From Dehalococcoidales bacterium (lineage in GTDB: Bacteria; Chloroflexota; Dehalococcoidia; Dehalococcoidales; UBA5760): a stretch of 46,872 nt of DNA. Location: assembly GCA_021161775.1 (NCBI GenBank), contig JAGGZY010000050.1, positions 1 through 46,872 of the forward strand, written 5' to 3'. A program made the position numbers and the translations under genes. Shown one piece after another: positions 1 to 46,872 of the stretch. Every line of letters starts with the position of its first letter. Positions within the stretch are counted from its first letter, which is position 1. The notes beneath the pieces are model-generated. The model was not told the DNA's origin. It worked only from the letters and a program-made list of their open reading frames with translations, and did no database searches.

Positions 1-2514
1 CCCCTCACTACAATCGTGGCTGGCACTTACCAGTCCCTTACCGGTGGCTATACTCAGCCGGTCCATTAGTTGTTTAGCCAGCTTGGGGTTTACCTTAGGC
101 ACCCGGTTGCCGATAGCACCATAGGTCCTGAAATATTCCGACCCCCCTAGCTCATCCCAGGTAGTGCCTACAATATAGATTAGGTTCCCGGCTTTCTTGA
201 AGTCCATCGAGATGGCGTTAGTTACCTTCTCCATAACCCCCACCGCCGAGATAAGCAGGGTATGGGGGATAGAGGTAACCCTGCCCTGTTCCTCAAACTC
301 GTTATACATACTGTCCTTGCCCGAGATAAACGGGGTTTCATAGACGATGGACATATCGTAGCAGGCTTGAGCTGCCCTCACCAGAGCGCCGAGGATATCG
401 GGCTGGCGAACATTGCCCCAGCAGAAGTTATCCAGTAGTGCCACCCGGGAGAGGTTACCCCCCACAGCGATAATCTGCCTTAGGGCTTCGTCAATTGCCG
501 ACGCCGCCATCCAGTAGGGGTCAATATCCCCATATCGGGGGTTGATGCCGTTAGCCACGATAGCTCCTCTATCCGAGTCCAGTATTGGTCGGATGATAGC
601 AGCATCACCGGGACCATCATTGTCTTTGCCGACCAGCGGCTTAAGCACACTGCCTCCCTGAACCTCGTGGTCATACTGGCGGATGACCCATTCCTTGCTA
701 CACACATTTAGCGAACCTAGAATCTGGCATAGCGGCTTAGCTAGGTTCCGGGGACAACTGAAGTCAGGCTCAGCGTGTTTTGGCGGTATCCATTCAGCCT
801 CTCGGGTTATTTGAGGGTAGCCATCGTGGAGGAATTCCATCTCCAGGTTGCCTACCGGATTCCCCTGATAAAATAGTTTAAGCTGCTTATCACTGGTGAA
901 TCTACCGATAACTGCAGACGTAACATTCTCGCTGGCTAATAGTTCTTGTAGCTCGTCAATATGCGATGGGGGGACAGCCAGTAACATCCTTTCCTGAGAT
1001 TCGGATATCCATATTTCGCTATAGGAGAGCCCTTGATACTTCAGCGGAACCTTGTCCAGATAGACTTCTACTCCGGTATCTTTTCCCATCTCTCCGACGG
1101 CTGAGGAGAGCCCCCCACCTCCACAGTCGGTGATTCGGGAGTAGAGTCCTCGGTCTCTGGCCTGGAGCAGGATATCAATTACCTTTTTCTCCACAATAGG
1201 GTTACCAATCTGTACTGCGCTAAAGGAACCGCTGCTGGACTGGTCGGTGAGCTGTTCCGAGGCAAAGGTAACCCCATGGATGCCGTCACGCCCAGTTTTA
1301 CCTCCTACTACTACTACCATATCCCCGGGTTGTTGCTTTCCTGCCTTCGCCATTTGCCGAGGCATCAGCCCTAGGGTGCCGCAGAAGACGAGGGGATTAG
1401 CCAGATAGCGGTCATCAAACAGCACTGCCCCGTTGGAGGTGGGTATCCCTAGCCGGTTACCATAATCGGCGACCCCGGCGCGGACCCCCTGGAAGATACG
1501 ACGGGGATGGAGAACCCCGGAGGGTAACTTTTCATAGGGGAAATCAGGGGAGGCAAAGCAGAAAACATCGGTATTCAGTATGGGTTTAGCGCCCCCTCCG
1601 GTGCCTAAGGGGTCGCGAACTACCCCCCCTATCCCGGTGGCAGCGCCTCCGTAGGGTTCAATCGCCGAGGGGTGATTGTGGGTCTCTACCTTGAAACACA
1701 GCGCCCACTGCTCGTCAAAGGCAATCACCCCAGCATTATCCTCAAAAACCGACAGGCACCACGGTTTAGCCAGCTCTTGGGTGGCTCTAAAAATGGTATG
1801 CTTAATTAGGTTATCGATGGTTTTATTACCCCAGTTGACCTTAGCCTTAAATGTTTTGTGAACACAATGCTCCGACCAGGTTTGAGCCAGGGTTTCCAGC
1901 TCAACATCGGTAGGGTTTCGCCCCTGCCGCTGGAAATAGGCGGTAACTGCCCTTAGCTCATCATCACTGAACCCGAACTGCTGACCAGCCTGGCTAAGCG
2001 CTACCTCGTTTAGGCTGAATCTATAGCGCGGGTTTTCAAGAAAGACAGCTGGTTCCTGTTTAACTACATGCTGAATGATAGGGTTTACCAGTAGCCTGGT
2101 AGCTATCGCCTCAAGCTGTGATTTATCCAGTTGCCCCCAAATAAGGTATCGGGTGGCGGTTTTAATGGCTCTGACACCTATCCCCAAGTCACTGAGGGCT
2201 TTAATAATGGTGGTCTCAATGGGGTCGGTAACCCCGGCATTATAGGTAACCTCGACCGTATGATAATCTCCGCTGATGATTCCTTCGTCGGAGAAATTTT
2301 GGTCATATTGGTACTGCTGGGTTACTGGGTCGGCGAGAAGGTCGCCGCAGATAAGGTCTAGCTTAGCGGGGGTTAGCTCAGCATCTAGCCAGTAGATGTC
2401 CACCACCCGAACCTTGGTAACCGAATCTATCCCCAGGTCAGTTATTGCCTTGACCAGACCCTCGCCTCGGGCATCAGGTAGCGATTCTTTTAGCCGAATC
2501 TCAATTCTATGCAT
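1..2514 (-). CDS. purL: Phosphoribosylformylglycinamidine synthase PurL with N-terminal PurS-like domain (3' end runs off the window)
   Basis: Not in the ORF track because it is open to the window edge. ATG at 2514 reads MHRIEIRLKESLPDARGEGL...; PurL motifs AQTWSEHCVHKTF, KVETHNHPSAIEPYGGAATG, ITDCGGGGLSSA, SESQERM and WVIRQYDHEVQ are readable on the reverse strand. Confidence 0.93.
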   Translation of the reverse strand, partial: MHRIEIRLKESLPDARGEGLVKAITDLGIDSVTKVRVVDIYWLDAELTPAKLDLICGDLLADPVTQQYQYDQNFSDEGIISGDYHTVEVTYNAGVTDPIETTIIKALSDLGIGVRAIKTATRYLIWGQLDKSQLEAIATRLLVNPIIQHVVKQEPAVFLENPRYRFSLNEVALSQAGQQFGFSDDELRAVTAYFQRQGRNPTDVELETLAQTWSEHCVHKTFKAKVNWGNKTIDNLIKHTIFRATQELAKPWCLSVFEDNAGVIAFDEQWALCFKVETHNHPSAIEPYGGAATGIGGVVRDPLGTGGGAKPILNTDVFCFASPDFPYEKLPSGVLHPRRIFQGVRAGVADYGNRLGIPTSNGAVLFDDRYLANPLVFCGTLGLMPRQMAKAGKQQPGDMVVVVGGKTGRDGIHGVTFASEQLTDQSSSGSFSAVQIGNPIVEKKVIDILLQARDRGLYSRITDCGGGGLSSAVGEMGKDTGVEVYLDKVPLKYQGLSYSEIWISESQERMLLAVPPSHIDELQELLASENVTSAVIGRFTSDKQLKLFYQGNPVGNLEMEFLHDGYPQITREAEWIPPKHAEPDFSCPRNLAKPLCQILGSLNVCSKEWVIRQYDHEVQGGSVLKPLVGKDNDGPGDAAIIRPILDSDRGAIVANGINPRYGDIDPYWMAASAIDEALRQIIAVGGNLSRVALLDNFCWGNVRQPDILGALVRAAQACYDMSIVYETPFISGKDSMYNEFEEQGRVTSIPHTLLISAVGVMEKVTNAISMDFKKAGNLIYIVGTTWDELGGSEYFRTYGAIGNRVPKVNPKLAKQLMDRLSIATGKGLVSASHDCSEG

Positions 2515-2563
2515 CAGCCTATTTCAATCCTATAGATTAGCTTATCCGGCTTGCCGAAAGTCT

Positions 2564-2585
2564 TAGAGGGGCTAACGCCCCTCTA
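2564..2585. terminator. GC-rich hairpin between yqeY and purL (terminator or REP-like)
   Basis: TAGAGGGGC-TAAC-GCCCCTCTA, perfect 9-bp stem with no clear U-tract. Confidence 0.45.
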
Positions 2586-2625
2586 TCTAATTATATAGTA
2601 GCTTCCTGAATCTTTACCCCACATA

Positions 2626-3075
2626 CTATGAACTCAGTAACTCGGTAACGATGCTATTTATCTCGCTGCCATCGGCTCTTCCCTTAAGCTGGGGGATAAT
2701 CCGGGACATCACCTTCCCCTTATCCCGGGGGCCCTGAGCACCGACTTCCTCGATTACCTTACGAACCTGGGTAACGACATCCTCCCGGCCTAACGGCTCG
2801 GGCAGATATCCCTGAAGGATAGCCAGCTCGGTTTCCTCTTTGGCTACCAGGTCGTGGCGGTCTCCCTGCTTAAAGGCATCAATACTTTCGTGATGTTGCT
2901 TAACCCCCTTGGCAATAATCCCCAGAATATCGGCATCACTCAGGGTTGCCCGCTTAGCAATCTCCACATTATGGATGGCCGCCAGTAGCATACGTAACAC
3001 AGAACGTTTGGTCTCATCCCTGGCTTTCATGGCTTGCTTGAGGTCATCGGTTAACTTCTGTTTGAGTTCAGTCAC
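2626..3075 (-). CDS. GatB/YqeY domain protein
   Basis: LTDDLKQAMKARDE...IDAFKQGDRHDLVAKEETEL...DKGKVM...RADG, typical YqeY pattern. Confidence 0.9.
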   Translation of the reverse strand: MTELKQKLTDDLKQAMKARDETKRSVLRMLLAAIHNVEIAKRATLSDADILGIIAKGVKQHHESIDAFKQGDRHDLVAKEETELAILQGYLPEPLGREDVVTQVRKVIEEVGAQGPRDKGKVMSRIIPQLKGRADGSEINSIVTELLSS

Positions 3076-3173
3076 CTTAATTACTCCTACCCGGATAAAT
3101 CTATTTTAATTGGCTCGGGCTACCCTGTCAAGGAATCCTGGCGTTATTAGGCGGGGCGAGGACTGGTTAGTTC

Positions 3174-3237
3174 TTGCCATTTGGCTAAGATTTCCGAATT
3201 ATGTTCTATTGACATTTGCCATTTGGCGAATTATAAT
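3174..3237 (+). promoter_or_regulatory. Consensus sigma70 promoter with two palindromic operators
   Basis: TTGACA 3209-3214, 17 bp, TATAAT 3232-3237; TTGCCATTTGGC(T/G)AA at 3174-3188 and 3216-3230. Confidence 0.8.
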
Positions 3238-3243
3238 GTCATT

Positions 3244-3648
3244 ATGGATAGTGGTAAAATACTCAGTTTAGGTGAGATAATCAGACAACAGCGGCTCATG
3301 ATGTCGCTGACTCAGGGGGAATTAGCCAAGAAGTCGGGGGTATCCCCATCGCATTTGGGCCGCATCGAGAAGGGAGAGCGTTTCCCTTCCGCCCGTATCC
3401 TGCGCCGGATTGCGGGACCGCTAGGTTTTGATGAGAATGAGTTATTTGCTCTGGCGGGTTATCTGTCATCCCCTTCCCCGGGTATTGCTGAGGAGGGGGC
3501 TTCCTATGTGGGGGGTGGACGACTTGACCCTTATGTTGGTAAAGTATTATCACAGGAACCAGTTGAGGTGCAGCGGGCAGTAATTGGCGTCCTTAGTCTG
3601 CTAAAGGGTATTGCCAAGGGCATACCTCAGGAGCGGCTTAAAGACTGA
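3244..3648 (+). CDS. XRE-family HTH transcriptional regulator (likely leaderless; start revised from 3181)
   Basis: LTQGELAKKSGVSPSHLGRIEKGERFPS HTH_3 motif; ATG lies 6 nt after the -10 box. Confidence 0.88.
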   Translation: MDSGKILSLGEIIRQQRLMMSLTQGELAKKSGVSPSHLGRIEKGERFPSARILRRIAGPLGFDENELFALAGYLSSPSPGIAEEGASYVGGGRLDPYVGKVLSQEPVEVQRAVIGVLSLLKGIAKGIPQERLKD

Positions 3649-3691
3649 CTACCAGTGGCTTGAGTTATGTCTCTCGGGCTAGGGAGAGAAG

Positions 3692-4381
3692 ATGAAGATT
3701 CTGATTATTGAGGATGACTCGGAGATTGTGGAGGCAGTTTCACTGTGTTTTCAACTGCGTTGGAGTGGGGCTACCGTAATCTCAGCGACTCAGGGGGCTA
3801 AGGGGCTGGACCTGGTTGAAACTGAGACCCCCGATCTGGTTGTTCTGGATATAGGACTCCCCGATATGGACGGCTTTAAGGTTCTCCGTGAGATACGGCA
3901 GTTCTCTCAAGTGCCGGTGATAATGCTGACGGTGAGGGGTGAGGATACTGATGTAGCTAAGGGGCTGGAGCTGGGGGCTGATGACTATATAACCAAGCCC
4001 TTCAGTCATATTGAACTGCTGGCTCGGGTACAGGCAGTGTTGCGTCGTGCCCAGGGGGTGTCAGTTACCGGTGATGAGCGTCCCTTTGTTAGTGGTAAGC
4101 TCTCGGTTGATTTCGCCAGTAGGACGGTCAAGATAAATGGCCAGCCGATAAAGCTTACTTTTACCGAATACCGGCTACTCTACTATCTCATCAAGAATGA
4201 GGGGCGACTGCTTACTCACGAGAATCTGTTAAATAAGGTGTGGGGCGAGGGTTATACTGAAGCCAGAGACCTACTCCGGGTGCATATTCAGCACCTGAGG
4301 CAGAAATTAGGGGATAGCGCTGAATCCCCGAAGATTATCGTTACCGAGCACGGGATGGGCTATAAATTCGTCCGACCTTGA
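3692..4381 (+). CDS. OmpR/PhoB-family response regulator
   Basis: REC domain (IEDD, LDIGLPDMDG, GADDYITKPF) plus winged helix (LTFTEYRLL, LRVHIQHLRQKL, GMGYKF). Confidence 0.95.
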   Translation: MKILIIEDDSEIVEAVSLCFQLRWSGATVISATQGAKGLDLVETETPDLVVLDIGLPDMDGFKVLREIRQFSQVPVIMLTVRGEDTDVAKGLELGADDYITKPFSHIELLARVQAVLRRAQGVSVTGDERPFVSGKLSVDFASRTVKINGQPIKLTFTEYRLLYYLIKNEGRLLTHENLLNKVWGEGYTEARDLLRVHIQHLRQKLGDSAESPKIIVTEHGMGYKFVRP

Positions 4382-4406
4382 GTCCCTGCTGGTGATTTCC
4401 TCCGTT

Positions 4407-4483
4407 TTTATGAAATCTTCACAGAATCTTTACGGAATATTTATTATTTTTATGCCTGCCTTTATACCTGTCTGTTAGATTTA
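4407..4483 (+). promoter_or_regulatory. Promoter with ~11-bp-phased TTTA/TTCA boxes, copy 1
   Basis: Boxes at 4407, 4418, 4429, 4440, 4449, 4461; extended -10 TGtTAGATT ending 4481; 71/77 identical to 5737-5813. Confidence 0.75.
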
Positions 4484-4516
4484 AGCTATAGGATTACTAA
4501 TCGGAGGAATTAGGAA

Positions 4517-5335
4517 ATGGAAAAAATTACAGTTGTTATCTCGGATTGGCAGGTATTCTTCAGGGAAGGGATACACTTCATCCTTTCCAGCGAAGATGAT
4601 ATTGAGGTCATTGGTGAAGCTACCACCAATGAGGAAACTCTGGCTCTCATTGAAGCTGACCCGCCAGCGGTGGCTATTCTAGATATGGGGCATAGCGATG
4701 TCAGTGGTGTTGAGGCAACGCGGCGGATTAAGCGAAACTTCCCCTCAGTAGGGGTAATTTTAATTATTGATGATTATGATGAGGAACAGCTTTTCTTAGC
4801 CGCCAGGGGTGGGGTGAATGCCTACATAACCAAGGAGTCTAGCCCTGATGAGCTGGTTAGTGCTGTTAGGGAGGTAACTCAGGGTAACTGCCCGATAAGT
4901 AAGGTTCTGCTCATTCCTGATATAGCTTCCCGGGTGCTTGATGAATTCCGGGAATTTCCGTTGATGGAAGGGCAGATGAGTAGCCTGCTAGCTCGCCTGT
5001 CGCCAATGGAGAACGAGCTGCTGCATCATCTCACTCAGGGAGCTTCGTCTCAGCAGGTCGCCCAGGTGCTAGATATCGCCGAGCCGGATATTCTCCATCA
5101 CCTCGGAATTATTCTGTCTAAGCTGGTAACTAACCGTCGTAACCTGGAGATGATTGAAACTGCCCAGAGCAGCCTGCGTCCTATCTCCGGGGTGAGTAAG
5201 CCCACTATGGGGTATATAACCAGGGATGAGTTTGCCAGCTTCAAACAGGATTTGATAGCGCGTCTGGAGACCTTTATCAGTCGAATTGAGATGAGTGCCG
5301 GTGGGTTAGCGGGGAGTCGGAATGATAAAGAATAG
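4517..5335 (+). CDS. NarL/LuxR-type response regulator with degenerate motifs and C-terminal extension
   Basis: VVISDWQVFFREGI, ILDMG, AYITK REC domain; LSPMENELLHHL...VAQVLDI LuxR-like HTH. Confidence 0.8.
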   Translation: MEKITVVISDWQVFFREGIHFILSSEDDIEVIGEATTNEETLALIEADPPAVAILDMGHSDVSGVEATRRIKRNFPSVGVILIIDDYDEEQLFLAARGGVNAYITKESSPDELVSAVREVTQGNCPISKVLLIPDIASRVLDEFREFPLMEGQMSSLLARLSPMENELLHHLTQGASSQQVAQVLDIAEPDILHHLGIILSKLVTNRRNLEMIETAQSSLRPISGVSKPTMGYITRDEFASFKQDLIARLETFISRIEMSAGGLAGSRNDKE

Positions 5336-5383
5336 CTAGCCAGCCGAGCCGATAAAGGAGCAACCGGGAATAGTCCATTTCCT

Positions 5384-5412
5384 CCCTCCCCCATCAAGGG
5401 GGAGGGTTTTTT
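5384..5412 (+). terminator. Rho-independent terminator
   Basis: CCCTCCCCC-ATCAA-GGGGGAGGG followed by TTTTTT. Confidence 0.85.
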
Positions 5413-5581
5413 ATGGCTAATTGTTTCCCCGATGACTCTCGGGGACTAGAAGATTTTTCTAGAATAGAGACACTTCCTAAGCGAAATACCATAAAGTATC
5501 CTTAACCCAACAAAACTTCACTATTAAGGTGAGTCTAGAGCAGATTGAGCCGTGATGCTTTTAGGGAAGGGGGTGTGGTAG

Positions 5582-5743
5582 ATGGATAACCAGAGGATGA
5601 GGGTGATGTGTGCCTGGTGTGGTCGGGATATGGGGGCAAAGGATGGGCGGGGTATCACTGGGGTGTCTCATGGCTTGTGTGAACAGTGCCGGCGTAGGTT
5701 AGAGCTGAGTATGAGGGGTAAACTGCCCTCCAATTCTTTATGA
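5582..5743 (+). CDS. Small CxxC/CxxC zinc-finger protein (53 aa, below ORF-track cutoff)
   Basis: MDNQRMRVMCAWCGRDMGAKDGRGITGVSHGLCEQCRRRLELSMRGKLPSNSL; CAWC...SHGLCxxC motif; G-rich RBS upstream. Confidence 0.72.
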   Translation: MDNQRMRVMCAWCGRDMGAKDGRGITGVSHGLCEQCRRRLELSMRGKLPSNSL

Positions 5744-5813
5744 AATCCTCATAGAATCTTTACGGAATATTTATCATTTTTATGCCTGCCTTTATGCTTG
5801 TTTGTTAGATTTA
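5737..5813 (+). promoter_or_regulatory. Phased-box promoter, copy 2 (upstream of the sipW-tasA operon)
   Basis: Near-identical to 4407-4483 (6 mismatches in 77 bp), same TGtTAGATT -10. Confidence 0.75.
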
Positions 5814-5963
5814 GGTGGTAAGACTAAAGGGGGTTAAGGAAGCATAGGAATGAATCAGGAAGGAACAACCCCTAAAATTAACGAAATTTTAACGCTAATT
5901 TTAGGGGTGATTAATATCGGCACCTTAAGATGAGAATAGGAATTAGATGATGAGGTTTGGACA

Positions 5964-6764
5964 ATGAAAAAGGTGGCTACTCGGATAACTTTAATAGTGC
6001 TCCTGGTTATTATTGGGGGTTTTGCTTTTCTGAAACTCTCGCCCAACTACAACATATACCTGGTAAGAAGCGAGAGTATGACCCCTAACCTCAATATGGG
6101 GGATATGGTAATTACTGGCCCTGTCAATGGGCTAATAGGGGGAGAGGTGAAACCGGGAGCAGTTGTAACCTACCAGAGGGAAAAGGGACTGGTTACCCAT
6201 CGGGTGTTGTCAATTAATGGAGATACCCTGGTAACCAAGGGGGATGCCGTTGAGGACCCCGACCCTTGGTCGGTTTCCATGTCGGATATCAGGGGTGTCT
6301 ATCTGTTTCGGCTGCCTTCGATAGGTTACGTATCGAATTTCATTAAGACTAAAACCGGCTGGTTATTATTGATAGTGGCACCATCGGCGGTGCTTTTCGG
6401 ACTGCTAATTAGAAGCATTCTCAAGGAGGTGCGGAAGAAGGCTCAAGATGGGGCTCAGGGGGTGGGGATAGTAACTGCCGAAGCGACTAAGTCAGATGAA
6501 ACCACCCCGCAACCGATTGCGCCCACCGGAGGTTCTGGTAAGGAGGTGGCTTACCCCGCGGCTAGGATGGACAGTTCGGAGATGGTAGCTCAGGGGTTAG
6601 TGATGCTTATCCGGGATATGGTTAAAGATTTACGGAGTAGTCCTGATGTAGTAGCTCAGCAGAAAGGAACCGTGGCTCCAGGTACAGCAGAAGTGGATGA
6701 AACTACGAAGCATCTGGTGGCTGCAATTAAAACTGCGGTAGCTGAACTACGAGGCGGTTATTAA
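5964..6764 (+). CDS. sipW: Signal peptidase I, SipW/S26B type
   Basis: VRSESMTP (Ser), VTHRV (His), TKGD motifs; N- and C-terminal TM segments; upstream of TasA-like genes. Confidence 0.88.
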   Translation: MKKVATRITLIVLLVIIGGFAFLKLSPNYNIYLVRSESMTPNLNMGDMVITGPVNGLIGGEVKPGAVVTYQREKGLVTHRVLSINGDTLVTKGDAVEDPDPWSVSMSDIRGVYLFRLPSIGYVSNFIKTKTGWLLLIVAPSAVLFGLLIRSILKEVRKKAQDGAQGVGIVTAEATKSDETTPQPIAPTGGSGKEVAYPAARMDSSEMVAQGLVMLIRDMVKDLRSSPDVVAQQKGTVAPGTAEVDETTKHLVAAIKTAVAELRGGY

Positions 6765-6885
6765 ATATCAGCTTTAAATAAAGGAGGTGATGACAGTCAT
6801 AACAGAGAATTAGAGAAACTACGCAGCGGGTTGTTAGCTCTTAGGTAACTAACGAACAAAAAACAAAAAATAAAAGGAGAAAGAA

Positions 6886-7506
6886 ATGAACAAAAAGATA
6901 ATGGGATTAGCGGTGGCGGCAGCCCTGGTAGTAGGGCTGGTAGGTAGCGGCACCTGGGCATACTTCTCGGACACGGAGCAGAGCACGGACAACAGTCTTT
7001 GTGCTGGAACCCTAGACCTCAACATTGACGGTGGTAACACTGCCAGTAACACCTTCTCGGTAACCGATGTTGCCCCTGGTGACAGTGGTAACGGTAACAA
7101 TGTGCTGGCTAATGTAGGTAGCCTGAATGGTGAGCTGGATGTTGAGTTTTCAGCGATTACCAACACTGGTGGAACCAGTGGTGAGTATGGGGATGGTAGT
7201 GGAGACCTGGGTGGAGTAGCTGAGATAGCGGTGTATCTGGATGTTGACCAGAGTGGTACTTGGACGGATGGAGACATTGGGCTTAAGTCTGATGGTACTA
7301 CCTACAATCATCCAACAGCTCTGGACTACGACACTATCGACAACTATGACAGTGAGAGCTGGGATGCGGTTGAGACAATGGCGGCATCAGCGGCTGATGA
7401 CTTTGTGGCTCTGTGGCGAGTGCCTACTTCAGCGGGGAACAATATTCAGGGTGATTGCGTAAGCTTTGATGTTACCTTCATTCTGGAACAAGCCGACGCT
7501 GACTAG
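6886..7506 (+). CDS. TasA/CalY-family major fibre subunit
   Basis: SipW-type signal GTWA|YFSDTE, AGTLDLNI, APGDSG, NVGSL, NNIQGD; strong RBS AAGGAG. Confidence 0.88.
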   Translation: MNKKIMGLAVAAALVVGLVGSGTWAYFSDTEQSTDNSLCAGTLDLNIDGGNTASNTFSVTDVAPGDSGNGNNVLANVGSLNGELDVEFSAITNTGGTSGEYGDGSGDLGGVAEIAVYLDVDQSGTWTDGDIGLKSDGTTYNHPTALDYDTIDNYDSESWDAVETMAASAADDFVALWRVPTSAGNNIQGDCVSFDVTFILEQADAD

Positions 7507-7542
7507 TAGTTGGTGAGAGCAGAACTAACGGTTAAAGTTTAT

Positions 7543-7576
7543 CGGGGGCTGGGGCCTGGATAAGCCTCAGTCCCCG
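7543..7576 (+). other. Stable hairpin after tasA (mRNA stabiliser or partial terminator)
   Basis: CGGGGGCTGGGGC-N8-GCCTCAGTCCCCG, 13-bp stem with 2 G-U pairs, no U-tract. Confidence 0.55.
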
Positions 7577-7610
7577 GGGACAAAAAATCATTGATAAATA
7601 GGTAAAGGAG

Positions 7611-8624
7611 GTGCCGATAATGAAGAAAGCCCTGCTTCTGCTAGGGGTAATTCTAGGCTCACTACTGAGTGTAGTGGGCACTGGCACCTATGCCTATTTA
7701 AGCGATACCGAAATCTCGGTGAATAACAGTTTGACAGCCTGGGTGGAAGAGACAGCTAAGTTCTTTGTCACCGACGATAGTAGCTGTCCGGATAAGGTGT
7801 TTAAGTATGACGAATCAGGTACCTTTGTGAGTACTTTTGACCTTCCCGCGGGTGATATGAAGCCTTACGGGATGGCGGTGGTGGATAATGATGTTTATGT
7901 CCTTACCCGAAAGGATAAGCAGGTGTATCACTACACCAGCTCCGGGGAACTGGTGGAGATTTCTCGGGTATTACGAGATTCTGCCGGGGGTGGGCTGTGC
8001 CATCCTTCGGGTCTGGCAGTTGATGGTAATGATATGTGGCTGGTAGAGGAAAGTGGCAGCCTGTGTCGCTACTCGCTATCAGCAGCATTCCCCGATGACG
8101 GTAATCCCCTTAATGCGGCTCAGGAGATTAGCCTTTACTATATTAATGACGATGCCAGTGGCTTAGCTATTGATGATAATTATCTCTATGTATTGGATGG
8201 CTGGTTTAAGCGGTTCTTTAAGTATCCTCGCGCTGGATATCCTAAAGGTATCCCTCAGGAAATCCTCTCCATAGAGTCGGAACTAGAAGGGTCCCAGCAG
8301 CCGATGGTAAATCTGAATAAGACAGACTCCGAGACAGGGTTCGTAGAAAGACTCGCTCCTCAGCAGGTGGACCCTCAAAAGTCAGCGGTAAAGAAATTTG
8401 CCAAGCTGGGGTTGGTCTCCAGGGAGTTAAGGCAGGTCAACGGGAAAAAGCTGGGTCAGCCTACCGGGGCAATGTTGGATGATAGCTCAATGTGGGTGGT
8501 AGATAAAACTAAGGTGAAGGTATTTGAGTATGATGTGAGCCAGTTGTTCTCGGGGTTTGGCAGAATAAACGCTGAATGGGAATTCGACCTTGAGCATGAT
8601 AATCATAAACCGGAGGGTATCTAA
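7611..8624 (+). CDS. SipW-signal protein with NHL/YncE-like beta-propeller (probable start ATG 7620)
   Basis: GTYA|YLSDTE signal; repeats PYGMAV...VYV, PSGLAVDG..MW, ASGLAID..LYV, PTGAML..MWVVD. Confidence 0.75.
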   Translation: MPIMKKALLLLGVILGSLLSVVGTGTYAYLSDTEISVNNSLTAWVEETAKFFVTDDSSCPDKVFKYDESGTFVSTFDLPAGDMKPYGMAVVDNDVYVLTRKDKQVYHYTSSGELVEISRVLRDSAGGGLCHPSGLAVDGNDMWLVEESGSLCRYSLSAAFPDDGNPLNAAQEISLYYINDDASGLAIDDNYLYVLDGWFKRFFKYPRAGYPKGIPQEILSIESELEGSQQPMVNLNKTDSETGFVERLAPQQVDPQKSAVKKFAKLGLVSRELRQVNGKKLGQPTGAMLDDSSMWVVDKTKVKVFEYDVSQLFSGFGRINAEWEFDLEHDNHKPEGI

Positions 8625-8648
8625 ATTTGGGATAGATATTAAACGATT

Positions 8649-9755
8649 ATGACTGGAGTAAAGAAGAAAAAATTAACCAGGCGGATGCCGGGATGGTTGA
8701 TGATAACCCTGCTGGTAGCTGTTGGGGCTGGAGCGGCAGCCGGTATCATTTTCGCCGGTGATATTGCTGGTGAGATACCGGTAGCGGTAAGCCCGGCGCT
8801 CGCCATTCGGGAGGCTAGCTGGTATGGTGCTGGGGTACTGCCTTCAGTAGTGCCGATTACGATACACGACATCGGGGTTAGTGCCCCTGACCGTGAGTTG
8901 GCTCAGGTTAATGATAATGGCACCGAGTTTGGTGCTGCTGCCGAGATAAACAGCGGTGACCAGATTGCCCTTAAGCTGTATATTGAGAATCATAGTGACC
9001 AGGCAATGCCGGGTAAGCTGGAGCTGGCGGCTCCTTCAGGATTGACCCTGGAGGTCTATGCCCCGGCGGTCTCCGTTATTAAGCAAGTAACTCGCCTTAA
9101 GGCAGATAGCTGGATGTTTACTATTCCGGGGAACACTACCGGCATAGGAGCGAATTTCGTCACTGTGGTTATTGCGGCTAACGATACCCTGACCTCCTTT
9201 TCGACTATTTCGGGTAAATTAACCCCCTTTACCGGTCACGCTGGTTTCAGCGGGAGCAGCTTGGACCTAGACCTTAATATTGATGGTGGGGATGTGGCAG
9301 TAACCACCTTCTCAGCGTCCAATATGGTCCCCGGTGACAGTGGCTATGGTCGCAGTGAGCTGTCCAATGTGGGAACACTGGACGGGGTGCTGGATGTTGC
9401 CTTTTCGGCGATTACCAATACTGGCGGAACCAGTGGTGAGTATGGGGATGGTAGTGGAGACCTGGGTGGAGTTGCCGAGATAGCGGTATATCTGGATGTT
9501 GACCAGAGTGGCGATTGGACGGCAGGCGATATTGGGCTTAAGTCTGATGGTACTACCTACAGTCACCCGACGGCTCTTAACTACGATACTATCAATAGTT
9601 ATGACAGAGAGAGCTGGGATGATGTTGAACCGTTGCTAGTAGCCGCAGCGGATGACTTTGTGGCTCTGTGGCGGGTGCCTACCTCAGTGGGGAATGACAT
9701 TCAGGGTGACTGTGTAAGCTTCGATGTTACCTTCACCCTGAGACAGTCGCCTTAG
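8649..9755 (+). CDS. Membrane-anchored protein with C-terminal TasA-like domain
   Basis: Basic N-terminus plus one TM helix; C-terminal ~160 aa highly similar to the 6886..7506 product. Confidence 0.78.
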   Translation: MTGVKKKKLTRRMPGWLMITLLVAVGAGAAAGIIFAGDIAGEIPVAVSPALAIREASWYGAGVLPSVVPITIHDIGVSAPDRELAQVNDNGTEFGAAAEINSGDQIALKLYIENHSDQAMPGKLELAAPSGLTLEVYAPAVSVIKQVTRLKADSWMFTIPGNTTGIGANFVTVVIAANDTLTSFSTISGKLTPFTGHAGFSGSSLDLDLNIDGGDVAVTTFSASNMVPGDSGYGRSELSNVGTLDGVLDVAFSAITNTGGTSGEYGDGSGDLGGVAEIAVYLDVDQSGDWTAGDIGLKSDGTTYSHPTALNYDTINSYDRESWDDVEPLLVAAADDFVALWRVPTSVGNDIQGDCVSFDVTFTLRQSP

Positions 9756-9768
9756 ATTTGGTAATTCC

Positions 9769-9981
9769 TCAGCTAAATACGGCGGTGATTACTGCCTCTT
9801 TCGGATTATGCTCATCAAAGAAGGTAACCACCAGCTTCCTCCCCGGGGTCATTGCCGACTCCGGCAGGTTTCTGGCTACAGTAATATCCTCCAGATAAGC
9901 CTGGTGGCTGCCAGTTAACTGAATGGTTGCCTTATAATCAGTAGCGTTGAATCTCTTCAGTGTCGCTTTGCTTAGTCTCAT
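9769..9981 (-). CDS. Small phage-cluster protein, last gene of the structural operon
   Basis: GGAGG RBS; beta-rich 70 aa protein coupled to the upstream gene. Confidence 0.65.
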   Translation of the reverse strand: MRLSKATLKRFNATDYKATIQLTGSHQAYLEDITVARNLPESAMTPGRKLVVTFFDEHNPKEAVITAVFS

Positions 9982-11996
9982 CTGACCCTCCTTATACTCT
10001 TCCCAGGGCTAGCCTCGCCTCGTATTTTCCACGGCGGGGGTGATAAACCAAATCCAGCCCGAGGACCCTCCTTATTCTCACCATTAAGCCCGGCGCGGCT
10101 ATCGGTCAGTTCAATAACATCGTATAGCTGCTGACCGCAGTTGGGTGGGGTGTGGATAATACCCCCGCTGGAGGCTATCTCGGCTTGTCTTAGATATACC
10201 TCTCCTCGTTGCTGAGCTTGGGACACGCCGTTGATATTCCGGTCCTCAAGCTGGCGTAATCTATCATAGAGTCGGTTTATCTCATCCCAAGAGAAGGAGT
10301 CAACTATCATCGGCTTATCGTTTACCGGGTCATAGCCCTCGACCTGAACCCGATTAAGCTCCCAGCCCCCCTTTAGGTATCTCCCTTCAACTATGGGGTG
10401 GGATGAGCCATAGGAGTAAACCGAGTTGTCATTGGGGAGGGGGTTTACCACATAGGCTTTACTGCCCTCAATAAATATTACATCGGGGACGAAGGAGAGC
10501 AGCTTGCTGATGACAGCGTCTCCTCGGCTCCCCGGGGGAATGGTAAAATCGGGATAGTAGCTATCCAGAACCGATGACTGGGATTTAATCTCCAGCTTCA
10601 GTCCACATCTTGCCAGCACTAGAGCCAGGATGTCCTTGACACTCATCTCATCGGAGTCTTTATTCCAGCGGAACTGACAGCGGGCGCGCCAGTGTTTAAT
10701 CAGGCTCCAGCCGTCGGAGGCATATAGAATCAGACTGGCGATACCCCCGGCGCTGGTATGCTCACTGGCATCAATCCAGAACTCGGCGCCCGGGCTAACC
10801 TCGTTGCCCCCGGAGGTAACATAGCCGGGGCTGAACTGAAGCTCACTGCCGAGAGCTAGAGCTTTAAGGGAGCCTTCTCCCGGTGAGGAGTACTGCCCGT
10901 CGCTGTTATTTAGCTCAACCGTCAGCCAGCTCTCTCTTTGGCTGAGCTCCTGTCTTACCCTTAATATATCGGCGGTTAGATCGAGGCTCTCGGCGGTGAG
11001 CTTTGCTCTCCATACCCCGCTGGGGTTGGCTAGCCAGTCGTAGTTACCGTGATAGGCGATGGCTAGCCCGTACTCACTGGATAGGTTAAATGGCACCGGC
11101 TCATGCCACCGATTATCAGCGAAATCGGTGTCGGGGATAGTATATGACCAGAAGGGGCGGCTATAGGCTTCGGTGCCGCTAAATTTCTCGATAAAGAAAC
11201 CACGGTAGACATCGGGTTTAGCCAGAAAGGCGTGATGATACTCAAAGCCGCTGTCCGACGGTGCTGAAGCCAGCGGAGTTAGCTCTGACCAACTACCGGT
11301 GGGGCTCGCTCCACCATCACCATAGATGAGGGACCATAGTTTGAAGTTGCCGGCGGTGTCCTTACCGGTAATAAACAGATTCCAGTCGCCATCATAGACG
11401 GTTGCCACCCCGGACAGGTCACCGGTGGTCTTATCCCAGGCGATTTTATTCTGCCAGCTACCGTTTAGATACTGCTTAACATAGAGAGTGCTTTGGTCAG
11501 CGAAAAATAGCGCCAGAGAGCCGTTGGGCTGGTAGGCGGCGGTGATACCATAGATAGCTGATGTCGGGGAATAGTCGATAAGCTCGGGGGACCCCCAGCT
11601 AGCGCCGTAGTCGGTGCTTTTTGACTGGTAAATCTGCCGGGTTCTTTTTATCCAGAAGATGCTGACCTCAGCCCCCAGCGAGCAGCTGGTGGTAGTGACG
11701 ACATCATACTGATTGTGATATACCCACTGGCTAAAGTCTGCCCCCGGGCCGGGGTTAACCACCCGTTGTCGATAAAGCTTTCGGGAGTCGGCAGGTGGGG
11801 TAACCCTTACCCTGATGAGAGAGCCATCACCGGGGATAGTCAGGCTATGAAAATAGTCTGCCTCAGTGCCGGCATACAGCCTTTCCCAGTTTAAGCGGGT
11901 AATATTAGCCAGCCGACTTTTGGCTTTGATATTGACATAGGGGGTATAACTGGCTTCCTGTTGGGCGGTGAGTAGTGATGGTGATAGGCTTCTCAA
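9978..11996 (-). CDS. Large tail/spike-like protein (Asp-box propeller N-terminus, hub-like C-terminus); probable frameshift near 10075
   Basis: STDYGASW Asp-box; position in virion operon; an alternative frame gives RRVLGLDLVYHPRRGKYEARLALGRV with stop at 9992-9994. Confidence 0.6.
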   Translation of the reverse strand: MRSLSPSLLTAQQEASYTPYVNIKAKSRLANITRLNWERLYAGTEADYFHSLTIPGDGSLIRVRVTPPADSRKLYRQRVVNPGPGADFSQWVYHNQYDVVTTTSCSLGAEVSIFWIKRTRQIYQSKSTDYGASWGSPELIDYSPTSAIYGITAAYQPNGSLALFFADQSTLYVKQYLNGSWQNKIAWDKTTGDLSGVATVYDGDWNLFITGKDTAGNFKLWSLIYGDGGASPTGSWSELTPLASAPSDSGFEYHHAFLAKPDVYRGFFIEKFSGTEAYSRPFWSYTIPDTDFADNRWHEPVPFNLSSEYGLAIAYHGNYDWLANPSGVWRAKLTAESLDLTADILRVRQELSQRESWLTVELNNSDGQYSSPGEGSLKALALGSELQFSPGYVTSGGNEVSPGAEFWIDASEHTSAGGIASLILYASDGWSLIKHWRARCQFRWNKDSDEMSVKDILALVLARCGLKLEIKSQSSVLDSYYPDFTIPPGSRGDAVISKLLSFVPDVIFIEGSKAYVVNPLPNDNSVYSYGSSHPIVEGRYLKGGWELNRVQVEGYDPVNDKPMIVDSFSWDEINRLYDRLRQLEDRNINGVSQAQQRGEVYLRQAEIASSGGIIHTPPNCGQQLYDVIELTDSRAGLNGENKEGPRAGFGLSPPPWKIRGEASPGKSIRRVR

Positions 11997-12009
11997 ATTA
12001 AACCTCCTT

Positions 12010-12204
12010 TCAGCTCCCTGTCTGCCCTGGCACCCAGGGCGTTCCCCAGAAAAGATGTCCTAGCAGGATACCGAGGGCAACGCTTAGCATAATCCAGATA
12101 AGTGGCTGACGGTGGTAGCAGTCCCGGATAATATAGGTCCAGGGGCGGCCGCCTACCCGGGACCACAGGGCTTTGTACAATTGAGAGAGTCGAGCTCGCT
12201 TCAT
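12010..12204 (-). CDS. Small membrane protein (holin-like)
   Basis: Single TM segment (LIWIMLSVALGILLGHLFW); TAATG overlap with the upstream ORF. Confidence 0.55.
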   Translation of the reverse strand: MKRARLSQLYKALWSRVGGRPWTYIIRDCYHRQPLIWIMLSVALGILLGHLFWGTPWVPGQTGS

Positions 12205-12395
12205 TACTTCTCCTTAAACCGTTTAATTGCCCTCTCGCCGAAGTATTCGATAATGACGGCACTGATTAGCCAGCTAAGCGGTTGGGGAATTACTACCCCC
12301 TTCATTACACAAAAGCCATAAATGATGCATCCCCAGACGATAATAAATGGCCTGACGATGCTTTTTACAAACGTTATTCGCTCGTTTAGGGTCAA
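12204..12395 (-). CDS. Two-TM holin-like protein
   Basis: 63 aa, two hydrophobic helices, basic C-terminus YFGERAIKRFKEK. Confidence 0.6.
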   Translation of the reverse strand: MTLNERITFVKSIVRPFIIVWGCIIYGFCVMKGVVIPQPLSWLISAVIIEYFGERAIKRFKEK

Positions 12396-12413
12396 TTTTC
12401 CCGCCTCTCCTGG

Positions 12414-13004
12414 TTAATCGATAAACAGCTGATGATCTCTGAGCTGTTGCCTTCGTCCCAACCGCTTCAGGCTATCCCTGAAGGCGGTGAGTCTTTCTTC
12501 CCCCCAGCTTCGGTACTGGTCGGCGGTCATCTCTCCCCCGACATTTACCCGGTTAATGCTGGCGACAGCCTGGCTGATAACCGCGTAGCCGCAGGCCCCG
12601 GTAACTACTAAATCCTCATACTTAGTGGGGACAGTAGAACTGTTAGTGTCAATAGTGTGGAGCACTCCGTAGTAGATACGGCAGTTAGTGCCGTTGGGGG
12701 TATCGCCACTGATTATAACCAGGACATCCCCCCAGATAGAGAAACGCTGGTACTGGGTGGGGAAGGCACCCAGGGGGTATTCTACGGCTTGAACCATAAT
12801 CCGCTCAGTCAGACTGGAGATATCCACGGCTCGGGAGGTGCTTATGGTGGGTAGTATAGCCTCGGCGGGTAGGGGGGTTCTCTCCGATAGTTCCCTCAAG
12901 GCGTGGTTAATATGTCGGGTTAGTTCATCATCTGACCACTGGTAGGGGGTAATCTCATCCTTAAGGTTGTTCCTGACCATGGTTATCATCTCCGATAGAT
13001 TCAC
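12414..13004 (-). CDS. Phage head-tail adaptor-like protein
   Basis: N-terminus VRNNLKD...WSDDELTRHINHALRELS resembles podovirus-type adaptors; downstream of capsid. Confidence 0.65.
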   Translation of the reverse strand: MNLSEMITMVRNNLKDEITPYQWSDDELTRHINHALRELSERTPLPAEAILPTISTSRAVDISSLTERIMVQAVEYPLGAFPTQYQRFSIWGDVLVIISGDTPNGTNCRIYYGVLHTIDTNSSTVPTKYEDLVVTGACGYAVISQAVASINRVNVGGEMTADQYRSWGEERLTAFRDSLKRLGRRQQLRDHQLFID

Positions 13005-14062
13005 TGCTTTACCTCCTTAGACGGCATTCCGGTTTTCCCGGTGCCTTTGGGCAGTTTCATATCGCTGGTGCCGGCTCGGGCGGCGATTTTAGCCCTGAGT
13101 CGGTCTAAACCCAGGCTGGCTTCACCAGCCACGATTAGGCTTAGTAGGGCAGCGATAGCCTCACTCCTGTAACTGCTGTCGGCGACCAGGGAGAATCGGG
13201 ATAAACTGGCTATATCCAGGCTTGAACCAACATCAATAAGGGGTATTTCTCGGCTTAATAGCTCCTCAATATCGCTACCAGCTTCGGCTAAGGTAATACC
13301 CCGGTTCTTCAAACTCTCTACCCCCGCCTTTAGAGGAATGTTGCCCGTAGTCCAGAGAGCCCCGTGAATTATGCCGTCATTATGATTATCTGTCTCATCA
13401 TAGGCAGTAGAACCCGAGCCTTCATTCATTAACCATAAGCCTACCGTATTAGCATCCTTAGGGAATTGCCTACCCACTCCATTATTCCAGTTAGCGGCTA
13501 TTTCAGCGGGGGTTCTGGGCGTGTCAGAGATACGAACCTGAGAAATGAGGCCGTTGACCGTATAGCCAGTGCTCCCAATATACCAATGTCCAGAATGTAT
13601 CAAGTCGGTGTTATCTCTCTCCACAGTAGATTTTAGAAATCCATTTAGATACAACCTTGCTTTATCGTGGTCGTAAGTAGATGCAAAATACACCCATTGG
13701 TTCTTGAGTAAATCATTCTCATAAATTCTTGGACGAGGCGCACTCCCTTGTGTAGTCGTTATCTTCCATTCTAAGTCGGTGTTATATTTAGAGTAGAATA
13801 AGACATTTCTATCGTCATTTGTCCAAACAAAACGCATATAATCCTTTGACATTTCTGATGGCAAATAGGGAATTTTTACCCACACCTCAATCGTAATCGC
13901 ATCAGTGATGTCCAAAGAGGGGTTATTGCCACAATCTATATAGTCATCTACCCCATCAAAGCTAAGGGCAGAACCATAGCCTTCTCTAACTATGAGGTCT
14001 CGGTCGAGAATTGCCTCTATCCCCTCACTTCCGCTATCGCTGGTTTGTATATCAGTACTCAT
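13001..14062 (-). CDS. LamG/concanavalin-like domain virion protein
   Basis: ALSFDGVDDYIDCG, ITIEVWVK, WVYFASTYD, LYLNG, GLISQVRIS, VGLWLMNEGSG. Confidence 0.85.
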   Translation of the reverse strand: MSTDIQTSDSGSEGIEAILDRDLIVREGYGSALSFDGVDDYIDCGNNPSLDITDAITIEVWVKIPYLPSEMSKDYMRFVWTNDDRNVLFYSKYNTDLEWKITTTQGSAPRPRIYENDLLKNQWVYFASTYDHDKARLYLNGFLKSTVERDNTDLIHSGHWYIGSTGYTVNGLISQVRISDTPRTPAEIAANWNNGVGRQFPKDANTVGLWLMNEGSGSTAYDETDNHNDGIIHGALWTTGNIPLKAGVESLKNRGITLAEAGSDIEELLSREIPLIDVGSSLDIASLSRFSLVADSSYRSEAIAALLSLIVAGEASLGLDRLRAKIAARAGTSDMKLPKGTGKTGMPSKEVKQ

Positions 14063-14080
14063 CGTTTTCTTCCCTCGTCC

Positions 14081-14106
14081 CCGGGGGTAGTCAAAGCTAC
14101 CCCCGG
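14081..14106. other. Perfect 10-bp hairpin inside the virion operon
   Basis: CCGGGGGTAG-TCAAAG-CTACCCCCGG. Confidence 0.6.
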
Positions 14107-14115
14107 TTAGGATTC

Positions 14116-14631
14116 TCAGCTTAGGGTTATGGATACCTCCAAGGTCCAGGTACCTGAGGTTTTGGTGCCCAAATTCTCTACCTTACGGTTGAGACAGATA
14201 GAGCTAGTTGATTGTTTGACCACCCATTCGTTCCAGGTATAGTTGGCGTCATCTGAGCCAAAGCTGGCTTTAAAGGTTGCCTGCTGTGATGTTGATGTGG
14301 GGTAGTTGGCCTCCATACCCTTATAGGTTTTGTTAGTTGCGGCTTGCAGGTCGGTTTGGGTAGCCTCGGCGGCGGTGCTACTGTCACCGACCCCGATTTG
14401 AGCGTGGGGGTTATCGTAGATATGGTCGGCCCCAGAGACTACCCCGGTAATAAGGTCCCACATCTCGTCAATTCCGGAGTTTAGCAGGCAGTTGTGTTCC
14501 CCCTCTATCACCTCATAGGGCTCAAACTGCTGGTGAAACTCGCCCTCCCGGCTCTGGTAAGGCTTAATGTCCTCGTGATATTTGCTGAGCCGATAGTGGC
14601 AATACCAGTTGGCGTGTTCTCTATTTTCCAT
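14116..14631 (-). CDS. Phage structural protein (tail-collar/fibre N-terminal-like)
   Basis: IGVGDSSTAAEATQTDLQ...FGSDDANYTWNEW...LNRKV; directly after capsid. Confidence 0.55.
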   Translation of the reverse strand: MENREHANWYCHYRLSKYHEDIKPYQSREGEFHQQFEPYEVIEGEHNCLLNSGIDEMWDLITGVVSGADHIYDNPHAQIGVGDSSTAAEATQTDLQAATNKTYKGMEANYPTSTSQQATFKASFGSDDANYTWNEWVVKQSTSSICLNRKVENLGTKTSGTWTLEVSITLS

Positions 14632-14652
14632 TCTTTCATCTCCTGTGTCGAG

Positions 14653-15576
14653 TTAATCGGTAATCCCGATTAGGGCGGCTGCCTTAATCGCGGAGAATAG
14701 GGCCAGTGAGCAATACCACTTAATTCGAGTTCGGGAGGCGTCCTTGGTTTCCAGTGAGCCGATAGGCTCTACCTGCAGGTATCCTGGACTGGTTAAGCCA
14801 CAGAGGGCTCCTTCTCCGAACTGGACGGCATAAATGGTGGAGCAACTGCCGCCGGTGGTAGCTGTCTCTAGGCTGGAATCGAGGGTATGGGTATCCAGAA
14901 TCCAGTCATTGACTCCGACGGGAATACTGTCCCATAACTGGACAAAGTTACCGAAGCTGTCTTTTTCGGTTACCATCATTCCTGAGCCTGAGGCTCGGAC
15001 GAGGTTATTAATCTTCCTCCGGGTGCGGCGGCTCATCAGGAGTATATCGGGTTTACCCCCCTTTACGGCGTCAATAAGCTCATCTAGCTTATCCAGGGTG
15101 AGAGTAGCTCCGGTAGCCCCCATCGCGATTACCTGACTGCTTGCGGTGGTGGTATCAATTAGCTTCCTAAGGCCATCAAACTGCTTGGCATTGACGGCGG
15201 GGTCTCCATAGATAACCGTCTCCTCGAATTTGTCCTTGAGTGCCTTTGCCTTAAGTTCAATGACCGCCGCTTCCAGGTCCTGGATATTAGAGCGGGTTGC
15301 CTTGAGGAAATTATCAATATCGGCGTCACCGCCCATAATCTTTAGGGTAGTGGTTACCTGTTCAAAGGTTGGGGTTGACTCGTTCCAGGGGTCGCCAACA
15401 TCGTAGAAATCAATCGAGGGCAGGGTGTTCTCCTGGTTATAGGTTAATCCATTACCCACAATCTCAATAAAGGGGAGTTTCTGCAGTATCGGTGAGTTCT
15501 TGATGATGGTTTCCACGACTCCCTGAAGGAGCATATTATTAGATAGTTTGGATGCCTCGTTTAGTGTTAGTGCCAT
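14653..15576 (-). CDS. Major capsid protein (HK97-fold)
   Basis: ETIIKNSPILQKLPFIE...IYGD...FDGL...LDELIDAV...RIKWYCSLA; follows portal and scaffold. Confidence 0.85.
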   Translation of the reverse strand: MALTLNEASKLSNNMLLQGVVETIIKNSPILQKLPFIEIVGNGLTYNQENTLPSIDFYDVGDPWNESTPTFEQVTTTLKIMGGDADIDNFLKATRSNIQDLEAAVIELKAKALKDKFEETVIYGDPAVNAKQFDGLRKLIDTTTASSQVIAMGATGATLTLDKLDELIDAVKGGKPDILLMSRRTRRKINNLVRASGSGMMVTEKDSFGNFVQLWDSIPVGVNDWILDTHTLDSSLETATTGGSCSTIYAVQFGEGALCGLTSPGYLQVEPIGSLETKDASRTRIKWYCSLALFSAIKAAALIGITD

Positions 15577-16047
15577 TTATTTATCACCTCCTATGGCGTA
15601 TCGAATCTTCTGTCGTGGTGACAGGGATGAGTGGTCAAGTGGTGTTCGTGGTGGAGCCCCGGCAGGAATCCGGGTAGCTTGAATTTCAGTCTCCAGGCTC
15701 TGTCTCACTTGGCTAATCATGCCTTTAGCCTGCCTCAGTGACTCGTTGATAGCCGGGATGCTGTCGCCGGTGATAAGCTCCGCTGGCACCTCAGGGTTGG
15801 TCTGCATTACCATTGTTCGGTAGTTGACTAACGCCTCGCCTAGGGAATTATCTGCCGTCTTGAGTTTTTCGGTTGACTCGGTGAGCCTCTGTTCCAACTC
15901 AGTAATGTGGCTATTGGCTTGGGTCAGCTCCTCATTCTGCTGAGCTACCTGGCCCTCAAGCTTGGCAATTTGGGATGCCAGGCTCTCTTCAGTCTCGGTA
16001 TTTTCAGGAACTGGGTCTTGATGTTGCTTTATCTTGTCATCGGTCAA
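15577..16047 (-). CDS. Capsid scaffolding protein
   Basis: Coiled-coil, acidic N-terminus, C-terminal IPAGAPPR...LSPRQKI; lies between portal and capsid. Confidence 0.7.
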   Translation of the reverse strand: MTDDKIKQHQDPVPENTETEESLASQIAKLEGQVAQQNEELTQANSHITELEQRLTESTEKLKTADNSLGEALVNYRTMVMQTNPEVPAELITGDSIPAINESLRQAKGMISQVRQSLETEIQATRIPAGAPPRTPLDHSSLSPRQKIRYAIGGDK

Positions 16048-16085
16048 TGGTCGTCCTCCTCTAGGTTATTTTCTAATACCCGCAG

Positions 16086-17453
16086 CTAGGATTGGTTAGC
16101 TCTCCCTCTCGCTTCATTCCGAGCCGGTTTGGTATTAAGCTCCTTGTTCATGCTGAGGATAATCTGGCGTTCCTCAAGCCAGCGGTTAAATTCTGCCTCA
16201 GGGTCTTTAACCCCGACCTCATCCATAGCGCGTCGTCTGGAGTGGACACCGTTCTGAATCAAGGTCTGCTCGTTGGCTACTAGCCGCTCCTTGTCCTGGG
16301 GCAGGAGCGGTCCCCAGACTACTCGCAGATGGTTATTACCGAAGTTCTCATGATGGTATTTTTCGAGGAGTTTGAGGATTAGCCGGTTTCGCTGGTTGTA
16401 GGCGGCACTGCGGATAAGACGCTTCCGTTTTACCTTCTGTAGCAGGGGCTGAAGCTCAAGCTCAAGGGCTACCCCGGACAGGTTCTTCTCGGTACCACCG
16501 AAAGCAGAGCGGGGTGACTCTGAGATGTCATGCAGGGTCCGATAGAGCAGGTTGAGGTAATCGATATGTAGCCCGACACCACCCCCTTGAAGCAGGTCTA
16601 GCAGATAGGCTTTAGCATCCTCAGGTATATTCCAGACTGCCCCTGGCTTAACCGCGATATCCTCAGATTCCTCGATGTTCTCCAGTACGGCGATAGGGTT
16701 ACCCGATAGCTCTAGTATTCTTGATAGCTGGCTCATTGCCCGGTTAAACTCACGCTGGGGCGGTATTAGCTGGCGCAAATCCGACATTCCCCAGAATTTT
16801 TTAGGCTCCCTCAGATTAGGATAGATAATAAACGGGATAAATCCGTAGGGATTAGGCTTACTGGTTACCAGATTGTTATCTATCCAGAGCTCAAACCCCT
16901 CGGTGGTCCATAACTCGGTAATCTCAGCGGTTTTCCCCTTGGGGGTTACCTTATACAGGATTTCGGTTTCGTCTGAGGTCAGCCGATATTTAGAGGCGAC
17001 CCGCCATAGTCTGGAGGTGTCGTCCCCCACCCACCAGGTGTGGATGCCCTGGATATCGGGGGCAGTAATCCTGACCCGTTTGGTCGCCGCGTCCCAGATA
17101 ACCTTAAAGCAGGCATCTCCCAGGAGGGCACAGTCAATCTCGGTCTCAAAATCAAGTTGTTCTAGATTGTTGTCTTCGTATACCTGGTATAATGCCTGCT
17201 CAGCCCGCTGCGCCCTGGCTCTAGCCTCATCGGAGTCATCGATGGGGTCAACAGCAAAGGTTACTCCTGACATCAGATATGAGGTAAGCTTATCGATAAT
17301 TACCTTGGCATAGTTAAAGACCAGGCGTTTCTCACCTCGCCGGGGATAACCCTCCCACTGCTGACCGTGGTAGAAATCAAGCAGTTCCTGATAACCCTTG
17401 AGCCGACTCAGGTCGTGGTGATTTAGCTGTGCTGGAGTAAAACCTTCATTCAT
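16086..17453 (-). CDS. Phage portal protein (SPP1 Gp6-like)
   Basis: FYHGQQW, NYAKVIIDK, NPYGFIPFI, WGMSDL, NLSGVAL motifs. Confidence 0.9.
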   Translation of the reverse strand: MNEGFTPAQLNHHDLSRLKGYQELLDFYHGQQWEGYPRRGEKRLVFNYAKVIIDKLTSYLMSGVTFAVDPIDDSDEARARAQRAEQALYQVYEDNNLEQLDFETEIDCALLGDACFKVIWDAATKRVRITAPDIQGIHTWWVGDDTSRLWRVASKYRLTSDETEILYKVTPKGKTAEITELWTTEGFELWIDNNLVTSKPNPYGFIPFIIYPNLREPKKFWGMSDLRQLIPPQREFNRAMSQLSRILELSGNPIAVLENIEESEDIAVKPGAVWNIPEDAKAYLLDLLQGGGVGLHIDYLNLLYRTLHDISESPRSAFGGTEKNLSGVALELELQPLLQKVKRKRLIRSAAYNQRNRLILKLLEKYHHENFGNNHLRVVWGPLLPQDKERLVANEQTLIQNGVHSRRRAMDEVGVKDPEAEFNRWLEERQIILSMNKELNTKPARNEARGRANQS

Positions 17454-17733
17454 GGCTAACCTTCTTTAATGCCCTCTGCACAGTTCGTTGACTAACGCCA
17501 AACAGTAGGGCTAGCTCCTTTATTTTTCTTCCCTTGACATATAGCTCTAATATTTCCCTATCCCGCAGCTTTCTAAGGTAGCGTTGCTTACCTCCGGGCT
17601 CGTCATAGATACACCTCTCGAAAGGGCAGTTGAGACAGGAATTGGCGAACTCACAACCGTTATCATGGTAGTGGCAATACTCTGGCGGTAGGTCTAGTTC
17701 ATCGGAGCTCACTATCAAATCCTTAGTTCTCAT
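17446..17733 (-). CDS. Cys-rich plus HTH regulator heading the virion operon (start revised from 17802)
   Basis: C-x6-C-x5-CxxC-x4-C cluster, then RDREILEL...KELALLFGVSQRTVQRAL HTH; GGTGA RBS before ATG 17733. Confidence 0.75.
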   Translation of the reverse strand: MRTKDLIVSSDELDLPPEYCHYHDNGCEFANSCLNCPFERCIYDEPGGKQRYLRKLRDREILELYVKGRKIKELALLFGVSQRTVQRALKKVSHE

Positions 17734-17768
17734 ATCTATCTCACCCGAAGGGATGGTCAGGATGTTAG

Positions 17769-17786
17769 AATAGCACATATGTTCTA
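17769..17786 (-). promoter_or_regulatory. LexA-like box over extended -10 promoter of the virion operon
   Basis: Minus strand TAGAAC-ATAT-GTGCTATT followed by TGcTATTCT -10; 17/18 identical to 26541-26558. Confidence 0.72.
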
Positions 17787-17837
17787 ATATAATCAATAGC
17801 ATTTTGTCATCATCTTAGGGGATGGCTATCGGCATTC

Positions 17838-17912
17838 TTTATAAAATCTTCACGCCATCTTTAGGTAATCTTTATTGTTTTTATACCGGTCTTTATAGCC
17901 GTGGATTATCTT
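17838..17912 (+). promoter_or_regulatory. Phased-box promoter, copy 3 (diverged)
   Basis: TTTA/TTCA at 17838, 17849, 17860, 17871, 17880, 17892 and -10 TATCTT at 17907, same register as copies 1 and 2. Confidence 0.65.
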
Positions 17913-17935
17913 AGAGAAAGAAAGGAGATAGTGAG

Positions 17936-18034
17936 ATGGTAAGAAAGATAATTAATGCCCCCCTTCCGATTAGGTTGCTGATCTCGATTGGTGCCGGGAT
18001 TACCGCCGCCTTCATAAGTTATCTGCTGGGTTAG
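17936..18034 (+). CDS. Small single-TM peptide (32 aa)
   Basis: AAGGAG RBS; MVRKIINAPLPIRLLISIGAGITAAFISYLLG; directly behind promoter copy 3. Confidence 0.55.
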   Translation: MVRKIINAPLPIRLLISIGAGITAAFISYLLG

Positions 18035-18217
18035 GCTGACTATACCTCGGAGCCTACTCCATAAAATCTTAAGGGTATGGTTAGCCTTAATCCCAAGGAG
18101 TCAGAATCCCTCTCGGTCGGCTGTCATTCCAGATTGCTAGTAATTGTTGACACCAGTAGCCGTTTTATGTTATTAATGCTTTAATAAAGTGATATTCATT
18201 GTGTAGCGTGAGGGATT

Positions 18218-18445
18218 ATGGCACCTTTGGAGGATTATCTTAATGTGATAGAGGCGGCTCGCCGTCTTTCGGTTCATCCTGAGACCGTAAAACGATTATG
18301 TCGGCAGGGAGACCTAAAGGCAACTAAAATCCACAATACCTGGCTTATCCGGCGGACTGTTCTCAAGGATTTCGCGGTTAGCTATGTTCCTCGACGTGGT
18401 GCTAGAAAGAAATTAATAAAGGCAGAAAGACAAAGAGAAGATTAA
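18218..18445 (+). CDS. HTH_17 (excisionase/MerR-like) DNA-binding protein
   Basis: YLNVIEAARRLSVHPETVKRLCRQGDLKATKIHNTWLI; TTGACA at 18147. Confidence 0.85.
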   Translation: MAPLEDYLNVIEAARRLSVHPETVKRLCRQGDLKATKIHNTWLIRRTVLKDFAVSYVPRRGARKKLIKAERQRED

Positions 18446-18490
18446 ATCTATCCTTCTCGTAGGTAAGAGCCTAAAGAGGGCATAGCCCAG

Positions 18491-20035
18491 GTGAAAAATA
18501 GTAGAATCCTTGGTAGTTTAGCGACTGTTGGTAGCCTAGTGTTGTTGATATCCTTCATGCTGCCTACCCCGGCTTTAGCGGCGCCGGTAGTTACCCTGTC
18601 TCCCAGTTCCGGCTCACCGGGAACCAGGATTACTGTAACCGGGACAAACTTCGAATCCTATCTGAATGATACTGTTTCTATCTTCTTTGGCGGTGAGAAA
18701 ATCGATACTCTGGTGGTTACTGAGGGCGGGGCTTTCACCACCAGTTTTGATGTTCCGGATAATGTCTCGCCGGGCAAGGTTTATGTTACTGTTAGGGACG
18801 AGCGGAGTAGTCAGCTGGGTGATAGAATACCCTTTGTTGTTCTGGAGCCTAAAATTGAGTTAAGCCCAGCTTATGGTATCGTGGGCACTACGGTAAATGT
18901 CAGTGGCAAGGGCTTTTACGCTGGGGAGGCGGTAGCCCTTCATTACTATCGGGGTAGTAGTCGGGCTAGTCTAGGTACGGAGATAGCCAGTTCCTCCGGG
19001 GAGTTTAGTGGTACCTTCGTCATTCCTGAAAGCATGGTGGGGGAGCATAAAATTATGGCTAAGGACTCCCGGAGTGGCTTGGCGGAGGCTGAGTTTAAAG
19101 TGGTCCCTTCGCTTACCATCGGCTCATCATCAGGAGCTATTGGGGATAAGATAATGATGAGCGGTGCCGGTTTTGGTAATGAGGATGTCGGCATTTATCT
19201 TAATGATGTTCCGGTGGCAATAGGCACTACTGACCAGTATGGAGGCTTTAAGGCTACCTTTAATATCCCGGTGATGGAGTCGGGTATTTATGATATTAAG
19301 GCTGAGGACAATGATCAAAACATAGCCAGGGTAAAATTCACCGTAGTCGCCCAGGCTAGCCTTAGCCAGTCCACCGGTGCGGTTGGTATGCCGCTCACCG
19401 TTAGTGGTATTGGGTTCGCCGGGGCTAGGTCAATTACGGTTATCTATGATGACAGAGATGTAGCTACAGCAGTAACCGATAATAATGGGGTCTTTCAGAC
19501 TACTTTTAATGTTCCAGCTAGCCTTAGTGGTGGTCATATTATAACTATTAGTGACGGGGTGAGTACCATAAAGTGTTCCTTCACTATGGAAGCCGAGCCG
19601 CCGCCGGTGGTGGAATTACTATTACCCGAAGATGGAACCAAAATCAAAGCGAGTAAAGAAGGGATTAATTTTGACTGGGAGGATGTTAGCGACCCCAGTG
19701 GGGTAACTTATACCCTTCAGGTGGCAAATAAAGGCAGTTTCTCTTCATCTTCTATCGTGCTGGAAGAGGCCGGGCTTACTGATTCTGAGTTCAGTGTTGC
19801 TGAGGAGGGGGGGCTGGGTCCCAGCAGTAAAGAAGCCCCCCATTACTGGAGGGTAAGGGCTACCGATGGTGCCTCTAATGAGGGTGATTGGACAGAGGCA
19901 AGGTCTTTCTACATTAGCTCTTCGTTCACCCTACCGGGTAAGGCTAAGAATGCGTTAATCGGGGTTGGTGTCGGGGCAGCGGTTTTCTTTGGTTTCTGGT
20001 TGGGACGAAGAACTGCCTATTCCCGACGGGTATAA
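18491..20035 (+). CDS. IPT/TIG Ig-like repeat surface protein with FN3-like domain and C-terminal TM anchor
   Basis: Signal peptide ALA|A; repeats SPSSG..GT.ITV.G..F...G.F...F.VP; HYWRVRATD; TM helix plus basic tail. Confidence 0.8.
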   Translation: MKNSRILGSLATVGSLVLLISFMLPTPALAAPVVTLSPSSGSPGTRITVTGTNFESYLNDTVSIFFGGEKIDTLVVTEGGAFTTSFDVPDNVSPGKVYVTVRDERSSQLGDRIPFVVLEPKIELSPAYGIVGTTVNVSGKGFYAGEAVALHYYRGSSRASLGTEIASSSGEFSGTFVIPESMVGEHKIMAKDSRSGLAEAEFKVVPSLTIGSSSGAIGDKIMMSGAGFGNEDVGIYLNDVPVAIGTTDQYGGFKATFNIPVMESGIYDIKAEDNDQNIARVKFTVVAQASLSQSTGAVGMPLTVSGIGFAGARSITVIYDDRDVATAVTDNNGVFQTTFNVPASLSGGHIITISDGVSTIKCSFTMEAEPPPVVELLLPEDGTKIKASKEGINFDWEDVSDPSGVTYTLQVANKGSFSSSSIVLEEAGLTDSEFSVAEEGGLGPSSKEAPHYWRVRATDGASNEGDWTEARSFYISSSFTLPGKAKNALIGVGVGAAVFFGFWLGRRTAYSRRV

Positions 20036-20154
20036 TGGTGTAAGTCGATAGGTAAATCGGTTACAATGATAGGAAAGACCCCCTGTAAAAATAGTTTATT
20101 TTCCTTTATAATGTAATCTCGTAGGCTAAGGAAATAGAGAAGGCAGGTTTATAA

Positions 20155-21843
20155 GTGAAGCGTACTAAGATTTTTCAGATACTGACCCTGACAGCGGCTC
20201 TGTCGCTCTTTATTATGGCTATTCCGGCGGCACCGGCACTGGCTGCGGAGAGTATTAATCTCTCCCCGAGTAGTGGTGAGATTGATGAGAGTGTTACTAT
20301 TACTGGCGCTGGTTTCAATGATACTAAAATAGCTGCCACTATCTATTTCTCCAGTAATGATGCTGATGTCGGTGATGAGATTGATGATGAGGTTACTGCC
20401 TATGAGCTGATAAGAACCAGGACAATAAGTCCTAGTGGGACAATAAGCTATACCTTTCATGTGCCCTCAGCGCTTACCGACGGTGATGATGAGGAAGATG
20501 TAATCGGTGGTGATTACTTTGTCTATGTTACCTATGAGGGGGAGGATGAGATACAGGCAGTTGAAGACTTCACCGTAAGGGGTATTACCCTGAGTGATGA
20601 AGAGGGCCCGGTGGGTAGTGAGGTGGGTATCACCGCGATTGGCTTTACCAAGAATAAGTACTTTGATATTGAGTATGCTGGTGATGACCTGGATAGTGAT
20701 TATATTGTGCACAGCGAAGGACAGACCAGCCGCTATGATGGGAAGACCGACCGGCATGGTGAGATTGCTGAAGGGGATTGTATTATCAGCATTCCCGAGA
20801 GCGTTGCTGGTGAGCATACCATAGTAGTTAAGGATAGGTCTAACAAGGAGGCTTCGGCTATCTTTTTTGTTATCCCACAGGTGACTACGGATGTTACCTC
20901 AGGGGTAGTTGGTGATAGTATTGCGATTACCGGTACCGGCTTCGGAAGCAGTTTAGAGGTGGCGATTACCTTTAATAATGTTGCTGTAGCTAGCGATGAG
21001 ACTGATAGCAACGGTGGTTTCAGTACCATCTTTACCGTGCCTGATGTATCAGATGGTAGCTATAATATTAAGGCGAAGGATGAGGATAATAATCATGCTA
21101 CGGTTGAATTTACCGTAGAGACTAGTATTACTGCCAGTATCAGCCCGGCTACCTCTCAGGCGTCGCCGGGGCATGTTGGCTCTCATATAATGGTTACCGG
21201 AACCGGGTTTGGGGACTGGGAGTCAGTTACTATCAAGTATGATAATATCGCTATCGCTACGGCTATAGTGGATGCTAACGGAGCGATTAATACTACCTTT
21301 GATATCCCGGCTAGTCAGGCGGGTAATCATGTTATTTCTATTGCTGATGCTGATGGCACCAATATAGTAACCGCCGGCTCCTTCGTTATGGAGTCAGCGG
21401 CGCCAGCTGTACCGGAGCTGCTATCGCCGGAGGATGATGGTCAGGCTGAGGCACTGGCATCCTTTGATTGGGGGAGTGTTAGTGACCCCAGTGGGGTAAC
21501 TTATACCCTTCAGGTGGCAAATAAAGACAGCTTCTCCTCGTCTTCTATTCTCCTTGAGAAGACCGGGCTTGCCGATTCTGAGTACACTATCACCAGGGAG
21601 GCCGATGCCTTGGAGCCAACTGAGGAGAATAAGCCTTATTACTGGAGGGTGAAGGCTATCGATGGCACCTCTAGCGAGAGTGATTGGTCCACTGCCGGCT
21701 CATTTTATATTGCGACAGTAGCTCCGGGTCACGGACTGCCGGGTAAGTCTAGTAAGCTGATCCATCTGTGGTGGGGATTAGGGGCGACCGCCGCTGGTTT
21801 CATTGGCTATTATGTCGGCAAAAAAAGGAGCTATTACTATTAA
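20155..21843 (+). CDS. IPT/TIG Ig-like repeat surface protein, paralog 2 (acidic)
   Basis: Same architecture as 18491..20035; YYWRVKAID; C-terminal TM helix. Confidence 0.8.
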   Translation: MKRTKIFQILTLTAALSLFIMAIPAAPALAAESINLSPSSGEIDESVTITGAGFNDTKIAATIYFSSNDADVGDEIDDEVTAYELIRTRTISPSGTISYTFHVPSALTDGDDEEDVIGGDYFVYVTYEGEDEIQAVEDFTVRGITLSDEEGPVGSEVGITAIGFTKNKYFDIEYAGDDLDSDYIVHSEGQTSRYDGKTDRHGEIAEGDCIISIPESVAGEHTIVVKDRSNKEASAIFFVIPQVTTDVTSGVVGDSIAITGTGFGSSLEVAITFNNVAVASDETDSNGGFSTIFTVPDVSDGSYNIKAKDEDNNHATVEFTVETSITASISPATSQASPGHVGSHIMVTGTGFGDWESVTIKYDNIAIATAIVDANGAINTTFDIPASQAGNHVISIADADGTNIVTAGSFVMESAAPAVPELLSPEDDGQAEALASFDWGSVSDPSGVTYTLQVANKDSFSSSSILLEKTGLADSEYTITREADALEPTEENKPYYWRVKAIDGTSSESDWSTAGSFYIATVAPGHGLPGKSSKLIHLWWGLGATAAGFIGYYVGKKRSYYY

Positions 21844-21912
21844 TTAGCTTCTCCGGGCGCTCCGTGGTGAGTGTGGGGTGGTAGTTTTAACCAGCAGTGC
21901 CAAGGCTTATTA
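21805..21912 (+). repeat. Degenerate direct repeat, left copy (IPT gene end plus relic of terL end)
   Basis: ggctattatgtcggc...taattagctt...cgtggtgagt...tttaaccagcagtgcca recurs at 24713-24819. Confidence 0.85.
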
Positions 21913-21982
21913 TCTGGTTGGGGTGATGCTGTCTCTTCTTGAAAATTTGTCTCCTCGGCATTTTATTTCCCAGCAAAGGGCG

Positions 21983-22012
21983 TTGACAGAGCGCTTCCTT
22001 AGATGATACACT
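21983..22012 (+). promoter_or_regulatory. sigma70 promoter of acs
   Basis: TTGACA, 18 bp, TACACT with extended TG. Confidence 0.6.
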
Positions 22013-22088
22013 TTGCTTGCGAGATCAACAAAAACACTGTTTACTGAGGCGGCTTGATAGAGCCTGTCTTGAGGAAAATTGAAGGAGT

Positions 22089-24062
22089 TTGAACTTGGAA
22101 AAGCCGACAACTATCACCTCTATGATGGCAGAGGGAAAAGTCATCAACCCACCCGAGAAGCTCAGCAAAGAGGCCTACATCAAGAGCATGGCCGAATACA
22201 AGGAGATCTACCAACAGTCCATTGCTGACCCCGAAGCGTTCTGGGGGAAAATGGCGGAGCAGCTGGACTGGTTCAAGAAATGGGACAGGGTAGCGGTGGA
22301 CAATTTCAAAGAGGGCAAGCACGAGTGGTTCGTGGGTGGCAAGCTCAATGTCAGCTACAACTGCCTGGACAGGCACCTCAATAGCTGGAGAAAAAACAAG
22401 GCGGCGCTGGTCTGGGAGGGAGACATCGGCGACAGCAAGACCCTCACTTACCAGGAGCTGTATCATCAGGTAAGTAAATTCGCTAATGTCCTCAAAAAGC
22501 ATGGGGTAAAGAAGGGTGACAGAGTTACTGTCTATCTACCTATGATTCTGGAGCTGCCCATCGCTATGCTAGCCTGTGCCCGTATCGGTGCCATTCACAA
22601 CGTCGTTTTCGGTGGCTTTAGTGCCGATGCTCTACGAGACAGAATGCTGGACTGCGACTCCACGTTTCTCATATGCTCCGATGGTTACTATCGCAGCGGA
22701 AAGGTAATCAAGAGTAAAGTTAATGCCGACCAGGCACTTAAGAACTGCCCTAAGGTAAAGGATGTCATTGTGGTAAGGCGGGCAGGCAACAGCATAGATA
22801 TAAAGGAGGGGCGTGATCACTGGTGGCATGATGAGATAAATGATGAGGACATCGCGCCGACCTGTGAACCGGAGGCTATGGATTCCGAGGACCCGCTTTT
22901 CATCCTGTACACCAGCGGCAGCACCGGAAAACCCAAGGGGGTGCTCCATACTCAAGCCGGCTATCTCCTCTATGCCTATCAGACAACCAAGTGGATATTT
23001 GATATAAAGGATGACGACACTTACTGGTGCACCGCAGACATTGGCTGGGTGACTGGCCACAGCTACATCGTGTACGGCCCTCTAGCTCTGGGAACAACTA
23101 GCCTGATGTTCGAGGGTGTGCCCAGCTACCCCCACCCCGACAGATTCTGGGAAATCGTGGAGAAATATAGGGTCAACATCTTCTACACTGCTCCTACTGC
23201 CATCCGAGCCATAATGAGAGAGGGGGATAGGTGGCCGAACAAGCGTGACCTGAGCAGTCTGCGTATTCTGGGAACAGTCGGTGAGCCAATCAACCCTGAT
23301 GTCTGGATGTGGTATTACAGCGTAATCGGGCATAATAATTGCCCGGTTGTCGATACCTGGTGGCAGACAGAGACTGGCGGTATTGTAATTACTCCGCTGC
23401 CTGGTGCTGGGCCCCTTAAACCGGGGTCAGCCTCATTGCCCTTCCCTGGCATCTTGCCGGCGGTGCTGAGAGAAAACGGTACTGAAGCCGACACTAACGA
23501 GGGCGGTTACCTGGTAATCAAGAAGCCCTGGCCCGGATTGATGCGGGGAGTCTACGGTGATCCGAAGAGGTTTAAAGAAACCTATTTCACCCGGTTCCCC
23601 GGCGTATATACCGCCGGAGATGGAGCTAGAGTAGATGAAGATGGCTATTACTGGTTGATGGGCCGCATAGACGATGTTATCAATGTCTCGGGCCACCGTA
23701 TAGGAACCGCTGAGGTTGAGAGTGCTCTGGTATCCCATGAACTGGTGGCAGAGGCTGCCGTTGTCGGTATGCCTCACGACATCAAGGGGCAGGGAATATA
23801 TGCCTTCGTTACCCTGAAGACCGGCGTGGAGAAGAATGATGCCCTAAAGAAGGAGCTGGTTACTCATGTCCGCAAGGAGATTGGCCCCATAGCTGCCCCA
23901 GATAAGATTCAATTTGCTGACGGCCTACCCAAGACCAGAAGTGGCAAGATTATGAGACGGATACTAACCAAGATTGCCGCTGGTAAGACCAGCGAGATGG
24001 GCGATACCAGCACCCTGGCTGACCCATCAGTGGTTACCACTCTGGTGGAGGGGAGTCGATAA
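22089..24062 (+). CDS. acs: Acetyl-CoA synthetase (AMP-forming)
   Basis: [45 protein letters not shown]. Confidence 0.97.
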
Positions 24063-24117
24063 AAAACGGTAGCCCCCGGTAATAATTCACTAATCAATAA
24101 ATGGAGGTTATTTCAGC

Positions 24118-24681
24118 GTGTCAAAAGATGATGTAGTATGGGCAAACCCAGGTGCTCTAGGATTAGCTGGCTTCGGTTTTAATACTATTCTGTTGAATAT
24201 ACATAATGTTGGTTTGATGCCCAACACTATGCCCCTGATTTGGGGGTTCTTCTGGGGGGGGATGGCTCAGGTTATCGCTGGAATAATCGATGCTCGGCGA
24301 GGAGACACCTTTGGCTTGACTGCATTCACATCCTACGGTGTTTTCTGGATAGGTCTTGCCTTCGCTTTCTTCCTGCAATGGAGGGGTCTGGTCACCATTG
24401 ATAATGCCAGCATGGCCTGGACGATGGTAGTCTGGGGCATATTCACCGGCTACATGACAGCTGGCACTGTGAAAATATCCAAGATACATATAATTATATT
24501 TGCTTCGCTAACACTACTCTTTGGTCTGCTGGCAGCACACTTCTTTGGTGTTTTACCAGCCCATGTTGCCGGAGGAGTGGGGATATTCGTCGGTGGTTCA
24601 GCAGTTTATGCCTCAGCAGCAATAATCATGAACGACAAATACGGACGCTGGGTACTCCCTATCGGGCTGGCTAAGAAGTAG
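24118..24681 (+). CDS. satP: Acetate uptake transporter (GPR1/FUN34/YaaH family)
   Basis: ANPGALGLAGF signature, GGMAQ, TAFTSYGVFW; about 6 TM helices. Confidence 0.9.
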   Translation: MSKDDVVWANPGALGLAGFGFNTILLNIHNVGLMPNTMPLIWGFFWGGMAQVIAGIIDARRGDTFGLTAFTSYGVFWIGLAFAFFLQWRGLVTIDNASMAWTMVVWGIFTGYMTAGTVKISKIHIIIFASLTLLFGLLAAHFFGVLPAHVAGGVGIFVGGSAVYASAAIIMNDKYGRWVLPIGLAKK

Positions 24682-24712
24682 CAATAACCGGCTGGAAACC
24701 GTTGTTATCAGA

Positions 24713-24819
24713 GGCTATTATGTCGGCGAAAAGGAAGCTAATTAATAGTAATTAGCTTCCTTTGGCGTTTCGTGGTGAGTATTGGGTGGCGGCTTTAACC
24801 AGCAGTGCCAGGCTCATCA
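24713..24819 (+). repeat. Degenerate direct repeat, right copy (relic of IPT gene end plus terL end)
   Basis: Aligns with 21805-21912 at roughly 80% by eye. Confidence 0.85.
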
Positions 24820-26122
24820 GGAAATCGTCGTGTCCCTGGATAGGGTCAACACCAAAGCTCATTGTCTGGTTGGGGTGGTACTGGCTTTTCGCCCTCTCCA
24901 TCTCCCGCCAGAACTCCTGCTCCTCTGCTGAGCTATCCCCGGCGTACATTTTCAGTCGGCCCGAGTTAATCGCTGCCAGCAGGTTAAAACCGAGGGCTGA
25001 TTTTGACTGCGCTGTGAAGGTAAACGGCAACACCTTTGAACCCAGGGCTTGCCTGAGGAACGAGCTTACCGGTTGGCCCATCCCGGTAGCATCAACTACT
25101 ATCTTGCGACAGTGCCAGATATTTTTCAGAATGTCAATCAGCTGGGGATAAAGCTCGCTATATTTCTTCCCTGTCCACCAGTAGTGCTCCACAATATTAA
25201 TCGTGGGTTGCTTAATCAGCTCACTACAGCTGGAAAAGTTCAGTTCCCCGATAGTAACTACCGTAGCATCCCGACTGGATTGGGCTTTTCCTTCCTCAGT
25301 CTCCCCGGCAAGGTCAATACCGGCGAGGTAAATCTTGCCTGATTCAGGCTGGTGTTGCCGGGGATGCCGTCCGCTTAGCTGAGCCAGCTGCTGGTGGTTG
25401 AGGTAACCCCCGCCGCTATGGACAGGTAACAGTCGGTATTGGGTGAGGAAAAGGGGGTGGTTCTCCCCCAGCCGCTGACGCTCGGCATTAACATAACTCA
25501 GGTAATCAGGGTTATATTTGGCTACTGCCTGCCAGTCATAGCGGAAGTGACGCCTAATGCCGTCTTTTCTCTCCAGTTCCAGATTGGAATTCTTTATCTC
25601 TTCCAGCAAGGTTGAGCTATCCCAGGTGGTTCCGTAGTGAACGGTGGTAACATTGCTGGTAGCTCCCATCGGCTTGAACTCTTTATTATATTTTTCCCGA
25701 CTGACGTCCTGGGACTCGTCTATCTCGAGCAGTATATGTGCGGTGTTGCCGACTACATTGGCGGACTTATCTGCCGATAGAAAGATAGCCCTGGTATTTC
25801 CTAGCCTGATGATATAGCCCAGCTCGCTTACCCATAGTCCGTTAAAACCGGCGTCATTGAGTCGGTCCTTGAGCCTCATTATGGAGATAACGGTCTGTGG
25901 CTTAAAGGTGGGGGAGCACTTGATTAGATTTTGGGGCTTGGTCATATACAGGGTAAGAAGTAGCAGTTCCAGCTGAGCCGAGAGCTCATTCTTGCCCCCC
26001 TGTCGGGCAATCTCTACGGAGAAGGTGAGCCCCTTCCTGCTGAAGATACTGTCGAGTATCGCCAGCGCCACCTCTTTTTGATAGGGCCTGAGTCGGTTGA
26101 TTGAAGATGAGGGGTTAGTCAC
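24752..26122 (-). CDS. terL: Terminase large subunit (probable GTG start 26122; ORF open to 26179)
   Basis: LRPYQ, Walker A ARQGGKNE, Walker B LLEIDE, nuclease GIDLAG / VDATGMG / HDDFLMSLAL. Confidence 0.9.
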   Translation of the reverse strand: MTNPSSSINRLRPYQKEVALAILDSIFSRKGLTFSVEIARQGGKNELSAQLELLLLTLYMTKPQNLIKCSPTFKPQTVISIMRLKDRLNDAGFNGLWVSELGYIIRLGNTRAIFLSADKSANVVGNTAHILLEIDESQDVSREKYNKEFKPMGATSNVTTVHYGTTWDSSTLLEEIKNSNLELERKDGIRRHFRYDWQAVAKYNPDYLSYVNAERQRLGENHPLFLTQYRLLPVHSGGGYLNHQQLAQLSGRHPRQHQPESGKIYLAGIDLAGETEEGKAQSSRDATVVTIGELNFSSCSELIKQPTINIVEHYWWTGKKYSELYPQLIDILKNIWHCRKIVVDATGMGQPVSSFLRQALGSKVLPFTFTAQSKSALGFNLLAAINSGRLKMYAGDSSAEEQEFWREMERAKSQYHPNQTMSFGVDPIQGHDDFLMSLALLVKAATQYSPRNAKGS

Positions 26123-26132
26123 TATTTGCCTG

Positions 26133-26501
26133 CTATTTGATAATATTAGTCCCGATACCGAGCCCCAGTGGCAGGGCAATATCCCTGAGGACGTTACCTA
26201 CTGCCTCCTTGAGCCCCTTCTTATCGTTCTTACTGATGTTGTACCTCGTCCCCACCAGTCGGGACAGGGTAGTGATTGCCTGCATAATGAGATTGATGTT
26301 ATCCGGGTCGTGGGTGATGAGGGACTTTATCTTGACCCTCAGCAGGGCAATTTCATCATCAATACCCTCTACCTTGGTGGCTAACTCAAAGTCTCGTTGT
26401 TCGGTTTCGTCAAGGACCTTGGAGTAAAAGCCGTGCTTTCTGGCGTACTGATTACCCTTGGGAGCGCCCCGTTTATTCTCGGTTTTAATGGTTGACTTCA
26501 T
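26133..26501 (-). CDS. terS: Terminase small subunit-like protein (start revised from 26540)
   Basis: GAPKGNQYARKHGFYS motif; DEIALLRVKI; directly upstream of terL; AGGAG before ATG 26501. Confidence 0.72.
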   Translation of the reverse strand: MKSTIKTENKRGAPKGNQYARKHGFYSKVLDETEQRDFELATKVEGIDDEIALLRVKIKSLITHDPDNINLIMQAITTLSRLVGTRYNISKNDKKGLKEAVGNVLRDIALPLGLGIGTNIIK

Positions 26502-26540
26502 CTTGGTGCTGACTCCTGAACTGGCTAGCTGGAATTTCAT

Positions 26541-26558
26541 AATAGCACAAATGTTCTA
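26541..26558 (-). promoter_or_regulatory. LexA-like box over extended -10 promoter of terS-terL
   Basis: Minus strand TAGAAC-ATTT-GTGCTATT with TGcTATTAT -10. Confidence 0.72.
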
Positions 26559-26634
26559 GGCAATCTAGCCGGGTTTGTCATATTTTGTCGAGACTGGCTA
26601 AATTGATATTGTGGCACGGTCATTATAGAATGGG

Positions 26635-27342
26635 GTGGAGTTAGTGATGGGAGTTACCAAGCAGTTATATCAGTTGCAGGAGGTAGATTCAGGGCTGGAG
26701 TCTGGGACGCAGGCGCTAAGTCAGATAATCAGTCGTCTTGGGGAGAATCAGGCGGTGAGCAATGCCCGTAGTAAGCTGGCTTCGGAACAGCAGGGATTGG
26801 AAGAGTTAAAACATCAGCAACATTCCTTGGAGTGGGAGATAGATGATGTTGTTGCCAAGCTAATTACCGCTGAGGAGGAGCTATACAGTGGGCGTATAGC
26901 TAACCCTAAAGAGCTGGCTAATCTTCAGCGTGAGATTGATGGGCTTAAGCTTAAGCGTTGCCAGCTAGAGGATAAGGTGCTGGAGGTAATGGAGCAGGTT
27001 GAGACGAACTCAGCTACGGTTAGTCGTCTGACCAATGAACTGGAAACACTGGAGGAGGACTGGCGGAGCCAACAACAGCAGCTTGCTGCGGATAGGGAGC
27101 GGCTAGAGGCTACTCTGTCTGAGCTTAAACATAAGCGGGAGCTACTGTCGGCGGGGATTGTGTCTCAAGCAGTTGAGCTATACGATGAGCTTAAGAGGCA
27201 GAAGGGAACCGCGGTGGCTAAGGTAGAGCAGGGGATATGTCAGGGCTGTCGGATATCACTATCAGGAGCGGAGCTACAGCGAGCCAGGGGAGACCGTTTA
27301 AGTCAGTGCAGTAACTGCGGGCGTATCCTGTTTCTGGAGTGA
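26635..27342 (+). CDS. Coiled-coil protein with C4 zinc ribbon (DUF164/zf-RING_7 type; probable start 26647)
   Basis: LYQLQEVD N-terminus; CQGC...CSNCGRIL. Confidence 0.88.
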   Translation: MELVMGVTKQLYQLQEVDSGLESGTQALSQIISRLGENQAVSNARSKLASEQQGLEELKHQQHSLEWEIDDVVAKLITAEEELYSGRIANPKELANLQREIDGLKLKRCQLEDKVLEVMEQVETNSATVSRLTNELETLEEDWRSQQQQLAADRERLEATLSELKHKRELLSAGIVSQAVELYDELKRQKGTAVAKVEQGICQGCRISLSGAELQRARGDRLSQCSNCGRILFLE

Positions 27343-27372
27343 AACCACCAGATTGATAATTTTAGGGGGTAG

Positions 27373-27783
27373 ATGAAGCTAACCAGGGTGATAATCCACG
27401 CTGATGGTGCCTCGCGGGGTAACCCGGGGCTGGCGGCTATCGGAGCGACGCTAAAGGATGAGGGGGGGCGGGTTCTGGCAGCTATTTCGCAGCGGATTGG
27501 GCGAGCGACCAATAATCAGGCGGAATACCAAGCGCTAATTGCCGCTCTGGAAAAGGCTATCAGTCTGGGAGCTAGTGAGGTTGATATATATTTAGACTCG
27601 GAACTGGTCGTCAGACAGCTAACTGGTCGGTATCGGGTGAAGAGTGTGGTACTTAAGCCGCTGTACCGACAGGTAAAGGGGTTACAGGGCCAGTTGGTGG
27701 GATTTACTATTACCCACATCCCCCGTCAGCAGAATGCCGAGGCAGATAATCTGGCGAATTTAGCCTTCACAGGACCTGGTTGA
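27373..27783 (+). CDS. rnhA: Ribonuclease HI family protein
   Basis: DGASRGNPG, TNNQAEY, DSELVVRQ, N.EADNLAN. Confidence 0.93.
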   Translation: MKLTRVIIHADGASRGNPGLAAIGATLKDEGGRVLAAISQRIGRATNNQAEYQALIAALEKAISLGASEVDIYLDSELVVRQLTGRYRVKSVVLKPLYRQVKGLQGQLVGFTITHIPRQQNAEADNLANLAFTGPG

Positions 27784-27808
27784 CTTTGATGCCCTCGGCA
27801 TTTAGTAT
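27780..27808 (+). promoter_or_regulatory. rnpB promoter
   Basis: TTGACT, 17 bp, TAGTAT just upstream of the P1 helix. Confidence 0.6.
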
Positions 27809-27815
27809 AAAAATA

Positions 27816-28169
27816 GGTCAAGTAGACCGGGTGACCGCCCGCCTCAGGTGGGAGGAAAGTCCGAGCTCCACCGGGCAGGATGCTGGGTAACGCCCAGGGG
27901 GGGTGACCCTACGGCTAGTGCCACAGAAACATACCGCCTGGCGGTTAAGTCGGGTAAGGGTGAAATGGTGAGGTAAGAGCTTACCAGCGGCCGGGTGACC
28001 GGTCGGCTGGGTAAACCCCATCCGGAGCAAGACCAAACAGAGGGACCCAAGGACGCCCGGCCTGTCCCCGGGTAGGTCGCTTGACCCTGGTGGTAACGCC
28101 AGGGCTAGATAGATGGTCACCGCTTCGATTATTCGGAGTACAGAACTCGGCTTACAGGTCTACTTGGCC
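27816..28169 (+). ncRNA. rnpB: RNase P RNA (class A)
   Basis: GAGGAAAGTCC, AGTGCCACAGAAA, GGTAAACCCC, ACAGAACTCGGCTTA; terminal P1 pairing GGTCAAGTAGACC/GGTCTACTTGGCC. Confidence 0.96.
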
Positions 28170-28228
28170 CAGTTAGTCGTCCCTTACCGTGACCAAAGGT
28201 GGTATAATTTTGGGTTGATCTTACAATT

Positions 28229-30346
28229 ATGAAGGAGAGGTTAAAGTTGGGCGAAACAAATTTTGAGTATCTGTTTAAACCAAGGTCAGTAGCAGTTATC
28301 GGGGCGTCTAACAAGGAAGGTAAGATTGGTTATTCGGTGCTTAAGGGTCTGATTTCAGGGAATTACCAGGGTAAAATTTACCCGGTTAATGTTAATGAAT
28401 CCGAGGTTCAGGGCCTAAAAGCCTATAAATCTATTTCGGATGTCCCCGATGATAACATTGATATTGCCGTGTTTGCCATCCCGGCGAAGTTCTGTATTAA
28501 GGTGGCTGAGGAGTGTGGCCAGAAGGGGGTGAGGTTTGGCGCTGTAATTACCTCTGGTTTTAGTGAAGTAGGTAATGTGGAAGCCGAAAGAGGGCTTGTC
28601 GAGGTAGCGAATAGGTACGGCATGAGGATTATTGGGCCTAACATCATGGGGGTACTTAGCAATCCGGTGAAGTGTAATGCCTCTTTTTGCCCGGTGTTAC
28701 CCTATCCGGGGAAGATAGCCCTTATCTCTCAGAGTGGTGCCATGGCGGTAGCCGCAGATATGAAGGCCTGGCTGGAGAAAATCGGCTTTTCCTATCTAAT
28801 CAGTGTCGGTAATATGGCTGATGTTCAGTTTGATGAGTTAATTGATTATCTGGATACCGACCCTGATGTTGATGCTATTAGTCTGTATATTGAAGGGTTG
28901 AAGGATGGTCGTAATTTTATGAAGGCGGCGAGGCGTTGTCGCAAGCCTATTGTGGCGCTAAAGGGGGGGGTGTCGGCTCGAGGCGTTCAGGCGGCGGCGT
29001 CGCATACTGGCTCCCTTGCCGGTATTGGTAAGGTGTTTGAGGCGGCTATCAAACAGTGTGGGATACTCAAAGCGGACAATCTCGATATGCTGTTCGCTCG
29101 TTCCAAGGCATTAGCTGCTCAGCCAGCTCCATCGGGGGACAATATTCTTATCATTACTAACGGGGGTGGGGTTGGGGTGCTCGCTACTGATGCCTTGGAG
29201 TTATACGGGATTCCGTTAAAGGCAGCTCCGGAGGATGTCCAGCAGGAGATGAGGAAGTATATGCCCTCCTTCGGCAGTCTGGGTAATCCAATAGATATGA
29301 CCGGGATGGCAGCAGCTCAGACCTATGGTGATGCCGTAAGAGCGGCCTTGGAACAGGATTGGGTAGATGCGCTAATAGTGCTTTATTCCCAACCAGCGAC
29401 AACCGACCCGGTAGAGATATTTGATGCGGTGGCTCAGGCGATTGAGGATTCTAAAGTTACCACTAAGCCAGTGGTCGTTGGTTTGGTGGGTGGAAAACGA
29501 TGTAATGAGGCAGTAGTTAAGCTCACCCAGCAGGGTATCCCGTCTTATGACAGTGTGGAGGTAGCCGCCAACGCTATGGCCGCCCTGTGTGAGTTTACCC
29601 GGTTTGAGCAATTCCAGAACGCCGAATTTGTTCCCTATACTGATGTCGATAAGGATACGGTCAGGAAGCTCATTGACCATGTAAGGGCTGAGGGAAAAGG
29701 GGCGCTCAATGAGCTGGAGTCAAAGGAGGCGATGGCGGCTTATGGATTAGATGTGGTGACTACCCGTCTAGCCAAAACCGAAGATGAGGCAGTGAAGCTG
29801 GCGGGCCAAATTGGCTATCCGGTGGTTATGAAGATAGTCTCTCCCGATATTCTACATAAGAGCGATGCTGATGGAGTAAAGGTGGGCATAAAGGATGAAG
29901 CGAAGCTCAGGGCGACCTATAGTGAGATTATACAGAATGCCAGAAGATACAATTCCACGGCTGAAATTCTGGGTATCGCTATCCAGGAGATGGCGCCGGT
30001 AGGTACTGAGGTTATCGTTGGTTCGACGACCGATTCTGCCTTTGGGCCGGTGATGATGTTTGGCTTGGGGGGTATTTTTGTCGAGGTGCTAAAGGATGTT
30101 GTCTTCCGGGTAGCTCCAGTAAGCCAAGAGACTGCCCTGAAGATGATGGAGGAGATTAAATCCTATCCCATACTGACTGGAATTCGTGGAGAATCTCCCA
30201 GAGATGTAGCGGTGATGGCGGAGATGATAAGCCGGATGAGCCAGTTGGTATATGATTTCGATGAAATTAAGGAATCAGATGCTAATCCCATTTTCCTATA
30301 CCAGAAGGGCGGTAAGATAGTTGATGCCCGCATTATCCTGAAGTAA
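28229..30346 (+). CDS. ADP-forming acyl/acetate-CoA ligase, fused alpha-beta (probable TTG start 28247)
   Basis: SVAVIGAS CoA-binding, GPN, SQSG, SHTGSLAG catalytic His, TNGGG, HKSD ATP-grasp; no GNAT domain. Confidence 0.9.
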   Translation: MKERLKLGETNFEYLFKPRSVAVIGASNKEGKIGYSVLKGLISGNYQGKIYPVNVNESEVQGLKAYKSISDVPDDNIDIAVFAIPAKFCIKVAEECGQKGVRFGAVITSGFSEVGNVEAERGLVEVANRYGMRIIGPNIMGVLSNPVKCNASFCPVLPYPGKIALISQSGAMAVAADMKAWLEKIGFSYLISVGNMADVQFDELIDYLDTDPDVDAISLYIEGLKDGRNFMKAARRCRKPIVALKGGVSARGVQAAASHTGSLAGIGKVFEAAIKQCGILKADNLDMLFARSKALAAQPAPSGDNILIITNGGGVGVLATDALELYGIPLKAAPEDVQQEMRKYMPSFGSLGNPIDMTGMAAAQTYGDAVRAALEQDWVDALIVLYSQPATTDPVEIFDAVAQAIEDSKVTTKPVVVGLVGGKRCNEAVVKLTQQGIPSYDSVEVAANAMAALCEFTRFEQFQNAEFVPYTDVDKDTVRKLIDHVRAEGKGALNELESKEAMAAYGLDVVTTRLAKTEDEAVKLAGQIGYPVVMKIVSPDILHKSDADGVKVGIKDEAKLRATYSEIIQNARRYNSTAEILGIAIQEMAPVGTEVIVGSTTDSAFGPVMMFGLGGIFVEVLKDVVFRVAPVSQETALKMMEEIKSYPILTGIRGESPRDVAVMAEMISRMSQLVYDFDEIKESDANPIFLYQKGGKIVDARIILK

Positions 30347-30359
30347 TCGCTATATAATT

Positions 30360-31138
30360 TTAAACTTTAGGAGCTATGGGGTCAGTAATAGCTTCGCTGT
30401 CGTCCCACTGGGTAACCTGGGTTGTCCAGAGGTGACTTAATGTTGTTTTCAGGATAGCCTGGCGTGGTTCAGGTATGGTAAGTAGTAGCTTTAGCTGGCG
30501 GCGGTCAAACTGGTGGAGGAAGGGACATCGTTTCTGGAAATGGCTGATGGTGGTTCGAGCGCCTCCATATACTATGTAGTCCAGTGTCTTTGCCTGAGGC
30601 TCAAGTTGCTGGCGGGCATGATTACATACCCGAATAAAGAAGGCTTCTATCTGCTTGTCGCGGTGTCGCGCGAAGCGCCGCTCTGAGGAACCGCCCTGAC
30701 GGTGGCGAGAGTGGATAAGACCGGTGCCGACCTTACTGGTGATGAGTTTTTCCCCTTCACTGATGCCGATAGCGTAGGCGCCCAGTCGTATCAACACCAG
30801 GGCTATCCGAAGATTGCTCTGGAGCTGGTGGCATACCGGCTGGGTATCGTAGCCGTGGGTCAAATATTTTTCGGTAACGGGAAACGGGGGCAGTATCAGG
30901 TACCCTCGTGACTGCCCCCAGAAGAGAACACCCCGGTCGCTGAGGTAGCGGTAGTCTGAGCTAAATCGGCAGCGATAGCTGGGGCGTTAACCACTTTAGC
31001 TATCCAGCTCTGGCTATCTGGAGTAGATAGCCCTGAGGGCAGATATAGGGTTACGGCATCTTCTGGGGTTGATTCCAGTTTGTCTAGAAGTTCCAGCATC
31101 CCTGAGCGACTAAGTGAAAAGTGCCTTGATATCAACAT
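30360..31138 (-). pseudogene. eRF1/VLRF1-like (actinobacterial/chloroflexi type) release factor, split by a 1-nt frameshift near 30930
   Basis: ORFs 30896..31138 and 30360..30863 join via ...TG/VLFWGQSRGYLILPPFP...; LIRLGAYAIG, RHRQGGSSERRF, IVYGG motifs. Confidence 0.72.
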
Positions 31139-31141
31139 AAA

Positions 31142-33502
31142 CTATAGCCTGACAATAGTAACGCCGTCGCCTCCCTCCCCCCTCTCCCCGGGGCGGAAGG
31201 ATTTAACCAGGGGGTGAGACGTCAGAGAATCCCTGACGATGCTACGCACCGTACCGGTAGCCATACCGTGAACAATACAGATCTCACCCAGGTTAGCCAG
31301 TGAGGCATTATTAAGGTAGCTATCCAGCGCCGGGGCTACCTCATCGGCTCGCTTACCTCGCAGGTCGAGCTTAGCTGACACCACTTGCCTAGTTATCTGT
31401 CGGGTTATCGGTGTAGGTTTGGCAGCTTCGCTAAGGGTAGGGGTTATCTTTTCTATCCGGTTGAGGCTAAGGCTAAACCGGGTTGATCCCGATTGAACCT
31501 CAACCTCGCCGGTTGTCTCTGATACTGTAAGCACCTTTACCTGAAGGCCAGCTTCCTTGAGCCAGACGATGTCCCCGACCTTAATCGACTTGCTTATCTC
31601 TTTGGTTTCTACATCTTTTACATCTGGTTTGGGCTTCCAGGCTTGGCTATTTAGCTTTTCCCGCACTACCTCAAGCGCTCTTCGGGTTTGCTCTACCCTC
31701 TCCCGTGATTTCTGCTGGCGTAGCTCGGCGGCCGCCTGTCGGATTTCCTGCTGTAACTGGGATGCCTCACGCGCAATCTCGTCCCGGGTCTGTTGAATGA
31801 CCTGCTGTCTCTCGATAGATAGCTGGTGGAGCTCAGCACTCAGCTCGGCATTATGTTTCTCGGCTTGGGACTTTCCTTTTTCCAACTCACCGCGCAGGGT
31901 CTCCAGTTTTTTCTTCTCCTCAGCAAGGTCAGTAATCAGGGTGGCTAGCTTTCTGGTATCGGTAGTTATCATTTCTCTAGCGCCGGTGATAATCTCGGGG
32001 GGAAGTCCAAGACGAGCGGCGGTCGCTAGGGCATTACTACCCCCGGGAATGCCCACCGTTAGGTGATAGGTCGGGGTTAAGGTCGCGGCGTCGAAATCGA
32101 GGGAGGCATTCTGGAGTCCCGGGGTAATGTGGGCGAATGCCTTTAGCTCACCATAGTGGGTAGTGGCGATGGTCATTATTCCTCGCTGGCGAAAATAGTT
32201 CAGGGTAGAGCAAGCCAGGGCAGAACCCTCGGCGGGGTCGGTGCTGGTGCCCAGTTCATCGAGAAGCACCAGACTTTCGGGGGTGGCATTTCCGGTGATG
32301 TGGATAATGTTACCAGTGTGCCAGCTAAAGGTGGACAGGGTTTGCTCAATGCTCTGTTCATCACCAATATCGGCGAAGATATTGTCAAAGACCGGCAGGC
32401 AGCTATCGGGTGATGCCGGGATAGGCAGTCCTGCCTGAGTCATCAGACTGAGTAAGCCGATGGTCTTCAGAGTAACCGTTTTACCACCGGTATTAGGCCC
32501 GGTGATGACCAGAATGGAGAAATCCCGACCTATCTCTACTGACAGGGGTACTGCTTGATTGCCGAGCAGGGGGTGTCGGGCGTGGATAAGCTTAAGCACC
32601 CTAGCCTGACTCCCCGGAGCAATCAGGCTGACTTCAGTGGCGTTTACCTGTCGGGCATATTTTGCCTTGGCTAGAGCTAGGTCTAGTGTGGCGCTGAGGG
32701 CGATGTTAGCCGAGATTTCTGCCTGTTGGTCACCAACCTTGCCGCTGAGGGCGCAGAGTATCCGGTCTATTTCGTGCTTTTCTTCCGTAATTAGCTGGCG
32801 AAGCTCGTTGCCCAGCTCTACTACTTCCCACGGCTCAACAAATACCGTTGCCCCGGTGTTAGATACATCATGGATGATGCCAGTTATCTCTTTGCGGGCT
32901 GCTGACTTAATCGGGATAACATACCTGCCTTCCCGCTCGGTAATAACTGGTTCCTGAATAGCCTGCCGTGCCAGTGCTGACCGGATAATGGTATCCATAC
33001 GGTGGAGTAGCTGGTGGCGTTGTTCCCTGAGCTGATGCCGGATGCTGGTTAGTTTAGCTGAGGCTGAATCCAGTAGTTCGCCATCAGGGGCGATACATTT
33101 GGCAATAGCTCTTTCCAGCTGGGGCAGTTGGCTAATACCACCAGCAATATCCCAGAGCCGGGGGAGTTCAGTACTAAACTGGCTAAGGTTATGGCGTAAC
33201 TGACGGGTGGCGGCTAGGGTTTGTTGAATCTTGACCAAGACTGGCGGCTCAAGGGTCTTGCCCCGTCCCGCGGTATTTACTGCCTCCCGAATATCAGTGA
33301 TGCTACCAATGGAGAAGTCGGCTTCCCGTGCCAGTAGGTAACGTGCCTCCGCCGATTGGTTGAGTAGTAGCAGGATAGATTCGTAGTCGGAGATAGGCTG
33401 AAGGTTGGTAGCTAACTCATGACTGGCGGAGAAAGAGGTAAACCCGGCGATTATCTCCTGTATCCGGCTAAACTCCAGTATTTCCTGACCCTTATTATCC
33501 AC
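31142..33502 (-). CDS. mutS2: Endonuclease MutS2
   Basis: TGPNTGGKT, DIGDEQSIEQTLSTFS, LLDELG, coiled coil, KOW, C-terminal Smr LDLRG...VHG. Confidence 0.96.
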   Translation of the reverse strand: MDNKGQEILEFSRIQEIIAGFTSFSASHELATNLQPISDYESILLLLNQSAEARYLLAREADFSIGSITDIREAVNTAGRGKTLEPPVLVKIQQTLAATRQLRHNLSQFSTELPRLWDIAGGISQLPQLERAIAKCIAPDGELLDSASAKLTSIRHQLREQRHQLLHRMDTIIRSALARQAIQEPVITEREGRYVIPIKSAARKEITGIIHDVSNTGATVFVEPWEVVELGNELRQLITEEKHEIDRILCALSGKVGDQQAEISANIALSATLDLALAKAKYARQVNATEVSLIAPGSQARVLKLIHARHPLLGNQAVPLSVEIGRDFSILVITGPNTGGKTVTLKTIGLLSLMTQAGLPIPASPDSCLPVFDNIFADIGDEQSIEQTLSTFSWHTGNIIHITGNATPESLVLLDELGTSTDPAEGSALACSTLNYFRQRGIMTIATTHYGELKAFAHITPGLQNASLDFDAATLTPTYHLTVGIPGGSNALATAARLGLPPEIITGAREMITTDTRKLATLITDLAEEKKKLETLRGELEKGKSQAEKHNAELSAELHQLSIERQQVIQQTRDEIAREASQLQQEIRQAAAELRQQKSRERVEQTRRALEVVREKLNSQAWKPKPDVKDVETKEISKSIKVGDIVWLKEAGLQVKVLTVSETTGEVEVQSGSTRFSLSLNRIEKITPTLSEAAKPTPITRQITRQVVSAKLDLRGKRADEVAPALDSYLNNASLANLGEICIVHGMATGTVRSIVRDSLTSHPLVKSFRPGERGEGGDGVTIVRL

Positions 33503-33645
33503 GAAACCCCTCAGGCTTACCAGTATATCGTATTATATTGTATCACCAAAGGTGGCTAAGCTGAACCGGATTAATGTTGCTCATTAGATTAGCCTCGGTT
33601 ATAATTTTAGTTAGGCAGCGACCGGTCTGGTGGTGAAATACCTTA

Positions 33646-34815
33646 GTGAGAGTGAAAGCAATGTCAAAAACGGTAAGAATTATGCTAGCGACCCTGTTGG
33701 TGAGTGTGCTAACGCTGGTCTTGGGGATGGGTTGTTCATCTAGCCCGTCTTCAGATTTGGGTATCGTAAACGAGGCGTGGGAGATAATCTTTCGAGACTA
33801 TGTAGACGGGGATAGCCTTGATGCCAATGCCCTGCAGCAGGGGGCAATCCGGGGGATGGTAAAGGCACTGGATGACCCTTATACAGCCTATCTGGACCCC
33901 GATATCTGTAAATTCAGTATGAGTAACCTGCAGGGGAAGTTTGAGGGTATTGGGGCTCATGTGGCGGTTAAGGATGAGCAGGTTATCATTGTTGCCCCTA
34001 TCCCCGGTTCGCCAGCGGCTAAGGCGGGTATCCGGGCGGGGGATAAAATCCTTGAGGTTGATGGCAAGTCTACTGCCGAGTTGAGCCTGGCTGAGGTAGT
34101 GCTTCTAGTGCGTGGCCCCAAAGGGACCCCGGTAAACTTGCTGGTTCTCCATGAAGGGGATACTGAGCCGGAGGAGATTGAAATTATCCGTGCCGAGATT
34201 AAATTGGAAAGCGTTCATTTTGAGATGAAGGGGGACATCGCTTATATCAATATTACCCACTTTTCAGCCCGGACTAATGAGGAGCTAGACCCTGTATTGG
34301 ATAGCGCCGTTAAGCGGGGGGCGACCGGCATTATCCTCGACCTGCGTCGCAATCCCGGTGGCTTGCTGACAGCGGTGGTTGATGTTGTTAGCCACTTCTT
34401 GAAGGAAGGGGTAGTCACCACGATGGTGGACAATCAGGGGGAGCAGACCATCCTCTCGGTTAAGCCTCAGAAGACGACTACTGACCTGCCGATAGTAGTG
34501 CTGGTAGATAGCTTTAGTGCCAGCGGTAGCGAGGTGCTGTCGGGGACACTACAGGATTATCACCGAGCTACCATTGCTGGTAGTAAGACCTTTGGCAAGG
34601 GTAGTGTTGATATCCTGCGGCATCTCTCTGACGGCTCAGGATTATATATTACCACCGGTCGCTGGTTGACCCCCGATGGTCATCTCATTGAGGGCAAGGG
34701 TATTGAGCCTGACTATGAGCTTGAGCTTGAAGGCGAGGCTGCTATCCAGTGGGCAATAGATTATCTCAAAAGTGGTAAGCAGGTAAAGCTTCGGGATGCT
34801 GTAGCGTCGGGCTAA
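33646..34815 (+). CDS. S41 carboxyl-terminal processing protease (probable start 33661; lipoprotein-like)
   Basis: LDDPYT, FEGIG PDZ, LDLRRNPGG, SASGSE, TFGKG. Confidence 0.93.
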   Translation: MRVKAMSKTVRIMLATLLVSVLTLVLGMGCSSSPSSDLGIVNEAWEIIFRDYVDGDSLDANALQQGAIRGMVKALDDPYTAYLDPDICKFSMSNLQGKFEGIGAHVAVKDEQVIIVAPIPGSPAAKAGIRAGDKILEVDGKSTAELSLAEVVLLVRGPKGTPVNLLVLHEGDTEPEEIEIIRAEIKLESVHFEMKGDIAYINITHFSARTNEELDPVLDSAVKRGATGIILDLRRNPGGLLTAVVDVVSHFLKEGVVTTMVDNQGEQTILSVKPQKTTTDLPIVVLVDSFSASGSEVLSGTLQDYHRATIAGSKTFGKGSVDILRHLSDGSGLYITTGRWLTPDGHLIEGKGIEPDYELELEGEAAIQWAIDYLKSGKQVKLRDAVASG

Positions 34816-34816
34816 G

Positions 34817-36196
34817 TTAGAGGCGCTTAACCATATAGTTTCCCCGTAGGGAATAGCCAAACTCGGTGCGGTAGTACTCTCTAGCCCCGACCCCACTGAG
34901 GATGATTATCTGGGGCGTCTGAAATTCCTCTTTAGCGATACGCTCGGCTTCGCTGAGTAGTGCTTTGCCTAAGCCCTTATGCTGGGCTGAATCGGGGTCT
35001 TGCTGATTGAGGGAGACCTCGTGACCGAATACATGTAGCTCCCTGATTAAGGCTAGCCTGCCCTGAAATTCTCGTTCCAGATTAGCTGGTGGCAGGGATT
35101 GAATCCTCAGTCGTAATAGCCCGAACAGGGTTTCTCGCTTATCCTCAACGGATAGAAAAATCTCACTGCCTCCTGAAGCCACATAGTCCATTCTCACTAT
35201 ATGGGGGGTACCTATCTCCCAGCCATCGCGCCTCCGGTGGCCATATTCCCGACACCGGATACACCTACATTCCTTACCCTGCTCTCGAAGGCGTCGTTTA
35301 GCTACATCCCGTAGTGAGTCCCTGGGACCCCCGGTAATATATTGCGCTGGGATATCCCGCAATACCCGGGAGATTCGGACATATTTGGGGACAATGGATT
35401 TAATGTCACTAATCAGATTAATCATCACTTCATCGGGGTAGGGTTGATAGCGTCCCTCCTGGCGCCATCTCTCCAGCTCGGTACCTTCTATCACCATCGT
35501 GGGGTACAGTTTTAAGCCATCCGGTCTGAACTGGGGGTCGCTAAATAGCCTCTTGGATAGCTCAAGGTCCCTTTCCGGGGTTGAGCCGGGTAGCCCTGGC
35601 ATCCAGTGATAGTATACCTTAAAGCTGTGCTCCTTAAGCCGTCGGGTGGCGCTAACCACATCGGCTACCTGATGTCCCCTTTTGATTAGGTGGTAAATTC
35701 CATCATCTATTGTCTGGACGCCGAGTTCTACCCGGGTGGTGCCGAATTCCAGCATTCTATCTATATCTTCCTGTCGGCACCAGTCGGGACGGGTCTCGAT
35801 ACACACCCCGATACAGCGATGGGTGGCGGTTTCATTGATTTTCTTGGCTTCTTCTAGGCTAGCTGATGGCTCGCCATTTAGGGCATCAAAGCAATCCTTG
35901 ACGAACTGATATTGATAGTCTATGGGGGTGGAGAGGACGGTGCCCCCCATTATTATCAGCTCAATCTTGTCGGTGGGGTGTCCCATATCGGAGAACATCT
36001 TTAGTCTTAACTGAACCTGTCTCCCAGCATCATAATCGCATCTTATTGCCCTGAGTACCGCGGGTGAGGTTGGGGTGTAACTCTGGGGTATGTTAGGGTA
36101 GGTGGGACAGCAGATACAGTGCCCTGGGCATTTCATCGGCTGGGTCATCACTGCCAGGGGGGTAACCCCGGAGATTGTTCGGGTGAGTTTCTTCAT
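34817..36196 (-). CDS. elp3: Elp3 tRNA U34 carboxymethyltransferase (radical SAM plus KAT)
   Basis: RTISGVTPLAVM, CPGHCICCP, PQSYT, ETRPD, ELGVQ, KLYPT, CRCIRCRE, RELHVFG, QHKGLG. Confidence 0.95.
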   Translation of the reverse strand: MKKLTRTISGVTPLAVMTQPMKCPGHCICCPTYPNIPQSYTPTSPAVLRAIRCDYDAGRQVQLRLKMFSDMGHPTDKIELIIMGGTVLSTPIDYQYQFVKDCFDALNGEPSASLEEAKKINETATHRCIGVCIETRPDWCRQEDIDRMLEFGTTRVELGVQTIDDGIYHLIKRGHQVADVVSATRRLKEHSFKVYYHWMPGLPGSTPERDLELSKRLFSDPQFRPDGLKLYPTMVIEGTELERWRQEGRYQPYPDEVMINLISDIKSIVPKYVRISRVLRDIPAQYITGGPRDSLRDVAKRRLREQGKECRCIRCREYGHRRRDGWEIGTPHIVRMDYVASGGSEIFLSVEDKRETLFGLLRLRIQSLPPANLEREFQGRLALIRELHVFGHEVSLNQQDPDSAQHKGLGKALLSEAERIAKEEFQTPQIIILSGVGAREYYRTEFGYSLRGNYMVKRL

Positions 36197-36230
36197 AGTA
36201 TACTTACTATCAGTGTAGCAGATTAGGCTT

Positions 36231-36878
36231 ATGGCAACAAACCGAGATGTATTTAATCGGATAGCCCCGGGGTGGTATAACTTCAGACACTGGTCTATCT
36301 TTGGCAGAGAGCTAGAGGAGCTGGCACGGCGGTGGCAGGGGGGGCGGTTGCTTAACCTTGGCTGTGCTCACGGGGCTGATTTCTTACCCTTGGGTGAAGG
36401 CTTTAAGTTATACGGGGTGGATAGCTCCTCGGAGATGCTAAAATTTGCTCGGAGATACGCCCGAAAGTTTAACCTTACCCCTAATCTGTTACTGGCTGAT
36501 GTCAGCTTACTCCCCTTTGATGACCGATCCTTTGATTGGGTAATCTCGGTAGCCACCTACCATCACCTGAGGAGGAAACAGCAACGGGCCGCTCTTGATG
36601 AGCTGTGGCGGGTGCTGAAACCGGGGGGAGAAGTCTTCATTACGGTGTGGAATCGCTGGCAACGGCGCTTCTGGTTTAAGCCCAAGGAGGTAGCTATACC
36701 TTGGCGGACAGGTGATGAGACGCTCTGGCGTTACTATTATCTGTTCTCCTACCCTGAGCTGGAGAATTTGGTGAGGAGTGCTGGCTTCAGGGTGTTAAGA
36801 GCCTTCCCCGAAAGCTCTTACTGCTACCGGTTTCGGTTCTGGTCGCGGAATATATGCCTGCTGGTAGGGAAGCCTTAA
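36231..36878 (+). CDS. Class I SAM methyltransferase, Trm9/ALKBH8-like
   Basis: FNRIA..W..FR, LNLGCAHG, FDWVISVATYHHL, ELWRVLKPGG..FITVW, IPW, RYYYLF...ELE. Confidence 0.8.
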   Translation: MATNRDVFNRIAPGWYNFRHWSIFGRELEELARRWQGGRLLNLGCAHGADFLPLGEGFKLYGVDSSSEMLKFARRYARKFNLTPNLLLADVSLLPFDDRSFDWVISVATYHHLRRKQQRAALDELWRVLKPGGEVFITVWNRWQRRFWFKPKEVAIPWRTGDETLWRYYYLFSYPELENLVRSAGFRVLRAFPESSYCYRFRFWSRNICLLVGKP

Positions 36879-36954
36879 ATAGAATAACTTTACATATTGC
36901 CCATAATTTGGTTTAATTAGCTAAATATCAACAGTTAAGGCGAGGAATTAGCAT

Positions 36955-37440
36955 ATGTTTGAATCTTGTGATCTTGGTGCTGACAACAGTCAGTGGTCAA
37001 CGATAATACCGCTAATTGTGCTGGTAGTATTGAGCATTGTAATGAGGCGGCGTAAATCGGAGAAAACCCCTCAGGAGATAGCCTCCAGTCTGTTCTCGGA
37101 CATCAATAACAATCAGCGGATTGTGGAGGGGTTCAGTTTCCAGGGGCGGCCTAAGAAGCTTCAGCTAGGTAGTTGGCAGCGCAATAACGCTAAAATAGAT
37201 TTTTTAGAGCCTTCGTTACGTAGTAGTTTAGCCAGTACCTTTAGGCTATCCGAGGATTTTAATATGCAGATAGAGTCAGCTAAAACCTATCGATCCAGCA
37301 GCTATCTTGAGGGCATCAGTGTGGATAAGTTGAAAAGGTCAATGGAGGAGAGCAAACAGGGTCTGGAGGACTGGCTCAAGTCAAATATGCAACAGACAGG
37401 CCCCGATGCTGGACATCGTGGTTGTATGTTTGGCGGCTGA
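36955..37440 (+). CDS. Hypothetical protein with N-terminal TM anchor
   Basis: GAGG RBS; hydrophobic helix followed by RRRK. Confidence 0.7.
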   Translation: MFESCDLGADNSQWSTIIPLIVLVVLSIVMRRRKSEKTPQEIASSLFSDINNNQRIVEGFSFQGRPKKLQLGSWQRNNAKIDFLEPSLRSSLASTFRLSEDFNMQIESAKTYRSSSYLEGISVDKLKRSMEESKQGLEDWLKSNMQQTGPDAGHRGCMFGG

Positions 37441-37441
37441 G

Positions 37442-38191
37442 CTAGGAAGGCATTCCTCCGTCAATGCCAATAACCTGTCCGGTGATGTAGCTGGCTCGGT
37501 CACTGACTAAGAAAGCAACTAGCTCGGCGACCTCTTCCGGTTTGCCGTAGCGCTTTACAGCGAGCATCTGAAGTAAGGCTTCTTTGTGCTCTTGAGGTAG
37601 TTTATCTGTCATCGGAGTGACAATAAACCCTGGAGCAATAGCGTTAGCGGTGATATTAAGCGAGCCGACTTCCTTGGCGATGCTCTTGGTAAAGACGATG
37701 ATGGCGGCTTTAGAAGCGGCGTAGTTGGTTTGACCAACATTGCCAATTCGCCCGGCGATAGAAGACATACTGATGATACGTCCCCAGCGCTGTTTCATCA
37801 TTGAGCGCAGGGCAAACTTGGTGCAGGCGTAGGTTCCCCTCAGGTTGGTATCAATTACATCGTCCCAGGCTTTATCCGACATCTTGAGTAACAGGGTGTC
37901 CCGGTTGATGCCAGCATTGTTGACCAGGATATCAATCTTTTCCCACTTGTCGGTTATTTCTTGCACCATAGTCTTCACTGCTTGGCTATCCCTGACATCG
38001 GCTCCCAGAGCTATTGCTTCCCCTCCCCCATTGGTGATTGCATCAACTACGCTAGCGGCGCCAAGCTCGCTTGATAGGTAATTAACGACTACCTTGCTCC
38101 CCAGACTGGCGAGCTTTAAGGCTACTGCCTCACCAATACCACTCGAAGCACCAGTAACCAGTGATACCTTACCGGCTAATTCTGCTTCCAT
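37442..38191 (-). CDS. fabG: 3-oxoacyl-ACP reductase
   Basis: TGASSGIG, NNAG, YAASK, GQVIGIDGG. Confidence 0.93.
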   Translation of the reverse strand: MEAELAGKVSLVTGASSGIGEAVALKLASLGSKVVVNYLSSELGAASVVDAITNGGGEAIALGADVRDSQAVKTMVQEITDKWEKIDILVNNAGINRDTLLLKMSDKAWDDVIDTNLRGTYACTKFALRSMMKQRWGRIISMSSIAGRIGNVGQTNYAASKAAIIVFTKSIAKEVGSLNITANAIAPGFIVTPMTDKLPQEHKEALLQMLAVKRYGKPEEVAELVAFLVSDRASYITGQVIGIDGGMPS

Positions 38192-38195
38192 TTTA

Positions 38196-39422
38196 TTAAT
38201 CCTTAAATCGTTTGAGTATCAGACAACAATTCTGTCCCCCGAAGCCAAAGCTGTCTTTCAGACAAATATCTAGCTTCGCCTCGCGAGCCACATTGGGTAC
38301 GTAATCCAGGTCGCACTCCGGGTCGGGGGTTTCGTAGTGTATCGTCGGGGGGATGAGTCCGTGATTTATGGCTAATACCACGGCGATAGACTCCACTAGC
38401 CCTCCGGCGGTTATCAGGTGACCAAACATCGACTTGGATGAGCTTACCGGGATTTTATAAGCCTGGTCTCCAAAGGTCAGCTTGATGGCTTTGGTTTCAC
38501 AGACATCGTTCAGCTTGGTGCTGGTGCCGTGGGCATTGATGTAATCAACCTCATCCGGTCTCACCCCGGCATTCCGAAGGGCATTCTTCATAGCGATAGT
38601 TTCTGTCTTAGCCTGAGGGGCAGATACATCGAAGGCATCGTAGGACCAACCAGTTCCAGCTACCTCAGCTAGGATTGGGGCTCCGCGTTGCTTAGCGTGC
38701 TCGTAGCTCTCCAGTACTAAGGCTCCGGCGCCCTCTCCGTAGATGAAGCCATCACGATTGAGGTCGAAGGGACGACAAGCTGTCTCCGGGTCGGGGTTCT
38801 TGCTCAGAGCGCCCAGCACCCCCATAGAGGCAACGGTCATTTCGTCCAGTGAAGTATCCGAGGCAACGGCGGCCATCACATCGGCATAGCCCAGACGAAT
38901 GTAATTTACGGCATTAGCGATAACGTCAGCGCCGCTGGCACAAAGGCTGTTGACGCTGATACAGGGGCCGTTGAATCCGTACAGCAGTCCTACCTGCAGG
39001 GAGATGATACTGGGAGCCCCCTTGGTGAAGAACAGAGGGTCAGCCCTTCTAGGACCTCGCCGCTGAAGTACCTTCCACCCTTCAACAATGGTCATGTTTT
39101 CCTGCATACAGGCACTGACGATACCAACTCGCTCCGGTTTCTCCTTACTCATATCTAACCCGGAGGCTTCTATAGCCTCTTTGGCGGCTGGGAGAGCCAT
39201 GTGAATCGTTCGCTGAGTACGCTCCATCGTTTTTATATCCATATATTTGGCAGGGTCAAAGTCCTTTACCTCAGCGCTCACCTTCACCGGGAATTCGGTA
39301 GCGTCGAATTTTTGAATAAGACCAACCCCCGATTTGCCTGATGCCAAATTGGTCCAGAGCTCGTCTATGGTTAGACCTAGTGGACAAATAACACCCATTC
39401 CAGTAACTACTACTCGTTGCAT
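38196..39422 (-). CDS. fabF: Beta-ketoacyl-ACP synthase II
   Basis: RVVVTGMG, catalytic LCASG, HGTST, KSMFGH, SFGFGG. Confidence 0.92.
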   Translation of the reverse strand: MQRVVVTGMGVICPLGLTIDELWTNLASGKSGVGLIQKFDATEFPVKVSAEVKDFDPAKYMDIKTMERTQRTIHMALPAAKEAIEASGLDMSKEKPERVGIVSACMQENMTIVEGWKVLQRRGPRRADPLFFTKGAPSIISLQVGLLYGFNGPCISVNSLCASGADVIANAVNYIRLGYADVMAAVASDTSLDEMTVASMGVLGALSKNPDPETACRPFDLNRDGFIYGEGAGALVLESYEHAKQRGAPILAEVAGTGWSYDAFDVSAPQAKTETIAMKNALRNAGVRPDEVDYINAHGTSTKLNDVCETKAIKLTFGDQAYKIPVSSSKSMFGHLITAGGLVESIAVVLAINHGLIPPTIHYETPDPECDLDYVPNVAREAKLDICLKDSFGFGGQNCCLILKRFKD

Positions 39423-39596
39423 AACTAATTTTTTCCTCCTTTATTCACAACAACGAAACAAACCAACACCCCCCCACTGACAGCAACTATCTGTCCTTCT
39501 GTCAAGGTTTCCTCACCGCTTACCGCTGGCTTTGGGTTAGTGCGGTAGTGGCTCTTGGTTCTTTCAGTTTTAGGTGCCTCTCTGAGCCGTTAAACA

Positions 39597-39839
39597 TTAC
39601 TTCTTCTTGGCTACCTGAGCCTCAACATAGCTAACGAAGTCACCGAAGTTTTTAAACTTCTGAGCGTCTTCATCAGGAATCTCAATACCAAATTCATCTT
39701 CTAGGGCTACCAGTACCTGGACCATATCCAGGGAATCAGCCTTCATATCCTGAAAACTAGCGTTAGGGGTAAGGGTTTCTCGGTCACAATGGACAATCTT
39801 AACGACAATATCTTTGATGGTTTCTTCAGTACTAGCCAT
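39597..39839 (-). CDS. acpP: Acyl carrier protein
   Basis: ADSLD phosphopantetheine site; LEDEFGIEIPDEDA. Confidence 0.95.
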   Translation of the reverse strand: MASTEETIKDIVVKIVHCDRETLTPNASFQDMKADSLDMVQVLVALEDEFGIEIPDEDAQKFKNFGDFVSYVEAQVAKKK

Positions 39840-39850
39840 TAATAACTCCT

Positions 39851-40873
39851 TTATAGATTGATATGTTGTTTAATCTCAGCTAACTTGGCTTTCAAGCAGC
39901 CTACTACATCCTTCTCCACGATTAGCTTGGCTTGCCCCAGTTTGTCGGTTACATTGGGAGCCAGACTATTGCCGTGCATCTTAATCACCACTCCATTAAG
40001 CCCCCAAATGAGTCCACCACCGGCACTATCAGGTAACGCCAATGACGATATCAGGCTCTTCATCTTTCCCTTAAGGAGATTGGATAGGAGCGGATAACTT
40101 TTCGTCTTACTGGTGAAAAAACCCTTCATGACTTCAACCGCGCCCTCACTAAGCTTGAAGAGACAGTTACCAGTAAAGGCGTCACAGATAATGACATTAG
40201 CCTGTCCGCTAAGGATGCCGTCACCTTCCACATTACCGATGAAGTTTAGCCCGCTCTTTTCGAGGAGGGGGTAGGCTTCTCGGGTCAGTTGGTTTCCCTT
40301 GGTTGATTCTTTACCGATGTTCAGTAAGGCTACCGTGGGGTTGGGAATGTCGAGAAAAAGCTTGGCGTAGACAGTTCCGATGATAGCGAAGTTTAGCAGA
40401 TACTGGGGCTTACAGTCCGTATTTACCCCGAGGTCAAATACCGCGGTCTTGGGGGCAACCCCCGCTAGAACACCACCGATTACAGGGCGGTCAATCCCGT
40501 CTATCATCCCCAGAAACTGCATCGCGCTGGTAACCAGAGAGCCAGTAGCCGTAGCTCCAATCAGGGCATCGGCTTCTCCGTCCCTCACCAACTTGGTGGC
40601 TACCGCTATCGAGCAGTTGGGCCTGCGGCGGATGGTCAGCGCCGGGTTCTCTTCTTCCTTGATGAAGTCGTCAGAGTGTACTAGTCGAATTGGTAATCCC
40701 GAGGTATTATGTTTGGCTAATTCTGGCTTAATGAGGTCACTGGGTCCGACTAGTATGGGCTCTATATCGTCTTTTCTGGCAGCGTCTACAGCCCCTTTGA
40801 CTATCTCTCCGGGGGCATTATCACCGCCCATAGCATCTACCGCTATTCTCACCCTCGGCTTGCCCTTGGCCAT
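39851..40873 (-). CDS. plsX: Phosphate acyltransferase
   Basis: IAVDAMGGDNAP, DRP, LLNIGKE..KG, NFIGNVEG, KMHG. Confidence 0.93.
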   Translation of the reverse strand: MAKGKPRVRIAVDAMGGDNAPGEIVKGAVDAARKDDIEPILVGPSDLIKPELAKHNTSGLPIRLVHSDDFIKEEENPALTIRRRPNCSIAVATKLVRDGEADALIGATATGSLVTSAMQFLGMIDGIDRPVIGGVLAGVAPKTAVFDLGVNTDCKPQYLLNFAIIGTVYAKLFLDIPNPTVALLNIGKESTKGNQLTREAYPLLEKSGLNFIGNVEGDGILSGQANVIICDAFTGNCLFKLSEGAVEVMKGFFTSKTKSYPLLSNLLKGKMKSLISSLALPDSAGGGLIWGLNGVVIKMHGNSLAPNVTDKLGQAKLIVEKDVVGCLKAKLAEIKQHINL

Positions 40874-40905
40874 AAAAGGTCTCCTTGGCCTCCTTCCTCA
40901 TCGGA

Positions 40906-41331
40906 TTAGTGAAGTTTAACTGTGGCTCGGCCGTTAATTATTATCTCTCCCTTTTGATTGCAGCACTCCAGGCTACAATTTACCTGTGGAATACCATCCT
41001 TATCCTCGATGGAATCAATCTGGCCACTAGTGGTTATGGTATCCTGAGGGCGGGCCGCTGACTTGAAGCGTACCGCAAGCTTACCCTCCTCTAGCCAGCA
41101 GCTACCAAAGGCTTGGGTCATCATCTCTGATAGATAGGCTAGAACTAGCATACCATGGGCGATAGTCCCCCCCAGCGGGGTTTTAGCGGCGAAGGTCTCA
41201 TCAACATGAATAGGATTAAAATCGCCACTTGCCTCCGCATATCGGTTAATATCCTGTTGAGTGATATGCTTTATTACCGAAGGTAAGCTATCCCCCTGAT
41301 GGATATCCGAGAGTCTAGGTTTTTCTAACAA
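40906..41331 (-). CDS. MaoC-family (R)-specific dehydratase, catalytic (HadB-like)
   Basis: YAEASGDFNPIHVD...IAHGM hydratase-2 motif. Confidence 0.88.
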   Translation of the reverse strand: MLEKPRLSDIHQGDSLPSVIKHITQQDINRYAEASGDFNPIHVDETFAAKTPLGGTIAHGMLVLAYLSEMMTQAFGSCWLEEGKLAVRFKSAARPQDTITTSGQIDSIEDKDGIPQVNCSLECCNQKGEIIINGRATVKLH

Positions 41332-41354
41332 GACAGGTATTCCTCTCCTGAATT

Positions 41355-41777
41355 CTAGCTTGGCACGGCTATGGTGGCTTTCCCGGTCAACACCTTTTCT
41401 TGGTCTTGGTCCAGAGCCTTAATTTCGAGGGTTATCAGATTTAGCCTGCCTCGCTCCAGTTTGTTGGCTACCTTGCCACTACAACTTATGGTGGTTCCGA
41501 TGGGTACCAACTTGAGAAATTCAAACTCCTGGGACGCATGTATTGACCCCGGAGGTACCACAAATGACTGCGACGTTGCCGTCATGGCACAAGCCGCTAT
41601 AGCCAGGGGAGGAACAATCCCCATTGTTAGGAAGTCATGTTGTTCACCAACCGCTTCCACATATTTAGAAACAACTAACCCGTCCAGCTCATAGCGAGAC
41701 GGCGGAAATTCATAACCTACTGGCACCTGTTTTAAACTCACCGAAGAGTGGTTAGTATCTTTATCTTCCATCGGCAA
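41355..41777 (-). CDS. MaoC-like hotdog partner subunit (HadA-like, non-catalytic)
   Basis: VGYEFP, YVEAVG, VPP, IHASQEFEF; lacks the D-x4-H motif. Confidence 0.75.
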   Translation of the reverse strand: MPMEDKDTNHSSVSLKQVPVGYEFPPSRYELDGLVVSKYVEAVGEQHDFLTMGIVPPLAIAACAMTATSQSFVVPPGSIHASQEFEFLKLVPIGTTISCSGKVANKLERGRLNLITLEIKALDQDQEKVLTGKATIAVPS

Positions 41778-41831
41778 ATCCTAACTAACAATAAGGTTTT
41801 CTAAAAACCCTAGCTGGGAAAGACTACTGTA

Positions 41832-41861
41832 AATATAGACTACCTCTAGTATTGATGTCAA
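41832..41861 (-). promoter_or_regulatory. sigma70 promoter of the fatty-acid operon
   Basis: TTGACA, 18 bp, TATATT on the minus strand. Confidence 0.6.
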
Positions 41862-41885
41862 GTGTTCTGGCTATTTAGGATAGCT

Positions 41886-42518
41886 CTAGCTGCCCCATTT
41901 CTGGGAGTGAACTTGCTTCAGCTGGGCTAGGTGTGACTGAAATGGTGCCGCTAGGATATCTTCAGAGGACATCACCAGGGCATCCTCTTTATTGTCGCGG
42001 TAATAGCCACGACGTTGACCTATTGGGGTAAAGCCATACTCGCGGTAGAGGTTCTGGGCGATAGTGTTGGATATCCGTACCTCCAGGGTGAGAATGCGGG
42101 CATTCAGGGCAATAGCGATATCAATTATGGATATCAGTAGGAGTTCTCCTATCCCCTGTCGGCGGTAGCTGCTTCGCACCGCCAGGTTGGTTATGTTGGC
42201 TTCATCAGCCATTACCCAGCAGCCAGCGAAACCGACAATATATTGAGGGGTAACTGGGGGTAGGCTAAGGGCAGGGCTAAAAAACTGCTTTAGCCGGGAA
42301 ACGAGGCTGGGGGGCTGCTTCTTTGGGGTAACGGCTGTCTGGTCTTCAGTTAAGGTCTTGCCTTGCTGGACGGCAACAATGTAATTAGCTATCCGGATTT
42401 GTAGCTCGCGCTGGTAGTTAGCCGGGGGTAGCATAGTGGGGAAAGCCTCATGGTCGATATCGGTAACCTGAGCAATATCCTCGCTACGCATCGGGCGCAC
42501 ATAATAGGGATAGGGCAA
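41886..42518 (-). CDS. rimI: Ribosomal-protein-alanine N-acetyltransferase
   Basis: ITNLAV..YRRQGIG, LEVRISN..AQNLY..YGF...RRGYY...EDA. Confidence 0.9.
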   Translation of the reverse strand: MPYPYYVRPMRSEDIAQVTDIDHEAFPTMLPPANYQRELQIRIANYIVAVQQGKTLTEDQTAVTPKKQPPSLVSRLKQFFSPALSLPPVTPQYIVGFAGCWVMADEANITNLAVRSSYRRQGIGELLLISIIDIAIALNARILTLEVRISNTIAQNLYREYGFTPIGQRRGYYRDNKEDALVMSSEDILAAPFQSHLAQLKQVHSQKWGS

Positions 42519-42662
42519 GTTTTTACTCTCCAGATCTAGTTTCGGGAGCTATTGTAACACATCCCTTTGACCAGTAATAGCTATCTTTTTCACATCTCAT
42601 TCGTTATAATTTGTGCATCGGATAACACCGCAGTTACCGGTTAGATAGTAGGGGGTTATCGG

Positions 42663-43205
42663 GTGCAGGATGAGGAGAATCTGGTGCGGAGGGCGCAACA
42701 GCACGATGAGGAAGCTTTCGCCCAGTTATATGAGGAGTATTTCGATAAGATTTATCGCTATATAGCCATCAGAATAGGAGACAGGATGGAGGCTGAGGAT
42801 ATGACCCAGCAGGTCTTTCTTAAGGCTATTCGGGCAATTGCTTCCTTCCGCTGGAGGGGTTTTCCTTTCTCTAGCTGGTTGTTTCGTATTGCCCACAACC
42901 AGGTGGTTGACCATCTGAGAAAGAAAGCCCGACGGGCTACGGCTTTCCTGGATGAGTCGCTACTGGCGGCTGATGATGACCCACAATTAATCGTTGGTCA
43001 GAAGTTAGATGCCGAGAGATTGGCCCTGGCGACCCAGCAACTAACCTCTGCCCAGCAGGAGGTAATTTCGCTTCGTTTTGCTGGCGGACTGACGGTGGCT
43101 CAAGCGGCTAAGATTATCGGCAAGAGTGAAGGAGCGGTAAAATCACTACAGCATAATGCTATAGTTGCTCTGCGTAAAATACTGCTTGGTGTGATTGATA
43201 GATGA
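42663..43205 (+). CDS. ECF RNA polymerase sigma factor
   Basis: AFAQLY, AEDMTQQVFLKA, SWLFRIAHN, region 4 GKSEGAVKS. Confidence 0.93.
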   Translation: MQDEENLVRRAQQHDEEAFAQLYEEYFDKIYRYIAIRIGDRMEAEDMTQQVFLKAIRAIASFRWRGFPFSSWLFRIAHNQVVDHLRKKARRATAFLDESLLAADDDPQLIVGQKLDAERLALATQQLTSAQQEVISLRFAGGLTVAQAAKIIGKSEGAVKSLQHNAIVALRKILLGVIDR

Positions 43206-44074
43206 AGAATAATCGTGAGTTGGAAAATATCCTTGATGACTGTCTGCAGAGACTGGCTGAGGGTGAGTCGGTAGAGCAGTGTCTTAAGCGTTACCCCGAG
43301 CAGACTAGCCAGTTGGGGCCGCTGTTAGGAGTGGCTCAGGCAGTAGGTGAGGCTTCGGCTATCCAGCCTCGTCCTGAGTTCAGGTCGCGAGCTAGGTATG
43401 AATTCCGTGCTGCGCTTAAGGTGGGGGGAAAGCGAGCTCCCCTTAGATTCCGGCCGCGGTGGGTAATTGCCTTAATGACGGCTAGCATCCTTCTGCTGGT
43501 GGGGGGAGGCACTGCCGTTGCTGCCAGCAACAGTATGCCGGATGAGCCTCTCTATTCGGTTAAGCTGGCTACCGAGCGAATGCAGCTTGCCTTCACCCCT
43601 TCCGATATCGGTAAGGTGAAGCTGTCGGCAATGCTGGCTGATAGGAGGGTGGCGGAGATAATCTGTATGGCTGACAAGGGTGATATCTGGCGGGTGGAGA
43701 TTACTACCCGGCGTCTGGGCCGGCACTTAACTGCCCTGACGCAGATGGTCTCAACCCAGCAGATAAGCGAGCCCTCAAAAGCGCTAACGGTGCCAGCACC
43801 TAAGGATAAGGAAGATACCGGTGTGGTTCCTGAAGAGGCGCTAACCAAGGGACCAGCAGCTTTATCCCCGGGGAAGGTGAAGAAGGCTAAAGGCTTTATT
43901 AAGGCTGGTGACCGGATTAGACTGAGGGTTATGTTATATACCTATGCCACTAATGACCCTGCTGCTCTCCGGGCGGCGCTAGATAGAGTCCCGGCCCCTG
44001 TAAAACCTGCCCTGCGTCGAGCAATTGGGGTATCAGTAGCTGGTTACCGGAGAACTCTGGCCGCTTTAGATTAG
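43202..44074 (+). CDS. Putative anti-sigma factor (DUF5667-like)
   Basis: ATGA overlap with the sigma gene; LDDCL...CLKRYP N-terminus, TM helix, SMPDEPLYSVKLATE. Confidence 0.78.
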   Translation: MKNNRELENILDDCLQRLAEGESVEQCLKRYPEQTSQLGPLLGVAQAVGEASAIQPRPEFRSRARYEFRAALKVGGKRAPLRFRPRWVIALMTASILLLVGGGTAVAASNSMPDEPLYSVKLATERMQLAFTPSDIGKVKLSAMLADRRVAEIICMADKGDIWRVEITTRRLGRHLTALTQMVSTQQISEPSKALTVPAPKDKEDTGVVPEEALTKGPAALSPGKVKKAKGFIKAGDRIRLRVMLYTYATNDPAALRAALDRVPAPVKPALRRAIGVSVAGYRRTLAALD

Positions 44075-44107
44075 CTACCGATTTGGGGTTTGCTGAGTTA
44101 TTCCCAC

Positions 44108-44133
44108 CGCAACTAAATGATAATCTATCCGTT
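44108..44133 (+). promoter_or_regulatory. Candidate ECF promoter upstream of SIMPL
   Basis: GCAAC-N16-CGTT, overlapping a TATAAT. Confidence 0.45.
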
Positions 44134-44172
44134 ATAATTTGGGAAAGCCAGAATTTTTATAAGGAGTAGGTA

Positions 44173-44964
44173 ATGAAGATGAACAAGAAGTGGCTGGTGG
44201 CAATAGGTCTGGTAGCAGTAATACCCATAGTTACCCTATGTGGCTGTGGTTATCGGGCGGATGGACCGGGGTTAGGTAGTTTGCCGGCCTCGCTGCAGGT
44301 CAGTCTGGATAGTCAGCAGCAGGGGATTGAGGTTACCGGCCAAGGCAAGACTACGGCGGTTCCTGATGTGGCTAACCTGAGCTTAGGTGTTGAGGCTCAG
44401 GAGGTAACAGTAGCTGAGGCTCAGGCTGAGGCATCGGCGGCGATGGATAGAGTGATGGCGGCGCTGACCAGCGGTGGCGTGGCAGAAAAGGATATCAAGA
44501 CGCGGTATTTTAACATTCGTCAGAGAACCCGGTGGAATGATGAAACTGGTGAAGAGATTATCGTTGGCTACCGGGTAACCAATACGGTAACCGCTAAGAT
44601 AAGGGATATAGACAAGGTAGGTTCCATTATTGATGCCGTGGCTGTGGCTGGGGGGGACCTTATCCGTATTAATAATATCAGTTTTTCTATCGATGACCCA
44701 TCGGTTTACTATAAAGAGGTCAGGGAGAAGGCAATGGCGGATGCTAATGCCAAGGCTGAGCAACTGGCTAGCCTCGGCGGGGTCAAGCTGGGTAAACCTC
44801 TCTATATCTCGGAGGGTGCTTCGTCCTTTATCCCTAAAGGGGTGAGGATGGAAATGGCTGGGGGGGCTCCGGTACCGGCTCCAGTCCCGTCTCCACCGCC
44901 GATTAGTGCTGGTGAGATGGAGATTAGCCTTACCGTTAAGGTAACCTATGCCATTTTGAACTAA
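44173..44964 (+). CDS. SIMPL (DUF541) family lipoprotein
   Basis: IEVTGQG..TAVPDVA, GYRVTNTV, KAMADA..KAEQLA, ISAGE. Confidence 0.9.
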   Translation: MKMNKKWLVAIGLVAVIPIVTLCGCGYRADGPGLGSLPASLQVSLDSQQQGIEVTGQGKTTAVPDVANLSLGVEAQEVTVAEAQAEASAAMDRVMAALTSGGVAEKDIKTRYFNIRQRTRWNDETGEEIIVGYRVTNTVTAKIRDIDKVGSIIDAVAVAGGDLIRINNISFSIDDPSVYYKEVREKAMADANAKAEQLASLGGVKLGKPLYISEGASSFIPKGVRMEMAGGAPVPAPVPSPPPISAGEMEISLTVKVTYAILN

Positions 44965-44994
44965 AAAGAAATTAAATTACGAGAGAAGGGTAAA

Positions 44995-45666
44995 ATGAAG
45001 AAAATTGGGAAGATAGCAGGAGTGGTAGCCCTCAGTCTGAGTTTGATATTGGGGATAGCCCTGCCGGCACTGGCGGCTTCGGGGGGACCACCTCCTGAGG
45101 GTAATATGCTACCCAAGGTGTTGACCGGCAAGGTAGTTAGCCTGGATGAAGGTGAAGCCTTCCTGGTAATTCAGTCCCGGGGACAGGAAATTACCCTGGC
45201 GGTTAACGATGATACGCAGTACTTTGAAGCCCCGCTACCGCGGCGGGTCATCGGTTTAGCCGGGCGAGTAAATAGGCTAGCGCCGAGACTGCGAAGGCAG
45301 GTAGGGCGGGGGTTAGTGAAGCGACTTCGCCCCCTGGGTGAAGAGGTTGGCTTTGATGATATTACCGTGGGGGACCGCGTAGTAGTGCAAGCCGTACCGG
45401 CAGCAGATAGTCTGGTGGCGAAACGGGTATTGATTGTTGAGCCAGTTACCTGTAAGCATCTTTCAGGTACGGTTGCTGGTATCTCCACGGCAGATAGGAC
45501 ACTCGTTATTGCCCCGGCTGATGGCAGTAGCCAGATTACCTTAAGCTATGATGACCATACCCGTTTTGTCCTGCGAGGGACTACTGGGCTAGCGATAGGG
45601 CAGTTAGTTAGGGTTGTTCATGATGAGGAACTCGTAGCTAAGGTGGTATCTGTCTCGGTGGAGTAA
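44995..45666 (+). CDS. Secreted DUF5666-like OB-fold repeat protein
   Basis: Signal peptide ALA|A; repeated G.V.....T.F...I.VGDRV.V pattern. Confidence 0.65.
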   Translation: MKKIGKIAGVVALSLSLILGIALPALAASGGPPPEGNMLPKVLTGKVVSLDEGEAFLVIQSRGQEITLAVNDDTQYFEAPLPRRVIGLAGRVNRLAPRLRRQVGRGLVKRLRPLGEEVGFDDITVGDRVVVQAVPAADSLVAKRVLIVEPVTCKHLSGTVAGISTADRTLVIAPADGSSQITLSYDDHTRFVLRGTTGLAIGQLVRVVHDEELVAKVVSVSVE

Positions 45667-45693
45667 TCTGGCTTCATAAACGGTCTGAAAAGT

Positions 45694-45725
45694 AGGGGGA
45701 ATCTCCTCATTAAGGGGTTCCCCTT
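45694..45725. terminator. Hairpin between convergent genes
   Basis: AGGGGGAATC...GGTTCCCCTT imperfect stem; A-run on the left side. Confidence 0.45.
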
Positions 45726-45740
45726 ATGCTATCCCTGATT

Positions 45741-46763
45741 TTAGTGCAAGGTTGGCTGAGGTGGTTTACCTTTGGTGTAAGCTAAACCGAGGTGCTGGTA
45801 GGCTCGTGGGGTGGCTATCCTGCCGCGGGGGGTTCGCTCCAGAAATCCCAACTGTAAAAGATAAGGCTCGTAGATGTCCATAATGGTATCGGCTTCCTCA
45901 CTGATGGAGGCAGCGATGGTATCCAGTCCGACTGGTCCTCCGTTAAACTTGTCGATAATGGTGTGGAGCAGTTTATGGTCAATCTCATCCAGTCCAATAG
46001 GGTCGACCTCAAGTTTACCTAGGGCTTCAATGGCGATGGATTGGGTAATGGTACCATCCGACATTACCTGAGTGTAGTCTCTAACCCGTTTCAGCAGTCG
46101 GTTAGCTACTCGTGGGGTACCTCTAGCTCGGCGGGCAATTTCCTCCAGTCCCTTGTCCTCAGCAGTTACCCTAAGGATACGAGCCGAGCGTCTGAGGATT
46201 AGTTGGATAGCTGTTTCGTCATAGAAATCAAGCCGATAAATCGCCCCAAAGCGGTCGCGGAGGGGGGGGCTGAGCAGGGCGAAACGGGTGGTAGCGCCGA
46301 TAAGGGTAAAATCGGGTAGCTTTATCCGTAGGTTTCTGGCGCCGGGTCCTTTGCCGATAATAATATCCAGAGCAAAGTCTTCCATCGTCGGGTATAATAT
46401 CTCTTCTACTGCCCGATTAAGACGGTGGATTTCATCAATGAAGAGAACATCCTGACGATGGAGGTTGGTCAGAATGGCGGCTAGTTCTCCGCTGCGCTCT
46501 ATAGCGGGGCCGGAAGTAATCTTAATGTTAACCCCCATCTCGGTGGCGATGATATAAGACAGGGTGGTTTTGCCTAGCCCAGGGGGGCCATAGAGTAATA
46601 TATGGTCTAGAGCCTCTCCCCGACCTTTGGCGGCAGTGATAGCAATGTTCAGGTTATCCTTAATCCTGTCCTGCCCCACGAAGTGAGAAAGACTGCGTGG
46701 CCTGAGGTTGGTATCAAGAGAGACGTCATCGTTGGTTGGCTTGCCAGATACAATACGGTCTAT
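45741..46763 (-). CDS. ruvB: Holliday junction branch migration helicase RuvB (probable ATA start 46763)
   Basis: [31 protein letters not shown]; the conserved LRP..L..FVGQ lies upstream of the called GTG. Confidence 0.95.
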
Positions 46764-46872
46764 TTTTCGTTCCTTCCCTAGATTGATGAACGACCCTATT
46801 ATACCCCATCGCTACATACGTTCACTTTTAGGGGAGAAGCCACCTTTGGTTAAACGGGGGCCTTCTACAAAA

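Follow-up and report, generated by a model that had tools for sequence, protein, structure and literature searches.

Introduction

For haloarchaeal tafi, TasA/TapA and AbpX-like loci, the tip-shaft-anchor logic of donor-strand fibres has already been published. In TasA, residues 28–38 form the donor strand, residues 39–47 an extension and residues 48–61 a self-complementing strand, according to the available portion of the report (PMC9674648). For tafi, AlphaFold models are the basis of the roles given to TafC and TafF in the text accessible to us (PMC11821415, PMC12337348), and DUF1102 proteins are discussed as tafi-like subunits in the accessible sections of the former (PMC11821415). AbpX-like homologues in Chloroflexota, with two-component regulators nearby, are described in the available part of a preprint (bioRxiv 10.64898/2026.01.04.697558), and in Pyrobaculum AbpB is suggested, in the available excerpt, to give the first strand and to carry distal domains that could be FimH-like adhesins (PMC9245690). 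How fibres start, stop and are retained on the cell are questions that persist for TasA, Abp and Tafi fibres alike, and a literature search found no paper on TasA-type surface fibres in Dehalococcoidia or Chloroflexi. To our knowledge Dehalococcoidia have no cell wall on which to hang appendages. Here we describe four genes on one strand (5964..9755, +) of a window, the whole stretch of DNA analysed, of 46,872 nt from Dehalococcoidales bacterium (GCA_021161775.1 JAGGZY010000050.1:1-46872), which probably form an operon encoding a TasA-type donor-strand fibre whose tip and base are both defined.

Results

The four open reading frames lie on the plus strand at 5964-6764 (ORF1, 266 aa), 6886-7506 (P2, 206 aa), 7611-8624 (P3, 337 aa from GTG) and 8649-9755 (P4, 368 aa), with gaps of 121, 104 and 24 nt between them. 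Family scans of the upstream context identified genes for an HTH-XRE protein (3181-3648, +), an OmpR-type response regulator (3692-4381, +) and a LuxR-type response regulator (4517-5335, +), and these are closed by a terminator-like hairpin (5384..5406, +; nine pairs, eight of them G-C, with a T-run), leaving a sipW leader of approximately 560 nt. No comparable hairpin was found inside 5964-9755. OmpR-type regulators also adjoin the fibre loci of three related sources (G004, G014 and G025) and a cluster of paralogues of the P4 N-domain on contig C54. A promoter scan of the locus was uninformative, returning 4 sites against 6.0 expected from shuffles. The sipW leader also contains a 53-aa Cys-rich ORF with no copy elsewhere in the genome or in the other loci compared.

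The ORF1 product (5964..6764, +) is a SipW-like (archaeal/ER-type) signal peptidase I by its match to TIGR02228 (archaeal-type signal peptidase I; 72.3 bits, cut-off 51.85), but fell below the Bacillus SipW equivalog NF046067 (60.7 bits, cut-off 190). To judge from its sequence the enzyme works like SipW, yet it is not filed as a SipW orthologue. It has two hydrophobic segments and a C-terminal tail of approximately 100 aa absent from relatives. Residues S36, S38, M39, P41, H79, R80, D94 and D100 did not vary across 12 SipW-like sequences taken from this locus and related ones; S38 sits in an SxSMxP motif, and S38, H79 and D94/D100 are presumed to have the catalytic roles usual in the family. 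ORF1 is the sole SipW-type gene in the genome, with one LepB-like peptidase encoded on contig C6.

P2 (6886..7506, +), whose gene is preceded by a strong ribosome site, has the features of a full TasA-family shaft subunit, matching PF12389 ('Peptidase_M73'; 59.6 bits, cut-off 22.5) over residues 3-204 of 206 and TIGR04088 (SipW-type signal; 37.4 bits, cut-off 19). It consists of a signal (residues 1-25; 6886-6960, +), a donor strand and linker YFSDTEQSTDNSLCAG (residues 26-41; 6961-7008, +) and a body (residues 42-206; 7009-7503, +). The signal is presumably cleaved, as in TasA. A profile built from P2 and its relatives matched solved B. subtilis TasA (5of1, E 3e-9) and the TasA fibre form (8aur, E 5.3e-9), in both cases over positions 28-203, and in the profile alignment TasA segments 28-38, 39-47 and 48-61 correspond to approximately residues 26-36, 37-45 and 46-59 of P2. 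There were 548 homologues at E ≤ 1e-5, and F27, D29, S33, G41 and L45 were invariant in a family alignment of 30 sequences. The annotation of PF12389 as a metalloprotease ('camelysin') was set aside, as the matches to solved TasA together with the strand logic account for the locus.

P3 (7611..8624, +) likely starts at ATG 7620, which has a better ribosome site than GTG 7611. Its SipW-type signal (residues 1-28, +) gave 20.2 bits against TIGR04088 (cut-off 19), accompanied by a weak NHL repeat match, and is followed by a donor strand and linker YLSDTEISVNNSLTAWVE (residues 29-46; 7695-7748, +). Residues 4-43 of P3 are identical to residues 1-40 of P2 at 19 of 40 positions, a stretch spanning signal and strand YLSDTEISVNNSLTA. 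The predicted structure (mean pLDDT 80.2, pTM 0.75) contains an NHL-like beta-propeller at residues 51-326 (+) with a low-confidence insertion at approximately residues 213-268, and its best Foldseek match was an NHL domain (8j72_A, E 1.4e-10, TMq 0.46, TMt 0.54). The strand region, residues 23-45, lay outside the propeller at pLDDT under 50.

Donation of this strand was assessed in a complex prediction comprising P4(195-368), P2(26-206) and P3(29-62), with P3 as the scored partner. The P3 strand scored 0.69 (runs 0.71, 0.66 and 0.69) against 0.26 for the best of three controls; in calibration the score mark was attained by 116 of 157 solved complexes as against 2 of 215 mismatched pairs. The present prediction departs from that calibration in its alignments, made for this work, and in having three chains; it also used a truncated P3, and the pass may reflect memory of the solved TasA fibre (8aur). 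Runs shared at least 92% of contacts, partner pLDDT was at least 64, and P3 residues 29-46 contacted P2 residues 53-63 and 187-202, with minor contacts on P4. This prediction, together with the lack of structure in the strand when modelled alone, agrees with the earlier proposal that donor-only P3 gives its strand to P2. The predicted groove region (53-63 plus 187-202) that takes the P3 strand would fit, indirectly, with P2 itself polymerising by donor-strand exchange.

No family match was obtained for P4 (8649..9755, +) in family scans, including PF12389 at E ≤ 0.01, and the protein was assigned from homology to the P2 body and from its model; no obvious ribosome site was found ahead of its ATG. 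A basic N-terminus is followed by a hydrophobic segment (residues 13-37; 8685-8759, +), a conserved stretch (residues 38-50; 8760-8798, +), an Ig-like beta-sandwich (residues 51-193; 8799-9227, +), a disordered linker (residues 194-206; 9228-9266, +) and a TasA body without donor strand (residues 207-368; 9267-9752, +). Residues 207-367 align without gaps to P2 residues 43-203, with 125 of 161 (78%) identical (E 5e-89), and were matched by a TasA-body HMM built here (E 6e-67), the donor motif being absent. Since homology begins at P2 residue 43, P4 lacks the donor strand and keeps the rest. The corresponding DNA copies (7011-7349 and 9266-9604) are 83-88% identical at constant offset. Identity of 78% between P4 body and P2 was found in this genome only, the equivalent pairs in two further species genomes (L035 and L039) being 45-47% identical, and the local P4 body thus reflects a recent conversion event; we assume that the converted body is functional. 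On the same figures, a general rule that anchor and shaft evolve in concert was rejected.

In the P4 model (mean pLDDT 77.6, pTM 0.53) linker residues 196-203 were disordered, at pLDDT under 50, so that the model gives no sign of groove filling in cis. There is one N-terminal hydrophobic segment (residues 13-31 by hydropathy, a helix at 15-30 in the model). Foldseek with the two-domain model gave only tandem beta-sandwich matches (TM 0.16-0.25). VIA-align against approximately 48,000 chains returned generic Ig, macroglobulin, CUB and jelly-roll structures for both halves (best Z 8.1); TasA was absent among the best 50 matches listed, which is no evidence against a TasA fold. Taken together, the family matches, the 78% identity and the P3 model bear out the original prediction that the locus encodes SipW, a full TasA-like subunit, a protein combining strand and propeller and a strand-less TasA-body protein.

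Across the genome the signal plus strand occurs in exactly three proteins (P2, a paralogue on contig C1, and P3) and the TasA body likewise in exactly three (P2, the C1 protein and P4), leaving P4 as the only acceptor-only protein. No sortase (PF04203) was matched in this genome, rated 98.9% complete, although control genomes were matched, and no LPXTG was visible at the C-termini of P2, P3 and P4; the system was anticipated to be sortase-free, and this holds. The further expectation of a lineage probably without peptidoglycan also stands, with no match to PBP transpeptidase or SEDS proteins in the same genome and with the nearest loci belonging to Dehalococcoidia.

A neighbourhood survey showed that the same four roles recur in relatives; tip domains are exchanged there, and there are acceptor-only proteins bearing clear C-terminal membrane helices. 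In G005, genes for SipW, TasA and a P3 homologue (45% identical) are followed by one whose 543-aa product has an ordinary signal leading straight into a TasA body, together with a CARDB (Ig-like) match, weak and below threshold, and a C-terminal helix. Gene order is the same in G004 and G014, where the donor-only protein is a 786-aa strand plus Kelch propeller. Acceptor-only proteins with a late hydrophobic helix were present in 10 of the 42 sources scanned. The P4 architecture itself was found in 4 of the best 150 representatives of its N-domain family (38-47% identity) and in L035 and L039, both of which encode SipW, two TasA proteins and a 461-aa donor-only protein; L035 encodes one of the four P4-type representatives (P0179, body 100% identical). 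The C-terminal-helix anchor occurred in none of three loci with a P4-type gene and the P4-type gene in none of ten sources with that anchor, so that the two replace each other across the loci scanned. The variety of tips suggests that exchangeable tips are a general way of displaying adhesins on such fibres.

The N-domain family, in which an N-terminal GAGAAxG...VSQAL segment is paired with an Ig-like sandwich, comprises 368 clusters, with six genes in the present 0.93-Mb genome. In 55 members G28, A29, A30, G32, G41, V47 and position 49 are conserved at 89-98%, position 49 being Q in the family and P in P4. MAFFT overlaid the N-domain and TasA-body types (A1, A2 and A6); divergent rows were left out and A7 was used for the model. 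Kinship of the family to TasA was rejected on profile comparison (hhalign probability 0.9%). Kinship to DUF1102 was not borne out either: a language-model look-up, a lead only, placed the N-part of P4 near archaeal hypothetical proteins and a DUF1102 cluster (0.91-0.93), but no Pfam DUF1102 match was obtained at E up to 10.

Discussion

These data support the reading of the four genes as encoding a polar donor-strand fibre. All four proteins would be exported through the cell membrane, and the SipW-like peptidase would cut the special signal off P2 and P3, exposing their N-terminal strands (YFSDTE... and YLSDTE..., respectively). P3, a strand without a TasA body, could only donate; its strand would plug the first P2, in the manner of TapA with TasA in Bacillus and of the role proposed for tafi TafC, and by occupying the P2 groove would free the strand of that P2 to enter the next. 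The shaft, made of P2 and perhaps the C1 paralogue, would grow P2 after P2 at its cell-proximal end. P4, a TasA body without strand, would accept the last free strand from P2, and the chain would end there. P4 would sit on an Ig-like stalk behind its N-terminal hydrophobic segment, which most likely keeps it in the membrane but could be a cleaved signal. The finished fibre would thus consist of base (P4), shaft (P2) and tip (P3 propeller) and would need neither sortase nor cell wall; adhesion would presumably be mediated by the propeller. An ElrE-like membrane chaperone was considered for P4 and rejected, as ElrE donates a strand and P4 offers a groove.

Conceivably, though we think it unlikely, the fibre logic is the same and the N-terminal segment of P4 is a cleaved signal, with the stretch after it (GDIAGEIPVAVSPAL in P4) serving as a functional N-terminus. 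In that case P4 would act as a secreted terminator, or else connect the TasA fibre with further surface proteins belonging to the N-domain family. The conserved N-domain residues suit a processing site with a functional N-terminal strand no less well than they suit a plain anchor. In favour of cleavage, the GAGAAxG...VSQAL segment is near-invariant in the 55 members, the P4 model has a 16-residue helix (15-30) followed by low-confidence coil (31-50), the domain is N-terminal in nearly all of 150 listed representatives, as in pilin-like families, and the look-up points towards DUF1102. The P2 signal also has an uncharged stretch similar in length to the P4 segment. Against cleavage, among 107 family members with a placeable motif 104 have no other hydrophobic helix, the median length of the uncharged N-terminal stretch is 26 residues, and N-terminal tails of at least 20 residues, unusual for cleaved signals, occur in 13; the mutual replacement of P4-type genes and C-terminal-helix anchors, the 0.9% probability of kinship to TasA and the missing Pfam DUF1102 match weigh on the same side. 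That P4-type proteins are connectors between two surface systems, and the N-domain family an undescribed second group of envelope proteins (processed, strand-linked or lattice-forming) in wall-less Dehalococcoidia, is in our view rather improbable. If it were true, P4 would join a TasA fibre, its propeller tips exchangeable, to an N-domain coat, and the fibre would be part of the cell envelope architecture, beyond a simple membrane-tethered pilus.

A shed biofilm-matrix fibre as in Bacillus, with P3 a TapA-like nucleator only, its propeller without adhesive role, and P4 a minor or redundant by-product left when the P2 body was recently duplicated, appears very improbable. TapA is indeed described as a nucleator most of which is dispensable, in the available text (PMC9674648), and the P4 body looks recently converted from P2, given the 83-88% DNA identity here and 45-47% protein identity in L035 and L039. 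However, at least five clusters and three species genomes keep the P4 architecture as intact genes less than 50% identical, the donor strand missing each time, and related loci commonly encode acceptor-only proteins with membrane helices. Donor-only proteins moreover bear large, varied outward domains (the P3 propeller, the Kelch propeller, and proteins of 461-527 aa and 1650 aa), which would be odd for a pure nucleator. A retained fibre with tip and base is preferred. The base and tip roles of the original prediction are supported, the four roles being kept in relatives, but are less new than supposed, TafC/TafF and TapA already filling them; for P4 as a membrane-anchored acceptor, the body clearly lacks the strand, and the putative anchor, its N-terminal hydrophobic segment, could instead be a signal that is cleaved off.

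The locus is compact, its four proteins having one clear role each (processing, shaft, strand-only tip, groove-only base), and offers a clean test system for the start, stop and cell retention of chaperone-free donor-strand fibres. Should the fibre be confirmed, it could be relevant to how these organisms attach to minerals or partner cells.

Compared with known systems, the locus shares with B. subtilis tapA-sipW-tasA a dedicated ER/archaeal-type signal peptidase adjoining a PF12389 subunit with an N-terminal donor strand. Also in common is a second secreted protein with a TasA-like donor strand that could start the chain, as TapA does in the available account (PMC9674648). P3 however has an NHL-like propeller in place of the TapA beta-sandwich and gave no TapA-type match in family scans; what it has in common with TapA is the logic of the N-terminal strand alone. 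Bacillus is not known to have an acceptor-only membrane protein, and TapA is described as wall-anchored, whereas the present host is without matches to peptidoglycan machinery. With tafi the locus shares a proposed layout of a tip carrying donor strand and outward domain (TafC), a core subunit, a jelly-roll membrane protein at the end of the chain that 'finalises' and fixes it (TafF), and a signal peptidase encoded in the locus (TafD), as far as the accessible text of the two reports goes (PMC11821415, PMC12337348). P3 and P4 would correspond to TafC and TafF in their proposed roles. From the same accessible text, tafi is only distantly linked to TasA, its host is archaeal and not bacterial, its subunits use Tat signals, whereas the P2 and P3 N-termini have lysines, no RR motif and match the SipW-type Sec model, and TafF has C-terminal helices, like the relatives' anchors and unlike P4. 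A counterpart of the tafi adapter subunit TafE is not evident in the present locus.

In type 1 pili the tip FimH is an acceptor-only subunit, a polarity the reverse of that at the present locus. Type 1/P chaperone-usher pili and the Enterococcus Elr WxL pilus share with it linear donor-strand polymers with distinct tip adhesin, shaft and terminating base, and modular tip payloads likewise, but have unrelated folds and machinery and need a chaperone (and an usher or sortase), according to the available part of a preprint (bioRxiv 10.64898/2026.10.17.759780). Pyrobaculum AbpA/AbpB similarly form a TasA-related donor-strand filament anchored in the envelope, but their sequences are very distant, and the accessible portion of the report gives an operon without dedicated peptidase and defines no acceptor-only anchor (PMC9245690). 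AbpX-like loci share a signal peptidase, minor subunits, predicted tips and anchors; in the available part of that preprint the bacterial anchors named are SLH and LPXTG wall anchors, not membrane helices, and the peptidase has ten helices against two hydrophobic segments here (bioRxiv 10.64898/2026.01.04.697558). The P2 profile is also far closer to TasA than to AbpX (E 3e-9 versus 0.019-0.029). The new element is the P4 architecture, which would represent a second, independently built form of base protein.

Organization and gene content of the cluster

The cluster at 5964-9755 consists of four forward-strand open reading frames with intergenic gaps of 121, 104 and 24 nt, within a genome assembly of 933,879 bases in 55 contigs whose completeness is rated at 98.9%. 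A strong terminator-like hairpin (5384-5406, + strand) closes the upstream regulator genes, and a scan within the four-gene cluster revealed no hairpin of similar strength; a convergent gene lies 13 nt downstream of the last reading frame. The 628-nt leader between a LuxR-type regulator gene and sipW contains a 53-aa ORF (5582-5743, + strand) with a CxWCG...HGxCxxC pattern, for which no counterpart was found in the rest of the genome or in related loci. The first gene product (ORF1, 266 aa; 5964-6764, + strand) matched TIGR02228, the archaeal/ER-type signal peptidase I model, at 72.3 bits (cut-off 51.85) and scored 60.7 bits against the Bacillus SipW equivalog model, below the cut-off of 190. 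Across 12 SipW-like sequences, taken from this locus and related ones, the SxSMxP serine, one histidine and two aspartates do not vary. ORF1 has a C-terminal tail of approximately 100 residues (residues about 161-266; 6444-6761), which follows the second hydrophobic segment and is missing in the 155-176-aa peptidases of most relatives, and the SipW-like peptidases of loci L035, L036, L037 and L039 have N-terminal extensions in its place.

The second product (P2, 206 aa; 6886-7506, + strand) matched PF12389 at 59.6 bits and the SipW-type signal model TIGR04088 at 37.4 bits. The third (P3, 337 aa from GTG 7611; 7611-8624, + strand) resembles P2 in its first approximately 43 residues (19/40 identical) and nowhere else; ATG 7620 is the more likely start, given the AAAGGAGG site ahead of it. 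No match to P4 (368 aa; 8649-9755, + strand) was obtained in family scans. Its residues 207-367 constitute a TasA body aligning without gaps to P2 residues 43-203 at 78% identity, the DNA copies being 83-88% identical. Reading frames, family matches and alignments agree with the make-up originally predicted, namely SipW, a full TasA, a strand-propeller protein and a strandless TasA body.

Division of donor strand and TasA body between P3 and P4

A profile built from P2 and 29 relatives matched solved Bacillus subtilis TasA as monomer (5of1, E 3e-9) and fibre (8aur, E 5.3e-9) over positions 28-203. In TasA, residues 28-38 are described as the donor strand, 39-47 as an extension and 48-61 as complementing the subunit's own groove in the monomer, and extension of a subunit's strand has to await filling of its groove; TapA has a donor-strand-like N-terminus, which is predicted to complement TasA (Böhning et al., PMC9674648). 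Projection of these segments by profile alignment places them at about 26-36, 37-45 and 46-59 of P2, so that P3 comprises strand and extension (YLSDTEISVNNSLTAWVE) with the TasA body wholly absent. As homology of P4 begins at P2 residue 43, P4 possesses the entire body, including the self-complementing strand, without a donor strand. Both TasA bodies contain an acidic loop, YLDVDQSGxWTxGD (P2 residues about 116-127, 7230-7265; P4 copy 9486-9521), which looks like a calcium-binding motif by resemblance only, and mature positions 4 and 6 of the donor strands are D/E. Calcium sites in AbpX are reported to be partly built from a donor-strand glutamate (bioRxiv 10.64898/2026.01.04.697558).

The P4-type body and the neighbouring TasA are only 45-47% identical at L035 and L039, compared with 78% in the window. 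Judging from this difference, the P4 body here appears to have been overwritten by that of P2 fairly recently. The P2-like tract ends at the codons for TLDL, just past the strand, and the acceptor-only build was thereby preserved.

Structural models and predicted complex

The P3 model (alignment of nine sequences; mean pLDDT 80.2, pTM 0.75) has a helical signal at residues 1-30 and a propeller at 51-326, whose low-confidence insertion around 213-268 is missing in homologues. Foldseek searches returned NHL and YWTD propellers, the best being 8j72_A (E 1.4e-10, TMq 0.46, TMt 0.54). Since residues 23-45 have pLDDT below 50 and the propeller starts only at 51, the strand lies outside the propeller fold. 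In the P4 model (alignment of 58 sequences; mean pLDDT 77.6, pTM 0.53) a helix at 15-30 and low-confidence coil at 31-50 precede a beta-sandwich at 51-193 (block means 85-97), a linker at 196-203 with pLDDT below 50 and a strand-rich body at 205-366. There was no sign in this model of the linker filling the groove in cis, and structure searches with the two-domain model gave generic sandwich folds only.

A complex of P4(195-368), P2(26-206) and P3(29-62), with P3 as the scored partner, scored 0.69 (runs 0.71, 0.66 and 0.69) against 0.26 for the best control. The mark passed is attained by 116/157 solved complexes and 2/215 mismatched pairs, a benchmark only roughly valid here given the use of our own alignments, three chains and a shortened P3 partner, and the pass may reflect likeness to the solved TasA fibre rather than binding. 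Across runs, contact agreement was at least 92% and partner pLDDT at least 64. P3 residues 29-46 were placed against P2 53-63, the strand beside the self-complementing one, and P2 187-202, the last strand of the body, with a few contacts on P4 (227-228, 264-265 and 345-352). The donor strand in the TasA fibre contacts the next subunit and the one beyond (Böhning et al., PMC9674648), and the minor P3-P4 contacts thus fit a putative P3-P2-P4 chain. The models are consistent with the predicted strand donation by the propeller protein, as the P3 strand is outside its own fold and docks on P2 with a score well above control.

Recurrence of the four roles in related genomes

Hidden Markov models for the TasA body, P4 N-domain, P3 propeller and SipW, together with a strand motif, were run on the 2,413 ORFs of at least 60 aa in this genome. 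One SipW-type and one LepB-like peptidase were identified. Three proteins combine signal with strand (P2, P3 and a 225-aa paralogue encoded on contig C1), a TasA body is present in three (P2, P4 and that paralogue) and the P4 N-domain in six (P4, one on contig C22 and four on C54). P4 was the sole acceptor-only and P3 the sole donor-only protein. The C1 paralogue (locus L002; C1 775-1452, - strand) is a full TasA subunit 77% identical to P2, solitary between a Mg-chelatase/ComM-like gene and uvrA; relative to P2, its C-terminus is extended by 19 proline-rich residues.

Matches to P4 were found in 9/61 related genomes, counting this one, and elsewhere were all to the TasA-body part only; P3 matched in 5/61, the propeller part only in G003 (48% identity) and G005 (45%). 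Gene content was read from ORF maps of the matching regions and Pfam scans. G005 has the order SipW (163 aa), TasA (360 aa), P3 homologue (289 aa) and a 543-aa protein in which an ordinary signal, ending ...VQA, is followed immediately by a TasA body (ADPVDLVLGGG...); this protein also has a weak sub-threshold CARDB (Ig-like) match (E 0.0017, 18.9 bits; cut-off 22.7) and a C-terminal hydrophobic helix with basic tail. In G004 and G014 the order is histidine kinase, response regulator, SipW, two TasA, a 786-aa strand plus Kelch propeller protein and an anchor (533/534 aa) built like the 543-aa protein. G051 encodes two SipW and three TasA, together with one donor-only protein (370 aa) and one anchor (526 aa). 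Donor-only proteins were also present in G052 (487 aa), G025 (527 aa) and G028 (>423 aa). When one genome was scanned for each species, 191 pattern matches, 35 confirmed relatives and 31 loci were obtained, the closest loci being from Dehalococcoidales, Dehalococcoidia or Dehalococcoidaceae. The TasA family is patchy across the class, occurring in 25/301 sampled genomes of at least 80% completeness.

In an HMM survey of 42 sources (L029 and L041 being one contig), acceptor-only proteins with a late hydrophobic helix occurred in 10, seven Dehalococcoidia-type and three Methanomassiliicoccales archaea, and the P4 architecture in three: the window, L035 and L039. The order at L035 and L039 is P4-like, SipW, TasA, second TasA and a 461-aa donor-only protein. 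All three P4-type loci have the four roles without a C-terminal-helix anchor, and P4-type genes are absent from all 10 sources in which such an anchor occurs. The main argument for P4 as the base is that these two kinds of gene replace each other. A second widespread donor-only family, with the strand followed by a domain starting W..QTT..DF and ending ...Y.QW.ATL...V..Y, was observed at L029/L041, L030, L035, L039 and L060; members have 461-527 aa in Dehalococcoidia, and one of 1650 aa occurs in a Methanolobus genome.

The N-terminal domain of P4

With P4 residues 1-206 as query, a word-indexed search yielded two proteins only. The number of representative clusters recovered by exhaustive profile search was 368 at E<=0.001 (232 at 1e-10, 64 at 1e-30). 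Among the best 150 of these 368, the domain is N-terminal in nearly all; about half (77/150) are single-domain proteins of 165-235 aa, and in others the domain is followed by DUF11, PKD or further domains. The P4 build, in which an 8-14-residue linker joins the domain to a TasA body without donor motif, was seen in four of the best 150 (P0179, P0187, P0198 and P0212; 38-47% identical to full-length P4), P0179 being encoded in L035 with a 100% identical body. Five paralogues of the domain (188-556 aa) are encoded at L033 and L034, four on C54 (about 9433-17820) and one on C22 (1563-2159). Also in the C54 cluster are an OmpR-type regulator and small winged-helix-like proteins, as well as a protein of 636 aa that resembles the 556-aa DUF11-repeat paralogue at its C-terminus.

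Conservation in the family peaks outside the sandwich, at G26-L51 in P4 numbering (65-98% in 55 sequences), with GAGAAxG followed by G41, V47, Q49 and A50; where the family has Q49, P4 has P. The N-terminal GAGAAxG...VSQAL segment is almost invariant in the family. The motif could be placed in 107/150 members, where the median length of the uncharged stretch is 26 residues. The P2 signal is of similar length, as would suit a signal that is cleaved to leave a functional strand at the new N-terminus, in which case P4 might link the fibre to other surface proteins. Among the 107 members, 13 have an N-terminal tail of at least 20 residues and only three have another hydrophobic 19-mer. These values suit an N-terminal signal-anchor, and on balance the segment is probably kept in the membrane.

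Host background and neighbouring genes

The original prediction placed the fibre in a sortase-free lineage probably lacking peptidoglycan, and the family scans agree with this: PF00905 (PBP transpeptidase), PF01098 (SEDS) and PF04203 (sortase) had no match in the genome, with control genomes matching (ten, ten and three, respectively). A single Mur-ligase-type match may be folylpolyglutamate synthase. Dehalococcoides is not known to have peptidoglycan. Among the P2 homologues is 'TasA family protein [Chloroflexota bacterium]', and a VLRF1 protein of the Actinobacteria/Chloroflexi type is also encoded in the window. Phage-like genes occupy 9769-17802 and 24752-26540 (- strand). Those immediately following the fibre operon are head genes for a portal (PHROG 64, E 1.5e-43), a major head protein (PHROG 212, E 3.8e-72), an SU10-type adaptor and a structural protein with Laminin_G_3, together with a gene for a protein of 672 aa without family match. 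Small and large terminase genes lie about 7 kb from the head genes, with host-like genes between them (two TIG-domain proteins, acetyl-CoA synthetase and an acetate channel). Neither tail tube nor integrase was seen, and these genes may represent a prophage remnant or a gene-transfer-agent-like element.

Comparison with known fibre systems

The data support the predicted polar strand-donation fibre, in which, as we infer, P4 would be retained in the membrane and the P3 propeller would be adhesive. A literature search, covering main-text passages of the AbpX preprint, found neither a TasA-type fibre in Dehalococcoidia nor the build of P4, in which a hydrophobic segment at the N-terminus and an Ig-like domain precede a TasA body that offers a groove only. 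In the Tafi proposal TafC is the tip, its N-terminal donor strand activating the next subunit; the core consists of TafA, with TafE as adapter, the chain is 'finalised' by the jelly-roll domain of the membrane protein TafF, and TafD serves as peptidase, the TafC and TafF roles being based on AlphaFold models (PMC11821415, PMC12337348). For bacterial loci, the AbpX preprint describes SLH or LPXTG anchors and minor subunits as well as predicted tip proteins, and it mentions homologues in Chloroflexota (bioRxiv 10.64898/2026.01.04.697558). A role as initiator, and possibly as adhesin, has been suggested for AbpB (PMC9245690), and an Enterococcus WxL pilus with tip and base is described (bioRxiv 10.64898/2026.10.17.759780). 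The tip-shaft-base logic of such fibres has thus been published before.

Follow-up and report, generated by a model that had tools for sequence, protein, structure and literature searches.

The known GTAs represent a handful of independent domestications. RcGTA, the GTA of Rhodobacter capsulatus (Alphaproteobacteria), is spread across a class or order, is inherited mostly vertically under purifying selection and may be split over loci; its activator is a dedicated one that contains a sigma region-4-like HTH, and it has variable lectin-like surface proteins. The capsid-forming PICIs (cf-PICIs) encode their own terS, terL, portal, major capsid protein (MCP) and connector but no tail, with a small AlpA-type HTH gene nearby; they are mobile and have both an integrase and a replication module. 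In Bacillus, the chromosomal PBSX gives a damage-inducible particle that fills with host DNA but does not propagate; PBSX possesses lysis genes and a complete contractile tail, and occurs in a narrow group alone. An encapsulin is an HK97-fold shell with cargo and without portal or terminase. The Dehalococcoidia are mostly small-genome anaerobes in which, to our knowledge, neither a conjugation nor a competence system has been found, and we know of no GTA in Chloroflexota. GTAs of the RcGTA type are phage-derived, fixed in their hosts and devoid of replication and integration genes. PMC9662315 and PMC10883770 deal with such GTAs.

Our analysis suggests that the Dehalococcoidia probably build virus-like, DNA-carrying particles of their own. 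The window is positions 1 to 46,872 of contig JAGGZY010000050.1 of a Dehalococcoidales bacterium (GCA_021161775.1), and its positions are used throughout, and the locus lies at 9769-26558 (Table 1). The set delineated there comprises terS, terL, a Cys/HTH regulator, portal, scaffold, MCP, adaptor, a 672-aa protein and a 70-aa protein, and these nine genes make up the core, which is present in single copy and largely intact across the class. The phage-type genes total ~12 kb and the whole Dehalococcoidales cluster ~17 kb.

Table 1. Genes and promoters of the locus, in window positions, with the matches and locus counts for each.
Feature	Position	Strand	Evidence
70-aa conserved small protein, last head-operon gene	9769..9981	-	tblastn 54/80 related loci, other orders too; median dN/dS 0.08 (49 pairs)
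672-aa core protein, candidate adsorption/short-tail protein	9978..11996	-	63/80 loci; median dN/dS 0.20 (12 pairs)
64-aa ORF, one hydrophobic helix (accessory; 1 TM)	12010..12204	-	translation; small TM ORF in slot
63-aa ORF, two hydrophobic helices (accessory, holin-like by shape only)	12204..12395	-	homologues in 16/80 loci
Head-tail adaptor	12414..13004	-	PF24175 SU10_adaptor E 1.6e-7; phrog_399; 64/80 loci
LamG/concanavalin-like protein, variable slot MCP-adaptor	13001..14062	-	PF13385 E 6e-21; only 13/80 loci, all partial
171-aa protein, variable slot	14116..14631	-	phrog_23653 E 2.5e-41 (family without assigned function); 38/80 loci
MCP	14653..15576	-	phrog_212 E 3.8e-72; PF20911, PF17236, PF05065
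Coiled-coil scaffolding protein	15577..16047	-	coiled-coil matches only; between portal and MCP; 80/80 loci
Portal protein	16086..17453	-	PF05133 E 7e-29; phrog_64 E 1.5e-43
Cys-rich + HTH regulator, late-activator-like	17446..17733	-	PF08281 (sigma-70 region 4 HTH) 2e-6; Mor 6e-4; phrog_836 late transcriptional activator 2e-6
Promoter 1	17767..17808	-	GACAAA 17803-17808; -35 TTGATT 17791-17796; operator TAGAACATATGTGCTA 17771-17786; -10 TATTCT
HTH_17 (excisionase/AlpA-type) small DNA-binding protein, divergent from head operon	18218..18445	+	PF12728 E 3e-11; 27/80 loci
Two paralogous TIG-domain cell-surface proteins	18491..21843	+	PF01833; signal peptide and C-terminal anchor
terL, terminase large subunit	24752..26179	-	PF17289 25.4 bits (cut-off 22.6); phrog_5909 6e-7
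terS, terminase small subunit	26133..26501	-	phrog_1889 E 1e-7; phrog_509 1.5e-5
Promoter 2	26539..26589	-	two GACAAA 26584-26589, 26574-26579; operator TAGAACATTTGTGCTA 26543-26558; -10 TATTAT 26539-26544

The profile searches confirmed the head-operon identities given by the first-pass annotation (portal, scaffold, MCP, LamG protein, adaptor and regulator), and its terS-terL operon with intact catalytic motifs stands, with Pfam and PHROG matches for terL and PHROG matches for terS. The adaptor scores 32.4 bits in PF24175 against a cut-off of 27. The terL protein is up to 32% identical to annotated phage terminases, and its catalytic motifs, which we take to be Walker A, Walker B and the nuclease acidic residues, are at least 95% conserved across 29 homologues. 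The regulator probably starts at the ATG at 17733 and not at the listed ORF end 17802, and terS at the ATG at 26501 and not at 26540, because the longer ORFs would run through their own promoters. Between MCP and adaptor the loci have anything from 0 to 3.2 kb, and the 171-aa protein of this slot is possibly a capsid decoration.

The 70-aa protein has no family match in Pfam or PHROGs. The 672-aa protein is conserved over residues 1-643 and has an Asp-box/BNR motif at residues 111-144. Neither Pfam nor PHROGs gave a match for this protein itself, and a search of phage proteins found none; hhalign gave a probability of 0.09 against the SU10 gene that follows the SU10 adaptor. Thirteen of its 66 homologues weakly match phrog_1887 'tail protein' (best E 8e-4), and among nine longer relatives LamG occurs in three, DUF2341 in two and PKD in one. 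Position and weak matches make the 672-aa and 70-aa proteins candidates for an adsorption or short-tail role. Gene position and these weak matches leave the short-tailed particle proposed earlier a tentative reading. Holin-only release, also proposed, is doubtful: a small TM ORF fills the slot between the adaptor and 672-aa genes in only 39 of 77 loci, so the small membrane ORFs are not core. As to the second holin-like ORF of the first-pass annotation, a small membrane ORF is indeed present, but it is the one at 12010-12204, and the 89-aa ORF overlapping it (11993-12262) looks spurious.

No protease, head completion, tail tube, tape measure or baseplate gene was found at the locus with Pfam and PHROGs, and the profile searches recognised no gene for a tail, for ejection or for lysis there, endolysin included, and no toxin or lytic gene in the cluster. 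None of the ORFs between 2626 and 33502 matches a family for integration, replication or lysogeny control. Pfam integrases and resolvases are absent from the contig of the locus, PF00589 matches lying on other contigs only and PF00239 having none in the genome, and no att-like direct repeats bracket the cluster. The reported lack of integrase, att site, replication, tape-measure, tail-tube and endolysin genes is thus borne out by profile and repeat searches. With the siphovirus-type head-tail gene set missing, the cluster is also, as claimed, unlike the siphovirus-like RcGTA; an RcGTA-like cluster (Rhodogtaviriformidae) was rejected because protease, head-tail connectors, tail tube, tape measure and distal tail, a full module in phage Rowa, are absent.

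The MCP gene occurs in 119 of the 154 Dehalococcoidales genomes that are at least 90% complete (65 of 79 genera) and in 183 of 301 Dehalococcoidia genomes, nearly always single-copy and intact where present, with 69-85% identity across families; an initial comparison had it in 20 of 41 relatives. Outside the class it was found in only 20 of ~265 genomes of other Chloroflexota classes, and at least 508 species-representative genomes encode a relative. Within Dehalococcoidales the core set lies between the same host genes. The synteny comparison that the first-pass annotation called for found the whole locus kept in 7 of 11 relatives and at least one host flank in 9. The capsid protein of one genome, G062, is letter-for-letter the NCBI 'major capsid protein [Dehalogenimonas etheniformans]', from a cultured species; the cluster is carried by cultured Dehalogenimonas.

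The two modules can lie far apart. In complete genomes of other orders the MCP is 11 kb (G192), 66 kb (G212), 172 kb (G198) or ~2 Mb (G246) from terL or the portal, and in G062, a member of Dehalococcoidales, the portal adjoins the MCP while terL is ~1.3 Mb away. A prophage, by contrast, must be contiguous. Only the split-locus genomes guarantee a system too large for one head; by our estimate the Dehalococcoidales head could hold the whole ~17 kb cluster, because the nearest phage MCPs come from genomes of 42-59 kb. Losses are seen as well. About a quarter of the high-quality Dehalococcoidales genomes have no MCP match, clear deletions remove the MCP region in G001 and G023, and in some genomes the MCP gene is interrupted. 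In at least five genomes MCP codon 47 is the target of a family of large-serine-recombinase elements. Among 16 high-quality relatives the MCP was found in 9 and terL and the 672-aa protein in 14 each, some of the latter two matches being weak or fragments. The three g10 genomes have no MCP, and one of them carries a Dehalococcoides mccartyi terL.

The core genes are under purifying selection, with dN/dS of 0.08-0.23 against 0.05-0.09 for host neighbour genes. The median values are 0.105 for MCP (468 pairs), 0.099 for portal (65), 0.149 for adaptor (53), 0.23 for scaffold (22) and 0.10 for terS (11), with those of the other two proteins in Table 1, and the reading frames remain intact even between families with an RpoB identity of only ~79% or less. 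Across 21 genomes, portal plus MCP evolve at 0.99 times the rate of RpoB; the two trees have 7 of 18 bipartitions in common (label shuffles: mean 0.2, maximum 2, n=2000), and their patristic distances correlate with r 0.77, a value reached by none of 5000 permutations. For portal plus MCP the RpoB topology does not pass the AU test (p ~5e-5 with 21, 18 and 15 taxa), so that either strictly vertical inheritance does not hold or the reference tree, built on one gene, is in error. The proposed gene-tree comparison therefore gave broad tracking of RpoB but not strict congruence, and inheritance of the cluster is mostly vertical. Being widespread, mostly vertical and selected, it agrees with the earlier claim of a phage remnant fixed in its host without replication and integration genes; it is neither strain-specific nor sporadic nor in neutral decay, the findings named beforehand as speaking against that claim.

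A composite element is common to the promoters of the regulator-portal operon (promoter 1) and of terS (promoter 2): GACAAA comes first, followed by a -35 and by the palindrome TAGAACAT[A/T]TGTGCTA, which overlaps an extended -10. The 934-kb genome has exactly two perfect operator sites, at these two promoters. Among related loci the operator precedes the regulator in 70 of 83 and terS in 19 of 24, whereas the counts for eight other genes are 0-4, and GACAAA stands at the fixed spacing in 72 of 93 operator sites (background 64 of 5000); a search in the split-locus lineages did not find the operator. Because the conserved operator and promoter are common to both, it is plausible that the head and terS-terL operons are co-regulated, as had been suggested. 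The box of the host's own lexA in the same genome, TAGAACTAATGTTCG, is similar to the operator. A dimeric repressor, either host LexA or a dedicated factor, would occupy the palindrome, and an activator, perhaps the Cys/HTH protein, would act at GACAAA.

Host genes lie on both sides of the cluster, YqeY-like and HTH_3 genes on one and CT398-like, RNase H and RNase P RNA genes on the other. TIG genes stand in the gap between terL and the head operon in all nine relatives whose compared stretch reaches it and in 43 of another 80 loci, with dN/dS of 0.36-0.48 from only one or two pairs; the TIG surface proteins are conserved neighbours and probably not virion parts. Acs and SatP (22089-24681), bracketed by repeats ~82% identical and found in none of 80 other loci, are a lineage-specific insertion. 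The earlier description of host genes flanking the operons is thus correct, but that of host genes interleaved with them applies at most to Acs/SatP, the only recent insertion, the TIG genes being conserved neighbours.

We consider it likely, judging from the gene content and its conservation, that the cluster is an ancient phage-derived head/packaging module, resident and selectively maintained in the Dehalococcoidia chromosome, i.e. a viriform of the GTA kind. It consists of phage-derived capsid and packaging genes in a cellular chromosome. Profile and repeat searches found no replication, integration or lysogeny control of its own, and self-transmission is not possible with modules 66 kb to 2 Mb apart (G212, G198, G246, G062). 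It has co-evolved with its host under purifying selection for long, with the AU test against strict congruence, and its common operator resembles the host lexA box in sequence. On induction, terS and terL would fill portal-bearing capsids with DNA; the adaptor, 672-aa and 70-aa proteins would seal the portal and make up a short device for adsorption, and lineage-variable LamG-type proteins would decorate the particle. Such particles would most likely hold host DNA and move it between cells. We speculate further, and more tentatively, that this was an independent ancient domestication that gave the Dehalococcoidia their own GTA, a tail-less or stub-tailed DNA carrier switched on through the LexA-box-like operator and a main route of gene exchange; the serine-recombinase elements, with the stable capsid gene as their dedicated site, may be on/off switches for making particles.

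The evidence for domestication would serve equally well for a domesticated particle whose task is not general gene transfer, such as a capsid spreading particular mobile elements (genomic islands or the MCP-inserting serine-recombinase elements), a PBSX-like killer or bacteriocin-like particle, or an anti-phage decoy. The elements at codon 47 are a close tie to mobile DNA, the LexA-like operators at both promoters are of a sort typical of damage-induced bacteriocins and tailocins, and the conserved TIG neighbours are fast-evolving surface proteins. However, there is no sign that a particular pac site or cargo is used, terS shows the conservation of the other core genes, the cluster has no toxin or lytic gene, and the inserted elements disrupt the capsid gene instead of using the capsid. 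We hold such a task to be somewhat unlikely.

It is improbable that the cluster is a mobile satellite or small temperate phage of the cf-PICI kind, site-specific for one conserved site and still spreading with a helper tail. Head genes without tail genes, the AlpA/excisionase-type HTH_17 gene, the AU-test incongruence with RpoB and the IMG/VR classification of at least 449 contigs with this MCP as viral would all fit it; but integrase, resolvase, primase, replication gene and att-like repeats are absent in and beside the cluster, its host flanks keep their order, host genes are inserted within it, in complete genomes 66 kb to 2 Mb separate the head module from the packaging module, and its distances track RpoB at nearly the same rate. 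A dead prophage remnant, drifting to loss and conserved only through close kinship of the sampled genomes, would account for the deletions, the genomes without MCP and the interrupted MCP genes. This is very improbable given the low dN/dS, the conserved promoters and terL motifs, and ORFs intact across distant families with near-identical strains excluded. An intact temperate prophage was rejected for its mere ~12 kb of phage-type genes, the host insertions and the split loci; a cf-PICI proper because integrase, replication module and att sites were not found; and an encapsulin nanocompartment because portal and terminase are present and conserved.

A class-wide system conserved like RpoB in genomes down to 0.93 Mb implies a strong benefit, and the GTA-like reading offers a mechanism for horizontal transfer in the Dehalococcoidia. 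The best 80 of at least 449 IMG/VR contigs with this MCP are all fragments of 4-12 kb and none is a phage genome; these 'viral' contigs are most likely pieces of host chromosome, which would explain why this capsid is found on hundreds of short contigs there. The match of the G062 capsid protein to cultured Dehalogenimonas etheniformans makes the system directly testable, and the common operator is a concrete handle on its induction. Full-text literature searches, a general one on GTAs included, found no paper describing the cluster.

In comparison with known systems, the features of RcGTA listed at the outset all have counterparts, by description, in the Dehalococcoidia cluster, which differs in its phylum, its nine-gene core and its LexA-box-like operator; without prohead protease, head completion, tail tube, tape measure and baseplate it is not siphovirus-like. 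With the cf-PICIs it has in common terS, terL, portal, MCP, adaptor and a nearby AlpA-type HTH gene, but it has no integrase or replication module and is fixed among host genes, with modules up to 2 Mb apart. Its LexA-box-like operator fits damage induction as in PBSX, whereas it has no tail module and is class-wide. The phages of the phrog_212 type (Streptomyces phage Rowa, Clostridium phage vB_CtyS-FA67) have a homologous MCP, the nearest being at most 41.6% identical, the same order terS-terL-portal-scaffold-MCP-adaptor and, as in the SU10-type family, an adaptor in Pfam SU10_adaptor. These phages, however, are replicating genomes of 42-59 kb with protease, neck, tail and lysis genes, of which the Dehalococcoidia cluster keeps the head and packaging part only, together with two proteins that have no phage match.

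Our analysis suggests that the cluster, a head operon plus a separate terS-terL operon, is a domesticated phage-derived particle system, and this central proposal of the first-pass annotation stands on class-wide distribution, synteny and selection. The gene observation behind it was confirmed by family searches: integrase, resolvase, replication, tail-tube, tape-measure and endolysin families were not found within 2626-33502, nor were repeats bracketing the cluster. All integrase-family matches of the source genome (934 kb, 98.9% complete) are on other contigs. In 29 terL homologues, the residues that we take to be the ATPase and nuclease motifs are conserved. Both TIG proteins between the operons have a signal peptide and a C-terminal anchor.

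Features of the cluster and its neighbourhood, with head-operon genes in order of transcription
Feature	Position	Strand	Annotation
Head operon	9769-17802	-	11 genes
Regulator (gene 1)		-	Cys-rich/HTH; sigma-70 region 4, Mor-like; phrog_836 'late transcriptional activator', E 2e-6
Portal (gene 2)		-	SPP1-type
Scaffold (gene 3)		-	coiled-coil
Major capsid protein, MCP (gene 4)		-	HK97-type; phrog_212, E 3.8e-72
171-aa protein (gene 5)		-	phrog_23653
LamG protein (gene 6)		-	
Adaptor (gene 7)		-	SU10-type
Two small membrane ORFs (genes 8-9)		-	
672-aa protein (gene 10)		-	without family
70-aa protein (gene 11)		-	end of operon
terL and terS	24752-26540	-	
Inter-operon gap genes			HTH_17, two TIG-domain surface proteins, acetyl-CoA synthetase (Acs), acetate-channel gene (SatP)
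Operator copies	17771-17786; 26543-26558		each just upstream of one operon
Direct repeats	21791-21938; 24699-24890		TIG2 3' end; terL 3' end
90-nt repeat	4407-4496; 5737-5826; 17838-17927		copies 2 and 3: 87% and 68% identical to first
TasA-fibre-like operon	5964-9755		signal-peptidase-like gene, camelysin/TasA-family gene (Peptidase_M73), NHL-repeat gene, 368-aa paralogue
300-nt repeat	7050-7349; 9305-9604		368-aa paralogue
'tRNA-Met'	16117-16205	+	ARAGORN, 89 nt; inside portal gene 3' end
32-aa ORF	17937-18034	+	good ribosome-binding site, one hydrophobic helix
RNase P RNA	27819-28170	+	bacterial; 308 bits
100-aa 'ORF'	27818-28120		strand opposite RNase P RNA; spurious

The cluster is older and wider than first proposed, and spans a class. 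The first-pass annotation had named a strain-specific or sporadic occurrence as evidence against domestication; looked at across Dehalococcoidia, the cluster is not strain-specific, with MCP in 183 of 301 genomes and 109 of 171 genera (genomes at least 90% complete, one of them, G371, unpublished). Entire families are either positive (20/21, 19/21 and 10/10) or negative (0/21, 0/11 and 0/7). At the same completeness, the order Dehalococcoidales has MCP in 119 of 154 genomes and 65 of 79 genera (100/131 in the high-quality subset), nearly always as a single full-length open frame, and only 20 of ~265 genomes in other Chloroflexota classes match it, more weakly. In a set of 41 relatives, MCP was found in 20 (13 of 27 genera, 69-85% identity), terL in 25 and the 672-aa protein in 29. 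Species-representative genomes yielded at least 508 relatives in a pattern scan, and the public ones are labelled as Dehalococcoidales or Dehalococcoidia MAGs. At least 449 short IMG/VR contigs contain this MCP, and the best 80 are all 4-12 kb, a size that fits host fragments scored as viral.

The cluster belongs to the host chromosome. We compared every window protein by tblastn with 11 relatives from seven families, and found the whole locus in seven and at least one common host flank in nine. One flank is a YqeY-like gene with an XRE-type HTH gene, and the other consists of a CT398-type zinc-ribbon gene, RNase H and the RNase P RNA. Nine relatives have a stretch that extends to the inter-operon gap, and all nine carry the TIG genes there. 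Acs and SatP were matched in none of 80 further loci and their 2.9 kb is flanked by ~82% identical direct repeats, hence we consider them a recent insertion, which duplicated the former TIG2/terL junction. Two of the four relatives without a complete locus (G031 and G025) have a fetched stretch or contig that stops short of terL. A third, G001, has lost the adaptor, MCP and scaffold to a deletion that starts midway through the 672-aa gene and stops at the portal gene, which is intact. The fourth, G023 (6798-13167 of its fetched locus L026), still has both terminase genes, the regulator and 70-aa genes and the terS operator; its truncated portal (two-thirds left) is fused beside half of the 672-aa gene, and scaffold, MCP and adaptor are absent from this locus. 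Its terL is identical, letter for letter, to a 'hypothetical protein' of Dehalococcoides mccartyi (a 33-member cluster at 90% identity), and this type of locus is a conserved remnant in that well-studied species.

In some other genomes the two modules lie far apart. Four genomes of other orders (G435, G338, G313 and G415) have the order terS-terL-regulator-portal-...-scaffold-MCP-adaptor-672-70 with host insertions, which looks ancestral. The distance between the packaging and head modules is 11 kb, 66 kb, 172 kb and ~2 Mb in the complete genomes G192, G212, G198 and G246 of other orders; in the complete genome G062, from Dehalococcoidales, the portal is next to MCP and terL is ~1.3 Mb distant. 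Such an arrangement cannot be packaged as a phage genome. G192 also encodes four full-length terL paralogues at four places, 56-59% identical to the window terL, and has only one portal and one MCP match.

In several Dehalococcoidales genomes, an inserted element interrupts the capsid gene after codon 47 and splits the invariant GNGLTYN|QE motif (7.8 kb in G088, at 7497-15310 of its locus L109; also in loci L112, L114, L118 and L119). A large serine recombinase gene (Resolvase, Recombinase and Zn_ribbon_recom domains) abuts the N-terminal capsid fragment in all five cases with that flank, and these recombinases are 39-45% identical. An old mobile-element family appears to use the capsid gene as its dedicated attachment site; excision could restore the gene.

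The cluster has a defined predicted promoter that is common to both operons, which makes their co-regulation plausible. The palindrome TAGAACAT[A/T]TGTGCTA has exactly two copies in the window and the whole genome. Of the fetched loci, 70 of 83 have the box AGAAC-N4-GT[G/T]CT ahead of the regulator gene and 19 of 24 have it ahead of terS; the counts for eight other genes are 0-4. GACAAA lies 22-23 nt upstream of the box at 72 of 93 sites versus 64 of 5000 in the background; a TTGAC -35 comes next downstream. An extended -10, TGnTAnnAT, coincides in part with the right half of the box and may explain the conserved G of the operator. The host lexA promoter contains TAGAACTAATGTTCG, hence the operator is LexA-box-like. 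We did not adopt a general SOS regulon reading, given the two exact copies in the genome and the right half GTGC at 68 of 70 regulator sites and 18 of 19 terS sites versus GTTC in the own box of lexA; LexA may still be the protein that binds the operator. Among the split-locus genomes, a search at up to one mismatch detected no operator in G212, G198 or G246 and only a dubious one in G192.

Selection maintains the cluster, which is inherited mostly vertically. The dN/dS check proposed in the first-pass annotation gave purifying selection rather than the neutral decay it had set against a maintained system: the median pairwise values (NG86, non-independent pairs of at least 80% nucleotide identity) are 0.105 for MCP, 0.099 for portal, 0.10 for terS, 0.08 for the 70-aa protein, 0.15 for the adaptor, 0.20 for the 672-aa protein and 0.23 for the scaffold, an overall range of 0.08-0.23, with 0.05-0.09 for adjoining host genes. 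Its proposed comparison of gene and species trees, with RpoB as the reference, came out in broad agreement but not in strict congruence. The portal+MCP and RpoB trees of 21 genomes have 7 of 18 bipartitions in common, whereas 2000 label shuffles averaged 0.2 and never exceeded 2, and their patristic distances correlate with r 0.77, a value reached by none of 5000 permutations. The median rate ratio is 0.99, so portal and MCP change as slowly as RpoB; between the genomes G000 and G005 the identity is 79% for RpoB and 84% for portal+MCP. Strict co-speciation is ruled out by AU tests, which reject the RpoB topology for portal+MCP (p ~5e-5) and still do so once the outgroups and the three genomes with the strongest discordance are left out. 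Without the genomes G062, G004 and G313 the common bipartitions rise from 7/15 to 9/12. The discordance reflects either a degree of exchange between relatives or inaccuracy of the reference tree, which is based on a single gene.

The 90-nt repeat sits ahead of a LuxR-type response-regulator gene, a SipW-like/camelysin-like operon and a small-membrane-ORF/HTH_17/TIG unit, and may be a common regulatory region tying the TIG proteins to a host cell-surface regulon, not to the particle genes. The 32-aa ORF lies in a divergent intergenic region, directly after this repeat and upstream of HTH_17. The last three genes of the TasA-fibre-like operon match none of 80 related loci, which makes it a lineage-specific insertion adjoining the particle cluster. 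The 'tRNA-Met' has no Rfam support at the gathering threshold and is probably a false positive.

The 672-aa family has 2263 representatives at 50% identity in an exhaustive profile search (the best 150 of 2263 listed), and every name returned by a word-indexed search is 'hypothetical protein'. A profile of 66 homologues matched only a sialidase Asp-box in the PDB (E 0.013), and Pfam scans of these homologues found nothing consistent. Weak 'tail protein' matches occur in 13 of the 66 members, and six of nine scanned longer relatives have acquired LamG, DUF2341 or PKD modules, a pattern that exposed binding proteins typically show. Between MCP and adaptor lies a slot of variable length (0 to 3.2 kb), in which LamG proteins are frequent; of 77 loci, only 39 have the small membrane ORFs. 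Based on the module pattern and the variable LamG slot, a short, lectin-decorated adsorption device on the particle is a reasonable inference. The idea of a podovirus nozzle is without sequence support, since the 672-aa protein and the adaptor gave no tblastn match in 50,697 phage records, hhalign of the 672-aa profile with the gene 3' of the SU10 adaptor gave a probability of 0.09, and BLASTP between the two adaptors gave E 0.26.

We speculate that the cluster could work as a gene transfer agent, a possibility to which we give somewhat less than an even chance; a particle system with another function seems rather unlikely. No published description of the cluster was found in the full-text literature on Dehalococcoidia/Chloroflexi GTAs, capsids or phage-like particles, and the Dehalococcoides 'IME1' of a 2026 preprint (10.64898/2026.09.15.751708) is a different, filamentous-type element. 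At no more than 41.6% identity to MCP, the closest phage capsids come from siphophages whose genomes measure 42-59 kb. The head modules of these phages match the cluster in gene order; however, the siphophages have protease, neck, tail and lysis genes, whereas the cluster has only the adaptor, 672-aa and 70-aa proteins after the capsid gene.
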